A DNA stretch of 64,000 bases from Candidatus Bathyarchaeia archaeon. GTDB lineage: Archaea; Thermoproteota; Bathyarchaeia; Bathyarchaeales; Bathycorpusculaceae. Each line of letters opens with the position of its first letter. Position 1 is the stretch's first letter. Under the pieces are notes generated by a model that ran no database searches, was not told the origin of the DNA, and was given only the letters and a program-made list of their open reading frames with translations. Where the stretch lies: the NCBI GenBank assembly GCA_049516875.1, contig JBEKSS010000001.1, positions 256,001-320,000 of the forward strand, given 5' to 3'. The translations under genes and the position numbers were made by a program. Positions 1-64,000 of the stretch are shown one piece after another.

Positions 1-576
1 GTAAACGTTTCCCGTATGAACGATTTTTACCTGGTGACCGTAGTTCCGGAAAAAGCAGACCTAGAATACGTAAACACTTTAACAAATGTCCTTGTGCCAA
101 CAGTTCTGAAGCTCCTTGAGAAAATCAGCCCTGCCGTCAACAGAGACGGACAGTCTGAACCTGAAAATGAAGAGCCCACGGTCAAACCAGACTTCAAGCC
201 CATAGAGGAATCTACTGAAGAGACTGCAGAGAAGCACGAAGAACACGAGGTGTCCGAAGCTAGCCCCGAAAGAATTCTTCCTGAGCCTCAGGTAAACCAG
301 TTCATCGTGGAGAACGTCGGAGGCCTGTTTTCATCATCAGACACCGTGCGCATCGACAGCGATACAATGTCACAATGGACAGAACAGTATGAAGACAAAA
401 AAATCGAGCAGGCCACAATCGAAACTTTTGGAGGAAAATCAGTCCACTGCAAAGTCAAACCAATAAGAGACTCAAAATACGAAGGCAAGGGTATCATACA
501 GATTCCTGAAAGAATCCAGCAATCTCTAGAAATAAGGAAGGGCGAACTCGTCAGGGTTAAGCCAATAATCGAATGA
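1..576 (+). CDS. 5'-truncated hypothetical protein: probable roadblock-like end, acidic linker, C-terminal beta-barrel-like (CDC48-N/DPBB-like) domain
   Basis: Frame is open to the window edge. E/P-rich linker. C-terminal GIIQIPERIQQSLEIRKGELVRVKP resembles double-psi barrel motifs. Confidence 0.5.
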   Translation, partial: VNVSRMNDFYLVTVVPEKADLEYVNTLTNVLVPTVLKLLEKISPAVNRDGQSEPENEEPTVKPDFKPIEESTEETAEKHEEHEVSEASPERILPEPQVNQFIVENVGGLFSSSDTVRIDSDTMSQWTEQYEDKKIEQATIETFGGKSVHCKVKPIRDSKYEGKGIIQIPERIQQSLEIRKGELVRVKPIIE

Positions 577-589
577 TGGAGGCCGCAAC

Positions 590-985
590 ATGGTCAAGCA
601 GAAGAAAAACCTTCAAGAAACTGCCAGCGAACTCGAGCCCATAGCCGTTGAAAGCGCAGCATGCGAAAACAACATACGACCCATCTTGGAAGAAATCAAG
701 AAATGCGACGGAGTAATAGGCTACATCCTCAGAAACACTACTTCAGCGACAATAGACCTTAACGATCCAACCAAAGTCATAGACTATGCCGTTCTTTCTT
801 CCTCAACCTTTGAAGCAAGCGAACAACTCTCAGAATTGTTTGACTTAGGCAAAGCCAAAAACATCATCGTGGAAGGAAAAGACGGAAAAACGCTCCACCT
901 CAGCGTCGGCGAAAACAACATAAGCATATTCATGGAAAAGAGTGCAGACGCAAGAAAAATCCTGGAAAAAATGCATTCATCATAA
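590..985 (+). CDS. Roadblock/LC7 domain protein
   Basis: GVIGYIL...helix...IIVEGKDGKTLHLSVGENNISIF pattern; GGAGG RBS upstream. Confidence 0.7.
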   Translation: MVKQKKNLQETASELEPIAVESAACENNIRPILEEIKKCDGVIGYILRNTTSATIDLNDPTKVIDYAVLSSSTFEASEQLSELFDLGKAKNIIVEGKDGKTLHLSVGENNISIFMEKSADARKILEKMHSS

Positions 986-1230
986 AGACAGACAATGAAT
1001 CCGCTGCACGCACCGGTTGGCCATTCGACAAAGTTCTTTCCCTAAAACAAGCCACGGAAAACAGTACAAAGTATCCTTTTTTCTTCGTTCATTGTTTTCG
1101 AGTTTGAGTTTACATACGGGCGCGGCGAGATTCCTATTCTATGTTCTTTTTGGGAATATTGTGATAAGAGAAATAAAGTATTATCTATTAAGATACAATT
1201 TACTTCATGTTGACATCAAGGTGAAGGACA

Positions 1231-1524
1231 ATGTTCAAAAAAACTGAATTCTGTGGAGACATTAACTTGAATGAGCAGCTTGGGACTAAAGAAAGGATAG
1301 AGGCTACGTTGCAAAAGTTGCAGGCTTTGAAGAGCAGAATATCAGAATTGAGAGCCCAGTGTGAGGAACTTCAAAGGTTACGCGCTGAAGATCAAAGCAG
1401 TGCTTTGCGTTGCGACGAATGCGGCGGTGCGATAGAGCCAGGGCAGGAAGTCGAGGCCAAGAACTTTGGCGAGAAAGTACATCATTACCATAAAGAATGT
1501 TTTCGAAAACTCTGGCTGCAATGA
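1231..1524 (+). CDS. Small coiled-coil protein with C-terminal CxxC..HxxC zinc finger
   Basis: Heptad-like N-terminus; CDECG...HYHKECF; GGTGA RBS. Confidence 0.6.
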   Translation: MFKKTEFCGDINLNEQLGTKERIEATLQKLQALKSRISELRAQCEELQRLRAEDQSSALRCDECGGAIEPGQEVEAKNFGEKVHHYHKECFRKLWLQ

Positions 1525-1591
1525 TTCTTGCAAGTGCCTCCCGCAAACCGCGTTCACGAACAGGTACTCCGCTGCCTGAGGAGTACTGCAA

Positions 1592-1855
1592 TTAGACACT
1601 CGCTTCTGTTTGAGGCTTCATCGTCTCTTGCAGGGTCTTCTCCGCAGTCGCGATGGAAAAGAGGAGGTCATCGATGGTAGCAACAAACGTTGGGAACCCT
1701 TGATGACATCTTATCTTGGTGACGACCTTTTTGTTTTCACTTCGCGTTTTGACTGACAGACCGGCGGGGCTTGCCGAGTTGTCCGGAGACACTGCGTCAG
1801 CAATGGCTTCTGCAATTCTCGCGTTATCATACTCTATGGCTATTTCAGCTTCCAA
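1592..1855 (-). CDS. pcc1: KEOPS complex subunit Pcc1
   Basis: AIADAVSPDN...FVATIDDLL motif; usual position after recJ. Confidence 0.85.
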   Translation of the reverse strand: MEAEIAIEYDNARIAEAIADAVSPDNSASPAGLSVKTRSENKKVVTKIRCHQGFPTFVATIDDLLFSIATAEKTLQETMKPQTEASV

Positions 1856-3302
1856 TTCTCTCGCCTTTCAGTTTTCTCCCCACCAGTTCGTTCACGATTT
1901 GTATAAAGTTGTCTATGTCTTCAATGGGAACCTGCGCGCCGGCGGCAACGTTGTGTCCTCCGCCTTTTCCTAGAAATCTTTCTGCGGCAACCTGCATGAT
2001 CTCTCCCAGATTAAGGCCCCTGCTTGTGACCGCGTCCGAAGTTCTCGCGGAGATTTTCGCTATGTCTTCTCCTTCGACGCTTGAGTAAGCAATCAAAGGC
2101 TTTTCCGGGTTCGGAAGGCTTCCCGAAAGTATGGATGAAATCGCGCCGATTATCTTGTCGTCGATGAAATTCTCGCCAGAGACAACATATATGTTTTCTA
2201 ACTCTTTGACGCGTTCAGGTTTCTCCATTACCCATCCGAGGTACTTGTTTAGCGTTCTTCTATAGTCTTCCAGAACCTTGTTCGCCCCCTCAAGCCCTTG
2301 TCCCCTGTCGCCCATACACACAGCTACTCCAAGACCCGACTTGTCCATTCTACCAGTGGCGTTCAACAGGACAGCAAATTCTCTCGCATCCCGGAGCGGG
2401 GTCCAAGATTCTTCACGGTTCAATATGTAAACGTGCCCGATGAGATTCGACACTTCGTAGCGCAAACCCCTTGAGAGCAGGTGATCTGCCAAAGCCGAAC
2501 ACAATCGCTTCTTCTCTTCCTCTGAAAGGTCCCTAAGAGCCCGCCATTTGTCACCTTCTCTTGGTTTGATGCCCAGACTTGCCAAGAAAGCCAAGCTCTT
2601 GTCTTCCTCGCCGCTTATGCCTGGGATGAACGGGCTTGTGGTAGATGCCAAGGTTTTGTGGATGGGACGTGTTTCTCTGCCGAAGAATATCAGATCTTTC
2701 TCCACAGTGAGAAGGCCTGAACCTTTCGCATCTTCAAGTATTCTCCCGTTAAGCCCTCCGAGCATTCGCTGATCATACTTGTCCTGCATATCTCCTAACG
2801 CCCCGACGACGGCAATCGGAGCTAAATCAACGTTAACCTTGTCAATAGCATCGGCCACAAAATAGGCCACACCAGCTCCGCTCACGTCTCTTGCCCCGTC
2901 AATTCCATACAGATGGGGGTTCACATGCACGAAGTTGTCTGACTCCTTGCCGACGATTTGATGGTGGTCTAGGATCACAATCTTAAAGCCCGCGAGTTTC
3001 TGATTCAACAAGTCGACGTACCCGCTTCCTAAATCGGTGAAAATCACCAATTGCGGTTTATCCGAAAGAATCTCGCCCACGATATTCTGCTCAATCCACT
3101 GGGTTATTCGAATTCGAAATCTTGCGTCAAGCCTGAACAATGCTTTTCCGATGATCCCCGCTGCTGCAACTCCATCAGCATCCAAATGTGAAAAAACATG
3201 GATAAACCCGTCTTCCTTAACCGTCTCCAAAATCGTCTTAGCCGCCTGGCTAGCCGAATTCAAAAAACACGCAACTTGGTTCTCGTTCAGCGTTGAAGCC
3301 AT
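1845..3302 (-). CDS. recJ: RecJ/GAN (Cdc45-like) DHH phosphoesterase with DHHA1 domain
   Basis: HLDADG, DLGSG, DHH, GGGH motifs; rps15-recJ-pcc1 synteny. Confidence 0.9.
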   Translation of the reverse strand: MASTLNENQVACFLNSASQAAKTILETVKEDGFIHVFSHLDADGVAAAGIIGKALFRLDARFRIRITQWIEQNIVGEILSDKPQLVIFTDLGSGYVDLLNQKLAGFKIVILDHHQIVGKESDNFVHVNPHLYGIDGARDVSGAGVAYFVADAIDKVNVDLAPIAVVGALGDMQDKYDQRMLGGLNGRILEDAKGSGLLTVEKDLIFFGRETRPIHKTLASTTSPFIPGISGEEDKSLAFLASLGIKPREGDKWRALRDLSEEEKKRLCSALADHLLSRGLRYEVSNLIGHVYILNREESWTPLRDAREFAVLLNATGRMDKSGLGVAVCMGDRGQGLEGANKVLEDYRRTLNKYLGWVMEKPERVKELENIYVVSGENFIDDKIIGAISSILSGSLPNPEKPLIAYSSVEGEDIAKISARTSDAVTSRGLNLGEIMQVAAERFLGKGGGHNVAAGAQVPIEDIDNFIQIVNELVGRKLKGERIGS

Positions 3303-3314
3303 GGACTATCACCG

Positions 3315-3400
3315 AAAATAACTATTACCCAAGGTTTATAACAGTTCGGCTTTCATCCCCACCCTAGAGGATGGGGACTTCCCGCCAATAAGGGATAAAA
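3315..3400 (-). mobile_element. Orphan IS200/IS605 left-end remnant (hairpin plus TATA-like box)
   Basis: 3315-3383 aligns by eye at 59/70 positions with 11263-11332, the left end of the tnpB element; TCCCCA..TGGGGA hairpin. Confidence 0.8.
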
Positions 3401-3442
3401 TCCGCAAGACATATTTTCCGACAGGAATTTGTACGAAAACGG

Positions 3443-3883
3443 CTATGTTATCCAAGCTATCTTCGCTTCGTACTTCCAGTTCGGCGGTAAGATGCCCACG
3501 CGTTTGTAATACCTTGATATCTTGTAAATCTTTGCCTCAATCAGCTGAAGCGCTCTTTTGTTAATCTGGTCTGTTCTGTTCTTTTCAAGATGAAGACCAA
3601 GGCTTTCAGCTTTCTTGAGCAGACTTGCCAAGTCTTCTGGCAACGATGGAGCAAGTTCGTTTTCTTTGAGTACCTTCATCACTCTTTTTCCGATTATCGG
3701 TCTTGCCAAGGGAATCGCGTGCTGATCTCTAAGGATTGTCCCGATGCGACTGGGAGAGTTGCCTTCCTTCCCCAGTTTGACGATCAAAGCTTCCACCTCT
3801 TCTGGCTGGTATTTGCACCAGCTCGGAGGTCGTTTGCTAACAGGTCTTATCTGATGAGACTTTCCCTTTTCTTGTTTAGGCAT
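3443..3883 (-). CDS. rps15: 30S ribosomal protein uS15 (S15P/S13e)
   Basis: GKSHQIRP..PPSW, SPSRIGTILRDQH, LIEAKI..YYK; start moved to MPKQEK. Confidence 0.95.
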   Translation of the reverse strand: MPKQEKGKSHQIRPVSKRPPSWCKYQPEEVEALIVKLGKEGNSPSRIGTILRDQHAIPLARPIIGKRVMKVLKENELAPSLPEDLASLLKKAESLGLHLEKNRTDQINKRALQLIEAKIYKISRYYKRVGILPPNWKYEAKIAWIT

Positions 3884-4012
3884 CAACCATCCCTTAAACT
3901 CTGTATCAGCGAAGGTACGCGCATATTTAAGAGTAACTGAATCTACAGGCAAGAATATTTCGAATTTTGATTCTCGATTCAGAACTTTTTTAGCCCTTTT
4001 GAGAGGTGATAT

Positions 4013-4591
4013 TTGATGAGCAAAATGACTGATGAGTTGACAGCATGGCTTCTGAGCTACGAGACTGGTAGGGCATGGTACAATAAATTACTTTCTGATG
4101 TTACAAAACGCATCTATTTGCAACAGTTCAAACGATATTGTGATGCTGTCAACAAGAGCCCTGATGAACTAGTTGAGCTGAAAATTGAAGGATTGAAGTC
4201 TATTAATACATCAAGGGAATTTCAGGCTGAGAACCTTTTGGAGACTTTCCTGTCAACCTCCCACTTGACTCCAAATATGAAGGATTCTGTAAAGACTGCG
4301 GTTCCGAGTTTTTACGCAAAGAATAGGCGGAGACTTGAGCCAGATACAGCAGAGAATTTTCAAGTGCCTGAACCGAAGAAACGTTGTCCTTCAACCCAAG
4401 ATTTGTTGGAGTTGGAGAGTGCATTTACGACTCTTCGAGATAAGGCTTTGTTGTGGTTTGTAGCATCTGCACCTTTCCGCCTCACTTCAATTACACGATT
4501 GAAATGGAGAGATTTGAAACCGACAAATGACAAAGAAATTCCTTACTGTATGGTCATCGAGGGTGTAAGGCTTTCTGTACTGATGGCTTAG
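4013..4591 (+). pseudogene. Truncated tyrosine recombinase/integrase (N-terminal part only)
   Basis: SAM-like N domain, then LRDKALLWFVASAPFRLTSITRLKWRD box I with catalytic Arg; ends before HxxR and Tyr. Confidence 0.75.
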
Positions 4592-4611
4592 ACTAGAAAA
4601 AGAGAGTGGGT

Positions 4612-5124
4612 TTAGTAGTAGTATGTTATCGTTACGGTTTCAGTTGCTCCATCGACTAGGTTCCCGTTTCCGACCCCGACTGTTACGTTTGAAGAGGGTA
4701 ATACTGGAAAGAATGACCCGACTGGGCCAACGATTTTTGAGGTGTTATAGCTGAGAGCATCATAAAAGTAGTCGTTCCATGAAAAGTAGATTACGTGAGC
4801 CCACACACTTGCATTTGCCGATAGAACTGTAACAGTAACATATCCTGCATAGTTTGTTGAAAACGTCCAATCGTTCCAAGCAATCCCTGACCCCGCCGCA
4901 GGTTCACTTATGGTTTGGTTATTAACCCAAACTGTTGAGTTGGCAAGGTTGACGATGCTCGTCAAGTTATTCATTTGACTTTGCAGACTTGTGATTGTGT
5001 TATCTTTATCGTCAATTTGCCATCGGTATAAGGAGGTTGCTCCGACTAGACAAGCTACAAGGATTATGCACACTATTTCAAGTGCAATGAACACTCTTCT
5101 ACTCACAACTTTCTTTTCACTCAT
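4612..5124 (-). CDS. Membrane-anchored protein (N-terminal TM, short coiled coil, beta-rich C domain)
   Basis: MSEKKVVSRRVFIALEIVCIILVACLVGA TM; ends VTITYYY. Confidence 0.65.
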   Translation of the reverse strand: MSEKKVVSRRVFIALEIVCIILVACLVGATSLYRWQIDDKDNTITSLQSQMNNLTSIVNLANSTVWVNNQTISEPAAGSGIAWNDWTFSTNYAGYVTVTVLSANASVWAHVIYFSWNDYFYDALSYNTSKIVGPVGSFFPVLPSSNVTVGVGNGNLVDGATETVTITYYY

Positions 5125-5191
5125 TTTTGAACCCCTAGTTTGTCTTCTGTTGCTGTGTTGATTTAAGATTTCTGTCTTCTTGAAAAATGGT

Positions 5192-5806
5192 CTAGGTTGA
5201 ACTAAGTTGTGGAGGATTGCTGGGAGGCGGAGGTTTAACGCTTGTTTCTTCTTGGTGGACTCGCCAAGCACAAGCTATTCCTACGACTAACGAGACAGTT
5301 CCAGCAACCGCTAGGCTAACAGAATATCGGGCATAAGGATAATCTACAAGCGCGCGCACGCCGCCTTGACCCCAGAAATACCAAGTCTGCTGATAAAGGG
5401 TTGAGAGCATTCCTAATACCAAGAATAGTACACCTGAGATTATTCCTATGATGCCAATTAGTTGGTAATACGCTATCTTCGGAAGCTCACTTTCTGGTAA
5501 CTTTCTTTCTCTAAATGCCAACGCACCACCAACAATCAGCAAGATGAAAGGGAGTATCCCGAAAGGGGATGAAACAATCAAAGCCAACACGCCAGAGATA
5601 ATTAGAATCGCTCCACCTTTCCCATTACCTACCACACCACCGACTATACCCAGAATCCCTGCTAGGAAAGCCAAGACTATATTTATGGTCAAACCCGTAT
5701 CAACCGCTCCGTTTGCTTGATTAATTACCATTACCAAAAACGCCAATATGCCCATCACGAACGAGAAAACTCCACCCAGAACCCCCAAAAGGAAACTACG
5801 TTTCAT
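5192..5806 (-). CDS. Multi-pass membrane protein (DUF4064-like N half)
   Basis: About six Gly-rich hydrophobic segments; Pro-rich tail. Confidence 0.6.
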   Translation of the reverse strand: MKRSFLLGVLGGVFSFVMGILAFLVMVINQANGAVDTGLTINIVLAFLAGILGIVGGVVGNGKGGAILIISGVLALIVSSPFGILPFILLIVGGALAFRERKLPESELPKIAYYQLIGIIGIISGVLFLVLGMLSTLYQQTWYFWGQGGVRALVDYPYARYSVSLAVAGTVSLVVGIACAWRVHQEETSVKPPPPSNPPQLSST

Positions 5807-6275
5807 TTGTCTTTTTCACCTTTTGTCCCCATAATCACATGACAAAGGTGCTGTTTAAGTCTTTGTCTCATTCTTCAGGTGTATTCTAGAGTAGTTTTTT
5901 TCTCTTCTACACTTTCGAAATAATGTTGATAGCTAGTTAGCGGCTAGAGCATGGGAAAAGACCAGAACTTCAATGCGAAAAATGTAATGCCATTTCGAGG
6001 GTTCCAAGTGAAGAGAAATAGAGGATACTTCTACTACTCTTTTTAAGCCAGTTTGGCCTTCATATTACTGGCGACAGACATGGAAAAGCAAAATATCCAT
6101 GCCTGTGGAAACAGCTACTTAAGAATAACTGTCTCTTTCGGCAACATGTGCCTCTTTCATTCATTTCTGTTCTCTAAAGAGTTACTTTTCATGAATCTCC
6201 TCAGCGTATTAGACCTTACTCCTAGCAATTTGCTGGCTATTTCCAGCGGGCGCCTCAAATCCATGTGGCATGCAT

Positions 6276-7163
6276 TCAGATCGAAAAAGTGTGCCTTCTG
6301 TATTTCCAAGCGTCTGGAAATGAATAAGGAATTATCCACATGAAGGCGTAAAGAAAAGATTTCAGCAAATCAAAACCAGGACTAATCCTGTTAATAGTCC
6401 TTGTAAATACGCCCGCCCGGTTTTCGTAAGAAACCCTTCCATACTCGCCTAAAATCCTTGAGAACTTATGGTCTTCTGCCACAGCCAACTCTGGATCGTA
6501 CAGATACCCCTCATCCGCAGAAATCCTGAGAGCTACGTCACGCAGAACGGCAATACTGAATCCTGGCACGCTTGGACCCGAGATGGGAGTGCCCCGAATT
6601 CTTATGGTCGGGATTTTTGTCGAAAACCAAACAGTGTAGTTCTCCCCCATGGTTCCAAATCTCCGACTGACTTTCCGTGTATCACTCGGCCTGGCAGAAG
6701 GAGCTGCTCCCACAATGTTCTTGCTCCTTAACGCCTGATACATCACCTCAAAGTAGTTTTCATATTTGTCAAGCTTCGACGTCACATACTTAAGATCCAA
6801 CTCAGTGCCGCTAGAAAATCGGGTATCTATATCCTGAAAGACCACAATACTTCCTTTCGCATAAGAAAAACCGAGATTTCTGCCTATTGTAGGAGAATCC
6901 CATGACTTGTACTTGATCTTTCCAGACTCGTAAAGTCCCCGTCTATATTCCTGATAAGTTTCGCAGGCTATCAAGTTGGAATCACTCAATTCTGGAAAAT
7001 CTGCGTTTCCGCCTGCGTCAACGATCACGAATTCTATTTTCTTGCCCATTTTCTTCTCGAAGAGCTGCTTGACCGTTTCCCAGTTTTGAAAGGTCTCTTC
7101 GAGGAGCCCCTCGTTCTTCTCGTTTTTTGCAGTAGTTACGACCGAGAAAGTTGGTTGGGCCAT
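6276..7163 (-). CDS. Glycosyltransferase family 2
   Basis: SVVTTAKNE, FVIVDAG, GRNLG, FQDID (DxD), AEDH motifs. Confidence 0.8.
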   Translation of the reverse strand: MAQPTFSVVTTAKNEKNEGLLEETFQNWETVKQLFEKKMGKKIEFVIVDAGGNADFPELSDSNLIACETYQEYRRGLYESGKIKYKSWDSPTIGRNLGFSYAKGSIVVFQDIDTRFSSGTELDLKYVTSKLDKYENYFEVMYQALRSKNIVGAAPSARPSDTRKVSRRFGTMGENYTVWFSTKIPTIRIRGTPISGPSVPGFSIAVLRDVALRISADEGYLYDPELAVAEDHKFSRILGEYGRVSYENRAGVFTRTINRISPGFDLLKSFLYAFMWIIPYSFPDAWKYRRHTFSI

Positions 7164-7418
7164 GATAGGATGGGAATACACTAGATTCTTAAGCTTTTTT
7201 CAATGCCGATCCTATACTGCTTACCTAGCGTGCGTTTTCGACACGTCAATAGGTGTCCTCTTCTTTTCCAGTTTTTATAACCGAAAAAAACCATATCTGC
7301 CCATCAATAGCGTAATCGCCAATGGAACAGATAAAAAAGGACCGTGTGGGAGACATCTCCCGATAACTCTCCACTTAGGACTATTGATTGCGCATGGAAA
7401 CTGTTTTCCAAATTGAAG

Positions 7419-8000
7419 TTACTTGTACCATTCGGCGAATTTCCGAAAAGCAGCCGCACGGTGTGAACGCTTGCATTTTTCAGCAACATTCATTTGTGCA
7501 AACGTTTTGTCGCTGTTGTCCGGCTTGAAGATCGGGTCAAAGCCGAAGCCCATTTTATTGGTTGCTTTCCTTTCTCTGCGGACTATTTCTCCGGTGACTG
7601 TGCCTTCAAAACACATTGGCGATTCTAACTGCGAAGAAAAGTATGCAACTACCGATTTGAACTCAGCTTTTCTTTTATCGATCCTTTCCATGAGTCTAAG
7701 CAAGCCCTTGTTGCCTATCGTCCTGTAAACGTAAGCGGCATAGGGACCTGGAAAACCGTTCAAGGCATCTACGAACAGCCCAGCATCTTCAACCACCATG
7801 GGCAATCTGCATTTTTCAGAAGCTTCCATAACGCTTGCCTGCGCGATTTCTCCGAGGCTTTCGCTTTGGATTTCCAAGGACTTAACTCTGAGCATTCCGA
7901 CTACTATCCTGCTTTCGGCCAAGACCTCTCTGGCTTCGTTGAACTTGTTGACATTGTTTGTCGCGAAGAAAACGAAGTGACCCTTCAGTTGAAGACTCAT
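7419..8000 (-). CDS. rdgB: RdgB/HAM1 non-canonical purine NTP pyrophosphatase
   Basis: FATNNVNKFNE, EDAGL, GFPGPY, GFGFDPIF, SHR. Confidence 0.95.
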   Translation of the reverse strand: MSLQLKGHFVFFATNNVNKFNEAREVLAESRIVVGMLRVKSLEIQSESLGEIAQASVMEASEKCRLPMVVEDAGLFVDALNGFPGPYAAYVYRTIGNKGLLRLMERIDKRKAEFKSVVAYFSSQLESPMCFEGTVTGEIVRRERKATNKMGFGFDPIFKPDNSDKTFAQMNVAEKCKRSHRAAAFRKFAEWYK

Positions 8001-8407
8001 TTCGCTTCACGTCTTCCCTTTGCACCTGTGGCTGACACATCGAAATATTTCTTCCAGTCTATCTGCGCGATCTCCAGAATGTTGCCATCTGGGTCCGCAA
8101 AGGTTGCCTGTCTCCCACCCCAAGGTTCATCGTGCAGTCCTTCGATGAATCTCACTCCTGCACGGCTTAGTCTATCGCAGAACTTGTCTACATCATCAAC
8201 AAGAAATTCCACGGATGGCGACGTGAGGCTCGTCTCCTGTCTCTCTCCAGATGCTGGAATCAATCCTATTTCTACGCCACCACATTCGAAACCGGCGTAG
8301 CTTGAAAACTCGTACTTCTTTTCCAAACCTAATGTTTCTTCATAGAATTTCACGGTTCTTTTCATGTCTGAAACGTGAAGAGTTATACTCCAAACGGTCT
8401 TGATCAT
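7997..8407 (-). CDS. VOC/glyoxalase family protein
   Basis: FYEETLGL...PWGGRQATFADPDGN. Confidence 0.85.
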   Translation of the reverse strand: MIKTVWSITLHVSDMKRTVKFYEETLGLEKKYEFSSYAGFECGGVEIGLIPASGERQETSLTSPSVEFLVDDVDKFCDRLSRAGVRFIEGLHDEPWGGRQATFADPDGNILEIAQIDWKKYFDVSATGAKGRREAK

Positions 8408-9069
8408 TCTCTTTCCTTCCTCTCGGCGACGTAGCGACCTCTTCTTTCTATTTCCCTGATCTTATCTAAGACGTTTTCTGATGTTTCAGACTTCAAAACT
8501 GAAGAATATCCTTCAATCGCAGATTCAAAACACTCCTCGGCAAACTTGTAGTGGGTGCTCTGGAGAGCTCTCTTCATCAGATGAAGGTCAACCCCTCTGG
8601 CTTCAAGCTCTTTCGTCTTGTCGCCAAGCCCGAAGTCCACGAAGAATATCTTGCCTTCCGGGTGTTGAATGAGGTTTGAGGTTGTCAGGTCACCGTGAAC
8701 TATCCCGTATTCGTGAAGTTTGCCTGTTGATTCGCCAATTCTAAAACACAGGCTTCGTCTCTCACTCTTGGATACTTCATTGAGCAGTTGCTTCACTTGT
8801 TTTCCTTCTATGTACTCCATTATTATGGTCGTGTTCTTGCGATCAACCAAGAAGATTATCGGTGTGGGCACTCCAGCTTTTTTGGCTTCATGCATCAGTT
8901 GAGGTTCATGAATCGTTCGGTAGGCGCGGATTTGTTCATCCAAGGCCGAGGGACGGTATTTCTTGGGTAGGCGCTTCTTCAACACCACTTTTCTTCCATG
9001 CCAATCCGCGAGGTAAAGATCAGCTTCAGCTCCCTTCTTTATTAGCACTGGCTGTTTCATTGCATCCAC
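8404..9069 (-). CDS. bud32: KEOPS kinase Bud32
   Basis: KGAEA, HGDLTTSN, DFGL, C-terminal RGRY. Confidence 0.95.
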   Translation of the reverse strand: MDAMKQPVLIKKGAEADLYLADWHGRKVVLKKRLPKKYRPSALDEQIRAYRTIHEPQLMHEAKKAGVPTPIIFLVDRKNTTIIMEYIEGKQVKQLLNEVSKSERRSLCFRIGESTGKLHEYGIVHGDLTTSNLIQHPEGKIFFVDFGLGDKTKELEARGVDLHLMKRALQSTHYKFAEECFESAIEGYSSVLKSETSENVLDKIREIERRGRYVAERKERE

Positions 9070-10079
9070 GGAACCTCAACCTCTTCAAGCCGCCACCTCA
9101 GCCGCACTTGACTCTTCTCAATCTCAGTTACTGTGCCATGTGTGTAAGCCAGAACGCCTGTCCACGCGATCATGGCCCCGTTGTCAATCGCAAACTCGGT
9201 CGGCACAACATCGAATCGCGCGCTATGCTCCTCTGCCACAGATCTAATCATGCTTTGCAACCTCTTGTTCGCGGCAACTCCACCCGTTAGCAGGACTTCT
9301 TCTCTTGCCGTGTGCGCTAGAGCCCTCTCGGTCACTTCTGTGACCATTGAAAACGCTGTTTCCTGAAGACTGTAACACACGTCCTCAAGCTTGCATTCCC
9401 CTTTCTTGAGAAGCGTGACCGCCGCAGTCAGTAGGCCGCTCAGGGACACGTCCATGCCTTTAACAGTGTATGGCAACTTGATCAATTGTTTCCCGCTTCG
9501 GGCAAGCTTTTCGACAACAGCCCCGAAGGGCAGACCTGGCTTTTGATGCAGACCCGCTTCCCTTGCAAAAACGTCTAAACAGTTTCCCAGAGCAATGTCC
9601 AGCGTCTCGCCGAAGATTCTGTATCGTCCACAATCGAAAGCCGCAACGATGGTGTTGCCTCCTGAAACGTAAAGCGTCAAAGGATTCTTCGTCCCCGTTT
9701 CCAATTTTCCTATTTCGACGTGTGCCACGCAATGATTGACTCCTACGAGCGGAATCTTTAGGTAAGAAGCCAACGCGCGAGCCACGGTTGCTCCAGTGCG
9801 GAGGCATGGACCCAAGCCTGGACCCTGAGAAAATGCTATCACCGACAGGTTCTGCGGTTTCACTCCCGATCCTTTAAGAGCACCGTCTAAAACCTTGCTC
9901 GCCACTTCAGCATGGTGCCGCGCGGCCTCCCGCGGATGGATGCCGCCTTCTGGTGGAACATAGGCGTCTATAATGTTTGCCAAGATTTTGCCATCGAATG
10001 TTGATATTCCAACGCTGAAGTCGTCCGCCGATGATTCGATTCCCAAGCAATAGCGCTCCTCTGCCGCCCTGTTCTTCAT
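9057..10079 (-). CDS. kae1: KEOPS tRNA t6A threonylcarbamoyltransferase Kae1
   Basis: GIESSA, GGIHP, GPGLGPCL, NHCVAH, DNGAMIA. Confidence 0.95.
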   Translation of the reverse strand: MKNRAAEERYCLGIESSADDFSVGISTFDGKILANIIDAYVPPEGGIHPREAARHHAEVASKVLDGALKGSGVKPQNLSVIAFSQGPGLGPCLRTGATVARALASYLKIPLVGVNHCVAHVEIGKLETGTKNPLTLYVSGGNTIVAAFDCGRYRIFGETLDIALGNCLDVFAREAGLHQKPGLPFGAVVEKLARSGKQLIKLPYTVKGMDVSLSGLLTAAVTLLKKGECKLEDVCYSLQETAFSMVTEVTERALAHTAREEVLLTGGVAANKRLQSMIRSVAEEHSARFDVVPTEFAIDNGAMIAWTGVLAYTHGTVTEIEKSQVRLRWRLEEVEVPWMQ

Positions 10080-10112
10080 TTTTCTCGTCCCCGAACATGG
10101 ATTCTTTCGGTC

Positions 10113-10330
10113 GTGAACATACACCTTTTCATGTGAACTACCCTAACCCTAACGGCTAGGGCTTCCTGCTTCAACGACAACGCTTGCCGACACTTCCAGC
10201 AGAGGCTTCGTCTCCACAGGCTCCAAGGGTCGTCCCAACCCCGCTAAACCCCTCTCCAGAATATTGAGAGAGGCATTGTAGTCTCTATCCAAATCTCCAT
10301 GTTTATACTCTTGTGATGTTCCTCTCGGGT
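10113..10330 (-). ncRNA. Predicted TnpB omegaRNA (reRNA) overlapping the tnpB 3' end; guide from flank ~10132-10113 (ATGAAAAGGTGTATGTTCAC)
   Basis: Established TnpB architecture; structured 3' region ending in the right-end hairpin and TCAC. 5' boundary approximate. Confidence 0.6.
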
Positions 10331-11350
10331 TCACCCTCACAATCGACCTACCAGCGTTTTCAGCTTTGTAGGCCAACATCTGAAGTAACCTGCCCCAAGA
10401 GGCATCCAGAATTTTTCCAGCAAGGTTACGGTTTCTAACCATGTTCGTTATGTTCAAATCTTCAACCGCAATCACATCATAGTTGTTGACATAAAACCTT
10501 GAAAGTTTGTGGAGAAAATCATTCCTCTGATTCACGAGTTTCTCATGGAGACATGCCAGTCTCACTCTCTGTCTGCCTCTGCTTTTTGAACCATTCTTCT
10601 TCCTTGAAAGCTCACACTGAGCTACTTGGATTCTGGATAATGTTTTCTCGTAGAACCTCGGGTTCTCAACCTGTCGTCCATCACTATCTGATAAGAAATG
10701 TTTTAACCCGACGTCTATGCCTATGCTTTTGTTCGTTCTAGGCAACGGTTTTGCCGTACTTTCACATTGGAATATCGCATGCCATTTCCCCGAAAGTTCA
10801 CGCTTGATGATTACACCCTTGATTTTTCCCTCGATTGAGCGGTGAAGTTTGATGCTGATTGCTCCAACCTTCGAGAGACACAGCTTCTTTCCATTAAGTC
10901 TAAAGCCAGACTGGTTGAAATTCAATGTTTTGAACCATGCTCCCTTGAACCTGAGCTTTCCTATCTTCCGCCCCTTCGCCTTCATCTTTGATAACGCTCG
11001 AATGTTGCTCCACAGTTGATGGTTGACCATCTGCAAAACTTTAGAATACACTTGATTAAGTTCTGGTTTCTGTTTTTTCAACTCTATAATGAGGTGCTGC
11101 ATTTCTTTCTGACTGAGTTTTAGCCCTTGACTCTTCGCCACATTTAGTTCTTCAAGCAGCCTATTGTATAACCACCTGCACAATTCAAGGTGGTCACATA
11201 ATTTCTGTTCAGTAAATCTTGAGGGGCACAGCCTAAACTTTTGACTCAGCACTAAATGCACAAAAATAACTATTATCCAACGGCTTATAACATTTCAGCT
11301 TTCATCCTCAACGTGAAAGATGGGGACTTCCCACCCGATAAAGTCAAAAA
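10133..11350 (-). mobile_element. Non-autonomous IS200/IS605-family (IS1341-like) element carrying tnpB only
   Basis: Right end on the minus strand reads GAAGCCCTAGCCGTTAGGGTTAGGGTAGTTCAC and ends in TCAC at 10133; left-end hairpin ~11300-11330; no tnpA. Left boundary approximate. Confidence 0.85.
10149..11261 (-). CDS. tnpB: RNA-guided endonuclease TnpB lacking the zinc-ribbon domain
   Basis: HTH RWLYN, RuvC-I GIDVGLKHF, RuvC-II IAVEDLN, RuvC-III DRDYNASLNI. Confidence 0.92.
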   Translation of the reverse strand: MHLVLSQKFRLCPSRFTEQKLCDHLELCRWLYNRLLEELNVAKSQGLKLSQKEMQHLIIELKKQKPELNQVYSKVLQMVNHQLWSNIRALSKMKAKGRKIGKLRFKGAWFKTLNFNQSGFRLNGKKLCLSKVGAISIKLHRSIEGKIKGVIIKRELSGKWHAIFQCESTAKPLPRTNKSIGIDVGLKHFLSDSDGRQVENPRFYEKTLSRIQVAQCELSRKKNGSKSRGRQRVRLACLHEKLVNQRNDFLHKLSRFYVNNYDVIAVEDLNITNMVRNRNLAGKILDASWGRLLQMLAYKAENAGRSIVRVNPRGTSQEYKHGDLDRDYNASLNILERGLAGLGRPLEPVETKPLLEVSASVVVEAGSPSR

Positions 11351-11482
11351 TGTTCGAATCTCTTGCTTTTTCTGAACAGCAAATATTGCACAGCCTATGT
11401 CGCATGTTAGGAATCGTATAGATTTAGGGTGAGGTTTTTATTTGAAAACTGCACACATTAAAGTGGATTGGAACTGATTGCA

Positions 11483-11863
11483 ATGCCAAAACGCAATGGC
11501 CTAGAACAGAGAGCTCTTCAATTCATCACGAACACCGGTTTCAACGGTATTCTTCAATCTGACCTGTGGCATGAACTCGGAGCAACCAGCCGAGAAGGTT
11601 CCAGGATATCGTTGAAGCTAGAGACCAAGGGACTTATCCGTCGAGAGAAGGAGCTTCGTGAAGGAAGATGGACCTTTAGACTCTTCCCAAAGAGGTTGCC
11701 CGCATCAATCGACTCGATAGCCGACTGCCCGTGCCTAATGTGTGCAGACGATCCCAGATGTGACCCCTCAGGCGCACCTTCACCCCAGAGCTGTGACCGC
11801 CTTACAGACTGGCTTCTCTGCATATCCGGAAGTGACCAAGGCGGCATCATGGGTGACAGCTAG
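11483..11863 (+). CDS. TFE-beta / RPC34-like winged-helix protein with C-terminal Fe-S cysteine cluster
   Basis: GILQSDLW..SREGSRI wHTH plus CPCLMC..C..C..LTDWL. Confidence 0.75.
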   Translation: MPKRNGLEQRALQFITNTGFNGILQSDLWHELGATSREGSRISLKLETKGLIRREKELREGRWTFRLFPKRLPASIDSIADCPCLMCADDPRCDPSGAPSPQSCDRLTDWLLCISGSDQGGIMGDS

Positions 11864-11865
11864 TC

Positions 11866-12495
11866 TTGCCCAAAGCATGGATCCAGGATAGAAAAAGAGA
11901 CTATTACTACCAGAAGGCAAAACAAGAAAAGTACCGTTCAAGAGCATCGTACAAGTTGTTTCAGGCCATCAAGAAATATCATCTTATAGAATTCGGTGAC
12001 GTCGTCGTTGACCTGGGCGCGGCGCCTGGAGGATGGATTCAGGCCGCGAGAAAAACTGTTGGAAAGAGAGGTTTCGTTTTGGGTGTTGATTTGAAAACCG
12101 TCGAACCTTTTCCTCAGCCCTACGTTAGGACAATAGTCTGTGACATAACGGAACAGGATGCCGTGCAGCAGATTCTGGAGATGCTTCCGAGAAAAGCTGA
12201 TGTAGTGATTTCAGACGCCTCTCCTAACATCTCGGGAATCTGGGAACTTGACCATGCGCGCCAGATAGATCTAGCCCAACAAGCCCTGCAAATAGCGTTG
12301 GACACGCTTAGGCCCGGTGGCAACTTTTTCGTGAAGGTTTTCCAAGGAGACATGCTTGACGATTATACGCACAAAGTTAAGCAATACTTTGAAACTGTCT
12401 TGGTGATAAAACCAAAGGCAAGCAGGGCCAAAAGCTCGGAAATGTTCATTTTAGGACGATGTTTGGAAAAGCCCCGATTTGAACAGCAAACATAA
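11866..12495 (+). CDS. rlmE: 23S rRNA 2'-O-methyltransferase RlmE/FtsJ
   Basis: YRSRASYKL, DLGAAPGGW, SDASPN, KVFQG, KPKASR..SSE. Confidence 0.95.
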   Translation: MPKAWIQDRKRDYYYQKAKQEKYRSRASYKLFQAIKKYHLIEFGDVVVDLGAAPGGWIQAARKTVGKRGFVLGVDLKTVEPFPQPYVRTIVCDITEQDAVQQILEMLPRKADVVISDASPNISGIWELDHARQIDLAQQALQIALDTLRPGGNFFVKVFQGDMLDDYTHKVKQYFETVLVIKPKASRAKSSEMFILGRCLEKPRFEQQT

Positions 12496-12524
12496 ATCTT
12501 ATCGATTGGCCTATAGTAAACGCG

Positions 12525-13226
12525 GTGAAAAACCTGAGAATCATTGCCGCAGACTCCTCTGCAGCCGTGCTGAACGAGAAGTTCGAACCTTTATCGATTG
12601 TCGCGGCAGCCTCAGTCCTAGTCGTCCCGCCCTACAGAGAAGCGAGCACGCGCTTGGCCGAACCGATTTTTGTTAATGCAACCAACGGATCCGAGGTTGT
12701 GGTGCACGAAGCAGAACTCTGCAGGGAACTCATCGGAAAAGTTGGCGCTGATGTTGTGCATCTTGACATGTCCCTGGGGTCAACCCCTGTTGAACAGCTT
12801 TCGCCGATCCAATTCACTAACATGAAGATCTCCTCAAGAGCAAGACAGCATCTTCTGAAGATCTTGCCGCGAATAAGAAAGATTGCAAATGAAATAACCC
12901 TGAAATATGGGGCGGACGTGTTGGCCATAGGCAAGGAAAGCATTCCCGTGAGGGTTGCGGAGTTGACAGCAGGTGCGCACGCAATACTGTACACGGCTGA
13001 AAAGGCCGTCGATGAGAAGAAGGCGATCCTTCTGGGTTTGCCGTCCAGGTGCCAACCCCGTTTTGCTGAAGGCGCCGTGTATCTCTACTCGCTTATGGCT
13101 GCGGAACACGACGTGAGAGGTTTTGCAGAAGATCCAAGGGGAATTTTGGGCAAGATTAATATTATGGAGATGTTAAACCCAGTTGCAAGAGGCTTCCGAA
13201 CCTTAAGGATAACACCAAAGCACTGA
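12525..13226 (+). CDS. DUF4152 family protein
   Basis: IIAADSSAA, VVHLDMSLG, GKESIPVRVAEL. Confidence 0.7.
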   Translation: MKNLRIIAADSSAAVLNEKFEPLSIVAAASVLVVPPYREASTRLAEPIFVNATNGSEVVVHEAELCRELIGKVGADVVHLDMSLGSTPVEQLSPIQFTNMKISSRARQHLLKILPRIRKIANEITLKYGADVLAIGKESIPVRVAELTAGAHAILYTAEKAVDEKKAILLGLPSRCQPRFAEGAVYLYSLMAAEHDVRGFAEDPRGILGKINIMEMLNPVARGFRTLRITPKH

Positions 13227-13243
13227 AAGAGGATGGCTGGAAC

Positions 13244-13798
13244 GTGAACTTAGAATTTTGGAAAAAGGCTTCGCCCATGCGCAGAAGAATCATAACAATT
13301 CTCCTAGTTTTTGTGGCAGCCGTGATTCTAACTGTCATTGCAACACTCACGCCCATGACACAACAGAACGCAGTCGCAACCAACAACGACATCAACCAGA
13401 CAGTCAACACAATGAAGGCAAATGATGCACTGTTGCAGTATATTTATGGACAGAATTTCATGATCACCATGCTATTGTTCGTGCCTTTTATAGGCCCCGT
13501 CCTAGGATTTGTTACGTTTTATAACACTGGCGTGGCGTTAGGAGCCGAGTTTAGGGCACAAGTACCAAGTGTTCCTCCCCCCTTGGTTTTCTCGGTGGAG
13601 TTTATTGACCCCATTTTTTGGTTAGAGTTTGTGTCCTATTCAATAGCTATCGCCGGAGGTATTTGGCTATCGGCCCGAATATTGCAAGGAAGCGCCAGAC
13701 ACGAAATAAGGAACACAGCCAAGTTCATTTCAGTGTGTGCGGTCCTACTTCTCATAAGCGCTGTCATAGAAGCAACTTTGATATACGCGAGTTCGTAG
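13244..13798 (+). CDS. Stage II sporulation protein M (SpoIIM/DUF95) family membrane protein
   Basis: FVPFIGP, FYNTG, LEFVSYSIA, LLISAVIE. Confidence 0.75.
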   Translation: MNLEFWKKASPMRRRIITILLVFVAAVILTVIATLTPMTQQNAVATNNDINQTVNTMKANDALLQYIYGQNFMITMLLFVPFIGPVLGFVTFYNTGVALGAEFRAQVPSVPPPLVFSVEFIDPIFWLEFVSYSIAIAGGIWLSARILQGSARHEIRNTAKFISVCAVLLLISAVIEATLIYASS

Positions 13799-13841
13799 AG
13801 GTTCTGCACGTTCTGGGCTCCTTTTGCGCGGTATGACGGCT

Positions 13842-14708
13842 CTATTTTCCAAGAACCTTTACGACTTTCATGTTTATGTCTAAAGCCTTTGCACTCTCTG
13901 TTATTTCTCCCAAGCTTACGATGTCAACTTTCTTAGAGGCAAACTCGATAACGTTTTCAGTCGTGATTCCACCGCTCGCTTCCAGCAACACTTTTCCAAA
14001 GAACCCGGCTTTCTCCAGAACTTTCATCGCCCCTCCTATTTGTTTTGGAGAGAAATTATCAAGCATGATTACGTCTGCTCCTGCCACTGCAGCTTCTAGA
14101 GCGTCAGCGGCGCTGGTTACTTCAACCTCAATTTTTTTGCTGAATGAAGCTCTTTTCCTAGCGCCTCTGACAGCTTTTTGTAGGCTTCCGGCCATTACAA
14201 TGTGGTTGTCTTTTATCAATATCATGTCGTCGAGATGAAGCCTGTGTGTGTCGCCGCCCCCCACAAAAACTGCTTTCTTATCAAAGTATAGAAGCCCCGG
14301 AGCTGTCTTCCGAGTACACGCGACTTTCGTTTTGAGTTTGGCCTTTTGGATTTTTTTCACTAGCTGCCTCGTGGTAGTTGCTATGCCACTCATGCGCGAA
14401 AGGAGGTTGAGTAGTGTTCGCTCCGCCGACAGGATTGTCCTTGCGTCACCCGATATCTTCATCATGACCTGATTAGCCGCTATTTTATCTCCGTCTTTGA
14501 GTGAAGCTTGAACCTTAAGTCCTAGGCTTTCAAGAAGGACTGTGGCTTCTTCGATACCAGCGGCAACCCCCAGCTCTTTGCATCTGACCTCAGCTTCTGC
14601 GGTTGCTCCGGCTGGAACTATCAGTGCGGTGGTTATGTCTCCTTCCCCTACGTCTTCGGCCAATAATTTCAGAAGCTTCTCTTCCAGAATCTTACGGGGC
14701 AAGAACAT
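13842..14708 (-). CDS. nadC: Nicotinate-nucleotide diphosphorylase (carboxylating)
   Basis: EDVGEGDITT, TRKTAPG, HRLHLDD, IKDNH, EASGGI. Confidence 0.95.
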   Translation of the reverse strand: MFLPRKILEEKLLKLLAEDVGEGDITTALIVPAGATAEAEVRCKELGVAAGIEEATVLLESLGLKVQASLKDGDKIAANQVMMKISGDARTILSAERTLLNLLSRMSGIATTTRQLVKKIQKAKLKTKVACTRKTAPGLLYFDKKAVFVGGGDTHRLHLDDMILIKDNHIVMAGSLQKAVRGARKRASFSKKIEVEVTSAADALEAAVAGADVIMLDNFSPKQIGGAMKVLEKAGFFGKVLLEASGGITTENVIEFASKKVDIVSLGEITESAKALDINMKVVKVLGK

Positions 14709-14745
14709 ACTCGTACTTTTTGATCTTCTAGCCTAAAATACTTGC

Positions 14746-15915
14746 TTATTTTTCAACCATCTCAATTACCGTTCTAGCAGCGTTTTCCAAGCCGTTGTGC
14801 TTCAGCGCTTCTTCTTGAATCTGTGCAAGTCTTTCGCCAGTTTCCGCTTGCAGACCTCTTTGAACCTTTTCCAGCAGTCTTTCTTTGGTCAGGTATTCTT
14901 GCAGGACAATTTGCGCGACGCCGAGTTTCTGCGCTTGTCTCGCGTTCGTAAGCTGCTCAGTGTGGCTTGGTGTGGGCACGAGTATTACGGGCTTGCCGTA
15001 GCACATGCACTGGGTTATTGTTCCGTGACCAGCACGACCTATTACAAGATCGCAAGCTTTCAGGTATTCGAAGCGGCTAGGCAGCCATTTGTAGATTGTC
15101 ACGTTGCCATGCCGTATGGGTTTGCTGTCGGCGCTCGGGTAGCCGTATGACACCACGATTTCATATTCTTCTGGAAACTCAAGCAGGATTCTCCTGAGAA
15201 TACCAGTTACGAAGGCTTTTTCCAACGTTGGACCGCTTATCGGTGCGAAGATAACCGGTCTGTCTAGGGGCAGCTTCAGTTTTCTGCGCAGTTCCTCTTT
15301 CGTCAGCAGTTCATCCGGACGTTTAGGCAATATCGGGCCTATCAGTGTTACATTCTTTCTGAAGGATTTTGGGATGTTCAGGTTGCCTTCGCATATCGTG
15401 TATGGTTGGGGGAAATCCGGTATTAGAACGGTGTTTCCGCTGGTCCACATTTTTCCAACGATTGCGAGTGCAATGGAGTCAGCCAGTCTTGCCAAGCGCA
15501 GATAGTGTGATCTTCGCGGGGTTATGAGTTGAAACTCGTTCAATATGCAGATTCTGGGGATTCCCAACATTCTGCCTGCCACTAATGGCGAGATTCGGGA
15601 GTCTGAAACGATGACGTCGGGTTTGAAGTGCTGGATGGTCTTCACTTCTGAGTTGACTTGCTTCAGAAGGGTGAAGGAGGCGAAGAAGGGACCCGGGTTG
15701 ACCACTGTTTGTCTGAAGTCAACGCTTCCGTCCGGTTTGACTTGAAAGCCAATTGGCGGGGCCTTTATGAGGGGAAAACCCTCTTGCTTAACGTAGTTTA
15801 TGCCCTCTCGGTAAGTAGAAAACATCATTTCGGCATTCTTGAGTTTTCTTGCTATTGGAATGCATCTTCCAACATGTCCCAAACCGATGCCGCACGGAGC
15901 AAAATAAACCCTCAT
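14746..15915 (-). CDS. GT-B glycosyltransferase (GT28/MurG-like, MJ1255-type)
   Basis: GIGLGHVGR, RAGHGT, HTEQLTNA. Confidence 0.8.
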   Translation of the reverse strand: MRVYFAPCGIGLGHVGRCIPIARKLKNAEMMFSTYREGINYVKQEGFPLIKAPPIGFQVKPDGSVDFRQTVVNPGPFFASFTLLKQVNSEVKTIQHFKPDVIVSDSRISPLVAGRMLGIPRICILNEFQLITPRRSHYLRLARLADSIALAIVGKMWTSGNTVLIPDFPQPYTICEGNLNIPKSFRKNVTLIGPILPKRPDELLTKEELRRKLKLPLDRPVIFAPISGPTLEKAFVTGILRRILLEFPEEYEIVVSYGYPSADSKPIRHGNVTIYKWLPSRFEYLKACDLVIGRAGHGTITQCMCYGKPVILVPTPSHTEQLTNARQAQKLGVAQIVLQEYLTKERLLEKVQRGLQAETGERLAQIQEEALKHNGLENAARTVIEMVEK

Positions 15916-15919
15916 CCGA

Positions 15920-16546
15920 CTATTTCCCGCCGAGGGCCTTCTGTTTTATGTCACCTCGTGGTTTCTCTTCTTCGAAGATTATGGCCTGGAACTTGTAGAT
16001 TTTCGTACCCTGTCGAAGCCAGTAATCTGCGAGTAGGCCGGCTTTGTTGCAGCATTGGCACAGAAATTCCTGTGCGTCCCATCCCCACTCAACTGGCACC
16101 TGGGGCAGCAGTAATCCTTTGTAGATGCCTCTCTCAACGATGAGACCGTCCTCTCCGACCGTGATTTTTGTACAGTATTCTCTCGGGTTCTTCACTTCTA
16201 TCAGCTTTGGCGGTGTGAGAACGCTCACCTCGAAGACTACATTTTCAAGTTCGTTTAACGAGAGCGGGGAAAAACGTGGGTCTTGAGTCGCCGCGTTTAT
16301 TGCAGAGTCGATTACCGCTTGCGCCAAAGGCAACGTCGGATAGGGGAAACCGATGCATCCTCTTAATTCCTTTTCTCCTTTCGCTACACTGTTTATTGTG
16401 ACGAAAACACCGCACGGTTGCAGAAGCTTTCCAGACAGGTTTTCTGGTACATCTATGCTTTTCCCTGTTTTCAGGTAGTATTCGACAGCTTTGTGGGCGA
16501 GTTCGACGAGGAATGTTCCTTCTCTTTGACTTAGTTGAAATGACAA
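15920..16546 (-). CDS. AMMECR1 / AmmeMemoRadiSam protein A (TIGR00296)
   Basis: GVFVT, LRGCIG, DPRF, GLLLPQV. Confidence 0.92.
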   Translation of the reverse strand: MSFQLSQREGTFLVELAHKAVEYYLKTGKSIDVPENLSGKLLQPCGVFVTINSVAKGEKELRGCIGFPYPTLPLAQAVIDSAINAATQDPRFSPLSLNELENVVFEVSVLTPPKLIEVKNPREYCTKITVGEDGLIVERGIYKGLLLPQVPVEWGWDAQEFLCQCCNKAGLLADYWLRQGTKIYKFQAIIFEEEKPRGDIKQKALGGK

Positions 16547-16619
16547 CTATGCCTTCCCCCTTAAGGGCATACGCCAGTATGTTGGACGAATGTTTAAGTG
16601 TTTGCAAAAAAAATCTGAT

Positions 16620-17240
16620 TTAGAATTTTGTTGATTCTTCTTGTATTCCGTCTTTAGTTATTATCAGAAAATCTGTTCCATCGCCGCTCATGATGTCCCT
16701 GCTTATGGCGGATTTCATCGCTCTGACAACCAGCTCTTTTGCTTCTTGGGCGCTCATGTTTTCCTTGTATCCTTCTTCTACTACTCCCATGGCGATTTCC
16801 GTTCCTGAGCCTACGACGGTGTATTTGTCAGGCAGCACTGAGCCCAGAGGATCCAGTGAGTAGAGTGATGGTCCTTCGTCGTCTATTCCGCCCACGATTG
16901 TCTGTGTGATTAAGGGGGCTAGGCGCCGGTTGAAGAGCAGGTTTGACATGAGTTTAGCCGTTGATCTCACCGAGATTGGCCTGCCAGCGTCGAACTTGAA
17001 CAGGTTTACATAGGCTTCCACTTCTCTTATTAGAACTTGCATGTCCGAAACCAGTCCAGCGCATGCAGCGCCGATCGTATCTGTTATCTTGAAGACTTTT
17101 TTCCCGGTTTTGCTGACGACGAGGTAGCCGTATGAGACACGTTTTTCAGAGGCCAGAATGACGCCGTCTTTAAACGTTAAGCCTATGGTGGTTGCCCCTG
17201 GAATGAACATGTAACCGTTTTGCTGTGATTGTTTCTCCAT
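16620..17240 (-). CDS. psmB: Proteasome beta subunit (probably non-catalytic type)
   Basis: ATTIGL..KDGVILASEKR, GSG, RDIMSGDG; start moved to MEKQSQ. Confidence 0.92.
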   Translation of the reverse strand: MEKQSQQNGYMFIPGATTIGLTFKDGVILASEKRVSYGYLVVSKTGKKVFKITDTIGAACAGLVSDMQVLIREVEAYVNLFKFDAGRPISVRSTAKLMSNLLFNRRLAPLITQTIVGGIDDEGPSLYSLDPLGSVLPDKYTVVGSGTEIAMGVVEEGYKENMSAQEAKELVVRAMKSAISRDIMSGDGTDFLIITKDGIQEESTKF

Positions 17241-17321
17241 GTCAGACACCTTTCTCGCTTTTATGCACGGACAACCTATTAAACTTAATGTCCTAAGAAT
17301 ATCTTTAGGGGGCAAGTCGAA

Positions 17322-17915
17322 ATGGTGAGTGTTTACGCGGAAAAAGCTGGAAACGTGTGGTTTGGCGTTGCATTCAGCGGTGAGCGTGTCTATGCGACCG
17401 CATTTGGCTCCAGTGAAAAGTGGGTTCTGCAAAGCTTGAGGGAGAGTGTCCCATCGAATGTTCCCCTCCAACGCGTGGAGAAAACCAAGTTTGCTGAACT
17501 CGTGATTGCCGTCTTGAAGGATGTCTACGATGGAAAATATGTTTCTAAGAATCTTCGGTTCGTAACTGAATACTTGTCCAAATACGCTAAGAGGGTCATT
17601 GAAACCGTCTGTATGATTCCCTCAGGTTACGTTGCTTCTTACGGGGGAGTCGCTCATGCTGCGGGTGGAAGCCCAAGGGCCGTTGGAGGCATCATGGCTT
17701 CAAACCCTTTTGCGCCGCTCTGCCCGTGTCACAGAGTCGTTGGCTCAGATTTCCAGCTTTGCGGCTATGGTGGCGGTTTAGATGTGAAACTGGCGTTCTT
17801 GAAGCGGGAACGCAGAGGTTACTCTTCCAAGAAGGTGATTAATGCGGGCGGCGGGAAGCTGGAGCTGTTTCCCGTTGAATTTGTGTTGGACAGGGTAGAG
17901 AAGGGTAAACGTTAA
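17322..17915 (+). CDS. ogt: Methylated-DNA-protein-cysteine methyltransferase
   Basis: SYG..A, PRAVG, PCHRVV active site. Confidence 0.9.
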   Translation: MVSVYAEKAGNVWFGVAFSGERVYATAFGSSEKWVLQSLRESVPSNVPLQRVEKTKFAELVIAVLKDVYDGKYVSKNLRFVTEYLSKYAKRVIETVCMIPSGYVASYGGVAHAAGGSPRAVGGIMASNPFAPLCPCHRVVGSDFQLCGYGGGLDVKLAFLKRERRGYSSKKVINAGGGKLELFPVEFVLDRVEKGKR

Positions 17916-17954
17916 TTGAGCTTGTACTCGTAATAACGTGGCTGGTGGCGTTCT

Positions 17955-18479
17955 ATGACTAAACGCGGATTGTATGTTGGAAGATTTCAGCCTTTTCATC
18001 TGGGTCACCTCAGCGCGGTAAAGGCTGTTTTGGAGGACGTTGATGAACTCGTGATTGCCGTTGGTAGCGCACAGTACAGCCACACTACAGCCAATCCCTT
18101 CACTGCAGGTGAGAGGTTGACGATGGTTCGTTTGGCATTGGAAGAGGCGCGTCTGGATAGTAGGCGAGTTTGGGTCGTGCCCGTGCCTGATGTGCACTTG
18201 CACATGCTTTGGGTTTCCGCTCTGGAGGGATACACTCCTAAGTTTGAAATTGTGTATTCCAATGAGCCTTTAACGCGAAGGCTTTTCACGGAAGCTGGGT
18301 ACAAGGTGAAGGCGATTCAGTTTTTCGAAAGGAAGGTCTTCTCTTCGACCGACATCAGGGCGAAGATGGTTGAGGGTGAGAGCTGGAAGAATCTTGTTCC
18401 AAAGAGTGTGGCCGCTTTCATAGCAGAGATAGACGGGGTCAACAGGCTCAGCGATTTGACGAAGAGTGACAAGGCTTAG
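17955..18479 (+). CDS. nadM: Nicotinamide-nucleotide adenylyltransferase
   Basis: GRFQPFHLGH, GSAQ, NPFTAGER. Confidence 0.93.
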   Translation: MTKRGLYVGRFQPFHLGHLSAVKAVLEDVDELVIAVGSAQYSHTTANPFTAGERLTMVRLALEEARLDSRRVWVVPVPDVHLHMLWVSALEGYTPKFEIVYSNEPLTRRLFTEAGYKVKAIQFFERKVFSSTDIRAKMVEGESWKNLVPKSVAAFIAEIDGVNRLSDLTKSDKA

Positions 18480-18558
18480 CGCGCATGTGGGTAAGCAACG
18501 AGATCAGCAACGTCGGATAGAAGGCAGATAGAGGGCTTGCACTTTTTGATTCCAGACG

Positions 18559-19356
18559 TTACGACCGATAAAGCACGACCTCGTCTCCGGCTTCTACGTT
18601 AAAGATGTTACGGGCATTCCCATGATTTACGGAGATTTCGAGGAAGTTGTGGCTTCCGATAATGGCTAGTGGCTGTTGCTTCTCAAGGTCACCATAAGCT
18701 TTGCACAACTTCAACGTTACCTTCTCATTTCTGACCCTAACGGTCACCGAATTTTTCGCTTTCATCGCCTCAAGCTCTCTTGCTCCGAAATTTGTTATTA
18801 TGTTTCCGAAATCGTCCGTGTGAATGACTTGGCCTTCCAGTGAATCTTTTTTTCTGACAATTTTGGCGAATTCTGGCGTTGCCATCTGATGAATCTCCGG
18901 TCCCAGTTCAGCGGGACATATGCCATTTGCCACGTGAGCTGCTGTCGGCGCGAAGATGTCTCTTCCATGAAAGGTGTTGGAAACCTTTGGCAACATGAGT
19001 TCTGGATTGGTTATCCTGTAAACGTGCGTCTCCCCGCCAATGTTCTTCACAGCCAAGGCCAATACGCCGTTGTCAGGCCCAACAAAGCAGCCTTTCTTCG
19101 TCTGTACGATTATGGGCTGTCTCTTTGTTCCAACACCAGGATCCACAACTGCCACGTGAACAGTGCTCTTGGGAAAATATGGAGAGGCTGCGGCTAGGAC
19201 ATAGGCGCCCATCCTCACGTTAAACTTCTCTACATGATGGGTTATGTCAACAATCGTTGCGTTTGGGCTTATGCCCAGAACTACTGCCTTCATCTCCGCA
19301 ACGTAAGGGTCTCTTAATCCAAAATCGGTTGTCAGAGTGATTAGTGGGCAACGCAT
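18559..19356 (-). CDS. SAM hydroxide adenosyltransferase / chlorinase-fluorinase family (DUF62)
   Basis: TTDFG, VVDPGVG, GPDNG, TFHGRDIF, DDFGN. Confidence 0.9.
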   Translation of the reverse strand: MRCPLITLTTDFGLRDPYVAEMKAVVLGISPNATIVDITHHVEKFNVRMGAYVLAAASPYFPKSTVHVAVVDPGVGTKRQPIIVQTKKGCFVGPDNGVLALAVKNIGGETHVYRITNPELMLPKVSNTFHGRDIFAPTAAHVANGICPAELGPEIHQMATPEFAKIVRKKDSLEGQVIHTDDFGNIITNFGARELEAMKAKNSVTVRVRNEKVTLKLCKAYGDLEKQQPLAIIGSHNFLEISVNHGNARNIFNVEAGDEVVLYRS

Positions 19357-19423
19357 GTTGCTTTATTTATAAATGACACAGGATAATTAGATTTCTACAC
19401 TTCACACAAACCGATGGTCCAAG

Positions 19424-20143
19424 ATGCTTATGTTCAAAAAACTGCGGGCGAGAGAAGTTGCGTTGGCCGCATGCTTCGCCGCCTTGTATGTTGTTCTCTC
19501 TTTCGTGCCCATGTTTCATCTGCTCGGAGCCTTCCAAAGCATAACTGTAGCGGCGATAATGGTGCCTCTAATCGGACTCATGTTAGGAGCCTACATAGGA
19601 GCCTTGTCGGCGCTCTTGGGCGGAATCATCAGCTTGTCCCTCAACCCCAGCCTGTTCTCACCGATGAGTCTAGCAGCAGGAGTAGTCGGGGCTGTATGCG
19701 CAGGCCTACTGTACACGAACAGACGGGCCTTATGTGCCCTCACGTACATGATCCTCCTTCTCATCTTTGGTCTGTACCCTTCGGTCGGGCCTATTTGGAT
19801 CTTTCCACAAGTCATGTGGTTCCACGTAGTGGGGCTCTTCATCCTCATTTCGCCGTTACAATCAACCGCGTCAAGCAACTTCAAATCCGCCAAAGCCACA
19901 AGACTGCTTTTCGCATTCTTTGTGACTTGTCTAGTTTCAACCCTAGCCGGCCAAATCGCAGGCAACATCATCTTTGAAACCATACCCATAACAGACCCAC
20001 GTGGAACTTGGCTTGCCCTCACCTTTGTTTATCCTTTTGAACGCACGATTATCGCAATAATCGCAGCCTTCATCGGTGTACCCTTGTTCGAAGCTTTGAA
20101 GGCGACAAATTTAATCAATGCAACTCAGCGACTGAGAAAGTGA
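19424..20143 (+). CDS. ECF transporter S component-like membrane protein
   Basis: REVALAACFAALY N-terminus, about six TMs, YPFER. Confidence 0.7.
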   Translation: MLMFKKLRAREVALAACFAALYVVLSFVPMFHLLGAFQSITVAAIMVPLIGLMLGAYIGALSALLGGIISLSLNPSLFSPMSLAAGVVGAVCAGLLYTNRRALCALTYMILLLIFGLYPSVGPIWIFPQVMWFHVVGLFILISPLQSTASSNFKSAKATRLLFAFFVTCLVSTLAGQIAGNIIFETIPITDPRGTWLALTFVYPFERTIIAIIAAFIGVPLFEALKATNLINATQRLRK

Positions 20144-20271
20144 ATGTTGCACATAGTCTACTGGTAACCGTGCACGCGGATTAGACGAACATGCTGATGA
20201 GAGAAGATGCAAAGAGCGAAGTTAGCAATGACCGAAAGTGATATTAGCCATCTTATCCGAATCTTGGAAGC

Positions 20272-20460
20272 ATGATCTTTGGATCGAGAGTTGCGGGTAC
20301 AGTCATCGTCGGTGTCGGCTGGCTGGCCTTCATCCTGATCTGGCTTGCATTCTACGCTGGAAACTTTGATTTTTGGCAAAACCTAGCTATGCTCTTGGTC
20401 TCTGTGATTGTCGCCATTGGCATAGTTGCAGTAATCTGGATAAAGTGGGCGCTCGGCTAA
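20272..20460 (+). CDS. Small two-TM membrane protein
   Basis: GVGWLAFILIWLAFYAGNFDFWQNLA. Confidence 0.6.
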   Translation: MIFGSRVAGTVIVGVGWLAFILIWLAFYAGNFDFWQNLAMLLVSVIVAIGIVAVIWIKWALG

Positions 20461-21109
20461 TCTTTACAAACGTCAAGACCGCATCGAGAACGAACAACAA
20501 GGTAAAGAGCGCGCTACTAGTCATGTCTTCGATAGACATCTTGAATGACTGAGGCATACGCATGGGCAAAGAAGAATGTGACCCATGATTCTCTTGCCCT
20601 GAAGTCTTCAGAGCGAGGAAGGGCTGATGAATTGTGAACATCTCTTTTTTAGCGCATCCATTATCGAAAAGTATCATTCAAGAAACTGAGCTTCACCAAT
20701 AAGTAGGTAACTTTTTCCTAACGCCATAGCCACACTAGCATTCCATGGATTCTCTTCTACAGGGCGTCTAACAAATCTCTTTGGCGTTAAAGGCAGGAAT
20801 TTGCCCACAATTGTTTCCTCAAGAACTTTTTCCGAAGGACAACAACACAAAATCGCTAATGCCTTGTTGGCGTTGCATGAGTAACACTCATGGTCTCCTG
20901 GACCACCCACAGGAGCGCGCGCTAATCTAGAAGCAGCAAACGGATTGCATCTGATGCGTTGAGGGAACTAACGAGCGGTGCTGTCAAGAAAAGGTTGAAA
21001 TGATCGTCGTCCTGACACTTTGAAGGGTACATATAGAACTCAGCCGCCGGCATGACTTGTACAACACATATAATTGCTGACAGTAGCCCCGGACGGGTTG
21101 CATGAGTGA

Positions 21110-21526
21110 TCATAACGCTTCTTGAGAGAAGGCTCTGATTGTTTCGTAAACTGATGTTGCCGCGGCAATGCTGATGACTGCCAGTGAGAATATATATTCT
21201 CTTGTTAATGTTGGCGGTCTGAGAAAAACCGCTAGCATCACCAATGAAGTTACCAAGAATATCATGTAGAAAAAATTCCGCGGGATGAGAATTCTCCGTA
21301 AACGGATGAGATTCTCCAAGATTATTCGATCTGCAACATACCCATTCAATTCCTTCTTAATCAGTCCCGCTTCTTCAAGCTTATTAATGTGGTAAAGCGC
21401 AAGGGTGGGACTGCTCAGGTTCAACGCCCTTTGAACCTCGCGGATGCCGACTGGTTTATCATTCTTTAGAATGAACCTGTAAACCTTCAGCGTGAGACCT
21501 CTCAGAACGTCCTTCTGCTCGCTCAC
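21110..21526 (-). CDS. Winged-helix transcription regulator with two C-terminal TM helices
   Basis: VGIREVQRALNLSSPTLALYHINKL plus two hydrophobic segments. Confidence 0.8.
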   Translation of the reverse strand: MSEQKDVLRGLTLKVYRFILKNDKPVGIREVQRALNLSSPTLALYHINKLEEAGLIKKELNGYVADRIILENLIRLRRILIPRNFFYMIFLVTSLVMLAVFLRPPTLTREYIFSLAVISIAAATSVYETIRAFSQEAL

Positions 21527-21589
21527 GGTTTCTCAGTCTCCATATGTAAAGAACTCTTTCACATTATTTGGCTATTGTTGTTCAAAATG

Positions 21590-21607
21590 TTTGTACAAGT
21601 GTACAAA
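21590..21607. promoter_or_regulatory. Palindromic operator candidate TTTGTACA-AG-TGTACAAA
   Basis: Perfect 8-bp inverted repeat in the divergent intergenic region. Confidence 0.5.
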
Positions 21608-21656
21608 AACGTAGAATTAAATTTTTCCTTGACCATTCCTTGTTTAGGTGGCGTGA

Positions 21657-22754
21657 GTGAACTCGAAGAAAGAAGTGTTTGCGGCATCACTTCTTGCCAT
21701 AGCTCTTGCGGCAGGACTTGGAACGATAAGTTACGGCTTATTTGCTGAAGCTCCTCCCTCGCAGAAACTTGAAAGTAGACTTGATATTTACACGTCGAAA
21801 GGCGGGATAGGCGTGAACGTGTCCAGCGGAACCTTTGAACCGTTTGATATTGTTCCTGTCTTTGCTTATCTCACTCAGGGAGGCGTCCCGGTGAAGAGCA
21901 GCGAGGTAACTTTTACGATAATGCCACCAAATGGTACAGAAATGGTAAAGACAGCCCTAACAAATGATACAGGTGTCGCTGAAACAGATCTCTCCTTTCT
22001 CCCTCCTGAAGGAGACGTGATTGGAACGTGGCAAATCCTCGCAAACGCCTCTGCGAACAATGAGGCTGTAGATGCCACGCTTACTCTGCAATGCAAGTCG
22101 GAAAACGCTCGAATTGACGTTTTTTCCAGAAGGAATGGGGCTGCCAGCAACTCCTTTCTCCCTCTAGACGAAGTTTTTCTCGAGGCACAAGTATCCTACA
22201 AGAACGCCTCAATCGCTGGCGCCCCAGTTACCTTCGAAGTTAAAACGCCAAACAACACAGAATTTCTTTCGCAAACAGTTCCAACAGACAGCCTCGGAAC
22301 AGCAAACGTCACGTTTCAAATCCCGTCGCCTTCAGACCCCTCCTTAGGCACCTGGCAAACACAAGCAACAAGCGAAATCTACGGTCAAGCACTGAACGCC
22401 ACCACAAACTTTGACTGCAAGCTCCTGCTGCCTGTGATAGACGTTTACACCCAAAAGGGCGGAGAGGGACCAAACATACCAGCCGGAACCTTCACACTCA
22501 ACGAAACAGTGCTTCTCTATGTTGAAGTCCGGGACCAACTCAATCACACTATACCCTACGAACTTGTGGCTTTTGAAGTCAAACAGCGTGATGCAAGTAT
22601 TGATATCGCGAGGAGCGGGACAACAAACGTCTCAGGAATTGCATACATAACCTATGACCCAGCATATGCGGGAACTTATGAAGTCTACGTAAGTGTCGAG
22701 TACAATGGAACTATACTCCTTGACACCCTAACCTTCACAGCCCAACAACCGTAG
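21657..22754 (+). CDS. Secreted/membrane-anchored protein with three Ig-like repeats
   Basis: Signal/TM segment; repeats LDIYTSKGG / IDVFS / IDVYTQKGG; many N-x-T/S sequons. Confidence 0.7.
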   Translation: MNSKKEVFAASLLAIALAAGLGTISYGLFAEAPPSQKLESRLDIYTSKGGIGVNVSSGTFEPFDIVPVFAYLTQGGVPVKSSEVTFTIMPPNGTEMVKTALTNDTGVAETDLSFLPPEGDVIGTWQILANASANNEAVDATLTLQCKSENARIDVFSRRNGAASNSFLPLDEVFLEAQVSYKNASIAGAPVTFEVKTPNNTEFLSQTVPTDSLGTANVTFQIPSPSDPSLGTWQTQATSEIYGQALNATTNFDCKLLLPVIDVYTQKGGEGPNIPAGTFTLNETVLLYVEVRDQLNHTIPYELVAFEVKQRDASIDIARSGTTNVSGIAYITYDPAYAGTYEVYVSVEYNGTILLDTLTFTAQQP

Positions 22755-22823
22755 TCACCGCCCCCCGTACACTTCTCACCCAATGAAAACAGCTGCAAGC
22801 AATTGCATCTGTAAGTGCGCGCT

Positions 22824-23594
22824 TTAGTTTCTGAATGTGTTCATGAAGATACATTCTTTGAATGGCATCATCATTTCTGCGGAGCCGTGGACGTCGTCGT
22901 CGAAATCTACAGGAGCATCTTTGATAAGCACGACAGGAGTTTTCTCGGCGGCTTCACCCATAAGCAAATGAGCAGCAGAAGCCAAATCGTCTGCAACCGC
23001 GTGTCTCGTAATCATTATAGGCCTTCCGTACAGGTCCCTCTTCCCCCTCCACTCTCTTATCGGGTTGAAACCTGCAACCGCCAAAGCCAACCCAACAGTG
23101 CCTATCCGCAACGGAATCAGGCCGCTGTCAACGACCATAACTGCAACGCGCCTCCCTGTCTTGCGGTTGATTTCTTCCCTAAAAGGCTTCAACCATTCCA
23201 CAAGATTTCTAGGCCACAACACTGCGGAGCCAATGGGCGCGTTTTTGTTGTCAATACCGGCATTTGCTGCCATAATATTGTCCTTAAGCGTTAGGACAGC
23301 CTTCTCAACACCTCCATAAACCTTCTCTGCTTCAACCAGAACGAGTTCAGCAAACTCTGGCTCCAGTGAATACTTCTTTGCTAGCCTCCTGGCCTCCTCT
23401 GAAGGTCTAACATCCCCTAGCTTCACAACACGACCTTGCGAGTATGATACGATTTTTGAAGCTAAGGCCAGTACATCATTGCCTTCAAGCTTTAGCTTTC
23501 GTTTCTTCAGTGAGCCAAGGACCACGCCAACCAAGTTGTCGCCAGGTTTCACGACACGTGTTTCAACGGCGTATAGTCGCATGATGTCTCTCAC
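22824..23594 (-). CDS. cofE: Coenzyme F420-0:L-glutamate ligase
   Basis: SKIVS, ANAGID, DS..PLRIG, DLYGR, MGEAAE. Confidence 0.88.
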   Translation of the reverse strand: MRDIMRLYAVETRVVKPGDNLVGVVLGSLKKRKLKLEGNDVLALASKIVSYSQGRVVKLGDVRPSEEARRLAKKYSLEPEFAELVLVEAEKVYGGVEKAVLTLKDNIMAANAGIDNKNAPIGSAVLWPRNLVEWLKPFREEINRKTGRRVAVMVVDSGLIPLRIGTVGLALAVAGFNPIREWRGKRDLYGRPIMITRHAVADDLASAAHLLMGEAAEKTPVVLIKDAPVDFDDDVHGSAEMMMPFKECIFMNTFRN

Positions 23595-23875
23595 CCTCCG
23601 TGTACAACCGGAACGAAAACCACTTCGTCTCCGTCTTTAATCACGGTTTCCAAACCGTTTAGGACGCTTATCTCCTTTCCATTCACGAGTACAAGCATGT
23701 TCATTTTCGGGCTTTTGAACTCCGGGTCAATCAGCGCTTGTTCTAGTCTAGGCGCTTCCTCAACAACCTTCTTGACAACTTCTCTGAAAGCAACGGCCTT
23801 TCCAAGCTTGAGCGAAAGCCTGCTTTTGCCAGAAAGACTGCGAAAAGAACCAATAAATTTCACGTCTACGGTCAT
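23591..23875 (-). CDS. MoaD/ThiS/SAMP ubiquitin-like protein
   Basis: LVNG...DGDEV..PVVHGG with C-terminal GG. Confidence 0.9.
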   Translation of the reverse strand: MTVDVKFIGSFRSLSGKSRLSLKLGKAVAFREVVKKVVEEAPRLEQALIDPEFKSPKMNMLVLVNGKEISVLNGLETVIKDGDEVVFVPVVHGG

Positions 23876-23894
23876 GTTATTCCTTCCTCTGGTT

Positions 23895-25271
23895 TTACAA
23901 GACCACTATCACGCACACATCATTGACATTTGTGCCCGTAGGTCCAGTGAAGAGGAGATCGTTCAGCTTCGAGAAGAAACGATACGAATTGTTTTCGGCC
24001 AGAAACTTCTCAGGGGCCAATCCCATTCCCAATGCTCTCTCCACTGTTTTTCCGTCCGCAACTGCTCCCGCAACGTCAGTTGGACCGTCTACACCGTCCG
24101 TGCTCAAGGAAGCAACTACTACCCCGTCAGACCCTTGGAGTTTGAGAGCAGCGGCCAAAACTAGTTCCTGATTTCTTCCGCCTAACCCTTTCCCCGTGAC
24201 GGTCACGGTTGTTTCTCCACCGGCAACTATACCCGCGGGTTTCGGAACTGGATTCCCAGACGCTGTGACTTCCTTGCCTATAGCCGTCAACATGACGCCA
24301 ACGTGACGCGCTTCGCCTTCCAACGTCGCGGTCAACAAAAGCGTGTTCAAATCTGCCGATTTCAACTGCCCACAGGCTGCCAAGCTTGACGATCTGTTAT
24401 TTCCCACGACAACATTGCAGACATTCTTGAACGCTTCATCATCAGCCTTAGGAGTCTCCTGAACAAGTCCCTTTTCACCCTCTGACAAGACATTTCTAAT
24501 CGACTCTGGAGCTTTAGCCCACAGACTGTACTTTTTCAAGACTTCTATGGCGTCGTTGAACGTTGTCGAGTCCGGAACAGTCGGGCCTGAAGCTATGAAG
24601 TCAAGTGGGTCGCCCACAACATCGGAAAGGATGAGGTTCAGAATCGTCGCGGGATAAGCCTTCTTGGCCAGCCAGCCGCCCTTGAAATCTGAAATGTGTT
24701 TTCGCACCGTGTTAACTTCGTTAATCGTTGCTCCTGACTTCAGCAAGGCCTGTGTCATTTCCCTCTTGTCTACTAGTGAAATGTCCCCGCGTGGCAGAGG
24801 CATCAGACTCGAACCGCCTCCTGAAATCAGACAGATAACCAAGTCGTCCCTTTCTGCACGTTCCACTATGTTCAGCATGCCCCGCGTTCCTTCAACTCCT
24901 GCCTCGTCTGGAACGGGATGACTCGCCCCATGAAGCTTGATTTTACTCGTTTTGTTCTTAGTGCCATGAGGAACGTTGACAAGCCCGCCTGTTATCCGCT
25001 TGCCCAGAATCCCCTCAAGCGCTTCGGCCATTGATCCGCTCGCTTTGCCGCCGCCTACAACGTAAACATTCTTCAGTTTCTCCAAATTGAAAGAGTGCCC
25101 ATCAACCCTCAGCTTCGAGTTCTCGAGGAGAAGCTTGGATTCGAGCATCCGTTTTGGATCAACCGCGTTCAGGGCAGCTTCAAGACTTTCAAGAGCCAAT
25201 TTCCTCGCTTTCTGGTTGCGCCGAGTTTCACCGTTCTCGATAAGCTTTCCCTTGTTCTTTATTGCAATCAT
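23895..25271 (-). CDS. gck: Glycerate 2-kinase (MOFRL family)
   Basis: GGGKAS, HPVP, SGGGSSL, GGETTV, GGRNQE, TGTNVND. Confidence 0.92.
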   Translation of the reverse strand: MIAIKNKGKLIENGETRRNQKARKLALESLEAALNAVDPKRMLESKLLLENSKLRVDGHSFNLEKLKNVYVVGGGKASGSMAEALEGILGKRITGGLVNVPHGTKNKTSKIKLHGASHPVPDEAGVEGTRGMLNIVERAERDDLVICLISGGGSSLMPLPRGDISLVDKREMTQALLKSGATINEVNTVRKHISDFKGGWLAKKAYPATILNLILSDVVGDPLDFIASGPTVPDSTTFNDAIEVLKKYSLWAKAPESIRNVLSEGEKGLVQETPKADDEAFKNVCNVVVGNNRSSSLAACGQLKSADLNTLLLTATLEGEARHVGVMLTAIGKEVTASGNPVPKPAGIVAGGETTVTVTGKGLGGRNQELVLAAALKLQGSDGVVVASLSTDGVDGPTDVAGAVADGKTVERALGMGLAPEKFLAENNSYRFFSKLNDLLFTGPTGTNVNDVCVIVVL

Positions 25272-25367
25272 CCGAATGGCCCATTGTAATTTCTTCAAAG
25301 GTTAATGCGTAAGTGTAATAAGTCAATACTAATAAAGAATTCCGCAAATCAATGTCTGGTGAACCAT

Positions 25368-26372
25368 ATGCCTAAACTGAAGATTTACGTCACACGACAA
25401 CTGCCAGAAAGAGGCTTGAGAATAATAAGGAAGTACTTTGACGCTGAAGTCTGGCCCGAATACGCCCCACCGCCCAAGAAGACCATAATAGAAAATGCCA
25501 AGAACGTGGACGCCCTCGCAACACTTCTGTCTGACAAGATAGACGCTGAAGTTTTTGAAGCCGCACCGAAACTAAAGATTATTTCACAGCTGGCGGTAGG
25601 CTTTGACAACATAGACATACCAGAAGCCACAAAAAGAGGCATCTACGTCACGAACACTCCTGAAGTGCTAACGGACACCACCGCAGACTTCGCGTGGGCC
25701 CTGCTTATGGCTGTTGCAAGACGAGTCGTGGAGGCAGACAAGTACGTTCGCACCGGACAATGGAAGGTCGGCTGGCACCCCGACATGATGACCGGCCGAG
25801 ACGTTCACGACGCGACCATAGGCATCGTCGGCGCTGGCAGAATAGGCTACGCCATGGCAAAGAGAGCAAAAGGGTTCGGTATGAAAATCCTCTTCTACGA
25901 CGTCATCCCCCGACCAGAAATGGAAAAAGACTTCGGCGCGAAGCGCACCGACATTGACACGCTCCTGAAAGAAGCGGACTTTGTCACCGTTCACGTCCCG
26001 TTGATGAAAGAGACACACCATCTGATGAACGAAGAGAAGCTTAGACTGATGAAGAAAACAGCTTACTTGATAAACAATGCACGCGGCCCAGTTGTTGACG
26101 AAAAGGCCCTGTACAAGGCGTTAAAAGAAGGCTGGATCGCAGGTGCAGGACTGGACGTTTTCGAACAAGAACCAGCACAAATGGACAATCCACTTCTCAA
26201 GTTTGATAACGTCGTGGTCGCCCCACACATCTCAAGCGCGAGCCTCGAAACCCGCTCGAAAATGGCTGAAATGGTTGCGGACAACCTCGTCTCTTTCTTT
26301 GAAGGAAAGAAACCGCCGAACCTCGCCAACCCAGACGTGATGAAGATTCGACCTTTGGCTAAACAAATCTGA
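25368..26372 (+). CDS. gyaR: Glyoxylate/hydroxypyruvate reductase
   Basis: AVGFDNID, NTPEVLT, GAGRIG, NARG, DVFEQEP, PHISSA. Confidence 0.88.
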   Translation: MPKLKIYVTRQLPERGLRIIRKYFDAEVWPEYAPPPKKTIIENAKNVDALATLLSDKIDAEVFEAAPKLKIISQLAVGFDNIDIPEATKRGIYVTNTPEVLTDTTADFAWALLMAVARRVVEADKYVRTGQWKVGWHPDMMTGRDVHDATIGIVGAGRIGYAMAKRAKGFGMKILFYDVIPRPEMEKDFGAKRTDIDTLLKEADFVTVHVPLMKETHHLMNEEKLRLMKKTAYLINNARGPVVDEKALYKALKEGWIAGAGLDVFEQEPAQMDNPLLKFDNVVVAPHISSASLETRSKMAEMVADNLVSFFEGKKPPNLANPDVMKIRPLAKQI

Positions 26373-26676
26373 AAGCATCAGTCCCAGCCCGACAATGCCC
26401 TCGCGCATCCTTCCCCACATCTTTTTCTGACGTCATTTAACGCCTAGCGCGCCGAATTCGTTTCACGTCTCAATGAATTTCGGGATCCCTTCCAGAGCCT
26501 GTCTGGGCCCCATCGTTCCAAACGCAATGTATGTGAAGCCTGAGACATCCTCCACCCAAATACATGGGATGCTTGTTACTGGACAATTTGAACATGCATT
26601 GACAGCAAGAAGAAGTAAAATAGTTAAATACTCATTCTTTTCTACCTTTAATTTCCTTCAAGACTAGGTGATTTGG

Positions 26677-27849
26677 ATGAGCTCTATCTTTGCAGATAGA
26701 ATGAAGACCTTGGGAACAGAAACGGCTTTCGAAGTTCTTGCAAAGGCCAGAGCGCTTGAAAAGCAGGGAAAAGAGGTTGTGCACCTAGAAATAGGTGAAC
26801 CAGACTTTGACACGCCCAAGAACATCAAAGAGGCCGCTGTGAAAGCCCTCAATTCGGGCTACACTCATTACACCCCTTCTGCAGGAATGCCCGAACTGAG
26901 ACAAGCCGTCGCAGAGTATATTTCCAAGACCAGAAAATTGGACGTGAAGCCGGAAGAAGTCGTCGTCACGCCAGGCGCTAAGCCGATAATGTTCTTCAGC
27001 ATCCTGGCACTGGTGAACCCCGGTGACGAAGTACTGTATCCAAACCCGGGTTTCCCAATCTATGAGTCCTTGATAAACTTCGTCGGCGCCAAACCTGTTC
27101 CAATACCACTCAAAGAAGAAAACGAGTTCAGCCTTGACCCCGAATACGTCAAGAAGATGATAACGAAAAAGACGAAGATGATAATCCTTAACTCTCCAGA
27201 AAACCCGACAGGCGGGGTAGTGACACGAGAACAGCTGAAGGTCATAGCTGACTCCATAGCCAACAGAAATGACGTGTTCGTGCTTTCAGACGAAATCTAC
27301 AGCAGAATAGTCTACGAAGGCAAACACGAAAGTATAACGCAATTCTCAGGAATGAAAGACAAGACAATCCTACTAGATGGGTTCTCTAAGACCTACGCTA
27401 TGACCGGATGGAGACTCGGCTACGGAGTGATGAGAAAGGACCTGGCTGAAAAAGTTGCCCAACTGATGACCAACTCAAACTCTTGCACTTGTGCTTTCAC
27501 GCAGTTAGCCGGAGTTGAAGCTCTAACGGGACCGCAGAAAGAACCAGAAAGAATGGATGAAGAATTCAAGAAAAGAAGGGAAGTCATCGTTCCCGGCTTG
27601 AACAACATTGAGGGCATAACATGCAAGAAACCGCACGGAGCGTTCTACGTGTTCCCAAACATCACGGGAACAGGCATGGACTGTCGCAAACTAGGAGACC
27701 ACTTGCTCAACAACGCTGGCGTGGCAGTTCTACCAGGCACATCCTTCGGAAAATACGGTGAAGGCTATTTGCGTTTGTCCTTCGCCAACTCTGTTGAAAA
27801 CATCAAGAAAGCCTTAGACCGCATAGCAAAGGCTGTCAAGAAACACTAA
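26677..27849 (+). CDS. Class I/II PLP-dependent aminotransferase
   Basis: GEPDF, NPTG, SDEIY, FSKTYAMTGWRLG. Confidence 0.92.
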   Translation: MSSIFADRMKTLGTETAFEVLAKARALEKQGKEVVHLEIGEPDFDTPKNIKEAAVKALNSGYTHYTPSAGMPELRQAVAEYISKTRKLDVKPEEVVVTPGAKPIMFFSILALVNPGDEVLYPNPGFPIYESLINFVGAKPVPIPLKEENEFSLDPEYVKKMITKKTKMIILNSPENPTGGVVTREQLKVIADSIANRNDVFVLSDEIYSRIVYEGKHESITQFSGMKDKTILLDGFSKTYAMTGWRLGYGVMRKDLAEKVAQLMTNSNSCTCAFTQLAGVEALTGPQKEPERMDEEFKKRREVIVPGLNNIEGITCKKPHGAFYVFPNITGTGMDCRKLGDHLLNNAGVAVLPGTSFGKYGEGYLRLSFANSVENIKKALDRIAKAVKKH

Positions 27850-27853
27850 ATCT

Positions 27854-28231
27854 CTAATCTTCCACTTTTTCTTCGGTCAAAGTCTCAACTACGTCTGACG
27901 CCAAGCGAACCAAATCGTCCGCCTGTTTCATAGCTTTCTCACCGTCAACTTCCTCAATCTGCGTCAACTGCTGAAACATCGCCTCAATCTCAACCAGAAA
28001 TCTCAAAACAGGATCACTTATCGGAGTCTGCATCTTCTCCGCCGTTTCCCTCACAACAAGCTCCACAAACGCAGGCTCTCCGAGACTGTAGTAAATAGCG
28101 TTTCGAGCCTTCCTGATAGCCTCCAAAACCAAGCTCGGAGCCATGTAAGGCATTTTTCTCGCGGCCTGAAGCTCCGCCTTCGCTTCGCGCAGATATCGCA
28201 ACGCCCAGCCTCTTCTGTAATCGTCCATCAT
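27854..28231 (-). CDS. Conserved hypothetical all-helical (HEPN-like) protein
   Basis: MDDYRRGWALRYLREAKAEL...AIYYSLGEP. Confidence 0.6.
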   Translation of the reverse strand: MMDDYRRGWALRYLREAKAELQAARKMPYMAPSLVLEAIRKARNAIYYSLGEPAFVELVVRETAEKMQTPISDPVLRFLVEIEAMFQQLTQIEEVDGEKAMKQADDLVRLASDVVETLTEEKVED

Positions 28232-28280
28232 TCGTTTTTCACTCTTAACTCGACAACAAGACCGCCGCGTCCCAGCAAGG

Positions 28281-28547
28281 TTACGGGCCCTCCGCGCCTT
28301 CCGCCACTGCTTCTGTCCCTTCCGTCTCTGCTTCCTCAGGAGTTTCCTCTTGCAGTTGCCTTTGTTCTGTTGCCACAAACTTTGTTATGTACCCGGCAAT
28401 TTGATTCAGAACTTTCGGCGTTCCTCCCTGCACCAGACTCTTAACGGCATGTTTGTTGTTTTCAAAGCTATTAGAGAATTTGTCGGGAAACCGCTTGATA
28501 AGTTCCTTAGCCGTTCGCTTGATTTGCTCCGTCCGCACGTTCCCCAA
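28281..28547 (-). CDS. rps17e: 30S ribosomal protein eS17
   Basis: MGNVRT..IKR..F..NK..NQIAGYIT; acidic tail. Confidence 0.95.
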   Translation of the reverse strand: MGNVRTEQIKRTAKELIKRFPDKFSNSFENNKHAVKSLVQGGTPKVLNQIAGYITKFVATEQRQLQEETPEEAETEGTEAVAEGAEGP

Positions 28548-28715
28548 ACTTCGTAGTCCTCCGAATATTCTTGGCTTTTTTACTCACTCCACCGCAAGTG
28601 AATTCTAGTTCGAACTCTCTTAAAACCAACAGTACTAATTTAAACTTACCCTACAGAACATTCAAAATACCCTATTTGCCATCCTCAGAACGCCCGAGTG
28701 TCAGCAGATTCGCAT

Positions 28716-29504
28716 TTACTCTTCAACGTTCAACTTTACATCGAAGAACTCTTGGAAATTTCTCAATACCTGTTCAGCAACCTCTTCGACGCCCATGTTC
28801 TTAACCTCCGCGAAAGCCCTAATCACGACGGGGATGAAGGCTGGTGTTGTTCTCTTTCCTTCAAAAGGTGCTTTGAAAAAACGAACGGGCCCATCGGTCT
28901 CCGTTAGCAAACTGGTTAGCGGCACCCTTCTGATCACGTCACGTATGCCGTTTGAATAGGCTGCAAGCGGTCCCTCGGTAACATAATACCCTCTTTCCAC
29001 AGCCGTGACAAGTGCGCTTATGGGATTGCTAAACCAGTGCAACATTACCTTCTTGAGCTTGTAGGAGGGAAGCATGTCGACAATCTGCGCAGTAGTGCCC
29101 CGCGAATGGATGATAGCGGGCAGACTGAGCTTCTCAGCCAAACGCAGCATCGAATCAAAAACCTTCACCTGTTCATCCCATATCTCCGTGTACTTAGAAT
29201 CCAACCCTATCTCGCCCACGGCGACGAACGCCTTGTTCCCCCTCTGCGCTGAGATCAACTCCAGCACTTGATGAAGCTCATCCTCCTTCAGACCCTTCAC
29301 AGTCCACGGATGAACACCCAGAGCAGCATAAACCATTCCAGGATGTTGTTCAGCCAGTTCCAGGCTTCTGATACAGGTTTTCAGATCCATTGAATTTGAA
29401 ACCAGAGCAACCACACTCGAGTTTTTGGCTTCAGTCAGGACTTCATCGAGACATCCTGCATACTCTTCGTCTGAAAGATGTATGTGTGCATCAACGAACT
29501 TCAT
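28716..29504 (-). CDS. tatD: TatD family hydrolase
   Basis: DAHIH, GVHP, GEIGLD, IHSR, ETDGP. Confidence 0.92.
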   Translation of the reverse strand: MKFVDAHIHLSDEEYAGCLDEVLTEAKNSSVVALVSNSMDLKTCIRSLELAEQHPGMVYAALGVHPWTVKGLKEDELHQVLELISAQRGNKAFVAVGEIGLDSKYTEIWDEQVKVFDSMLRLAEKLSLPAIIHSRGTTAQIVDMLPSYKLKKVMLHWFSNPISALVTAVERGYYVTEGPLAAYSNGIRDVIRRVPLTSLLTETDGPVRFFKAPFEGKRTTPAFIPVVIRAFAEVKNMGVEEVAEQVLRNFQEFFDVKLNVEE

Positions 29505-29611
29505 TTGAGAATCACTTTAATAAACCACTCATACTGCGTCTGCTTTTATAAATTCGTCTGAAAGCTGGAAGTGCAGACTTTTATTTTCAGGGAGAAGATG
29601 ATGATAATGAA

Positions 29612-30505
29612 ATGAAGAAAGTGCACTGCAGGATCATAGATACGTATAATGATTTCCTTGGTTACTGGATGAACGCATGGTTCAAGGACGTGAACAGGCA
29701 GATTGAACTGTGGCAAACTTGCTACATGAAAAAATATCCAGAACTACTGGCCAAACAAGTGAAGAACTACCAAGAAATGAACGTTGATTGGCAAGAGATT
29801 GCCAAGAAAATATTCCCTCAAATGCGAACTCGTTTCGAACTGATGCACAAAGCAAGAAACAACATACTAACCTTGTGCAAACCCATCTGCGCAAAAGCTT
29901 CTGAGACGCTGGGGCTTGACTTCGACATTGTCTTCGTCGTTTATGTCGGCATTGGTTGTGGTGCAGGATGGGCAACAAAGTACAATGTGCAGCCGGCCGT
30001 TCTCATGGGTTTAGAAAGCATCGCAGAAGAAAAGTGGCATAAAAAGAGTAGACTTGAAGGCTTAATGTCTCATGAAGTAGGGCACCTCGTGCACATGAAA
30101 TGGAGACGACAGTGGAAATCCTTCGAAAAGGCCGCTGAAGAGCCACTGTTTCGACTCTATTGCGAAGGGTTTGCCCAACGATGCGAGCATCTTATTCTTC
30201 AAAAAGAGACGTGGCACATGACACAAGACGAGACGTGGCTTTCCTGGTGCAGTCAACATCGAGAGTGGCTGGCCAAGGAATTCCTTGCAAGATTGAAAAA
30301 AGGAGCGTCAGTGAACGATTTTTTCGGTTCATGGTTCAACATCAAAGGAAAAAAGCAGACAGGATATTATCTGGGACATTCATTCATCCGCGAACTTGAA
30401 AGAACCCTCAGCCTGAGAGAAATCGCTCTTTTCAACCTAGACATGGTAAGGAAGCTCGGCTTACAGTACCTAAAATCCGCCAGCAATACAACCCTGAATT
30501 GTTGA
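29612..30505 (+). CDS. Putative Zn-dependent protease (DUF2268-like)
   Basis: HEVGH motif, downstream EGFA, GYYLG. Confidence 0.7.
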   Translation: MKKVHCRIIDTYNDFLGYWMNAWFKDVNRQIELWQTCYMKKYPELLAKQVKNYQEMNVDWQEIAKKIFPQMRTRFELMHKARNNILTLCKPICAKASETLGLDFDIVFVVYVGIGCGAGWATKYNVQPAVLMGLESIAEEKWHKKSRLEGLMSHEVGHLVHMKWRRQWKSFEKAAEEPLFRLYCEGFAQRCEHLILQKETWHMTQDETWLSWCSQHREWLAKEFLARLKKGASVNDFFGSWFNIKGKKQTGYYLGHSFIRELERTLSLREIALFNLDMVRKLGLQYLKSASNTTLNC

Positions 30506-30586
30506 GTAGTGCCATTCAATAGCAGCCATCAACAATAAACGTTAAATACGGCTTTAAATAGTAAAAGAGGCTACGGAGGACTCTTT

Positions 30587-30808
30587 GTGGTTGATTTAGA
30601 GTTGGCTGTAGCCCCAATGCATAGACTGTGCAAAAAGGCTGGAGCTGACAGAGTAAGCGAAGCGGCAGCGAAAGAACTTGCAAAAAACTTGGAGGAAATT
30701 GGCGTAAAAATCGCTAGAGAAGCGCTAGACTTCGCAATGCATGCTGGAAGAAAAACAATAAAATCTGAAGATATTGAAATCGCCGCCAGAAAAGTCATGG
30801 GCAAATAA
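30587..30808 (+). CDS. Archaeal histone
   Basis: APMHRL..AGADRVS...HAGRKTIKSED; TTTAAATA box upstream and T-run downstream. Confidence 0.95.
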   Translation: MVDLELAVAPMHRLCKKAGADRVSEAAAKELAKNLEEIGVKIAREALDFAMHAGRKTIKSEDIEIAARKVMGK

Positions 30809-30934
30809 ACCTTTTTTTGAGCTTCTCCCTTCTTTTTATCAAAACCGGCGCGAGACGATACAATCAAACAAGTTTTGAACGTGGAAAACCCTTAAGAACC
30901 TCAAACCGAACTTCAATTACAGAAGCTGATAAAC

Positions 30935-31258
30935 ATGGGTGGAAAAAAGAAGCTCAACCTGAAACAGATGGAACGAATGCAAGATAAGAAGGATGAGCAG
31001 GACAGAGAAAAGAAGAAGAAAGAAAAAGGCGGAGGGCCGAAAGAAAAGAAGGCTTCAGCGGTGGTTCCGCCAGACGCGAAAAACGATAAGATCATCGCAG
31101 AAGTGAAGAAAATGCACGTTTTGACGCCTTACGCCGTGGCCACTCGTTACAACATAAGAATAAGCGCCGCCAAGGATTTCTTGGAAGAGTTGCAACAAAA
31201 CGGCACGATTCAACTCGTTTCGGGAAGTCACAACATCAAAATATACAAGGCAGACTAA
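30935..31258 (+). CDS. rps25e: 30S ribosomal protein eS25
   Basis: MGGKKK, Lys-rich; LTPYAVA..ISAAK. Confidence 0.9.
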   Translation: MGGKKKLNLKQMERMQDKKDEQDREKKKKEKGGGPKEKKASAVVPPDAKNDKIIAEVKKMHVLTPYAVATRYNIRISAAKDFLEELQQNGTIQLVSGSHNIKIYKAD

Positions 31259-31328
31259 ACCATTCCATAGCTTCACACTCGCTCGTCCACGCACATCTCC
31301 AATTGACTGTTAAAAGGCCCAAACCTGC

Positions 31329-31808
31329 TTGGATTTTCCAAAGAGAATCTACACAGAGGAAGAAGTCAACAAGGCCAGAGAACTCATTGAAAAGGGATAC
31401 AAACACAGTCTGAGAGCTGAAGGAAGCCCAGCCTTCAAGCAGAAGGTAAAACGAGCACTCAAGCTTGTTAAAGCTGCAAGCTACTACGATTTCTTGAGAA
31501 CCTACATTCGCAAAGTAGAGGAAATTGACGGCCTGACGCAGCTCAGACAGGCAGAAGCGGCGATATGGGCGAACATGTACGCTGTGGAGAACCCTGTTGA
31601 TGCCGCCAGTCTTTTCGTGCAAAAGGCCAACCACATGAAGGAATACCTTGAGGGCAAGCTGTACTATGGTGGAGCCGCAGAGAAACGTTCTGACGAAAAA
31701 CGCATAGAATTTCTAAAAGTTTTGAAGACCAAAAGTCAGGAAGAACAGGTAAGAGAAGAATGTGAGAGAATCCTGAATTTGTGGAGAGAAAGTTACCTGG
31801 TTTATTAG
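31329..31808 (+). CDS. Conserved hypothetical protein
   Basis: Long ORF downstream of rps25e, protein-like composition. Confidence 0.6.
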   Translation: MDFPKRIYTEEEVNKARELIEKGYKHSLRAEGSPAFKQKVKRALKLVKAASYYDFLRTYIRKVEEIDGLTQLRQAEAAIWANMYAVENPVDAASLFVQKANHMKEYLEGKLYYGGAAEKRSDEKRIEFLKVLKTKSQEEQVREECERILNLWRESYLVY

Positions 31809-32188
31809 ACGCTTTCAACCCTGATTTTTGTTCCACTCTTCACCTGTTTGAACAGTTCAAGGTTCGCAGTGATCTTGCCCAAGATGCTCACCGGGCTGTA
31901 AGGCTGGGAGTTGCCGTAGAATATGCATATAGCACTTCCCATCGGCCAAAATGCGATGGTACCGACTTCAACAGTGCCCTTGGCTTTCTCTTCACCCATC
32001 TTGATCGGCGTTTCAAAGTAGACCTCTTCCTTCCACACGGCCGCCCTGCCTTCCATCGGCAATTTTCTGACTATCAGATCCACCGTTCTAGGCGCCAAAA
32101 AGCGTACCAGCTCTCCTTCTGCCTCGCCCAAGCTTTCGACTGTGAACTTTACTCTTACACGGGATATCTCTGCTTTTTCATCACTCAT
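31805..32188 (-). CDS. Cyclophilin-like (DUF369) protein
   Basis: WKEEVYF, GTIAFWPMGSAICIFYG. Confidence 0.85.
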   Translation of the reverse strand: MSDEKAEISRVRVKFTVESLGEAEGELVRFLAPRTVDLIVRKLPMEGRAAVWKEEVYFETPIKMGEEKAKGTVEVGTIAFWPMGSAICIFYGNSQPYSPVSILGKITANLELFKQVKSGTKIRVESV

Positions 32189-33519
32189 TTTTCTTTCCGG
32201 CTTCTTTGAATGAACTCGTCCAATATCTGCTCAAGCGAAACTGGCCCCAAAACTTTGAGCTCATACTTCACTCTTACAGTCGGCTTATTAATAGCTATGA
32301 CTCTTCTGAGGTCTATAGGCGTCCCTATCACCACAACGTCACACGGTGTCCGATCGATGGTTTCCTTGAGCTCTGCAACCTGTTTCTCGCCGTAACCCAA
32401 TGCTGGAAGGACAGCCCCCAAGTGCGGGTATTTCCTGTACGCCTCCTTTATTGAACCCACGGCGTACGGCCTTGGATCAACGAGCTCCGCTGCACCGAAC
32501 TTCTTCGCGAACACGACACCGGCTCCGTAGGGCATGCCGCCGTGCGTTATCGTGGGTCCGTCTTCAATCACCAGAACCCTCTTTCCCCGGACTGCTTCTG
32601 AGTTGTCTGCAGTTATAGGTGAAGCCGCTTCCAACACCGTGGCGTTCGGATTAACTGTCTTTATGTTTTCTCTGACCTGTTTCACCTTCTGCGGATCAGC
32701 AGTATCAACCTTGTTTATTATTACGACATCTGCCATTCGCAGGTTGGTTTCGCCAGGATAGTAAGTCAACTCATGTCCAGCCCTGTGTGGATCGGCCACG
32801 ACAATGTTTAAATCGGGCCTGTAGAACGACATGTCGTTGTTGCCTCCGTCCCACACTATCACATCGGCCTCTTTCTCGGCTTCTCTCAGGATTTTTTCGT
32901 AGTCAACTCCTGCATAGACGATTATTCCGTTGTCGATGTGCGGCTCATACTCTTCTCTTTCCTCAATCGTGCACTCATACCTGTCTAAATCTGCGTATGA
33001 AGCGAAACGCTCGCACACCTGCTTCCTCAAATCCCCGTACGGCATCGGATGTCTAACGGCTGCGACGTTCAGACCCTTGCTCTTCAGGATCTTTGCAACC
33101 TGGCGGGAAGTTTGACTCTTGCCTGACCCTGTTCTGACAGCGCACACCGAGACAACGGGGACTTCGGCGTTCAGCATAGTTGTCTTTGGCCCCATCAAAC
33201 GGAAGTCAGCACCGTTTGCCAGCACTAGGGAAGCCTTGTGCATGACGTACTCGTGCGAAACGTCGCTGTAAGCGAAAACAACCTGGTCAACATCATGTTT
33301 TTTTATCAGTTCGGCCAGCTCTTCCTCCGAGTATATCGGTATTCCGTTCGGGTACTTTGGGCCAGCAAGCTCGGTTGGATAGGGACGCCCTTCTATTCCT
33401 GGGATCTGAGTGGCTGTGAAGGCCACGACTTCATAAACGTCGTTGTCCCGGAAGTAAACGTTGAAGTTGTGGAAGTCTCTTCCGGCGGCGCCCATTATTA
33501 TAACCTTGATTTTCTGCAT
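32185..33519 (-). CDS. P-loop ligase of the ArcE (arginine synthetase)/cDPG synthetase family
   Basis: GAAGRDFHNFN, RTGSGKS, RHPMPYG, TIEEREEYE, WDGGNND, EDGPT. Confidence 0.8.
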   Translation of the reverse strand: MQKIKVIIMGAAGRDFHNFNVYFRDNDVYEVVAFTATQIPGIEGRPYPTELAGPKYPNGIPIYSEEELAELIKKHDVDQVVFAYSDVSHEYVMHKASLVLANGADFRLMGPKTTMLNAEVPVVSVCAVRTGSGKSQTSRQVAKILKSKGLNVAAVRHPMPYGDLRKQVCERFASYADLDRYECTIEEREEYEPHIDNGIIVYAGVDYEKILREAEKEADVIVWDGGNNDMSFYRPDLNIVVADPHRAGHELTYYPGETNLRMADVVIINKVDTADPQKVKQVRENIKTVNPNATVLEAASPITADNSEAVRGKRVLVIEDGPTITHGGMPYGAGVVFAKKFGAAELVDPRPYAVGSIKEAYRKYPHLGAVLPALGYGEKQVAELKETIDRTPCDVVVIGTPIDLRRVIAINKPTVRVKYELKVLGPVSLEQILDEFIQRSRKEK

Positions 33520-33598
33520 GATGAAATCCTCCGTTAAAACCCCAAACCTGGGAGTTCAATACTACTTGGGCATTCCATATAAACCTTAACGTCGCGGA

Positions 33599-34702
33599 CT
33601 ATTTTACCAGATATAGGACGCTGTCGCTTATGAAGTCTAATTGTTCCGCCGTGACTCCTGGATGGACTGGCAGCGAAAACACCTGTGCTGAAGCCTTTTC
33701 TGTCTCTGGAAGCCGGTACCTGCCAAACTTACGGTAGTAAGGCATGAGATGTATCGGGTTCACGTAGCAGACGAACGCGTCTATTCCCTTCTGCTTCAGT
33801 TTCTCAACAACTTCGTCTCTCTTCTCCCTCTTCGCATTCTTCAACCGGACGGTGTAGAGATACCAGCAGCACTTGGAGCCCTCCGGTTCCGTCGGCAGCT
33901 GGAGACCCTTTGCCTTCCGGAGATTTTCACTGAGTCTTTTGGCGTTCCGGCGTCTTTTGGCCACAAACATGGGCAGCTTTTTCAGTTGTTCGATGCCTAT
34001 GGCAGCTGCTATCTCTGGCATGTGATAATTGTGTCCAAGAATGAGGGACTGGTACTTCTTTTTCTCTCCGTGGCTACGGATGTACCGCGGCATCTCCGCA
34101 ATCTGGTCGCTGTTCGTAGTTAGCATACCGCCTTCTCCCGTAGTCATGTTCTTGCTCCCGTAGAAGCTCCAGCACGCAGCGTCGGCAAAGGCTCCCACAG
34201 GTTTTCCTTTGTACATGGCTCCGTGAGCCTGAGCCGCATCCTCAATAATGTTAAGTCCGCGCTCATCGGCAATTTCTCTTATCGGCTGCATGTCAGCAGG
34301 CATGCCATACAAGTCAACCGGCATTATCGCCTTGGTCTTCTTCGTCACAGCCTTCTCGATTGCCCTCGGAGAAACGGTGCACGTGTTCATGTTTATGTCA
34401 ACAAAGACCGGCTTCGCTCTGTTGAAGACCACAGCTTCCGCGGTGGCGACAAACGTGAAGCTTGGCAGAATGACCTCGTCGCCTGCCTTGACGCCCGCGC
34501 CTACAAGGGCCGAGTGCAGTGCAGCCGTTCCCGAGTTCATGGCGATTGCGTGCTTTGCCTTTACGAATTTTGCATATGCGTTCTCAAACTCTGTAACCTT
34601 CGGGCCCCCACCAAGGCCGGATGTCAACACGCCGCTCTTCATGACTTTGACAACAGCTTCGATCTCTTCCTTACCAATCTGCGGAGCATTAATTGATATC
34701 AT
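33599..34702 (-). CDS. DegT/DnrJ/EryC1/StrS aminotransferase
   Basis: NSGTAAL, EDAAQAHG, SFYGSKNMTTGEGG. Confidence 0.92.
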   Translation of the reverse strand: MISINAPQIGKEEIEAVVKVMKSGVLTSGLGGGPKVTEFENAYAKFVKAKHAIAMNSGTAALHSALVGAGVKAGDEVILPSFTFVATAEAVVFNRAKPVFVDINMNTCTVSPRAIEKAVTKKTKAIMPVDLYGMPADMQPIREIADERGLNIIEDAAQAHGAMYKGKPVGAFADAACWSFYGSKNMTTGEGGMLTTNSDQIAEMPRYIRSHGEKKKYQSLILGHNYHMPEIAAAIGIEQLKKLPMFVAKRRRNAKRLSENLRKAKGLQLPTEPEGSKCCWYLYTVRLKNAKREKRDEVVEKLKQKGIDAFVCYVNPIHLMPYYRKFGRYRLPETEKASAQVFSLPVHPGVTAEQLDFISDSVLYLVK

Positions 34703-34789
34703 CTTACTGCCTTCCACTTACTATGCCGATCTTATGTTAATAACTTCTACGTCCGCCTTTCGACTCGAGTTCACGCCTTGAGGATATGA

Positions 34790-35434
34790 CTAAAACCCGT
34801 TCGCTGAACCTTTTACTCTGTTAAGGAACTCTTCCTTTTCTCTTTCGACCTCTTCCATCCTTTTCGACAGAAACTCTAGTTCTTCACATATTTCTTCGAG
34901 CCACTGTTCCATCGCCAAGCTGCACTCATTGTCAGTCATTTTTGAGAGGTATTTTAAGACATCTTGAGCAGCATTCTTCTTCAGCGAGTGCAAGGGATAG
35001 TTTATTTCCTGAAACTTTGAGAAGGGAAAGAAGTGCCTGGTTGAGCGCGGTTCCATCAGGTGACCGCTGACTCCAGCTAGAATGACCTCTTCGATGGATA
35101 TTTCTTTGTCGACGCCGTTTGTGTATCGGTGTATTCTCCTTTTCCCAACGTGTATTCTCTGGTTTTTGAAGACGTCCACGAGAATGACTGGTATCAGCTC
35201 GTAGCCAAGGCTCATCAGTGCGAGCCAGCGGTGCATTCCATCCAAGATGACATTCGTCTTTTCATCAGCTATTATCGGATACTTCAGCACACCGTCTCTG
35301 AGGATTTCCTTTCTCAAGAGCTCAAGATACAGCGGGGAACCCTTTTCATGCGGCTTGAGCTGGTCAACTCGTAACAAAGTCAGTTTTGCATCCGTGTTTT
35401 CGACTTTCAAGACTGTAGATGTCACATGGTTCAC
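34790..35434 (-). CDS. ParB/Srx-fold protein resembling the free-serine kinases SerK/SbnI, with a C-terminal coiled coil
   Basis: LKPHE, LDGMHRW, EEV..G...PRSTRHFFPF. Confidence 0.65.
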   Translation of the reverse strand: MNHVTSTVLKVENTDAKLTLLRVDQLKPHEKGSPLYLELLRKEILRDGVLKYPIIADEKTNVILDGMHRWLALMSLGYELIPVILVDVFKNQRIHVGKRRIHRYTNGVDKEISIEEVILAGVSGHLMEPRSTRHFFPFSKFQEINYPLHSLKKNAAQDVLKYLSKMTDNECSLAMEQWLEEICEELEFLSKRMEEVEREKEEFLNRVKGSANGF

Positions 35435-35437
35435 CTT

Positions 35438-36799
35438 TTAGTAGCTGAAGGTCGGAACTTCGATTTTTTCAGGCTCATATTCGACGAGTTTACCCGCGAG
35501 ATACTGCTCGTAAGCGGACAGATCAAGCAGGCCGTGTCCGCTGTAGTTCATTGCAATCACTTTCTTTTCGTCTGCCTTCCTACATTTCAAAGCCTCGTCC
35601 ACGACGAACTTGAGGCTGTGGGCGGTTTCAGGAGCCGCTATCAAACCTTCCGTTTGAGCCAAAAGCTTAGCAGCCTCGAAAACTTCGGCTTGATTATAAG
35701 CCACTGAACGGGCGTACCCTTTATGAATCAGGTACGATATCAGCGGTGACATGCCGTGATACCTTAAGCCGCCAGCATGGACGGGTGGACACGCGTAGTC
35801 ATGCCCTATCGTCAACATTTTGATAAGTGGAGTCATTTTAGCCGTGTCTCCATAATCGTAGGTGTAGACGCCTCTGGTTGTGTGTGGAACGGCTTTCGAT
35901 TCGCAGGCAACAAATTCTGCGTTCGTCTTTCCCTTGAGCTTGTCCATCATGAAGGGGAAACAGAAGCCGCCGTAGTTGGAGCCGCCGCCTATGCAGCCGC
36001 AGACCACGTCAGGGTTTACGTCTATGTGTTCAAACTGTTTCTTTGCTTCTAACCCTATTATCGTCTGGTGCATCAGGACGTGGTTTAGGACAGATCCGAG
36101 AGAATAGCGCGTGTCTTCATGAGTCACCGTATCTTCGATGGCCTCGCTTATGGCTATACCGAGTGTCCCAGGATGATTCGGATTCTCCTTAAGCAGCTTT
36201 CTGCCAAAATCTGTTTGATCACTCGGTGACGGAAACATTTCGGCTCCATACAACTGAGCCATTGTCCTTCTTCCAAGCTTGTTCTGATAACTCACGCGAA
36301 CCATGTAAATCCGGCATGCAAGCCCGAAAAGCGTGGTTGCCAAAGCCAAGGCTGTGCCCCATTGCCCAGCCCCCGTCTCAGTCGCTAACCTCTTGATTCC
36401 CTGCTTTCTATTGTAATATGCCTGCGCAATAGCCGTATTGGTTTTGTGACTGCCTGTAGGACTGAAGTTCTCACACTTGAAATAGATTTGCGCCGGTGTC
36501 TTGAGAAACTTCTCAAGTCTTCTGGCGCGGTAAAGTGGTGTTGGACGCGGCAGTCTTAGATACGCGTCAAGCACATCATCTGGTATTCTAACATACCGTT
36601 CCGTTGAGACCTCTTGTCCAACAAGTTCCTTTGCAAATATCCTTTCAAGAACGCTTGGGCTTATCGGCTTTAGCGTTGTTGGGTCCAATGGGGGTGGCAG
36701 AGGTTCTGGAAGATCTGCCTGTATGTTATACCATGATGTTGGCATTTCGTCAGGTTCTAACGTGGTTACATATTCTTTGGTTTTGCTCATCTGGGTCAT
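35438..36799 (-). CDS. trpB2: Tryptophan synthase beta chain, type 2
   Basis: WYNI.ADLP, SPTGSHK, ETGAGQWG, GSVLNHV, HAGGLRYHG, SGHG; start moved to MTQMSK. Confidence 0.93.
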   Translation of the reverse strand: MTQMSKTKEYVTTLEPDEMPTSWYNIQADLPEPLPPPLDPTTLKPISPSVLERIFAKELVGQEVSTERYVRIPDDVLDAYLRLPRPTPLYRARRLEKFLKTPAQIYFKCENFSPTGSHKTNTAIAQAYYNRKQGIKRLATETGAGQWGTALALATTLFGLACRIYMVRVSYQNKLGRRTMAQLYGAEMFPSPSDQTDFGRKLLKENPNHPGTLGIAISEAIEDTVTHEDTRYSLGSVLNHVLMHQTIIGLEAKKQFEHIDVNPDVVCGCIGGGSNYGGFCFPFMMDKLKGKTNAEFVACESKAVPHTTRGVYTYDYGDTAKMTPLIKMLTIGHDYACPPVHAGGLRYHGMSPLISYLIHKGYARSVAYNQAEVFEAAKLLAQTEGLIAAPETAHSLKFVVDEALKCRKADEKKVIAMNYSGHGLLDLSAYEQYLAGKLVEYEPEKIEVPTFSY

Positions 36800-36812
36800 A
36801 TAGGCTTCACCC

Positions 36813-36898
36813 ATGTACATTTCAGTGCATTTGTGCACGTTTATAGCCAAATTATAGTGCAAGAACATATTTATACTTTATTGCACAAAAATGTACAT
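36813..36898. promoter_or_regulatory. TRP-box-like operator pair (TGTACA/TGCAC) in the trpB2-trpY divergent promoter
   Basis: ATGTACATTTCAGTGCA (36813-36829) and TGCACAAAAATGTACAT (36882-36898) are near-perfect inverted copies of each other. Confidence 0.7.
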
Positions 36899-36913
36899 TA
36901 AAGGAACCGCAAC

Positions 36914-37417
36914 ATGTGGAGCAACGTGAAAAAATATTTCGAAGGCCACCCTGAAAGGCTCAACGTGGCGCGCGTGCTAATCGAAAACGGGCTGAGCGTA
37001 AGAAACGGAAGAATCTACCTCAACGAAATAGAGCTCCCACCGGTGCGCGTGGCCCGAGCTGCAGGGGTTGATAGGCGGACAGTCAAAGAGACATTAAAAG
37101 CAATAGGAGCCAACAGGGAACTTCGACTGATATTTGAAGGCATAAGGTCTGCTGGACACTCGCTGAAGGAGATCGCCAAGCACTTGAACCTCGGAGTGGT
37201 TGAAATAACGCCTGTTGACGCGAGAATGTCAGGCATTTTGGCCAATTCCGCGATGATTCTGGCAAAGAACGGCTTGAGCATAAGACAGGCAATCGTGGAC
37301 GACCCGGAACTCTCGCCAGAACCCAAACTATCGCTGATTGTTGAAAAAAAAATCCCGGGAGAGCTCATCCCAGAACTACTCAACGTGAAGGGAGTGGCCA
37401 AGGTTTCAATCTATTAG
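36914..37417 (+). CDS. trpY: TrpY-like regulator (HTH plus ACT domain, COG2150)
   Basis: ARAAGVDRRTV HTH, GILA..SIRQAIVDDPEL ACT; divergent from trpB2. Confidence 0.75.
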   Translation: MWSNVKKYFEGHPERLNVARVLIENGLSVRNGRIYLNEIELPPVRVARAAGVDRRTVKETLKAIGANRELRLIFEGIRSAGHSLKEIAKHLNLGVVEITPVDARMSGILANSAMILAKNGLSIRQAIVDDPELSPEPKLSLIVEKKIPGELIPELLNVKGVAKVSIY

Positions 37418-37577
37418 GTAGCCAGTAGTAATCACCCGCAAAGTCATGAATCTGAGCACACTTCACGTTGCTAAGCATTCATGGAGTCTAAACATTGAAA
37501 ACACACGTTCTTGACAGAAAGGATAATAGACAACCTGAATCGCACTTTATATATTCATGGTCACGGATGGCTAACAG

Positions 37578-39578
37578 ATGGCGAGAGTAGGCGTGTACGT
37601 TTGCCACTGCGGCTTGAACATCGCCGGAGTTGTTGACGTGGAAAAAGTTGCCGAATACGCCAGAACCTTGACAGGTGTCGTCGTGACCAAACATTACACT
37701 TACATGTGTTCTGAACCTGGACAACGCATGATTCAGGACGATATCAAGGCTAAGAAGCTTGACAGGATTGTTATCGCAACATGCTCGCCTCGTATGCATG
37801 AAGAAACGTTCCGGAGAGCAGTTGCAGAAGCCGGACTAAACCCATATTTGACAGAAATAGTCAACTTGCGGGAGCAGGTTTCTTGGGCGCACATTCATGA
37901 GCCTGGAAAGGCAACGGAAAAAGCCAAAGCGCTTGTAAGAATGGGGGTGGCCCGCGCCCGACTCCTAGAACCGCTTGAAAAACGCAGAGTGAGCGTTGAG
38001 AAAAGCGTATTGGTTGTGGGCGGCGGAATCGCAGGCATACAGGCCTCGTTGGACCTTGCCAACGCAGGGTTCCCAGTCTACCTTATAGAGAAAGCCCCAA
38101 GCATCGGCGGACGCATGGCACAGCTGGACAAGACCTTTCCAACTCTTGACTGCAGCGCGTGCATCCTGACCCCTAAGATGGTTGATGTGGCCAAAAATCC
38201 AAACATAACAATGCTGACGAATGCTGAAGTCACCGACGTGAAGGGCTTTGTCGGCAACTATGAAGCTTCAATTCTCAAGAAGCCAAGATACGTGGACGAA
38301 AAGAGATGCGTGGGTTGTGAACTGTGCACGGAAGTCTGTCCAGTCAAAGTTCCCGACAAGTTTAACGAGAACCTGGCTGAAAAACGTGCAATATCAATTT
38401 ACTCAGCACATGCCGTCCCCAAAATCGCGACAATCAATCCGGACTACTGCCTCAGACTGAAGTATGATAAAGGCGTTTGCGGTAAGTGCCAAGAGGCATG
38501 CGAAGCCAAAGCCATAAACTTTGAGCAGCAACCAGAAACAATTCAAGTCAAAGTGGGCGGCGTAGTCCTAGCCGTTGGTTCTGAGGTTTTCAACGCTTTG
38601 GAAATGGCGGAACTCGGTTATGGACGCTTCAAAAACGTCGTTTCAAACATCGAGTTTGAGAGGATTTCGGACGCATCTGGGCCGACAGGAGGGAAAATTC
38701 TCTCTCCGAAAGACGGCAAAACACCCAAAACCATCGCTTTCATCCAGTGTGTGGGCTCTCGAGACAAGCGTTTCCACGAATACTGTTGCCGAGTTGGCTG
38801 CATGGTAACCCTGAAACAAGCGATTTTAGCAAGAGAGAAAATCCATGAAAACGTGAGAATATACGTCTGCTACATCGACGTGCGAGCCTTCGGTAAGGGC
38901 TACGACGAGTTTTACAGACGGGCAAGGGACATGGATATAGACTTTGTGGCGGGCTTGCCCTCTGAGATTCACGCAACGTCAGACGGTTCACTCTACTTCG
39001 ACGTCTACGACAAGGGAACGAACAAACTATTGCAGATACGCGCGGATCTGGTCGTTCTTGGGACAGGACTTGTCCCGAACGAGAATCTTGCTGACGTCAG
39101 TGCACTGTTCCATGCTTCAAGGAGCGCGGACGGTTTTCTGTTAGAGGCACATCCTAAACTGAAGCCACTCGAGAGCGCCATGGCAGGCGTCTTTCTAGCA
39201 GGTGCGTGCCAAGGACCCAAGGACATACCGGACACGGTGGCGCAAGCAAGCGGGGCTGCGGCGAAAGCCATGGACTTGCTGTCACAGGGTGAAATTGAGC
39301 TTGAACCCTTGAAAGCCATAGTCGACGAAGACCTCTGCAGCGGATGCAAGATATGTGCGTCAATCTGCCCATTCCTAGCAATAGAAATGAAAACTGACAT
39401 CGTTGACGGAAAAGAGAGACCCAGAGCTGAGGTTATTGAGGCAGTGTGCCAAGGTTGTGGTCTTTGCAGTTCAGCGTGTCCGACTGGCGCCATCAAGATA
39501 CAGCAGTATAGCAACAAACAAGTAATGACCCAGGTTGAGGCGGCCCTGGCTGAAACCTGTGCTGAAGGAGGAAAATGA
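37578..39578 (+). CDS. hdrA: Heterodisulfide reductase subunit A
   Basis: GVYVCHCG.NIA, GGGIAG, LDKTFPTLDCSACI, QCVGSRD, EAHPKL, several 4Fe-4S motifs; no fused MvhD. Confidence 0.95.
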   Translation: MARVGVYVCHCGLNIAGVVDVEKVAEYARTLTGVVVTKHYTYMCSEPGQRMIQDDIKAKKLDRIVIATCSPRMHEETFRRAVAEAGLNPYLTEIVNLREQVSWAHIHEPGKATEKAKALVRMGVARARLLEPLEKRRVSVEKSVLVVGGGIAGIQASLDLANAGFPVYLIEKAPSIGGRMAQLDKTFPTLDCSACILTPKMVDVAKNPNITMLTNAEVTDVKGFVGNYEASILKKPRYVDEKRCVGCELCTEVCPVKVPDKFNENLAEKRAISIYSAHAVPKIATINPDYCLRLKYDKGVCGKCQEACEAKAINFEQQPETIQVKVGGVVLAVGSEVFNALEMAELGYGRFKNVVSNIEFERISDASGPTGGKILSPKDGKTPKTIAFIQCVGSRDKRFHEYCCRVGCMVTLKQAILAREKIHENVRIYVCYIDVRAFGKGYDEFYRRARDMDIDFVAGLPSEIHATSDGSLYFDVYDKGTNKLLQIRADLVVLGTGLVPNENLADVSALFHASRSADGFLLEAHPKLKPLESAMAGVFLAGACQGPKDIPDTVAQASGAAAKAMDLLSQGEIELEPLKAIVDEDLCSGCKICASICPFLAIEMKTDIVDGKERPRAEVIEAVCQGCGLCSSACPTGAIKIQQYSNKQVMTQVEAALAETCAEGGK

Positions 39579-39597
39579 TCTGAGCCTTATCGATTTG

Positions 39598-40095
39598 ATG
39601 TCAATGGCCAAACCCAACATCGAAGCAAGGGACAAAATCCTAGCCAGGCTCAGCGGGAAAGAACTCGTGAACTGCTTCCAGTGTATAAAATGCACGAGCG
39701 GCTGCACCGCTCTGAAGCTTCTGGAACTGAAGCCGCATGAAATAATAAAACTCGTGAACCTGGGTTTCGTGGACGAACTGCCCTCTTCGGACATAATCTG
39801 GACGTGCGTAACCTGCCTGAAATGCGTGCAGAGATGCCCCCAGAAAGCCTCGCCTTACCACGTGATAATAGCTCTGAGAAACCTTGCCGTCGAAAAAGAA
39901 GCAAAGGTGCCCGAGGGATACTTGAAGGCCGTTTCACAAATCTTGGAAACCGGACAGGTGGAAACATACCAGAAAATCGTGACTAGAAAGATGGAAACTG
40001 TTGATCGTGAATGCCTGAAACTGCCCAAGATTAACCCTCCGAAAGAAAGCTTTCAGGCTGTCTTCATGAAAGCCATGGAGGAAAAAAAAGCTTGA
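39598..40095 (+). CDS. hdrC: Heterodisulfide reductase subunit C
   Basis: CFQCIKCTSGC and CVTCLKCVQRCP. Confidence 0.88.
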   Translation: MSMAKPNIEARDKILARLSGKELVNCFQCIKCTSGCTALKLLELKPHEIIKLVNLGFVDELPSSDIIWTCVTCLKCVQRCPQKASPYHVIIALRNLAVEKEAKVPEGYLKAVSQILETGQVETYQKIVTRKMETVDRECLKLPKINPPKESFQAVFMKAMEEKKA

Positions 40096-40967
40096 AGACG
40101 GCGGTTTTCTGGGGTTGCTGCATACTAACAAGCCAGTACGCCTATGAAATGTCCCTCCGCCAAGTTCTACCCAAGTTCGACATCGACCTTGTTGACCTCC
40201 GTGAATCCACCTGCTGCGGTGACCCCATAAAAAGCGTCAACGACTTCACAGCCAACTATCTTGCAGCGAGGGCTCTATCTCTCGCAAACTTGACAGGCTT
40301 GGAAGACCTCCTCGTCCCATGCAACCGCTGCCACTTCACAATCTCTGAAGCAAAGAAAACAATACAAGACAACATTAATATACGCCAAAAAATCGTGGGC
40401 TTGCTGAAGGAAGAAGGTTTGGAGTACAACTCGAACATCAAGATTTGGCACACAATTGATCTTTTGCACGACTATGTTGGACTCGAAAGAATCAGGAAAG
40501 CAGTGACCAAACCGCTCAAAGGCTTGAAAGTCGCGAGCCATATCGGCTGTCAGATCATCCGTTACAGCGACTTGGGAAGGGTTGACGATGCTGAAAACCC
40601 GAAGAAACTTGACGAGCTAATATGTGCCTTGGGTGCAGAAGTTGTGGACTACCCTGAGAAACTGGACTGTTGCGGTGCAGCGCTGACGCGTAGCCATCCT
40701 GACTCCGCGCTCTCACTGGCGGGATCCAAGCTTAAGGCGATTCAGAATTTGCCAGCAAACGGCTTGGTTGTCTCCTGTCCAGATTGTCAATTGATGTTCG
40801 ATGCGAAGCAGAGAGACGCAGGGACAACGGTCGGAGCCAAACTTAACGTTCCAGTGGTTTACTACACACAACTGCTCGGGTTGGCTCTAGGCATCGAGGA
40901 AAAGAAGCTTGGCCTGGATTTGAATCAAAGCCCCGTTGACCAACTTCTGAACAAAATTTCTGTCTAG
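40092..40967 (+). CDS. hdrB: Heterodisulfide reductase subunit B
   Basis: Two CCG domains (GC..CCG..CNRC; HIGC..CCG..CPDC), PVVYYTQLLGLALG. Confidence 0.92.
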   Translation: MKTAVFWGCCILTSQYAYEMSLRQVLPKFDIDLVDLRESTCCGDPIKSVNDFTANYLAARALSLANLTGLEDLLVPCNRCHFTISEAKKTIQDNINIRQKIVGLLKEEGLEYNSNIKIWHTIDLLHDYVGLERIRKAVTKPLKGLKVASHIGCQIIRYSDLGRVDDAENPKKLDELICALGAEVVDYPEKLDCCGAALTRSHPDSALSLAGSKLKAIQNLPANGLVVSCPDCQLMFDAKQRDAGTTVGAKLNVPVVYYTQLLGLALGIEEKKLGLDLNQSPVDQLLNKISV

Positions 40968-41028
40968 ACGCCCAAACAACTTTTATTCCAGTAATTCTAA
41001 ACTCTGTTTCTGAAAAAGGTGAAAAAGG

Positions 41029-42246
41029 ATGGTAGATTTCAGTTTCACAGAGGAACAGGAGCTTTTCCGCAAGGCTGTACGACAATGGTGCGAAAAAAAC
41101 TTGCCTCTGGAAAAAATCAGGGAAATGGACACTCAAGGCTGGATTCCGCAGGAATTACTCAGAAGCATGGGCGAAATGGGACTGCTTATAATGACTGCAC
41201 CGGAGGAACACGGTGGAACCGGTGCAGACTGGGTTACAGCATGCGTTGCAGCAGAAGAACTCGGCTACGCGGATGTAAGCATCGCTCTGCCGGTGCTCTG
41301 GCTTGTAGAATCATCATGGGGCTACGTGGTCGACAGACACTGCAGTGAAACGGTACGCGAAGCAGTCATCCGCAAGGCCATCAAAGGCGACGCCTTCATC
41401 GGCATAGGATCCACAGAAGCAGCCGGAGGCTCAGATGTCGCTGGATTTAAGTCCACAGCAAGAAGGCAGGAAAACGAGTGGATTCTCAACGGCGAGAAAA
41501 CTTACATCAGCGGCACTGAAGAAGCCAAGAAGCTGGGAGGAGGCTACTTCGTAGTTGCACGAAGTTCACCTGCCCCTCCAGAAGCTTCACACCGTGGAAT
41601 GACAGGCTTCTACGTTCCTATGAACGCGCCGGGAGTTGAAATCAATAAGCGTTACGAAGACATGGGGAGGATGGCAATTTCAACCGGCGGCTTCTTGATG
41701 AAAAACGTCAAGGTTCCAGACTCCTACCGCTTAGGAGAAGTGGACAAGGGTTTCTACTTGACGATGGAAGGATTCGACACTGCGCGCATACTGATATCAG
41801 CCGTGTGCATTGGAGCAGCAAGGCGTGCCCTAGACATTGGAATGGAATACGTAAAAGAACGGAAAGCCTTCGGAAGGCCGATCGGTAAATTCCAAGGCAT
41901 ACAGTTTGAAATGGTAGACGATTGGACGCATCTGGAAGCTTTGCGGTCATTGACTTTCCGCACTGCTTGGATGATGGACATGCGCTACAAAGAGAACAAG
42001 TTCACACCACTCGAAGTGACCAAGATGATCGCCGCCTGCAAACTCCTTGCGCCACACTTGGCGTTTGACATTTACAAACACGCGATGATTTGGCTTGGTG
42101 CATATGGCTACACAAAAGAATGCCCGTTAGAGATGGGGTTGCGAGGCATAATGTCCTACTGCGTGGGCGCTGAGGGAGCAACCAACATTCAAAGAACAGT
42201 CATAGCGAGAGAGCTGCTGGGAAAGGACTTCATAGCCTACAAGTAG
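41029..42246 (+). CDS. Acyl-CoA dehydrogenase
   Basis: F.FTEEQ, TEAAGGSD, LNGEKTYIS, R.AFGRPIGKFQ, GAYGY, EGATNIQR. Confidence 0.93.
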   Translation: MVDFSFTEEQELFRKAVRQWCEKNLPLEKIREMDTQGWIPQELLRSMGEMGLLIMTAPEEHGGTGADWVTACVAAEELGYADVSIALPVLWLVESSWGYVVDRHCSETVREAVIRKAIKGDAFIGIGSTEAAGGSDVAGFKSTARRQENEWILNGEKTYISGTEEAKKLGGGYFVVARSSPAPPEASHRGMTGFYVPMNAPGVEINKRYEDMGRMAISTGGFLMKNVKVPDSYRLGEVDKGFYLTMEGFDTARILISAVCIGAARRALDIGMEYVKERKAFGRPIGKFQGIQFEMVDDWTHLEALRSLTFRTAWMMDMRYKENKFTPLEVTKMIAACKLLAPHLAFDIYKHAMIWLGAYGYTKECPLEMGLRGIMSYCVGAEGATNIQRTVIARELLGKDFIAYK

Positions 42247-42290
42247 GCCAACTTCCCGCCTTCTTTGTTTCTATTTAAAGCAAGAGAGGA

Positions 42291-43265
42291 TTATTGGAGC
42301 TGTCTTCTTAGGGCTTCTCTCAGAGCCGGCAGAACTTCGTACAGGTTGCCGACAACTCCGTAGTCCGCTATTTCGAATATCGGTGCCTCAGGATCTTTGT
42401 TGATGGCCACTATCACTTTAGAGTCGCGAATTCCAGCCACGTGCTGTATCACTCCGGAGATGCCGCAGGCTATGTAGAGCTTGGGTTTGACCTTGTGCCC
42501 TGAGAGCCCGATCCATTCTGAAAACCATTTCCTGTCTTCGACTAAGGGTCTTGAGCAGCCAACTTGGCCTCCGAGAACCTCGGCAAGCCCCTGCAACAAT
42601 GCCATATCGTCCTTCTTCTCCAGACCTCTTCCACAGCAGACCAGATACTCGGCTTCTTCGACTTTCACACTGGAGGTTTCAAGCGGTTTTGTTTCAACAA
42701 CCTCAACCTTCGGAACCTCGATCTTTGCATCCAACTTCACAACTTCCCCGTTTCGCTCTTGAGGGTCTGGCTTTTCAAATGCTCTTGCAGGCACAGTCAC
42801 TATCTGCGGCTTCGACTTGAAAGTCACTCTTGCTACGGCGTTTCCGCCGTAGGTTATTCTATCACCGATCAACCTTCTGCCGTCGTCAACGCTCAGCCTG
42901 ATGCAGTCGGGAACGCATCCAGCGTCAAGACGCGTCGCAAGTCTGGCGGCGAGAGGTTTCCCGTCTCTGGTGGATCCAACCATCAAGATTTCGGGGCGAT
43001 GACTTGCTACCAGATTGTGCAAAACACTCAGGTAGGGTTCAGCTTGAAAACGCTCCAAAGCAGGGTTGTCTACCAGATAAACCTTATCTGCCCCGTACTT
43101 TATCAGGTCGTTTGCTTTCTCCTGCACGTTGTTTCCAAGCAGAACGGCAGCAACCTCCTGCTGCAACTTGTTCGCAAGCTCTCTGGCTTTTCCGAGCATT
43201 TCAAGCGTCAAGTCGTAAGCTTCTGAAAAGACCCAGATCCCCCTGTATTCGCTCATGCTGCTCAC
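42291..43265 (-). CDS. etfA: Electron transfer flavoprotein alpha subunit
   Basis: GRG, GCSRP, GLSG..VKPKLYIACGISG.IQH, AINKD. Confidence 0.95.
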   Translation of the reverse strand: MSSMSEYRGIWVFSEAYDLTLEMLGKARELANKLQQEVAAVLLGNNVQEKANDLIKYGADKVYLVDNPALERFQAEPYLSVLHNLVASHRPEILMVGSTRDGKPLAARLATRLDAGCVPDCIRLSVDDGRRLIGDRITYGGNAVARVTFKSKPQIVTVPARAFEKPDPQERNGEVVKLDAKIEVPKVEVVETKPLETSSVKVEEAEYLVCCGRGLEKKDDMALLQGLAEVLGGQVGCSRPLVEDRKWFSEWIGLSGHKVKPKLYIACGISGVIQHVAGIRDSKVIVAINKDPEAPIFEIADYGVVGNLYEVLPALREALRRQLQ

Positions 43266-44050
43266 CTTCCAACCACTCCTTCCTGAATCAACGCCTTAGC
43301 GAGTTTTTCCACAATTTCCTGCACTGTTTCACCTTTGATTATGATTTTCTTCCTCTCCATCCTGGGAGCCAGGACCTCCAGCACCTCAATCTTCGACGTT
43401 ATTTTTTCCTTCTGCACGCCAATGTCTGCCAATGTCCAATTGACTATTTCCTTTTTCGAAGCCTTCATGATCATCATAAGAGAAGGAATTCTCGGCTGAT
43501 TTATCTCCCTAGTGACCGTTACAACGGCAGGCATTTTCGCCCTAACAGTCTCGCTCGCATCTTCAAGCGCCCTCTCCGCAATGACGCCGTCGCCTTCCAC
43601 CGAAAGCTTTCTAACAGAAGTTATCTGGGGCAGACCTAGAAGTTCTGACAATCTTGAACCTACAAGTCCAGAAAAACTATCCAGAGAAGTTTCGCCGCCG
43701 AGAATCAGATCAAACTCCCCCATCTTCCTCACCGCCTGAGCCAGAATGTAAGCCGTGCCTAGCGTGTCTACAGCCTCAACGACAGGATCATTAACAAAGT
43801 AAGCCTTGTCGGCACCCATTGCAAGGGCTTCCCGCAAAACCGCTTTGGCATCCTCTGAGCCGACAGTCAGAGTAAATATCTCAATCCCGCCGAGTTTCTC
43901 CTTGATCTTTATCGCCTCCTCTAAGGCGTTTTTGTCAAAGTCGCTGATTTTTCTAGGGGCGCCAGCGGTGATCAACTGTCTGGTCGCAGGGTCGACTTTC
44001 AATTGTGAAACATCAACCGCTTGTTTTAGGCAGACAATTATGCGTTTCAA
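43262..44050 (-). CDS. etfB: Electron transfer flavoprotein beta subunit
   Basis: IVCLKQAVD, DKNALEEA, ALAMGAD, NQPRIPS. Confidence 0.95.
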   Translation of the reverse strand: MKRIIVCLKQAVDVSQLKVDPATRQLITAGAPRKISDFDKNALEEAIKIKEKLGGIEIFTLTVGSEDAKAVLREALAMGADKAYFVNDPVVEAVDTLGTAYILAQAVRKMGEFDLILGGETSLDSFSGLVGSRLSELLGLPQITSVRKLSVEGDGVIAERALEDASETVRAKMPAVVTVTREINQPRIPSLMMIMKASKKEIVNWTLADIGVQKEKITSKIEVLEVLAPRMERKKIIIKGETVQEIVEKLAKALIQEGVVGR

Positions 44051-44404
44051 ACAATTCTACCTCTAGCAGTTAGCCTGAATCAGAAAACTAGAAACTTGAC
44101 ACTTGCAATAAAAAAGTTTCGCCTCAGCGCGCGCGATGACAGATAGGGTCCTACATAGAAATAGTATTGAAGAAAGAAGGCCAATTTCTAGGCGATGGAG
44201 TGCAAGCCTTCCGCTGTGTTAACTTATCACATTGAACTCCACAGAGAAAAGAAAGCGTACACTGCCAAATCGCTAAGGATAGCAATCCTAAAATTGCCCC
44301 ATCCTCTTTAATGTATAAAATTGGCTTTAAGGAGAAGGAAAAATCTAAGATGTCCTTATCCTAACCCGGAATCTACAGAGGTCTCAAGACGGAGTTTGAA
44401 CCTA

Positions 44405-45598
44405 ATGAGTGTGCGCCTAGGCGTGACCGACCGTGCCGCCGTCGCGTCCCTAATCTTGGAAAGAATAGTCTATGCAGTGAACTGGTATAACCTCGCCGCG
44501 GTGTTCTCCTTCGCGGCATCCGAACTGAATCAGAACGTTTCTGGTCTGGGATTCGTCACCGCAACGTTCTACCTCGGTATTGGAATTTTTCAGGTGCCAG
44601 GCGGAATCCTCGTAGCGAAGATAGGTCCACGACTGACCGCGATATACGGTACAACCATTGCTTCCCTAGCTGTGCTGCTGACTGGCTTCGCAAGCAATCT
44701 GGTTGAGATAGCGGTATTGCGATTTCTTGTCGGGTTGGGCATGGCCTTCGTGTTTGCTCCAGGTGTTATCCTGATTACTAGGTTTCTGCAAAAGGGTTCG
44801 GAGGGATTAGGCGTCGGTCTCTACAATTCAGCCTTCTATCTTGGGAGTGCCATCGGGCTGTCGGGATGGTCCGTACTTGCGGGCGCGGTCGGATGGAGGA
44901 ATAGTTTGGTCACTAGCGGAGCACTTGGCTTATTAACGTCAGTCTTGCTATTGGTTTCAATTCCGAAGGACAGTCGGCGCTCCGGCTTCAGAGTGGATCT
45001 TCCTCATGTGAAGGTCGTTCTTTTTAACAAATGGCTGATCGCAATATCCGTAGCAATGCTGGGCCTTGGGGTAGGTAATACCGTTGTTGGCAACTTCATG
45101 GCTTATTACGTTGAAAACGCGATCCACGTGGGTGTTGGAGCAGCTGGAACAATCGCATCACTAGCCTCACTCTCTGCGCTCGTAGCGGCTCCATTCATGG
45201 GCAGGTTATTTGACAGGTCTGGCAATGCGAAGCAGCTGCTCTTCGCATCAGGTATCCTGATGGCATTCGGGGTAGGAATAGCATTCTTCGGTACGATATA
45301 TTCGGCAATCTTGTCAGGGATCCTCGTTGGCTTAGCGGCCGGAGCCGGGTTCACTTTCGGATTCTCTGCTGCGAGGGCGGCAAACAATATCGATCCGGAA
45401 TACGAAACGCTGGCTGTGAGCTGGGTGAACAGTATCTCTTTGTTTGGTGATTCTGTCCCTCCGTTGCTCTTTTCATTCTTGGTGATACAGTACGGATACC
45501 CGCCTGCGTGGCTGTGCTTAACAGTGCTTACCTTCGTGCTGATGATTCCGGTACTCTTCGCGAAGGTTTCAAAGCGTAAACAGGTTGGCGATTACTGA
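44405..45598 (+). CDS. MFS transporter
   Basis: About 12 TMs; QVPGG..KIGPR; GRLFDRSG. Confidence 0.88.
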   Translation: MSVRLGVTDRAAVASLILERIVYAVNWYNLAAVFSFAASELNQNVSGLGFVTATFYLGIGIFQVPGGILVAKIGPRLTAIYGTTIASLAVLLTGFASNLVEIAVLRFLVGLGMAFVFAPGVILITRFLQKGSEGLGVGLYNSAFYLGSAIGLSGWSVLAGAVGWRNSLVTSGALGLLTSVLLLVSIPKDSRRSGFRVDLPHVKVVLFNKWLIAISVAMLGLGVGNTVVGNFMAYYVENAIHVGVGAAGTIASLASLSALVAAPFMGRLFDRSGNAKQLLFASGILMAFGVGIAFFGTIYSAILSGILVGLAAGAGFTFGFSAARAANNIDPEYETLAVSWVNSISLFGDSVPPLLFSFLVIQYGYPPAWLCLTVLTFVLMIPVLFAKVSKRKQVGDY

Positions 45599-45988
45599 AG
45601 AAAGAATGGTTTGTATTTGGTTGATATTTTTTGCAGCGCGCGCAACAACTTTTCACGGGTTAGCGCACGCTCTCAGTAAGGGCTATCTGTTGTCGCACTA
45701 CGTCTAGTCTGTAGTGATTAGCGGATCAGAAATGTATTTGACTCCAGAAACGCAAAGGCGAAAATGAATGGAGAAGCTACATTGAAACTTGTGATTAAAG
45801 TAGCTGTTACCACTAGTGCGACAGCGCCTTATGCATCCCTGAGAAGAAGCGCGCGATTATTATGAATCTATGGCTAGACTGGACAAGATGACAATTCGCC
45901 GAAGAGCTTCTGTGGCGTATGAATTAATTAGCGCGCGTCAACCTTAAATACTTAATGTTCAGATGTGTAGGCTGTGAGTGAAGGGAAA

Positions 45989-47035
45989 ATGGTTGAACTC
46001 TACGAGTATGAGATAGCAAAGGCGGCTAACATCTTAGCTACCCAACTATTCAATCTAAAAACTGGCGAAACGATTATCATAACTGCCGACACAGAGTCTG
46101 ACTCAAGAGTAGTAAACGCTGCAGCTGCGGCTGCGTTCGCAGCAGGGGCGAAACCCATGGTGATATGGCTTGCATCACCCCTTGAGTTTTCGAAAGGCGC
46201 TGATCCCATGCTGCCCATCGAAGCATTGACTGCTGCCTTGAAGGAGACTGACGCTTGGCTGGAATTCAACAGCAAGGGTTTGCTCTACTCAACACCTTAT
46301 GAGATAGCGGAAAGGGAAAACAAGAAGCTAAGATACCTCTGCCTCGACGGAATGGATGTCGATATGATGGTCAGGTGTCTGGGAAGAGTCGACTATCCCG
46401 CACTAAAGATGTTTGAAACCAAGCTTCGCGCTATGACCAAAGCAGCAAAGCACATGAAAATCACCACACCAGCAGGTACAGATGTGGAGTTCGATAACAA
46501 CTCCAAAAACCCGATGACTCTTGCCCTAGGATACGCAGACACTCCCGGATCACATATGCTAGGCGGACAGATTGGTTGGGCTCCAGAGTTTGATTCTATA
46601 AATGGCGATATAGTGTTTGATGGATTTCTGATGCCAGTGGCTCTGCTTAAAGAACCGGTCAAGATTGGAGTTAAGAAAGGTAAGATAGTGAATATTGAGG
46701 GTGGCAGAGAAGCCACAGAATTTGAAGCATGGCTCAGGAGCTGGAAAGATCCAAGGATGTTTAAGATGGCGCATGTATGTTATGGTTGCAATCCCGGTGC
46801 CAAGCTAACCCCAAGCGTTCTGGAGATGGAGAGAATCTGGGGTGCTACCGAGTGGGGAATCGGCTATGTAGGTCCTATGCTCACGGCTGATGGAAAACCC
46901 ATTGACGCCCCCTGCCACTCTGACGGTTTGTGCCAGAATTCCTCAGTGTGGCTAGACAACAAACAGATAATGGACAAAGGCAAGATGATCCACCCAGAGT
47001 TGTCTAAACTCGCTAAGAGATTAGGAAAGGAATAG
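45989..47035 (+). CDS. Peptidase M29/NicX-fold metalloenzyme (His-type variant)
   Basis: ITTPAGTD, GQIGWAP, MAHVCYG, CHSDG. Confidence 0.8.
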   Translation: MVELYEYEIAKAANILATQLFNLKTGETIIITADTESDSRVVNAAAAAAFAAGAKPMVIWLASPLEFSKGADPMLPIEALTAALKETDAWLEFNSKGLLYSTPYEIAERENKKLRYLCLDGMDVDMMVRCLGRVDYPALKMFETKLRAMTKAAKHMKITTPAGTDVEFDNNSKNPMTLALGYADTPGSHMLGGQIGWAPEFDSINGDIVFDGFLMPVALLKEPVKIGVKKGKIVNIEGGREATEFEAWLRSWKDPRMFKMAHVCYGCNPGAKLTPSVLEMERIWGATEWGIGYVGPMLTADGKPIDAPCHSDGLCQNSSVWLDNKQIMDKGKMIHPELSKLAKRLGKE

Positions 47036-47536
47036 AACCCATAGTTCCGCTATTTCTTAGAAAATGTAAAGGGTTTGGCTTTAGCCGCCAATTCGCCTTA
47101 GCGCGCGCTGCCCAGAAGCGTGGATCGATCGACATGCAGCAAGACGTTCGATTGAGAATATTTCCCGTGAAGTACATCACCCCTCTCACTTTGCCATCGA
47201 GGCGGGATATCTGGAAAAATAAATCGAGGTTGCCCAATGCTTAACTATGACGTACGGTCTTCCTAAGGATAGACCGCCCGCGGCTCCGGCAAATGAAATG
47301 GGGGAACAATCGCCTCCTATTAGGGTTGTTACCCTCACTGAGACAGCCAAGTTTGCTACAATCTGTTCTCCAGTTTCTACCTTTTCTGTTGTTATAGAGC
47401 CATTTCAAACGACTTTTTGAATCCTTCTAGATATCTTGCCCATCTTCCTTTGAACCTCTAGGTACCCAATGGCATGAATAAGGTTTGCACGTTTCAAAAG
47501 TGCCTTCCAGAAAAGAAGGAGGGAGAACGTCGTGTT

Positions 47537-48598
47537 CTACTTGCACTTCGGATGTACAATCTTCCCTTCCTTAACAATCAATTCGTCATCAAGGTAGAAG
47601 TCATGATTCAGGAGATCGACATCGCAATGGGATGGTGCTCTATTCTTTCCACCTATGCCGCTATGCCTTGCGAGAGTGTCGAAGAAATTAGAACCAAAGG
47701 CAATCTGCATGACGCCTGGGTAGCTTTCTGCGTCAGCAACAGAGAAGAATGGAGATTCTAGCCATACAGCACCCTCAACATGGGTTCCCCAACCGATATG
47801 GGAGACTCCATACGATCTTTCGTCTCCGCGCGTTGCTAACCATTTCTCAAAAATCTTTGCTGTGGAACCCCCCTCGATCTTTGTTATGGATCCATTCTTT
47901 AATGTGCACTTGACAGGTTCTGTCACTATTCTTCCTATTCCAAGAATGTAGTCTCCTGTATCGAAGACGAGTGTTCCGTTCGCGCTATCTTCTAGTGGTG
48001 CGCATATCACGAGACCAAAGCCATAGTTGTCCCAGCTACCTCGTTCACTCGCCACTCCTTTCTGACAGGCCCCTTTCCTCCCTTTTTTATTTAGCACGAG
48101 GTCTGTACCGGCTCCTGACGTGATTCGAATCTTTTCTGCTTTCTCCATCATTTCAGCGCCTGCAAGCGATCTTCTGATCAATGCATCGGTAGGATACAGT
48201 CTGCGCAAGTTTGCTTCAGGGATTCTGAGCATCACATCCAGAATGCGTGCTCCTGATTTGAGCCAGTTGACAAAGTAGTCAGAATACATGTCCACGCGGG
48301 GCACTGGAGCTTCATAAAGGTGGCCTGGTACCGGTTCAGGATATACGGTAATTATCATGTCTGCCATCTTAAGGCTCTCCGCGGCAAATGGACCAACTGG
48401 CGAAATGGCTTTGCCCTCTTTTATCCGCGGCGGGAGTATGACCCTTAGAGAGTCGGCGTTGAAATTCACTAAGGCTATCATGAAAGCATTGACGACACTT
48501 TCAGGAAACATGTGGGTGGAGACTATTGCCACCTTCTCGCCTTCTTCAACTCGACAAGACTTCAGCAATCCTTCAACTAGTTTTGGCATATCTATCAT
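47537..48598 (-). CDS. NicX-like (2,5-dihydroxypyridine dioxygenase-fold) metalloenzyme
   Basis: TSGAGTDL, GSWD, SHIGWG, AFGSN, SHCD. Confidence 0.75.
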   Translation of the reverse strand: MIDMPKLVEGLLKSCRVEEGEKVAIVSTHMFPESVVNAFMIALVNFNADSLRVILPPRIKEGKAISPVGPFAAESLKMADMIITVYPEPVPGHLYEAPVPRVDMYSDYFVNWLKSGARILDVMLRIPEANLRRLYPTDALIRRSLAGAEMMEKAEKIRITSGAGTDLVLNKKGRKGACQKGVASERGSWDNYGFGLVICAPLEDSANGTLVFDTGDYILGIGRIVTEPVKCTLKNGSITKIEGGSTAKIFEKWLATRGDERSYGVSHIGWGTHVEGAVWLESPFFSVADAESYPGVMQIAFGSNFFDTLARHSGIGGKNRAPSHCDVDLLNHDFYLDDELIVKEGKIVHPKCK

Positions 48599-48823
48599 TT
48601 TCATCACCTTAGAAAGCATTAGTGTGTATGGTGAAGAATGTGTATAAAAAGATTGTGATTAGTGGTTCTGTGTAGTCTTCGTCGGATTTGAGCTCATGTG
48701 AAAATTCGTCGGGTGATTTCTAATAGGCGCTTTAATGCGCGCGCATGGTAAGCGTGTTCTGAATTAAACAGCCATGTAGAATCGTTTACACCCAGATATT
48801 CGTTGCGCATTCGTGGGCTGTTT

Positions 48824-49795
48824 TTACTTCACAAAAAGCCAGCATGCGACATAGTGTTCGGATTCTGTCATCACAGATTTTGGTTCCTTGGTCTTGCAGA
48901 TGCCCATTACGAATGGACACCTAGTATGAAAAGAGCAACCTGGTGGAGGATTTATTGAGCTTGGAATCTCTCCTGTTGACTTCACTTCTTTCGGCTTCAA
49001 CGCTTCTTCTTCTTCAGTGAGTACTGGTGCTGAAGAGAGCAACATCCTAGTGTAAGGATGTTGCGAGTTTTGAAAGAAAACATGAGTCGGAGCATGTTCA
49101 AAGATCTTGCCAAGATACATTACTGCAACTCTTGATGCGACATTCCGCATCAGACTGAGATCGTGGGTTATGAACAAGTATGACATATTCAGCTCTCTCT
49201 GCAGCTTGACTAGGACTTTCAGTATCTTTGCCTGAATCGAAACATCCAACGCTGAGGTGGGCTCATCAAGCACTATAAAAGATGGTTTTGTGGCGATGGC
49301 TCTTGCAATAGCAACTGCTTGTCTCTCGCCTCCACCGAGGTCTCTCGGTCGCCTTAGCACAAAGTCTTGTGGGGGTAACTCCACAGTATCAAGCAATTCC
49401 TCAACTCTCGTACGTTCCTCTTCCTTGCTATTGCATATTTTGTGCGTTCTCAGAGGCAATGCGACTATGTCCGCGACAGATTTTGTAGGATTTAGCGAAG
49501 AGGCCGGGTCTTGAAAGACTATTTGCATTTCCCTCTTCAACTCTTTAGAGCGTTTCCTGGCAGGCATCGATATGTCTTTTCCATTGAATTCTATTTTGCC
49601 CGATGTTGGTTTGTAAATCCCTACCACCATGAAGCCGATTGTACTTTTCCCTGAACCAGACTCGCCTACTAAGCCAAATATCTCACCGCGTCTTACTTGG
49701 AAGTTTGCTGATTCGACCGCCTTGACAACGCCAAAAGATGTTGAAAAACGTTTCACTAAGTCTTCGACTATTAATATGTTGTCGTCCTGGTTCGT
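48824..49795 (-). CDS. Oligopeptide/dipeptide ABC transporter ATPase (DppF/OppF); apparent ACG start
   Basis: GESGSGKS, LGGGERQ, LDEPTS, C-terminal GCSFHTRC..VAC. Confidence 0.88.
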   Translation of the reverse strand, partial: TNQDDNILIVEDLVKRFSTSFGVVKAVESANFQVRRGEIFGLVGESGSGKSTIGFMVVGIYKPTSGKIEFNGKDISMPARKRSKELKREMQIVFQDPASSLNPTKSVADIVALPLRTHKICNSKEEERTRVEELLDTVELPPQDFVLRRPRDLGGGERQAVAIARAIATKPSFIVLDEPTSALDVSIQAKILKVLVKLQRELNMSYLFITHDLSLMRNVASRVAVMYLGKIFEHAPTHVFFQNSQHPYTRMLLSSAPVLTEEEEALKPKEVKSTGEIPSSINPPPGCSFHTRCPFVMGICKTKEPKSVMTESEHYVACWLFVK

Positions 49796-49801
49796 GTTGT
49801 G

Positions 49802-50782
49802 TCACCTTTTATTGTAAAGCCAGCATGCAACCAAATGTGAATCAGAATCTCCAACAAATTGTGGTTTCTCTCTTTTGCAGACATCTGATGCATGATCGCA
49901 TCGTGGATGAAATCTGCATCCGGATGGTGGATCTAAATAATCAGGAACATGCCCTCTAATACCCTTTGAGAATCCACCTCCGGTAAGTTTCGGGCAAGAC
50001 TCTAGAAGCCCTCGAGTGTATGGATGTAAAGGATTTGAAAACAATTCCCCAGTTGCCGCGGTTTCGATCATATCTCCTGCGTACATAACACAGCCTCTAT
50101 CAGTTATGCCTCTTATAGTGCCGAGTGCATGCGAAATCAAAATCACTGAAAGATTTCTTTCACTCACAAGTTTGCTCATCAGATGTAACACTTGATCTTG
50201 AATTGTTACATCTAGATTTGTAGTAGGTTCATCAGCAATTAAGAGATCTCTTGCAGTGCCCAAGGACATTGCGATACAGATTCTTTGCTTCATTCCTCCG
50301 CTTAGCTGAAAAGGATAGCTATTAAGAACTCTCTCGGGATCTTGCAGGGCCACATCCTTGAGCAACTCTAGGGACTTTGCCTTTAAATCTTCATTCCTTA
50401 TATTCTTGCCTTCGATTATGCCTGAGTACTTGATTACGTTCGCGAGTTGATCTCCAGCAGTGAACACCGGGTTGAGAGCGGCTGTGGGATCTTGAAATAT
50501 CATAGTTATGTTTTTCCTCCTTATTTCGGTCAGTTCTTTTTCATTAATTTTGAGTATATCCTTTCCTTTGAAGGATATTTCGCCGCTTTCGACGATTGCG
50601 TTACTGGCAAGAACTCTGAGGATTGCTCTCATGGCAGTGGTTTTGCCAGATCCAGATTCCCCGATTATTCCAACTTTTTCCCCTTCATGAACCGTGAAGG
50701 ATAGTCCGTTCAGGACTTTCGATGATCCTTTATAGATCTTGTATCCTACTCTGAGATTGTTAACATCTAATAGCCGTTTCAT
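49802..50782 (-). CDS. Oligopeptide/dipeptide ABC transporter ATPase (DppD/OppD)
   Basis: GESGSGKT, LSGGMKQR, ADEPTT, GCRFHPRC. Confidence 0.92.
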   Translation of the reverse strand: MKRLLDVNNLRVGYKIYKGSSKVLNGLSFTVHEGEKVGIIGESGSGKTTAMRAILRVLASNAIVESGEISFKGKDILKINEKELTEIRRKNITMIFQDPTAALNPVFTAGDQLANVIKYSGIIEGKNIRNEDLKAKSLELLKDVALQDPERVLNSYPFQLSGGMKQRICIAMSLGTARDLLIADEPTTNLDVTIQDQVLHLMSKLVSERNLSVILISHALGTIRGITDRGCVMYAGDMIETAATGELFSNPLHPYTRGLLESCPKLTGGGFSKGIRGHVPDYLDPPSGCRFHPRCDHASDVCKREKPQFVGDSDSHLVACWLYNKR

Positions 50783-50786
50783 CGCA

Positions 50787-51686
50787 TTACCTGACCTCTT
50801 CCATGAAAATGTCTCGAATGCCATCTCCGAGCAGGTTGAATCCCAGAATTATCATGATGATTGCAATCGCTGGGAAAATCGTCAACCACCAGATTTCGGG
50901 CAAAAATCTTCCACCCGTGGCAACCATAGTGCCTAGGTCAGGCGTCGGGGGCTGAGCTCCTAATCCCACAAAACTCAATGCTGATCCGAGCAATATGACC
51001 CAACCGACATCCAGAGTGACCTTGGTCAGAATTGGACCCAGAGTATTAGGAAAGATTTCTCTGAATATAATGTAAAATGGACTAGCTCCGCTTATTCCCG
51101 CAGCTTGAACGAAATACTCGTTTCTCAGCGATGACGAAATACTATACGTCAGTCGAGCGTACCAAGGCCACCATATTAGACAGATGGCCAGCATTGCGTT
51201 GAGAAGACTCGGGCTCAGAACTGCTGTGACCGCCAATGCCAACACCAATGCAGGAACAGCAATGAATATGTCCGCTACTCTCATCACCAGGCTGTCAACC
51301 CATGATCCTCGATAATATCCAGCGGTTAGTCCTAGGGCTACCCCCGGCAAAACTGACACCCCCAAGACTACGGCAGCCATAAGCAGAGAATACTGAAACC
51401 CAAAGACGGTTCTGGTGAATACGTCTCTGCCTACATCATCCGTGCCAAACAGATGTGCAAGGCTTGGAGGTTGAAGGGCCTCTTTAAAATTCGTGTTGAA
51501 ACCTGTATCTTGTGGGTAAGGCGTTATGTAAGGAGCAGACAAAGCTAAGAATAGTGCAACTCCAACGATTACTAATCCCACTATTGACAATGGGTTCCTA
51601 GTGAATCTGAACCATCTCCTTCTGGCAAGATCTATGTCAATGAACTCCCCGATTTTCTTATAGATATTGCCAGCTAATCTAATCAC
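50787..51686 (-). CDS. Peptide ABC transporter permease (DppC/OppC)
   Basis: PPS..HLFGTDDVGRD, LSFVGLG, GFNLLGDG. Confidence 0.92.
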   Translation of the reverse strand: MIRLAGNIYKKIGEFIDIDLARRRWFRFTRNPLSIVGLVIVGVALFLALSAPYITPYPQDTGFNTNFKEALQPPSLAHLFGTDDVGRDVFTRTVFGFQYSLLMAAVVLGVSVLPGVALGLTAGYYRGSWVDSLVMRVADIFIAVPALVLALAVTAVLSPSLLNAMLAICLIWWPWYARLTYSISSSLRNEYFVQAAGISGASPFYIIFREIFPNTLGPILTKVTLDVGWVILLGSALSFVGLGAQPPTPDLGTMVATGGRFLPEIWWLTIFPAIAIIMIILGFNLLGDGIRDIFMEEVR

Positions 51687-52704
51687 CTCTCTCCATCAAC
51701 CTAATCCTAGGATCCACATAGCCAACTATGATGTCGGCGAGTATGTTTGCTATGGTAAATATTATCCCTACTACCAAGACCACCGCAACTATACCATTAA
51801 GGTCTTTAGCTAACATAACTGTGATGCCATACTTGGAAAAACCTGGATAGTTGAATATCCTCTCAACCAAAAATGCATTTGCCAATATCGAAGCGATATC
51901 CATCCCCATCACTGTGATTGCAGGTATGATAGATGGTTTAAGCAGATACCTAAATCTTATCAGATTGGTAGGCATGCCCTTTGAAACCGCCATCGTTATA
52001 TAATCCTTGCTTTGGTTCTCAACCATACCAGATCGTATGATTCTTGCATCCTGCAGCATTCCACCTGCACACACAGCAAAAGCCGGCAGGACCAAGTGCC
52101 ACCCAAGGTTTCCTAATGCATCGAGTCTCCCTGTTATTAGTGAATCTATCGAGATAAAGCCAGTTATTCTCTGAGGAGACAAAACATCTGTGCTGAGTCT
52201 CCCAAAAGTTGGGAATATTGGTATATACCAAGTAAAAACCAGCTGAAGTACTATTGCCAACACAAATGAGGGAATTGCTATCCCTACGTAAGAGATTATC
52301 CTCAGAATGGTGTCTGGCCATTTGTTTGAATAGGATCCTCCTATAATACCAAGTGTAAAAGCCCCAACCACCTCAAAGATTGCCGCTAGAAATACCAATT
52401 CTAGAGAGGCAGGGAGGAATTCAAGCACATCGGCAGATACATTGCGCTGAGAATATAGTGAGTACCCCAAATCTCCATGAAATAGATTAAATAGCCAGCT
52501 GAAGTACTGCTCATATAGCGGTTTGTTGAGCCCTAGCTGCTGCCTGATTTGCTCAACAACCCAGCCTGGCGCTCTAGGTCCAGCCGCCATTCTGGCCGGA
52601 TCGCCTGGTAAGACTCTCGCAATAATGAATACAAGAATTGACAGGCCGAATAACGTGAGAATGGCGTAGGCGGTCCTCCTCAAAACAAAAGTGGAAGTTT
52701 TCAT
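51679..52704 (-). CDS. Peptide ABC transporter permease (DppB/OppB)
   Basis: PGDP, GLNKPL..QY, GDLG.S, VDPRIR. Confidence 0.92.
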   Translation of the reverse strand: MKTSTFVLRRTAYAILTLFGLSILVFIIARVLPGDPARMAAGPRAPGWVVEQIRQQLGLNKPLYEQYFSWLFNLFHGDLGYSLYSQRNVSADVLEFLPASLELVFLAAIFEVVGAFTLGIIGGSYSNKWPDTILRIISYVGIAIPSFVLAIVLQLVFTWYIPIFPTFGRLSTDVLSPQRITGFISIDSLITGRLDALGNLGWHLVLPAFAVCAGGMLQDARIIRSGMVENQSKDYITMAVSKGMPTNLIRFRYLLKPSIIPAITVMGMDIASILANAFLVERIFNYPGFSKYGITVMLAKDLNGIVAVVLVVGIIFTIANILADIIVGYVDPRIRLMERGD

Positions 52705-52846
52705 CGCACCTTCCCTATGCACAAACGATTGCTGACGGATATATAAGTATTACCAACAAGCATCCCAGTTGGTTTCGTCACTGTGCAGTCTCAGCGCTTT
52801 TCAAATGTGAAGTAGCCCCGATGTGAAAACAAAGAAAAAAAGATTG

Positions 52847-54505
52847 TTAATGAGGAAGAATGCCGATATTCCTCACATCAAAGTCGTAGCCCATTCCAGG
52901 AATATGAACCCCGTGTGCAATTGGCCAGTCCACGTAAGTTTGGTATGCGTGTTTGGTATTCATTTCGAATGTGAATATCGTCGGACACAAACCCACAATA
53001 TAACTTTGAATGGCAGCATACTTGGCAAACCTTTCCGTTCTGTTCAGGGTTGAAACAGCATCCTTCATCTGGGCATCAAGCGTGGCATTTTTGAGCCACT
53101 CGTTCTGTTCCCACGTTCCAGCAGAGTTCGATGAATATTTTGATTCAAGAATCGAGCCCGCTTCAGAATAAGACGCAGCCACAGATACGGATTCTATGTG
53201 AGGAGCTGTGTCCACGCTTGCCGTCTCTTGGACAATCGAATTCCACGGCGTCGCAGTCAGTTGTGCTTTCAGTCCTATCTCTTGCAAGCCTTGAGCGAAG
53301 GACAAAGCAATTTTCTCCTCAAACGTTGCATCAGAAGGCCAGTGTATGGTGATTGCATAATTATCAGGGTTGTTGATAATATCCGGATAGTACTTCGACA
53401 GTTTAAGCTCTTCTCGTGCCGCACTGTAATTTAGCGTGTATTGGAAGACATTAGTCCAGCCTGGCAATGTGCTCGGCACGGGACCATCTGACACTGGCCC
53501 ACGATTTTTCATTATTGTGCTTGCCACTGTTTGATAATCGAAAGCATATGCTAAGGCCTTTCTCACGTGGATGTCGTCAAGAGGCGGTTTCTGGGTGTTC
53601 ATCATATAGTAGAGCGGACTATCGCCAGGCACCGTAGTAATGTTGATGCCGGAATTCGTAGCCATGCTAGCGTACCACTCCTCATCCAACCAGCCGAATG
53701 ATATATCCAATTGCCCCTGCAACATTTGGGTCTTCTCCAATGTAGGGTCATTAGCGGTGTAGTATACCACTATATCAGGTGAATTGCTCTTCGTAGTTCC
53801 CCAATAAGCAGAGTACTTTTCGAACGTATAATCTCCCCCTAGCACAATGTTTTTGACCTCTAGGGGACCAGAGCCGGCATCATGGGTCAGCAACCATTCC
53901 CTTCCATAGTCTCCAAAATCGCCATACGAGCCAGGGAATTTTAAATGTGCCATGACTTCCTCATGGTCAACTATGAATAATCTGACAAGTGCGATTAAGA
54001 AAGGCCCAAACGGTTTTGTGAGGTTCACCTGTACTGTATAATTAGCAATTGCGATTGCGCTGTCGTAGTAAGGAGAGAATATGTAGCCATAGCCTTCGCC
54101 AATTGTGACCAACCTCCTCATGCTGAAGGCTACATCTTCAGCTGTCAGTTCTCGCCCAGTATGGAATTTTATGCCTTGTTTAATATTGAAGGTCCAACTC
54201 AAACCATCAGGCGAGGAAGTCCAGTTCTCCGCCACCCAAGGCTTTACGTCCCCTGTCGTAGTGGGGTATACAAGCGGATCGTACAGGTTGATTTCTGCTG
54301 CAGAGCTTGAGAAGTCCGTGCCAACACCAGGGTCGCAAATCGTGTAACCCCCCCAACCAATCCTCAGGTAGGTAGAAGTACCTGTCTGTGAAGACGGTCG
54401 AAATGCTACGTAGTATCCAGCCGCTACCGCTGCTACAACCACGATGACCGCAATTATGATTGCTTGCATTTTTGTTATAGCTGACTTCGATGAAATTGTT
54501 CTCAA
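52847..54505 (-). CDS. Peptide ABC transporter substrate-binding protein (family 5)
   Basis: Archaeal class-III-like signal (SAITKMQAII) plus TM; LTAEDVAFS, GSGP, PPLDDIHVRKA. Confidence 0.92.
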   Translation of the reverse strand: MRTISSKSAITKMQAIIIAVIVVVAAVAAGYYVAFRPSSQTGTSTYLRIGWGGYTICDPGVGTDFSSSAAEINLYDPLVYPTTTGDVKPWVAENWTSSPDGLSWTFNIKQGIKFHTGRELTAEDVAFSMRRLVTIGEGYGYIFSPYYDSAIAIANYTVQVNLTKPFGPFLIALVRLFIVDHEEVMAHLKFPGSYGDFGDYGREWLLTHDAGSGPLEVKNIVLGGDYTFEKYSAYWGTTKSNSPDIVVYYTANDPTLEKTQMLQGQLDISFGWLDEEWYASMATNSGINITTVPGDSPLYYMMNTQKPPLDDIHVRKALAYAFDYQTVASTIMKNRGPVSDGPVPSTLPGWTNVFQYTLNYSAAREELKLSKYYPDIINNPDNYAITIHWPSDATFEEKIALSFAQGLQEIGLKAQLTATPWNSIVQETASVDTAPHIESVSVAASYSEAGSILESKYSSNSAGTWEQNEWLKNATLDAQMKDAVSTLNRTERFAKYAAIQSYIVGLCPTIFTFEMNTKHAYQTYVDWPIAHGVHIPGMGYDFDVRNIGILPH

Positions 54506-54652
54506 TATATCCCTCTTTTTATATCAATTCTAGCTTATACTACGAAAGAGCTGAATATTTATATTTTTCGGGTCGAACGGGCGCGGCACTAGTTCGAAGA
54601 ACCCGGAAAAGTTAATATGACTGATTCTCTTATCAAATAAAAAGGATTTCCG

Positions 54653-55693
54653 ATGATTGAAAAACAGAAGATAGTGAAAGGGGTCGTGAACATTCTGGAG
54701 GTGAACATGGGACTGCGAAGTGCTGAAAAAGTACTCATAGTCACAGATGTTCCGACTGCTGATGAATGGGCGAGGTATGACTTTGAAAAACTCACAGATT
54801 TTGTTGAAAGATCCATTTTGGCAAAAGCTGTGAGCGAGGTAGCGCGCGAAAATTTCCCAGATTGTTCAGTAGAATTCTACGCCTATCCCTCCATTGGAAG
54901 ACATGGAGCCGAGCTTGGGAAGGAAATTGAAGGAAGAATGAAAGCTGCGTCAGTCGTACTGGCAATAACCACCTACTCGCTGAGTCATACTGAGACGCGC
55001 GAAAACGCAACCAAGGCGGGGGTCAGAATAGCAAGCATGCCGATGTTCTTGGCAGACATGCTGTATCCAGGAGGTCCTATGACACCCGACTATGACAAAA
55101 TAGAGATAGAGACTGAAAAAATCGCTGCTGCGGTAAGGGAATCTGAAGAAGCAATGGTGACGTCTCCGGGAGGAACAAATATGAAGTTTGGCGTTAAAGG
55201 CAGAAAAGTCATTCCGGAAGCAGGAAACTTCCGCGAAAAAGGCGCCTGGGGCAATTTGCCGGCAGGCGAAGCTGCCTGTGCCCCAATTGAAGGGACAGGA
55301 GAAGGCAAACTCGTTGTTGAAGTAGATTGGTTCTCCAATTTGAAGGAAGACATGACTTTTGTCTTCAAGAATGGACTAGTGGTTGAAATAATCGGCGGTG
55401 GAAAAGTCGGGGACGAGTTCAGAACCTTATTGGCGCCTAAGAAGAATGAAGAACCCTACGTTTCAAGAAGGAATCTTGCAGAACTAGGGATTGGAACTAA
55501 TCCGAACGCGAAAAGACCTGAAAATACTCTTGAGGCTGAAAAAATCAAGGGAACAGTTCACTTGGCAATAGGTAACAGCTTCCATATAGGAGGGAAAGTT
55601 CCTGCTGACTTGCATCAAGACTTCATAATTCCTCGGCCAACATTGCTACTAGATGGAAAAGCCGTAATCAAAGATGGAAAGCTACTCATATAG
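54653..55693 (+). CDS. Peptidase M29 (AmpT/AmpS-like) aminopeptidase
   Basis: NLPAGE, AELGIGTN, EAEK..GTVHLAIG, LHQD canonical ligand set. Confidence 0.88.
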   Translation: MIEKQKIVKGVVNILEVNMGLRSAEKVLIVTDVPTADEWARYDFEKLTDFVERSILAKAVSEVARENFPDCSVEFYAYPSIGRHGAELGKEIEGRMKAASVVLAITTYSLSHTETRENATKAGVRIASMPMFLADMLYPGGPMTPDYDKIEIETEKIAAAVRESEEAMVTSPGGTNMKFGVKGRKVIPEAGNFREKGAWGNLPAGEAACAPIEGTGEGKLVVEVDWFSNLKEDMTFVFKNGLVVEIIGGGKVGDEFRTLLAPKKNEEPYVSRRNLAELGIGTNPNAKRPENTLEAEKIKGTVHLAIGNSFHIGGKVPADLHQDFIIPRPTLLLDGKAVIKDGKLLI

Positions 55694-55744
55694 ACCAGAC
55701 AAGAGATTCTCAGCACCCCACATCAGGATTAGTTGGCTTCCTCT

Positions 55745-55774
55745 TACTAACCATGTAACTACTAACCATGTAAC
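55745..55774 (+). repeat. Perfect 15-bp tandem duplication TACTAACCATGTAAC x2
   Basis: Seen directly at 55745-55759 and 55760-55774. Confidence 0.9.
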
Positions 55775-55842
55775 CCTGCAAGCCTGATATTTTATCAGCA
55801 TTTGGAAGCTTTGCTAGCGGTTTTCGGTTCAATTTCCTTTTC

Positions 55843-56515
55843 TCATTCTAAGATTATTCGCGCATCGACTGCCTTTGTTCCTCTCATTTAAGCCAGTATC
55901 GGGTTCAAGTCAATTCCGCCTATTCGTGAGTGTTTGATGATGAGTCTTGAGACGCTGATCATGATTTTGATTATCGCCGCGATGCGCGCGCAGCCAGAGC
56001 ATTTCTGTATCCCTTTTACAGGGGTATGCTTTTACCTCGCTAATCATGTCAATGGCCTCATGCACAGCTATAGAAGCGATTCTGCGTGTAACACCCTTAA
56101 GGCTCTACGAATATTCCTCCGAGGCCAAACACCAATATTGGACCATACTGAGAGTCTTTATTGGCACCTACGATTACCTAAGTTGATGGAGGTGCCATCT
56201 CTTCGACTAAAAAGCCCCAATTCTTGCATCCCCTTTTTTTCTTTTGACGTTTTCCAGAATCTTTCTGTAGGCATTCTCGACTTCTTTTGTGCTCTTGAGG
56301 TTCACTATTACACCACCGACTTCCGATTTGTGCACTATGTCTAGAGAGGTGATCTTCAAAACCACGGCATAACCATGTTGTCAGCGAAGCTCATCGCTTC
56401 AGCCCCGTTCTTGGCGAGTTCGAACCTGATGACTAGAATTCCATACCCCAAACAAACAGTCTTGGCCTCAGTTTCCAAAAGAGATTTTTGATTTTCTAAG
56501 CCGACCTTTAGCGGC
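55843..56515 (-). pseudogene. acdB: ADP-forming acetyl-CoA synthetase beta subunit pseudogene
   Basis: Manual minus-strand translation across frameshifts and stops: LLETEAK...VVLKITS.DIVHKSEVGGV...GPILVFGLGGIFVE...KGYRN...IDLNPI...AVDARIILE*. Confidence 0.85.
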
Positions 56516-56869
56516 GATTCCGATCCTCTGCTTAAGGATGAAAACTCCTACCAAATTCAGAGATACGGTATATCTCAGCTTAAATCCACTTTGGAAAAGT
56601 CAATCTGCTCTGCTTTCCATTGTTGCCACTGGATTCAAACGAGCTAAAAAACTGTGGATGGGGCGCCAGTGCATACTGAATTCAACTTCTTTTGGAAAAA
56701 GCACGCTGCGGTAGGTCGATAAAAGTCTAAAACGCTCATTTCGTATTCATCACCAACATAAAAGAGGTTCATTCATGAATATAACAGTAACAGCAAGGAT
56801 GCAATCACAAAGGATATTATATCGGTCGAGGCGCGCGCGCAGCTCAAGGCTACATTTCCCTATGGCCGC

Positions 56870-57895
56870 CTAGGGTTTGAGCACAACTCTAATGGGATTC
56901 CCGATCTGCTTCTCCAAGATATCGAGTCCCTGGTTGACCTCTTCCAAAGTAACTGTTTGTGATATCACCCTCTTGACATCCAATCGCCCATGCATAATCA
57001 TGTCTATTAGCGCAGGATATTCCGAGTGTGCGACAAATCCCTGTACTCCGATTATCTCCATCTCTTTTGCAGTCATATCTCTCATTGGAAGATTCGCCTT
57101 CTGTGTTCCAACGCCTGCCAAAACAACTCTTCCCCCTCTTCTAACGCTTGCAATGGCTTGCTCAAAGGTTGCTGGCAGTCCGACGAATTCCAATGCGATG
57201 TCTGCACCAGTTCCATTTGTTATCTGTAGTATTCTCTGAACAGGATCCTCCACTTCTGAATTAACTGTTTCTTCAGCACCGAATTCCATAGCTACCTGTA
57301 GCTTCTTATCCAGAATATCTACAGCTACAACTCGAGCCCCGCTTAGCCTACAGAGCTGAACGGCATTCATTCCCAAACCCCCTACTCCAAAAATGGCCAC
57401 CGTGCTGCCAAACGTTACTCTTGCGAGCTTAATAGCATGAAACGGAGTAGCTAAGGCATCGGTTAGTATCGCTGCTTCTCCATAGGACAACGAATTCGGT
57501 ATCTTGTACAGGTTCTTAGAAGGCACTGCGACATATTCTGCATATCCACCATCAATTTGTATGCCCAGCTCAACTTTACGTTGGCAGATATTGTCTTTTC
57601 CTGAAGCACAGTAATAGCATTCTCCACAAGAAATTATACCTGAAACTAGAACTCTGTCCCCTTTTCCAAATTCTTCGATTTCGGTTCCGATATCTGCGAT
57701 TCGCCCTGAAATCTCATGTCCAAGAATCAATGGAGTCTTCGGGACTCTTATCGCGCCTTTGATGATGTGAAGATCTGAGTGGCATATACCGCATGCCTTC
57801 ACTTTGACTAGAGCCCATTTTTCCCTTATCTTGGGCAAAGGAACTTCTTCTATCCGTAGAGGTTTGTTCGGTTCATAAAAACGTGCAGCTTTCAC
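56870..57895 (-). CDS. Zn-dependent alcohol dehydrogenase (MDR family)
   Basis: GICHSD, GHE, CGECYYC..C, GVGGLG. Confidence 0.92.
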   Translation of the reverse strand: MKAARFYEPNKPLRIEEVPLPKIREKWALVKVKACGICHSDLHIIKGAIRVPKTPLILGHEISGRIADIGTEIEEFGKGDRVLVSGIISCGECYYCASGKDNICQRKVELGIQIDGGYAEYVAVPSKNLYKIPNSLSYGEAAILTDALATPFHAIKLARVTFGSTVAIFGVGGLGMNAVQLCRLSGARVVAVDILDKKLQVAMEFGAEETVNSEVEDPVQRILQITNGTGADIALEFVGLPATFEQAIASVRRGGRVVLAGVGTQKANLPMRDMTAKEMEIIGVQGFVAHSEYPALIDMIMHGRLDVKRVISQTVTLEEVNQGLDILEKQIGNPIRVVLKP

Positions 57896-59023
57896 CTATT
57901 TCTGCTCCCATTTTGGTCTTGGGAAAATCGGTTTCTTTGACGCAATATCCTTAGGCCAAACCGTGACAAATTGGCCTTCCTGAACCTGGACAATTACACA
58001 CCGAGCCATTGAGTTTTGTCCAGTTGCCGGATCAATCTTTACCCTACCAGCGATAGTCATCATATCAGTTCTTGAAAGAGCTTCACGTATTTCTTCGGGT
58101 TTTGTGGAACCTGCCTTTTCGATACCATTCAATAACACTTGAGAAGCTTGAAAGCAAGAACCAGGATGCTCGATTGGATATTCGCCGTATTTTTGGAAGT
58201 ATCTTTCTGTCAATTCTTTTGATCCTGGTGTCATCATGTCATGACACCAAAAGGCTACGCTAGCAAAATATTCGCTATCCTCTCGAGCATTCTTAAGGAA
58301 TTCAGGAATTGCATGCCCTGCTCCCATACCCACAAACGAGCGAAAATTGTAGTTCTGCTCGCGGATCTGACGTGCAATTAATACTGCGTCATCGACATAG
58401 GATGCAGCCACGATAATATCAGGATCTGCATCTTTCATTTGCTGTATTATGGGGCTGAAGTCTCTTATGTCCTGACCATAAGGTGCCTTGAGGACAGTCT
58501 TCAATCTTAGCTGCTTTGCACGTTTTTCAACCTCGGTCACAAGCATTCTACCTATTAGAAGGTCAATGTAAACTATACCTAGTGTTTTCGCTTTGAGTTC
58601 TTGTATAGCGAAGTCTAGTGCCGTCGTACAGTAAATCGTATTGGTGGCGCTAGCCCTGAAAACATAATGAAATCCGCGCTGAGTCAACTCATCTGCTGTT
58701 GCATCACTTACAACAAATGGAATATGGTACTCGTTAGCTACACTCGCTGCGGGTATTGTGAGCGAACTCGCGTAGCAACCTGTTATAATTGGAACCTTCT
58801 CTTTTTTTATGAGTTGCTCACATTCAACAACTGCGTTCTCAGGTTTGTCACTGCAGTCCACGTATTCGTATGATACCTTTGCATTCCCGAGGGACTTTAT
58901 TCCACCATTTTCGTTAACCATCTCAACCGCAATTTCGTGTCCTCTTCTGCACCTTTCAGCGATTTCAGACATGGAACCGCTCAAAGGCAGGACGCAACCG
59001 ACTTTGACTTCCTTTTCTACCAA
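57896..59023 (-). CDS. LivJ/AmiC-type periplasmic-binding-fold protein without signal peptide
   Basis: VKVGCVLPLSG, VNENGGI, G.YASS, YVFR, VWP; no N-terminal TM. Confidence 0.85.
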   Translation of the reverse strand: MVEKEVKVGCVLPLSGSMSEIAERCRRGHEIAVEMVNENGGIKSLGNAKVSYEYVDCSDKPENAVVECEQLIKKEKVPIITGCYASSLTIPAASVANEYHIPFVVSDATADELTQRGFHYVFRASATNTIYCTTALDFAIQELKAKTLGIVYIDLLIGRMLVTEVEKRAKQLRLKTVLKAPYGQDIRDFSPIIQQMKDADPDIIVAASYVDDAVLIARQIREQNYNFRSFVGMGAGHAIPEFLKNAREDSEYFASVAFWCHDMMTPGSKELTERYFQKYGEYPIEHPGSCFQASQVLLNGIEKAGSTKPEEIREALSRTDMMTIAGRVKIDPATGQNSMARCVIVQVQEGQFVTVWPKDIASKKPIFPRPKWEQK

Positions 59024-59164
59024 TCTTGTACACGCTCTGAGCCTACGCCCTGAAGTCTACCTAGTTTGAATAAGCTAAGAAGTCAGTTGCCTATTAAATA
59101 TTACCTAGTTAGTATAAACCGAGTTGCTTCGAAACAGCAGTGAATCGGCTCGCAATCTTGTTTT

Positions 59165-59425
59165 CGGATATCGTCGAATACTCTTTCAACTATGTTCAAG
59201 GCTTTCACAATTCTATCTTTTTAATCCTTAGGCCGTAAACATTTTGACGGTGCTCTCGTTCTTTGTCAGTACAAGCAAGCCCTTTTCTTTCAGTTTTGAG
59301 GCGAACTGGCTCGAAGAAACGCCTAAGCCTTTCAAATCTGCACAGATGATGTTTCTTTGAACGTTTTCGTAAGTCAATGGAAATTCTGTTCATTCTGCTC
59401 AATTTTCGAGTCGAGAGTCGAGCGT
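59165..59425 (-). pseudogene. C-terminal remnant of a low-specificity L-threonine aldolase (LtaE/GLY1-like)
   Basis: Manual translation with frameshifts: AR..RKLSRMNRISIDL/ENVQRNII CADLKGLGVSSSQFASKLKEKGLLVLTKNESTVKMFT...KALNIVERVF. Confidence 0.65.
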
Positions 59426-59448
59426 GCGCACAGCCTTAGCGCGCGCGC

Positions 59449-60234
59449 TTTAGGTCCGGACCTATGAAGTATCCACCGACTGTTTCAGCTACAATTATTA
59501 TCAACTCAGCAAAGAAGGCTCCAACGAAATTTCCCATGCTTCCTAAGACAACTGCAGCAATGGCAGAGAGCATGAATGCTTTTCCGACAGTGGAGGTTAC
59601 ACTATAGTAGGCCATAATGTGTAAACCAGCTATCCCAGTAAGAGCCGACCCAATTCCAAAAGCGATCAGATACATGTTGCGAACATTGATGCCCATTACG
59701 CTGGCCACAACTCTATTCTGGCTGACTGCTCGTAAGGCTTTCCAATCCTCGTTCTCTTAAGGAACAAGTACATTCCCAAAGCAGTGAATATTGAAAACAC
59801 AAAAGAAATCAAATGATGAACGTCGGCGAAAACCGAGGACACCACTATCGTTGATACTTCCGACGGTATGCTCCTAACATCGCCTCCCATTAACATAAGC
59901 ATGAAGTTCACCAAGAACAAGGACAGCCCAAACGTCACGTATATTCTGGCTGCCATAGAAAGTTCTACCACGCGACTGATGAGGAATCTCTCGATGATTA
60001 AGCCGATCAAGAAAAGGCTTAGGGGACACACCACGACAGAAAGATAGGGGCTGAGACCGAGGGCAGAGAACATTATCCACGCAACATACATCGCAATCAT
60101 CAAAAACTCGCCTTGGGCAAAGTTGACTATGGCCATCACTCTCCAGATCAAAGTCAGCCCCATGCTGACGAGCGAGTAAATGCCGCCGATCAGTAATCCG
60201 TTAATGATCAGTGGACAATGATGCTTGGATCCAT
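59449..60234 (-). pseudogene. livH: Branched-chain amino acid ABC permease LivH pseudogene (two frameshifts, 3' truncated)
   Basis: MDPSIIV/LIINGLLIGGIYSLVSMGLTLI..VNFAQGE; split across ORFs 59696-60343 and 59436-59708; ends at GPDLK followed by (GC)5. Confidence 0.85.
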
Positions 60235-60364
60235 TGTTTCTTCCTTTTCTTTCTGGTGCAGATTTTATGAACATACAGCAGAGTGCCGCATATAAGGTCT
60301 GTTGAATTCTTGAACTAGCCAGTTCAGATGCGCTAACAAGCATTTAACGCGGGCTGGGGGTTTG

Positions 60365-61378
60365 CTAGAAACCTAATGCCTTGCTTATCGGAGCCAAGCG
60401 GGGATGGACATATTTTCCTTCCTTTTCAAGATAATCTTCACCAACTAATATCGTTGGATTCTGCATAGTGCCATCTGAATGTGAAGCTGCAACTCCTCCT
60501 TTTCCTTTGTAGTATTCTCTTTGGTAACCTATTCCGACAACCACGCTCCCGAAGACTCTGTCGGCCTCTAAGATCTTGTCAGACAGCTTTGCACCAGGAT
60601 TGAAGCCGTAGCTAAAGTGTGCTATGTTGTACATGCTGTCATCATGCCAACTTGCAAGCCATCTCTCCAGCTTTTTTGCTTCGGCACCACCTGCGATGCT
60701 GACTATTCTGCCTTTTTCAACCTTAAGCTCAATCGGGTTATGCAAGATGCCGATTTCAGGGGGAAATATAGCTCCATCAAGCACGATCGTACCACCTACT
60801 GTCTCCTCTACAGGTGCCCATGCGATTTCGCCTGCTAGACCACCACCCACTTCAGAGCGAATGAAGGGACGATGCGCGTCTAACTTGAAAGCGACGTTAG
60901 TTCCCGCAGATGACGTTATCTTCATGCTATCAACTTTTTTGCTTACTTGGACCAGCTCTTTTCCCAATTCGATCATCTTGGCCCAGTCAACATTTCCTAT
61001 TAACCTGACCATCATGCCCACATCCATACCCCACAGCCCCAAATATCTGACACCATTTTCCATTGCGTTTTTCCATGCCTTCGAAAAGAGCAAATACTTT
61101 CTGGAGAATTCCACCATTACATCCGTATTTGACATTGCCGCCGCCACAGGTTTAGGAACATTCGCTTTTTCTCCAATGTCAGGCGGTGCAGCGTACCAAA
61201 TGACCGCGACTTTGGATCCGAGCAAATGTGCTGCCCTTGCCGCTGCCTCGACTACCATTCTATCAGTTTCCGTATCTGCGCATATCAAGAGATGTTCATC
61301 TGGCTTCAAGCCAAGCAAAGTCTCCTCTTTGACAAGAGTGTACGAAGCCTTTGCGAGCTCGAGATCAAAGAACTTCAA
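60365..61378 (-). CDS. Peptidase M29/NicX-fold metalloenzyme (His-type variant), paralog of 45989-47035
   Basis: ADTETD, GMDVGMMVRL, ITSSAGT, GEIAWAP, IAHFSYGFNPGAKL, SHSDG. Confidence 0.8.
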   Translation of the reverse strand: MKFFDLELAKASYTLVKEETLLGLKPDEHLLICADTETDRMVVEAAARAAHLLGSKVAVIWYAAPPDIGEKANVPKPVAAAMSNTDVMVEFSRKYLLFSKAWKNAMENGVRYLGLWGMDVGMMVRLIGNVDWAKMIELGKELVQVSKKVDSMKITSSAGTNVAFKLDAHRPFIRSEVGGGLAGEIAWAPVEETVGGTIVLDGAIFPPEIGILHNPIELKVEKGRIVSIAGGAEAKKLERWLASWHDDSMYNIAHFSYGFNPGAKLSDKILEADRVFGSVVVGIGYQREYYKGKGGVAASHSDGTMQNPTILVGEDYLEKEGKYVHPRLAPISKALGF

Positions 61379-61789
61379 AGGGTTTCCTCCTTCTGATCTT
61401 CGCGCGCTTTTCCTTTCATTGCAACAACCGGCGCGTTCGTATATAAAACCTATGGTGATCCGTGCCGCGCGCGCTGACGGAATTCTTCAATGGTACTACC
61501 AATGGCCAATGGGGGACAGTTTATCCTTGGAACGTTGCCACAACCACACCGGTCTTTCCAATGCCAATGTATAACCAAAGACCATAACCCACCTTTTCAT
61601 TTTTTGAGGGTTTCATTGAAACATCGCAGCCCGCTTCAAATTCTAAACTGGTTCACTTTGGCTCTTTCTAAGATCTCACTGGCTTGGCCCATGATGAAAA
61701 AGAAAAGAAAGCCAAAGCATCTTCCGCAAGATGTAAATGTTGCCGACCGTAACTATTCAAAACTGTGACGTGGGTTGAGGCTGAGAGCC

Positions 61790-63076
61790 ATGACAAAACC
61801 AAGAATATTCTTAATGCCCATCGGAAAGGTTACTTCAAAAGATATCGAAGATGATGAGAGATCTGCGGTAGAGAATCTAGAATCTCTTGATGCAGACATA
61901 GTTCAAACAGAACCTATATACGATGAGAAAGAGATAACCCGCAGCGTCAGAGATCTGCAGGCCAAGGAAATCGATCTCCTCGTTCTGCTATCGCTCCATG
62001 GAGCCAGTGCTCCTTTATTAGTTTTGGCTGCTGAAAATTCTGGTCTCAGGACTGTGATATGGGCTCTTCCGACTCGATACTCCTTACCGACTTGTGCTAG
62101 CGCGATTGGCGCTCTAATGGAAAAGGACGTTAAGTCCGAGCTTGTCTACGGAGCTGCCTCTGACAAGAAAGTCACACAACGAATTATACAACTAGCGAGA
62201 ATTGGTTACACTATCAACAGACTGAAGAGAGCCCGAATAGGGACTATCGGAGGAGTGTTTGCTCTCCTGACCGCATCCTACTACGACAGAAACATTCTTC
62301 GACACAGGATAGGGCCTGATGTTGTCCGAATTCCTATGTCAGATTACAAGCAAATTGTTTTGGAGACAACGGAAGAAGAGGCTGCCAAAGCGATTGAAAA
62401 TATCCCGAAGGACATTAAAGTAGAAGTCGAAAGCGGACTTCTTATCCAGTCAATGCGCCAACACTTGGCGTTGAAGAAGATTGCGAACGCGCGCGGGCTC
62501 GAGGGGATCTGCCTTGAATGCCATTCTGAGATGATAAAAGAATTCAAAGTTAACCCGTGTCTAGGTTTTATTGATGACTCATACACAATTGGTTGTGAGG
62601 GAGATGTTGTCATTTGTGTGGCAGCATTAATGATCCTATACCTTACAGGCAAACAGTCCCTAATCAGCGACCCCTTTACTATTGATCCTGAAAGTGTGAT
62701 GACTATGCTTCACTGTGCCGGCCCTGCTTCACTCTGCGAAGATTGCGGCGATGTGAGCATAAAAACGGGCCAATCACCATCCCATGTTGGAGAACCAATC
62801 CCCCTAGCTATGTGCAGACCACAACTTCAAGAAGGAAAAGAAGTGACCTTACTAAGATTGTATGGTTCCTATATGGACAAAATGCACTTTGCCTTAGGCA
62901 AGGTAGTATCATGTCTAAATGACACGACTTTGGACCTCAAAATCAAACTTGTCGGAGGCAAAGATACATTTATTCAAAATATCTCCGGCAATCATTACAT
63001 CGTGGCAATGGGGGATATCAGAAACGATCTAAGAGCGCTGTGCAAAGAAATGAGAATTGATGCAATCGAAAGCTAG
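61790..63076 (+). CDS. L-fucose/L-arabinose isomerase-family protein
   Basis: PCL, GCEGD, LHC.G, VTLLRL, GNHY motifs. Confidence 0.75.
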   Translation: MTKPRIFLMPIGKVTSKDIEDDERSAVENLESLDADIVQTEPIYDEKEITRSVRDLQAKEIDLLVLLSLHGASAPLLVLAAENSGLRTVIWALPTRYSLPTCASAIGALMEKDVKSELVYGAASDKKVTQRIIQLARIGYTINRLKRARIGTIGGVFALLTASYYDRNILRHRIGPDVVRIPMSDYKQIVLETTEEEAAKAIENIPKDIKVEVESGLLIQSMRQHLALKKIANARGLEGICLECHSEMIKEFKVNPCLGFIDDSYTIGCEGDVVICVAALMILYLTGKQSLISDPFTIDPESVMTMLHCAGPASLCEDCGDVSIKTGQSPSHVGEPIPLAMCRPQLQEGKEVTLLRLYGSYMDKMHFALGKVVSCLNDTTLDLKIKLVGGKDTFIQNISGNHYIVAMGDIRNDLRALCKEMRIDAIES

Positions 63077-63147
63077 CAGCAAATATAGAGCGCGCTAACT
63101 GGACGAACTGCGGTGACCTGACTCATAGTTTCTATGAAAACGCGAGC

Positions 63148-64000
63148 CTAGCCTTTGCTGGCTCTGCTTCGAAGCCAGTCTATATAATCTGGGACGGCCT
63201 TCTCTATATCATATTGAGGCTGGTAACCCAAGTCATCCTGTGCTCTGCTCATGTCAAAATATGGCAAGGCTTCCTCAATTCCCGGTCCGATGTTTACGCT
63301 GATGTTTGGAAGCACTTGCTTGATGACCTTGATGATTTCGTCCACGGTTGTAAGTTTACCGCTTGAAACGTGGTACAACCTGTATTTTGGTTTCTCTTTT
63401 TCATAAGCAAGAAGTACGCCTCGAACGACATCTTTAATGTACGTATAATCCTTGCGTGTTTCACGTCCTTTCTCCATCTCTATCGTGCCGTCACTTAAGG
63501 CGCTATGAATGAACCAATCTATTGGTTGAGCACCTGCGATGAATGGTTTTCTAAACGGTCTTTGTCCAGGTCCATAGACATTTGTGAACCTAACGATTAC
63601 TGTATCGACTCCAAATCGTTCATTGTAATAGAGGCAAAGTTGTTCGGCCACAAACTTCGATAGTCCATAGATTTCGTGAAAAGGAAGGGCAGACGGGTCG
63701 CTTTCCTTCACTTTGACAAGACCTCTATCACCACAAGCTGAAACTGTACTGCAGAAGACGACTCTCTTGAAGTTCAGCAACCGAGCAGCTTCCAGTATGG
63801 TCAACGTCCCTCCTACATTGATCTTCATCGTTTGGAGTGGCATATCCTCGGAGCCTGTCGAAGGCATTATCGCGATTGTGTGAATGGCGCCCTCAATATT
63901 GTGTTGTTTCGCTAGATGCAGAATCCTAGACAAGTCAAGTATGTCTCCCTTCACTACTTCCACTTTGCCAAAAAGATGTGGCGGAGGCGGGGCAGCATCA
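63148..64000 (-). CDS. NAD-dependent epimerase/dehydratase (extended SDR), 5' end outside the window
   Basis: NVGGT..ILEAAR, YGLSK, RFTNVYGPG, DYTYIKDV. Confidence 0.88.
   Translation of the reverse strand, partial: DAAPPPPHLFGKVEVVKGDILDLSRILHLAKQHNIEGAIHTIAIMPSTGSEDMPLQTMKINVGGTLTILEAARLLNFKRVVFCSTVSACGDRGLVKVKESDPSALPFHEIYGLSKFVAEQLCLYYNERFGVDTVIVRFTNVYGPGQRPFRKPFIAGAQPIDWFIHSALSDGTIEMEKGRETRKDYTYIKDVVRGVLLAYEKEKPKYRLYHVSSGKLTTVDEIIKVIKQVLPNISVNIGPGIEEALPYFDMSRAQDDLGYQPQYDIEKAVPDYIDWLRSRASKG

Follow-up and report, generated by a model that had tools for sequence, protein, structure and literature searches.

Short runs of alternating G and C recur in the window analysed here, a stretch of 64,000 nucleotides from a Bathyarchaeia genome (G000, 2.43 Mb), and the question is whether they act as a signal or record past events. 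The first-pass annotation had likened them to HIP1 of cyanobacteria, and had also considered a repair scar that builds up under relaxed selection. The comparative data support the latter interpretation, whereas the HIP1 analogy did not hold. The runs are located at sites of past DNA deletion, insertion or patching, and thus look like rejoining scars and not like a HIP1-like signal. We consider it probable that they are the scar or filler of a lineage-specific break-rejoining process, for which the enzyme is a matter of candidates.

Abundance and placement of the alternating-GC runs

In the window, GCGCGCGC matched 12 times, overlaps counted, at 10 places (5350, 20915, 44127, 45636, 47101, 48737, 55984, 56831 and 59439 with two matches each, and 61467), and none of 100 dinucleotide-preserving shuffles reached 12. 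The shuffle mean was 0.60; the annotation had roughly estimated less than one chance 8-mer per 64 kb. CGCGCGCG was found five times against 0.48 expected, the copy at 62488 included. All positions listed earlier for the two 8-mers were recovered, as were the shorter copies at 18479, 20509, 22817, 26447, 45849, 45931, 61401 and 63090. Further runs of 6–7 nt, absent from that list, were detected at 1934, 9217, 12256, 36968, 41782 and 54842, all six inside called genes. The described placement, between genes or in pseudogenes except for the copies in open frames at 5350 and 62488, agrees with crude gene calls. Most spacers at 44–64 kb were said to hold a run, and of the 12 spacers that separate called genes there, 7 have one of at least 8 nt.

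In G000, GCGCGCGC has 447 copies against ~25–30 expected from Markov orders 1–3 (the underlying k-mer counts cover both strands), and its z-score was the highest among all 8-mers. The GCGC tetramer was not enriched (observed/expected 1.02). By gene calls, which are crude and on which this split rests, 366 of the 447 copies lay in non-coding DNA (20% of the genome), at 763 per Mb as compared with 41.5 per Mb in coding DNA. The enrichment over a Markov background proposed in the annotation was thus confirmed, with an 18-fold higher density in non-coding DNA. Maximal runs of 6, 7, 8, 9, 10 and 11 nt numbered 503, 204, 240, 112, 56 and 5, respectively, and three were at least 12 nt long. This profile has a bump at 8–10 nt and then ends abruptly, in contrast to open-ended slippage. 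The phase G...C was favoured over the alternative (212 versus 28 at 8 nt, 48 versus 8 at 10 nt). Conservation of the flanks was limited to A at -1 (59–68%), T at -2 and T at -3; the preference was symmetric, and left and right flanks were mutually independent (odds ratio 1.2). The motif is A-(GC)4-5-T, a self-complementary run of 8–10 nt. Its sites were strongly clustered (variance/mean 3.6; of 110 20-kb bins, 27 were empty), with the clusters in variable regions, and in places several runs crowd within one spacer.

HIP1 (GCGATCGC) is likewise an 8-nt G+C-rich palindrome, lineage-specific and more than tenfold over-represented. As far as the published accounts describe them, HIP1 sites show conservation inside reading frames as well as between them, are periodically spaced (PMC5861425), and are tied to orphan methyltransferases (PMC5861425, PMC4390886). 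In contrast, the motif of G000 avoids genes, is clustered, turns over and marks indel junctions, and a C5 methylase gene was found neither near the motif nor anywhere in G000. A selected signal, be it HIP1-type, protein-binding, chromatin or insulator, maintained by selection or by methylation-linked biased repair, would account for the strong over-representation of the palindrome, for its symmetric flanks, and for the preferred places at 70–90 nt upstream of starts and 10–60 nt after stops. G000 also has N4/N6 methyltransferase genes, and one site is unchanged across three species; this identity could be neutral, the spacer being a conserved one, or may reflect function. Nevertheless, a selected signal is quite improbable: motif density was similar across all spacer types, sites were clustered instead of periodic, they decay by point mutation between close species, and their occurrence is patchy even inside one genus. 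Furthermore, G000 and its relative G003 shared no site in 170 orthologous spacers of conserved gene adjacency, and the C5 cytosine methyltransferase family PF00145 was found neither in G000 nor in three further genomes rich in the motif (G073, G099 and G207). The motif is not a conserved signal.

Every genome compared is a metagenome assembly, the estimated contamination of G000 is 5.4%, and three small contigs deviate in G+C content. An artefact of sequencing, assembly or binning is nevertheless barely conceivable. Contigs of four sequencing runs, two of them from other studies, covered window positions 44000–63900 with no differences across the sites; since contigs of independent runs bridge them, the sites are not assembly artefacts. 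An 8–10-nt run is also shorter than assembly k-mers, and the trait is lineage-specific, with five of five genus genomes carrying the motif and most sister genera near zero.

Runs at the borders of rearranged DNA in the window

Table 1. Alternating-GC runs and associated features of the window
Feature	Position	Strand	Context
GCGCGCGC	5350..5357		inside open frame 5192-5806, minus strand
GCGCGCGC (AGCGCGCGCT)	20915..20922		spacer
Empty ancestral state CTTGGGC of a site	33565..33571		three sister species carry GCGCGCGC there
GCGCGCGCG	44127..44135		synteny break, upstream of ETF gene (43262-44050, minus strand)
GCGCGCGC	45636..45643		close to left end of 11.2-kb G000-specific segment
GCGCGCG	45849..45855		7-nt run, spacer shared with 45636
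7-nt run	45931-45937		spacer shared with 45636 and 45849
11.2-kb segment	45644..56830		missing between the same two genes of G003
GCGCGCGC	47101..47108		spacer
GCGCGCGC (ATGCGCGCGCAT)	48737..48744		spacer
GCGCGCGC	55984..55991		within gene remnant
(GC)5	56831..56840		right end of 11.2-kb segment, 30 nt from ADH gene end
(GC)5	59439..59448		truncation point of LivH-type permease gene
Split, truncated branched-chain amino-acid permease pseudogene	59436..60343	minus	two frames
CGCGCGCGC	61466..61474		spacer; second, 7-nt run at 61401-61407
CGCGCGCG	62488..62495		inside open frame 61775-63076, plus strand

Synteny breaks coincided exactly with the runs at 44127 and 59439 and lay within ~30 nt of those at 45636 and 56831, so that the suspected loss of synteny at the motif was observed (Table 1). 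In all four genus relatives, homology to G000 stopped at 44125–44126, the left edge of the run; past 44126 the relatives' sequences look mutually related (by eye, unscored), whereas the G000 DNA is unrelated. Contigs of related organisms (sequencing runs X1 and X7) likewise diverged at 44126. The MFS gene (44321–45598) and the ADH gene (56870–57895) are 11.2 kb apart in G000, but are neighbours in G003, where the 75-nt spacer between them lacks a run. The intervening segment contains an Opp-type ABC transporter operon and the runs at 47101, 48737 and 55984; G003 and G004 have only 65–67% identical versions of its genes, at other genome locations. The homology of a multi-copy element stops ~20 nt left of the run at 48737. 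By blastx, residues 194–241 of the paralogue C6|67 match left of the run at 55984 and residues 108–191 right of it; the nucleotide alignment is weak at such divergence.

The run at 59439 forms the last codons of the truncated permease frame, which reads ...GPDLK-RAR-stop in G000, and the orthologue in G003 has 33 further residues. The two frames of the pseudogene match positions 2–157 and 167–251 of the 269 in the BPD_transp_2 profile. Nucleotide homology between G000 and G003 picks up again at 59447, and the corresponding stretch measures 5.1 kb in G003 but ~0.26 kb in G000. The spacer around 61466 is 405 nt long in G000 and 1.7 kb in G003.

Gain of runs in the genus relatives

Freshly made runs occurred in three settings: deletion junctions, small patches and synteny breaks. 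The deletions span 0.3–27.7 kb, and in the patches ~3–8 nt were swapped for ~5–11 nt. G002 and G004, which are 93–96% identical, aligned in 13 collinear blocks with 12 gaps. G002 lacks 2545 nt present in G000, G003 and G004 and has GCGC at the junction; it also lacks 27.7 kb present in G003 and G004, and here the junction reads TTA-GCGCGCGC-TA. A further 313 nt of G004 are missing in G002 with CACGCGCGCA within the junction (the flanks are 415 nt apart in G000), and 1076 nt are missing with GCGCGCG within the junction. Conversely, ~1.5 kb, long in G002 and G003, is replaced by 122 nt in G004, and this stretch contains two runs, one of which abuts the conserved flank. As for patches, AGCGCGCGCAC is unique to G002, and an unrelated 7-nt sequence occupies that place in G000, G003 and G004. 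At window locus 33565, ACTA-GCGCGCGC-ATTCC is present in G002, G003 and G004, CTTGGGC in G000 and TCTGGAC in G001; the locus tree, (G001,(G000,(G003,(G004,G002)))), has support of 100/100, and its topology indicates a single gain of GCGCGCGC. Two patches were resolved by paralogues within G000 (CGCAGAC to CGCGCGCGC, and TCGTTTTC to TCGCGCGCGCT). Judged from these alignments, new alternating-GC runs arise at deletion junctions, at the borders of segments that were inserted or swapped, and as small patches in which a GC run took the place of a few lost bases. At relatives' sites within conserved genes, the orthologue differed by substitutions only and was equal in length.

Of the 12 gaps, 6 had a pure run of at least 6 nt within 12 nt of a block edge (10.5% expected; binomial 7e-4); at several gaps no run was found at the edges, and one of five tiny-filler gaps had GTACGCCC, with no clean run. 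Some junctions adjoin a pre-existing GC-rich stretch, such as GTGCGC left of the 27.7-kb deletion, and a gap at G004 23310 (CACGCGCACG in G002) adjoins a run common to both genomes. Since these junctions used or bordered a stretch that was already there, the motif could act as a hot spot of breakage, alongside or instead of being a product. Alternating GC can form Z-DNA or cruciforms. If the runs were fragile or recombinogenic sites, they would mark junctions because they cause them, breaks, deletions and insertions starting there, and their own origin would lie in another process. In other organisms, purine-pyrimidine repeats are described as prone to breakage (PMC9276527), the right-junction run of the 1076-nt gap is in both alleles, and the crowding of several runs in one spacer would also fit. 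We regard fragile sites as a rather unlikely explanation on their own, because several polarised events had no GC run at either ancestral end, and runs arose where the ancestor had none: in the G002 patch 107706, the 2545-nt deletion, the (GC)5 of G004 at 89124, window locus 33565 and C7:96841. In addition, GCGCGC was within 40 nt of only 11 of 85 paralogue boundaries on the intact copy. Fragility leaves the origin of the motif unexplained, but is compatible with rejoining scars as a second step.

The bracketing of many single genes in 44–64 kb by runs could alternatively point to joining or insertion sites of a recombinase in cassette-type gene exchange, either integron-like or a transposase target. 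Runs lie on both sides of the 11.2-kb segment and of a 280-nt coding-repeat fragment, and the patchy class distribution fits a transferable determinant. In the polarised cases, however, it is the short allele, with the deletion, that carries the run; the long one lacks it at one or both ends (e.g., the 27.7-kb and 2545-nt events), and small patches arise without inserted DNA. The conserved arm is limited to 1–3 flanking bases, a Y1 transposase gene (Y1_Tnp) was not found in G000, and its multi-copy protein families are few. We therefore judge cassette exchange unlikely. Integron attC sites, of 57–141 nt, are structured and are used by the IntI integrase. They resemble the runs as short palindromic sites that separate unrelated single genes in variable regions, but the sites described here lack structure beyond the run, the events at them have deletion polarity, and patches arise without a cassette. 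REPs are ~20–40 nt long, form stem-loops and are accompanied by a Y1 transposase. REP/BIME elements with RAYT transposases are described as abundant extragenic palindromes (PMC2817692), as are the runs of G000, but the unit here is 8–10 nt, with unconserved flanks.

Homology ends and synteny across the genome

Paralogous homology continued across the run at only 3 of 313 spacer sites, as compared with 19–27 in 12 same-spacer shifted controls; this depletion may partly reflect plain avoidance of unannotated genes. At 17 sites a homology end lay within 3 nt of the run edge, whereas the controls averaged 10.3; this enrichment is modest, as one of the 12 controls also reached 17. Among G000 spacers whose gene adjacency is conserved in G003, 1 of 170 contained a run (0.13 per kb), whereas 27 of 178 did at breaks or beside genes lacking an orthologue (0.65 per kb); spacer length is a confounder of this association, conserved spacers being short. 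Seen from G003, the association was weak (0.23 versus 0.32–0.37 per kb) with few sites.

Candidate process and enzymes

The signature is patchy in Bathyarchaeia: of 251 genomes, 21 carry it. Ku/LigD, reverse transcriptase, PolX, Prim-Pol and RAYT were considered as the run-making enzyme, and their distributions do not fit. A complete operon in G000 encodes LigD primase-polymerase, Ku, and a ligase fused to phosphoesterase, and NHEJ leaves small non-templated additions, but Ku does not follow the motif-rich genomes (7 of 21, versus 64 of 230 motif-poor ones): Ku and LigD were not found in the motif-rich G003 and G018, whereas G010 has both and just 7 motif copies. Telomerase puts telomeric repeats into internal breaks, and polymerase theta makes templated insertions. 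Both thereby leave extra nucleotides, sometimes of recognisable sequence, at a rejoined break, but these are eukaryotic systems; telomerase requires a reverse transcriptase and an RNA template (RVT_1 was found in none of 31 genomes), and polymerase theta fillers copy nearby sequence and have no fixed motif.

The process that we propose would be akin to microhomology-mediated end joining carried out by an archaeal primase or polymerase. The 3' ends of a break would gain G and C by extension, and would then anneal via self-complementary GC microhomology. Cycles of pairing and extension would lengthen the run to a stable 8–10-bp duplex, followed by fill and ligation. Microhomology-mediated end joining by PriSL(X) is described in Saccharolobus (PMC12019639, PMC3333859). 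According to the former account, archaeal PriSL adds untemplated nucleotides, joins ends and anneals on as few as two GC pairs, and its repair products are mostly 1–2-bp indels (PMC12019639). It is thus similar in being archaeal and Ku-independent, in combining terminal transfer and very short G/C microhomology with subsequent extension, and in leaving small G- and C-rich insertions. It differs in that, as far as that account goes, neither a defined 8–10-nt alternating run nor kilobase deletions are reported (PMC12019639). One may speculate from this analogy that a primase takes part in making the runs of the G000 lineage; G000 has a single PriS, and an extra paralogue was not detectable with PF01896.

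Such scars would survive where lesions are tolerated, in spacers, pseudogenes and variable genome parts. Old runs seem to serve again as break points, and the runs would later decay through point mutation and slippage of one GC unit. Sites common to G002 and G004 differ by single substitutions or one GC unit, and neighbours one transition away from the motif were enriched in non-coding DNA (observed/expected at inner positions 2.3, versus 1.8 for transversions).

Over-representation and shape of the alternating-GC runs

The assembly of the genome under study (G000; 2.43 Mb, 20 contigs, 47% G+C) contained 447 copies per strand of GCGCGCGC, the 8-nt palindromic form of the alternating-GC run, whereas 24.6, 24.1 and 30.7 were expected under Markov models of order 1, 2 and 3. 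In the window, which is C1:256001-320000 of this assembly, 12 overlapping matches were found at 10 places; dinucleotide-preserving shuffles gave a mean of 0.60, and none of the 100 reached 12. The longer CGCGCGCG occurred 5 times in the window (0.48 expected) and 223 times in the genome. The excess described in the first-pass annotation is real and every coordinate in it was correct, and the six runs of 6-7 nt that it had overlooked are all located inside genes. Among all 8-mers of G000, GCGCGCGC showed the top z-score, followed by the flanked forms AGCGCGCG, TAGCGCGC, and TTAGCGCG, and GCGC alone was at expectation (observed/expected 1.02). Other palindromic 8-mers were also over-represented, namely GAGTACTC (3.1-fold, z 13), GATCGATC (3.4-fold), and CGTTAACG (2.7-fold), and GATC (0.6-fold), CTAG, and CCGG were under-represented.

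Maximal alternating runs of 6, 7, 8, 9, and 10 nt numbered 503, 204, 240, 112, and 56, respectively, and stopped sharply past 10 nt, with 5 runs of 11 nt and 3 of at least 12 nt. One-unit slippage does happen at an existing site. An open-ended dinucleotide microsatellite grown by slippage was nevertheless rejected, because the length distribution halts after 10 nt and no other dinucleotide 8-mer showed enrichment comparable to that of GCGCGCGC. The G...C phase was favoured (212 vs 28 at 8 nt, 48 vs 8 at 10 nt). The flanks were biased toward A at -1 (59-68%), T at -2 (39-42%), and T at -3 (33%); past these positions the information content was at most 0.012 bit, and no larger repeat was seen around the motif. 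Since the bias is limited to three positions, the unit is (T)(T)A-(GC)4-5-T(A)(A), which stands alone rather than inside a bigger repeat. The left and right flanks were statistically independent of each other.

An assembly artefact, raised as a possibility at first reading, was set aside because contigs of four metagenome runs (X1 and X3, possible sources of the assembly, and X6 and X7 from other studies) cover window positions 44000-63900 and reproduce the sites with 0 differences. The four runs contain the same strain, and no population polymorphism was seen at the sites in them; a search for closer strains among metagenome contigs yielded two loci only, at 100% and 85% identity. Two contigs of ~5 kb each, C18 (59% G+C) and C19 (39% G+C), were motif-free and may be binning contaminants, the estimated contamination being 5.4%.

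Location of the runs in the genome

According to our crude gene calls (2256 genes, 80% of G000), 366 of the 447 copies were located in non-coding DNA, at 763 per Mb as compared with 41.5 per Mb in coding DNA, which bears out the concentration outside genes noticed at first reading. Control palindromes showed non-coding/coding ratios of 0.45-1.5. Runs of at least 8 nt were present in 259 of 1888 spacers, and their density was similar in convergent (0.81 per kb), divergent (0.57), and tandem (0.62-0.74) spacers, which speaks against a role specific to promoters or terminators. The sites were clustered (variance/mean 3.6 in 20-kb bins); 27 of 110 bins were empty and others contained at least 9 sites.

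BLAST searches with 300 nt on each side of 313 spacer sites were compared with 12 controls shifted within the same spacers. Paralogous homology extended across 3 of the runs, whereas the controls had 19-27 such sites, and at the protein level 3 sites were spanned, against 18-25 in ten controls; this depletion is strong, but avoidance of uncalled genes may partly account for it. Homology ended within 3 nt of the outer edge of the run at 17 sites (control mean 10.3, range 6-17), a modest enrichment, and 14 sites abutted a truncated homologue at the protein level (4-14 in controls).

G000 was further compared with 400 kb of its genus relative G003; the 273 orthologues that were reciprocal best matches had a median protein identity of 81.5%. 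A run was present in 1 of 170 spacers with conserved adjacency, as compared with 27 of 178 at breaks or beside orthologue-less genes (Fisher 9e-8), a crude figure that is confounded by spacer length; for spacers of at least 100 nt the values were 1/42 and 26/113. None of the 170 conserved-adjacency spacers carried a run in both genomes. One conserved site was found, at the locus of window position 33565, where the run is shared by G002, G003, and G004. The contrast was weak on the G003 side (0.23 vs 0.32-0.37 per kb). When 25 G003 sites were grouped by hand from a table against G000, five were in conserved coding sequence, with G000 orthologous sequence of the same length, and three in conserved spacers; six had flanks mapping to separate G000 places, nine had a homologue for one flank only, and two for neither.

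Runs at junctions in the window

Whether synteny breaks at the motif had been proposed as a test in the first-pass annotation, and such breaks were observed in the window (Table). All four genus relatives lose their homology to G000 upstream of the ETF gene, at the very edge of the run that starts at 44127. Past this point the relatives' sequences look mutually related by eye (unscored), whereas the G000 sequence is different. In X1 and X7, contigs from related organisms align as far as 44126 and diverge from there, at the exact left edge of the run. The MFS and alcohol dehydrogenase genes are neighbours in G003, with a 75-nt spacer and no run, and are separated by 11.2 kb in G000; both borders of this segment are marked by runs.

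The G003 orthologue of the permease that ends in the run at 59439 has 33 more residues, and 5.1 kb in G003 corresponds to ~0.26 kb in G000. The permease gene is frameshifted and truncated and the adjacent binding-protein gene looks intact, which indicates that the transporter operon is decaying. At 33565, the three genomes carrying the run form one clade with full support in the locus tree, which indicates a single gain in which a 7-nt stretch was replaced by 8 nt.

Table. Coordinates of sites, genes, and loci (window positions unless a contig or record is named)
Feature	Position	Observation
Conserved spacer	33530-33600	Hairpin-like AAAACCCCAAATCTGGGGGTT then CATATAAAC, kept in all five genus species; looks like a terminator beside a promoter
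Small replacement	33565	CTTGGGC kept in G000, TCTGGAC in G001; GCGCGCGC with identical flanks in G002, G003, G004
Run upstream of ETF gene	44127	Homology of relatives stops at 44125-44126; X1 and X7 contigs match to 44126
MFS gene	44321-45598	
GCGCGCGC run	45636	11.2-kb segment starts 27 nt past it
Run	55984	Interrupts a gene remnant
(GC)5 run	56831	11.2-kb segment ends at it
Alcohol dehydrogenase gene	56870-57895	
Binding-protein gene	57896-59023	Looks intact
Branched-chain amino-acid permease gene	59436-60343	Frameshifted (two frames) and truncated
(GC)5 run	59439	Last codons of LivH-type permease frame; G000 GPDLK-RAR-stop
Patch in G000	C7:96841	CGCAGAC replaced by CGCGCGCGC
Patch in G000	C2:74365	TCGTTTTC replaced by TCGCGCGCGCT
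G002-specific insertion	G002:C4:92133-96415 vs G004:C1:23269-23965	4.2 kb, flanked by a duplicated ATTAAACTT-type stretch (~20 nt)
NHEJ operon of G000	Contig 9, 90883-93943 (L057:6883-9943)	LigD primase-polymerase, Ku, ligase-3'-phosphoesterase fusion
Bathyarchaeota chromosome record (2.35 Mb)	L086:203-1017	Five GCGCGCGC matches, four sites in 1 kb, beside ETF orthologue

Polarised events between two close relatives

The relatives G002 and G004 are 93-96% identical over ~100 kb, which comprises 13 collinear blocks and 12 gaps. At five gaps, one genome has only 3-8 nt where the other has 90 nt to 27.7 kb. The short fillers were GCGC; GC(T), completing TTA-GCGCGCGC-TA; GTACGCCC; TAGCACG, completing CACGCGCGCA; and GCG, completing GCGCGCG. 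The long allele was present in G000, G003, and G004 at a 2545-nt gap, in G003 and G004 at the 27.7-kb gap, and in G000 and G004 at gaps of 313 nt and 1076 nt. The outgroups thus show that the long allele is ancestral in four of the five gaps, which indicates deletions in G002. At a sixth gap, ~1.5 kb (long in G002 and G003) was replaced in G004 by 122 nt with two runs in it; one of the two lies directly against the conserved flank. In addition, AGCGCGCGCAC was found in G002 alone, and an unrelated heptamer occupies its place in three other genomes. A pure run of at least 6 nt was located within 12 nt of a block edge in 6 of the 12 gaps, as compared with 10.5% expected (binomial 7e-4). The 4.2-kb insertion specific to G002 looks like a different, duplication-making kind of insertion that adjoins a GC run.

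Paralogues spanning a site gave two base-resolved cases only, which are the patches of G000 in the Table, and a 280-nt piece of a coding tandem repeat was flanked by runs that are absent from the intact copy. A transposon footprint with TA duplication was rejected, since the flanks are independent and the patches lose ancestral bases with no duplication. Duplication of a restriction site (RGCGCY, cut and filled) was also rejected: AGCGCT and GGCGCC were not depleted, and the ancestral sequences are without GCGC. The TA on the left of the run was ancestral in several polarised cases, indicating that the flank bias reflects where ends are made or kept and not added bases.

Among older sites shared by G002 and G004, three differed by single substitutions and one by one GC unit, and one-transition neighbours of the motif were enriched in non-coding DNA of G000. 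These results indicate that sites decay once made.

Distribution across Bathyarchaeia

All five species-level genomes of the genus contained 168-646 copies each, and most other genera of the family and order 0-14, with the exceptions of G018 (227), G024 (53), and G013 (30). Among 251 genomes of the class, each at least 85% complete, those with 10 or more copies of AGCGCGCGCT, and a count 5 or more times that of its reverse, were designated motif-rich. This signature was present in 21 genomes (counted by hand from a table) of five families: eight in f1, six of eight in f26, five of five in f32, and one each in f29 and f36. It was patchy even inside the genus g29.

A GCGCGCGC match was present at 7 of 80 ETF loci. 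The record L086, from a lineage with only 79% identity in the ETF protein, carries a dense group of sites (Table). Another of the 80 ETF-gene relatives, L157 (64% identity), is filed under the bacterial family name Krumholzibacteriaceae and may be either a wrongly binned archaeal contig or the result of a transfer.

Comparison with HIP1 and other known motifs

The first-pass annotation had regarded the motif as a signal analogous to HIP1, the cyanobacterial highly iterated palindrome, and the two are alike as 8-nt palindromes over-represented more than tenfold genome-wide. According to PMC5861425, HIP1 sites show conservation both inside and between reading frames, are maintained by selection, and recur periodically, and PMC4390886 and PMC13756078 describe their recognition by orphan methyltransferases. 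Elhai 2015 makes no mention of GCGCGC, CGCGCG, or archaea. In contrast to HIP1, the G000 motif avoids genes and its sites are clustered. A methylation-driven model, for which a search for GCGC- or GCGCGC-specific methyltransferases had been proposed at first reading, was rejected because the C5 methyltransferase domain PF00145 was found in none of the six genomes searched (G000, the motif-rich G073, G099, and G207, and G012 and G016); N4/N6 methylase genes are present in G000. Since the motif avoids genes, is clustered, was accompanied by no PF00145 match in these genomes, and is not common to orthologous spacers of G000 and G003, its membership of the HIP1 kind is not supported.

REP/BIME elements are imperfect hairpin palindromes of 20-40 nt with conserved sequence and are accompanied by RAYT, a Y1 transposase, whereas the run is 8-10 nt with unconserved flanks, and PF01797 was not found in G000 (97% complete); a Y1 transposase was accordingly rejected as the agent. 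Integron cassettes have a structured attC site, which travels with the cassette, and an integron integrase. Around the G000 runs no structured site was seen, and the resolved events are deletions with a new run. High-copy mobile elements were rejected as well, since no family of near-identical proteins in G000 exceeds 5 members. On paper, the run qualifies as a candidate Z-DNA-forming alternating purine-pyrimidine tract, of the kind that adopts a left-handed helix under supercoiling.

A possible break-rejoining mechanism

As judged by genome comparison, new alternating-GC runs were shown to arise at deletion junctions, at borders of lineage-specific DNA, and at small replacements (~3-8 nt by ~5-11 nt). 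The "repair scar", which the first-pass annotation had listed as an alternative, thus gained support, since new runs take the place of missing pieces at polarised junctions and patches. Runs may also be fragile and serve as later break sites, because some events start at an existing run; this is reconcilable with the scar.

All the evidence is comparative and comes from metagenome assemblies, from which we infer the writer enzyme and its chemistry. A break would be resected by a few bases or by kilobases, and its ends would gain G and C and pair via the self-complementary GC register. Through repeated rounds of annealing and extension the run would then grow into an 8-10-bp duplex with the stability needed for completion. 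Such a mechanism would account for runs that are palindromic, confined to a narrow range of lengths, and bordered by independent flanks. The preference for the G...C phase might, speculatively, reflect a purine-first bias of the adding enzyme. A tentative reading, to which we give somewhat less than an even chance, is that some Bathyarchaeia have a break-rejoining activity that places a defined self-complementary (GC)4-5 linker at the joint, whichever two DNA ends meet there, that its determinant is gained and lost, and that the scars are preferred later break sites, all of which together would drive the deletions, insertions, and gene swaps of the flexible genome.

If this is true, it would be a sequence-tagged illegitimate recombination without a described prokaryotic counterpart, and each GCGCGCGC run would be a readable record of a past break-and-join event, so that deletions, insertions, and gene swaps in uncultured archaea could be counted and dated straight from sequence. 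A joining reaction in which the ends receive a fixed self-complementary linker would bear on double-strand break repair in archaea without Ku and on the turnover of their flexible genomes. For annotation, runs flag pseudogene borders and recent rearrangements. No published description of GC-run scars was found in the open-access full-text literature on intergenic GCGCGCGC, Bathyarchaeia palindromes, archaeal Z-DNA, Bathyarchaeia end joining or LigD, and HIP.

The closest chemistry in print is the end joining carried out by PriSL, an archaeal primase that, according to PMC12019639, acts as a terminal transferase and can anneal strands when just two GC pairs are available. The products reported there are 1-2-bp indels, whereas the runs in G000 are 8-10 nt long. 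The junction anatomy is compatible with primase-mediated, Ku-independent end joining, in which junctions form on short G/C microhomology after terminal transfer. G000 has a single PriS copy, and an extra PriS paralogue was not detectable. A reverse transcriptase or telomerase-like writer was rejected, RVT_1 being present in 0 of 31 genomes, as was Prim-Pol (PF09250), found among the 31 only in G004, G006, and G025. The PolX palm had no convincing match in the genus. NucS/EndoMS was present in 3/3 motif-rich and 2/2 motif-poor genomes tested and is therefore uninformative.

A scar of Ku/LigD non-homologous end joining was also rejected. Of the 21 motif-rich genomes 7 had Ku, as did 64 of the 230 that are motif-poor; neither Ku nor LigD was found in the motif-rich G003 and G018, whereas G010 has both and only 7 copies of the motif. 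With Ku in 71 of the 251 sampled genomes, the pathway, supposedly a rarity among archaea, is common in Bathyarchaeia, and G000 itself carries a complete archaeal NHEJ operon (Table).
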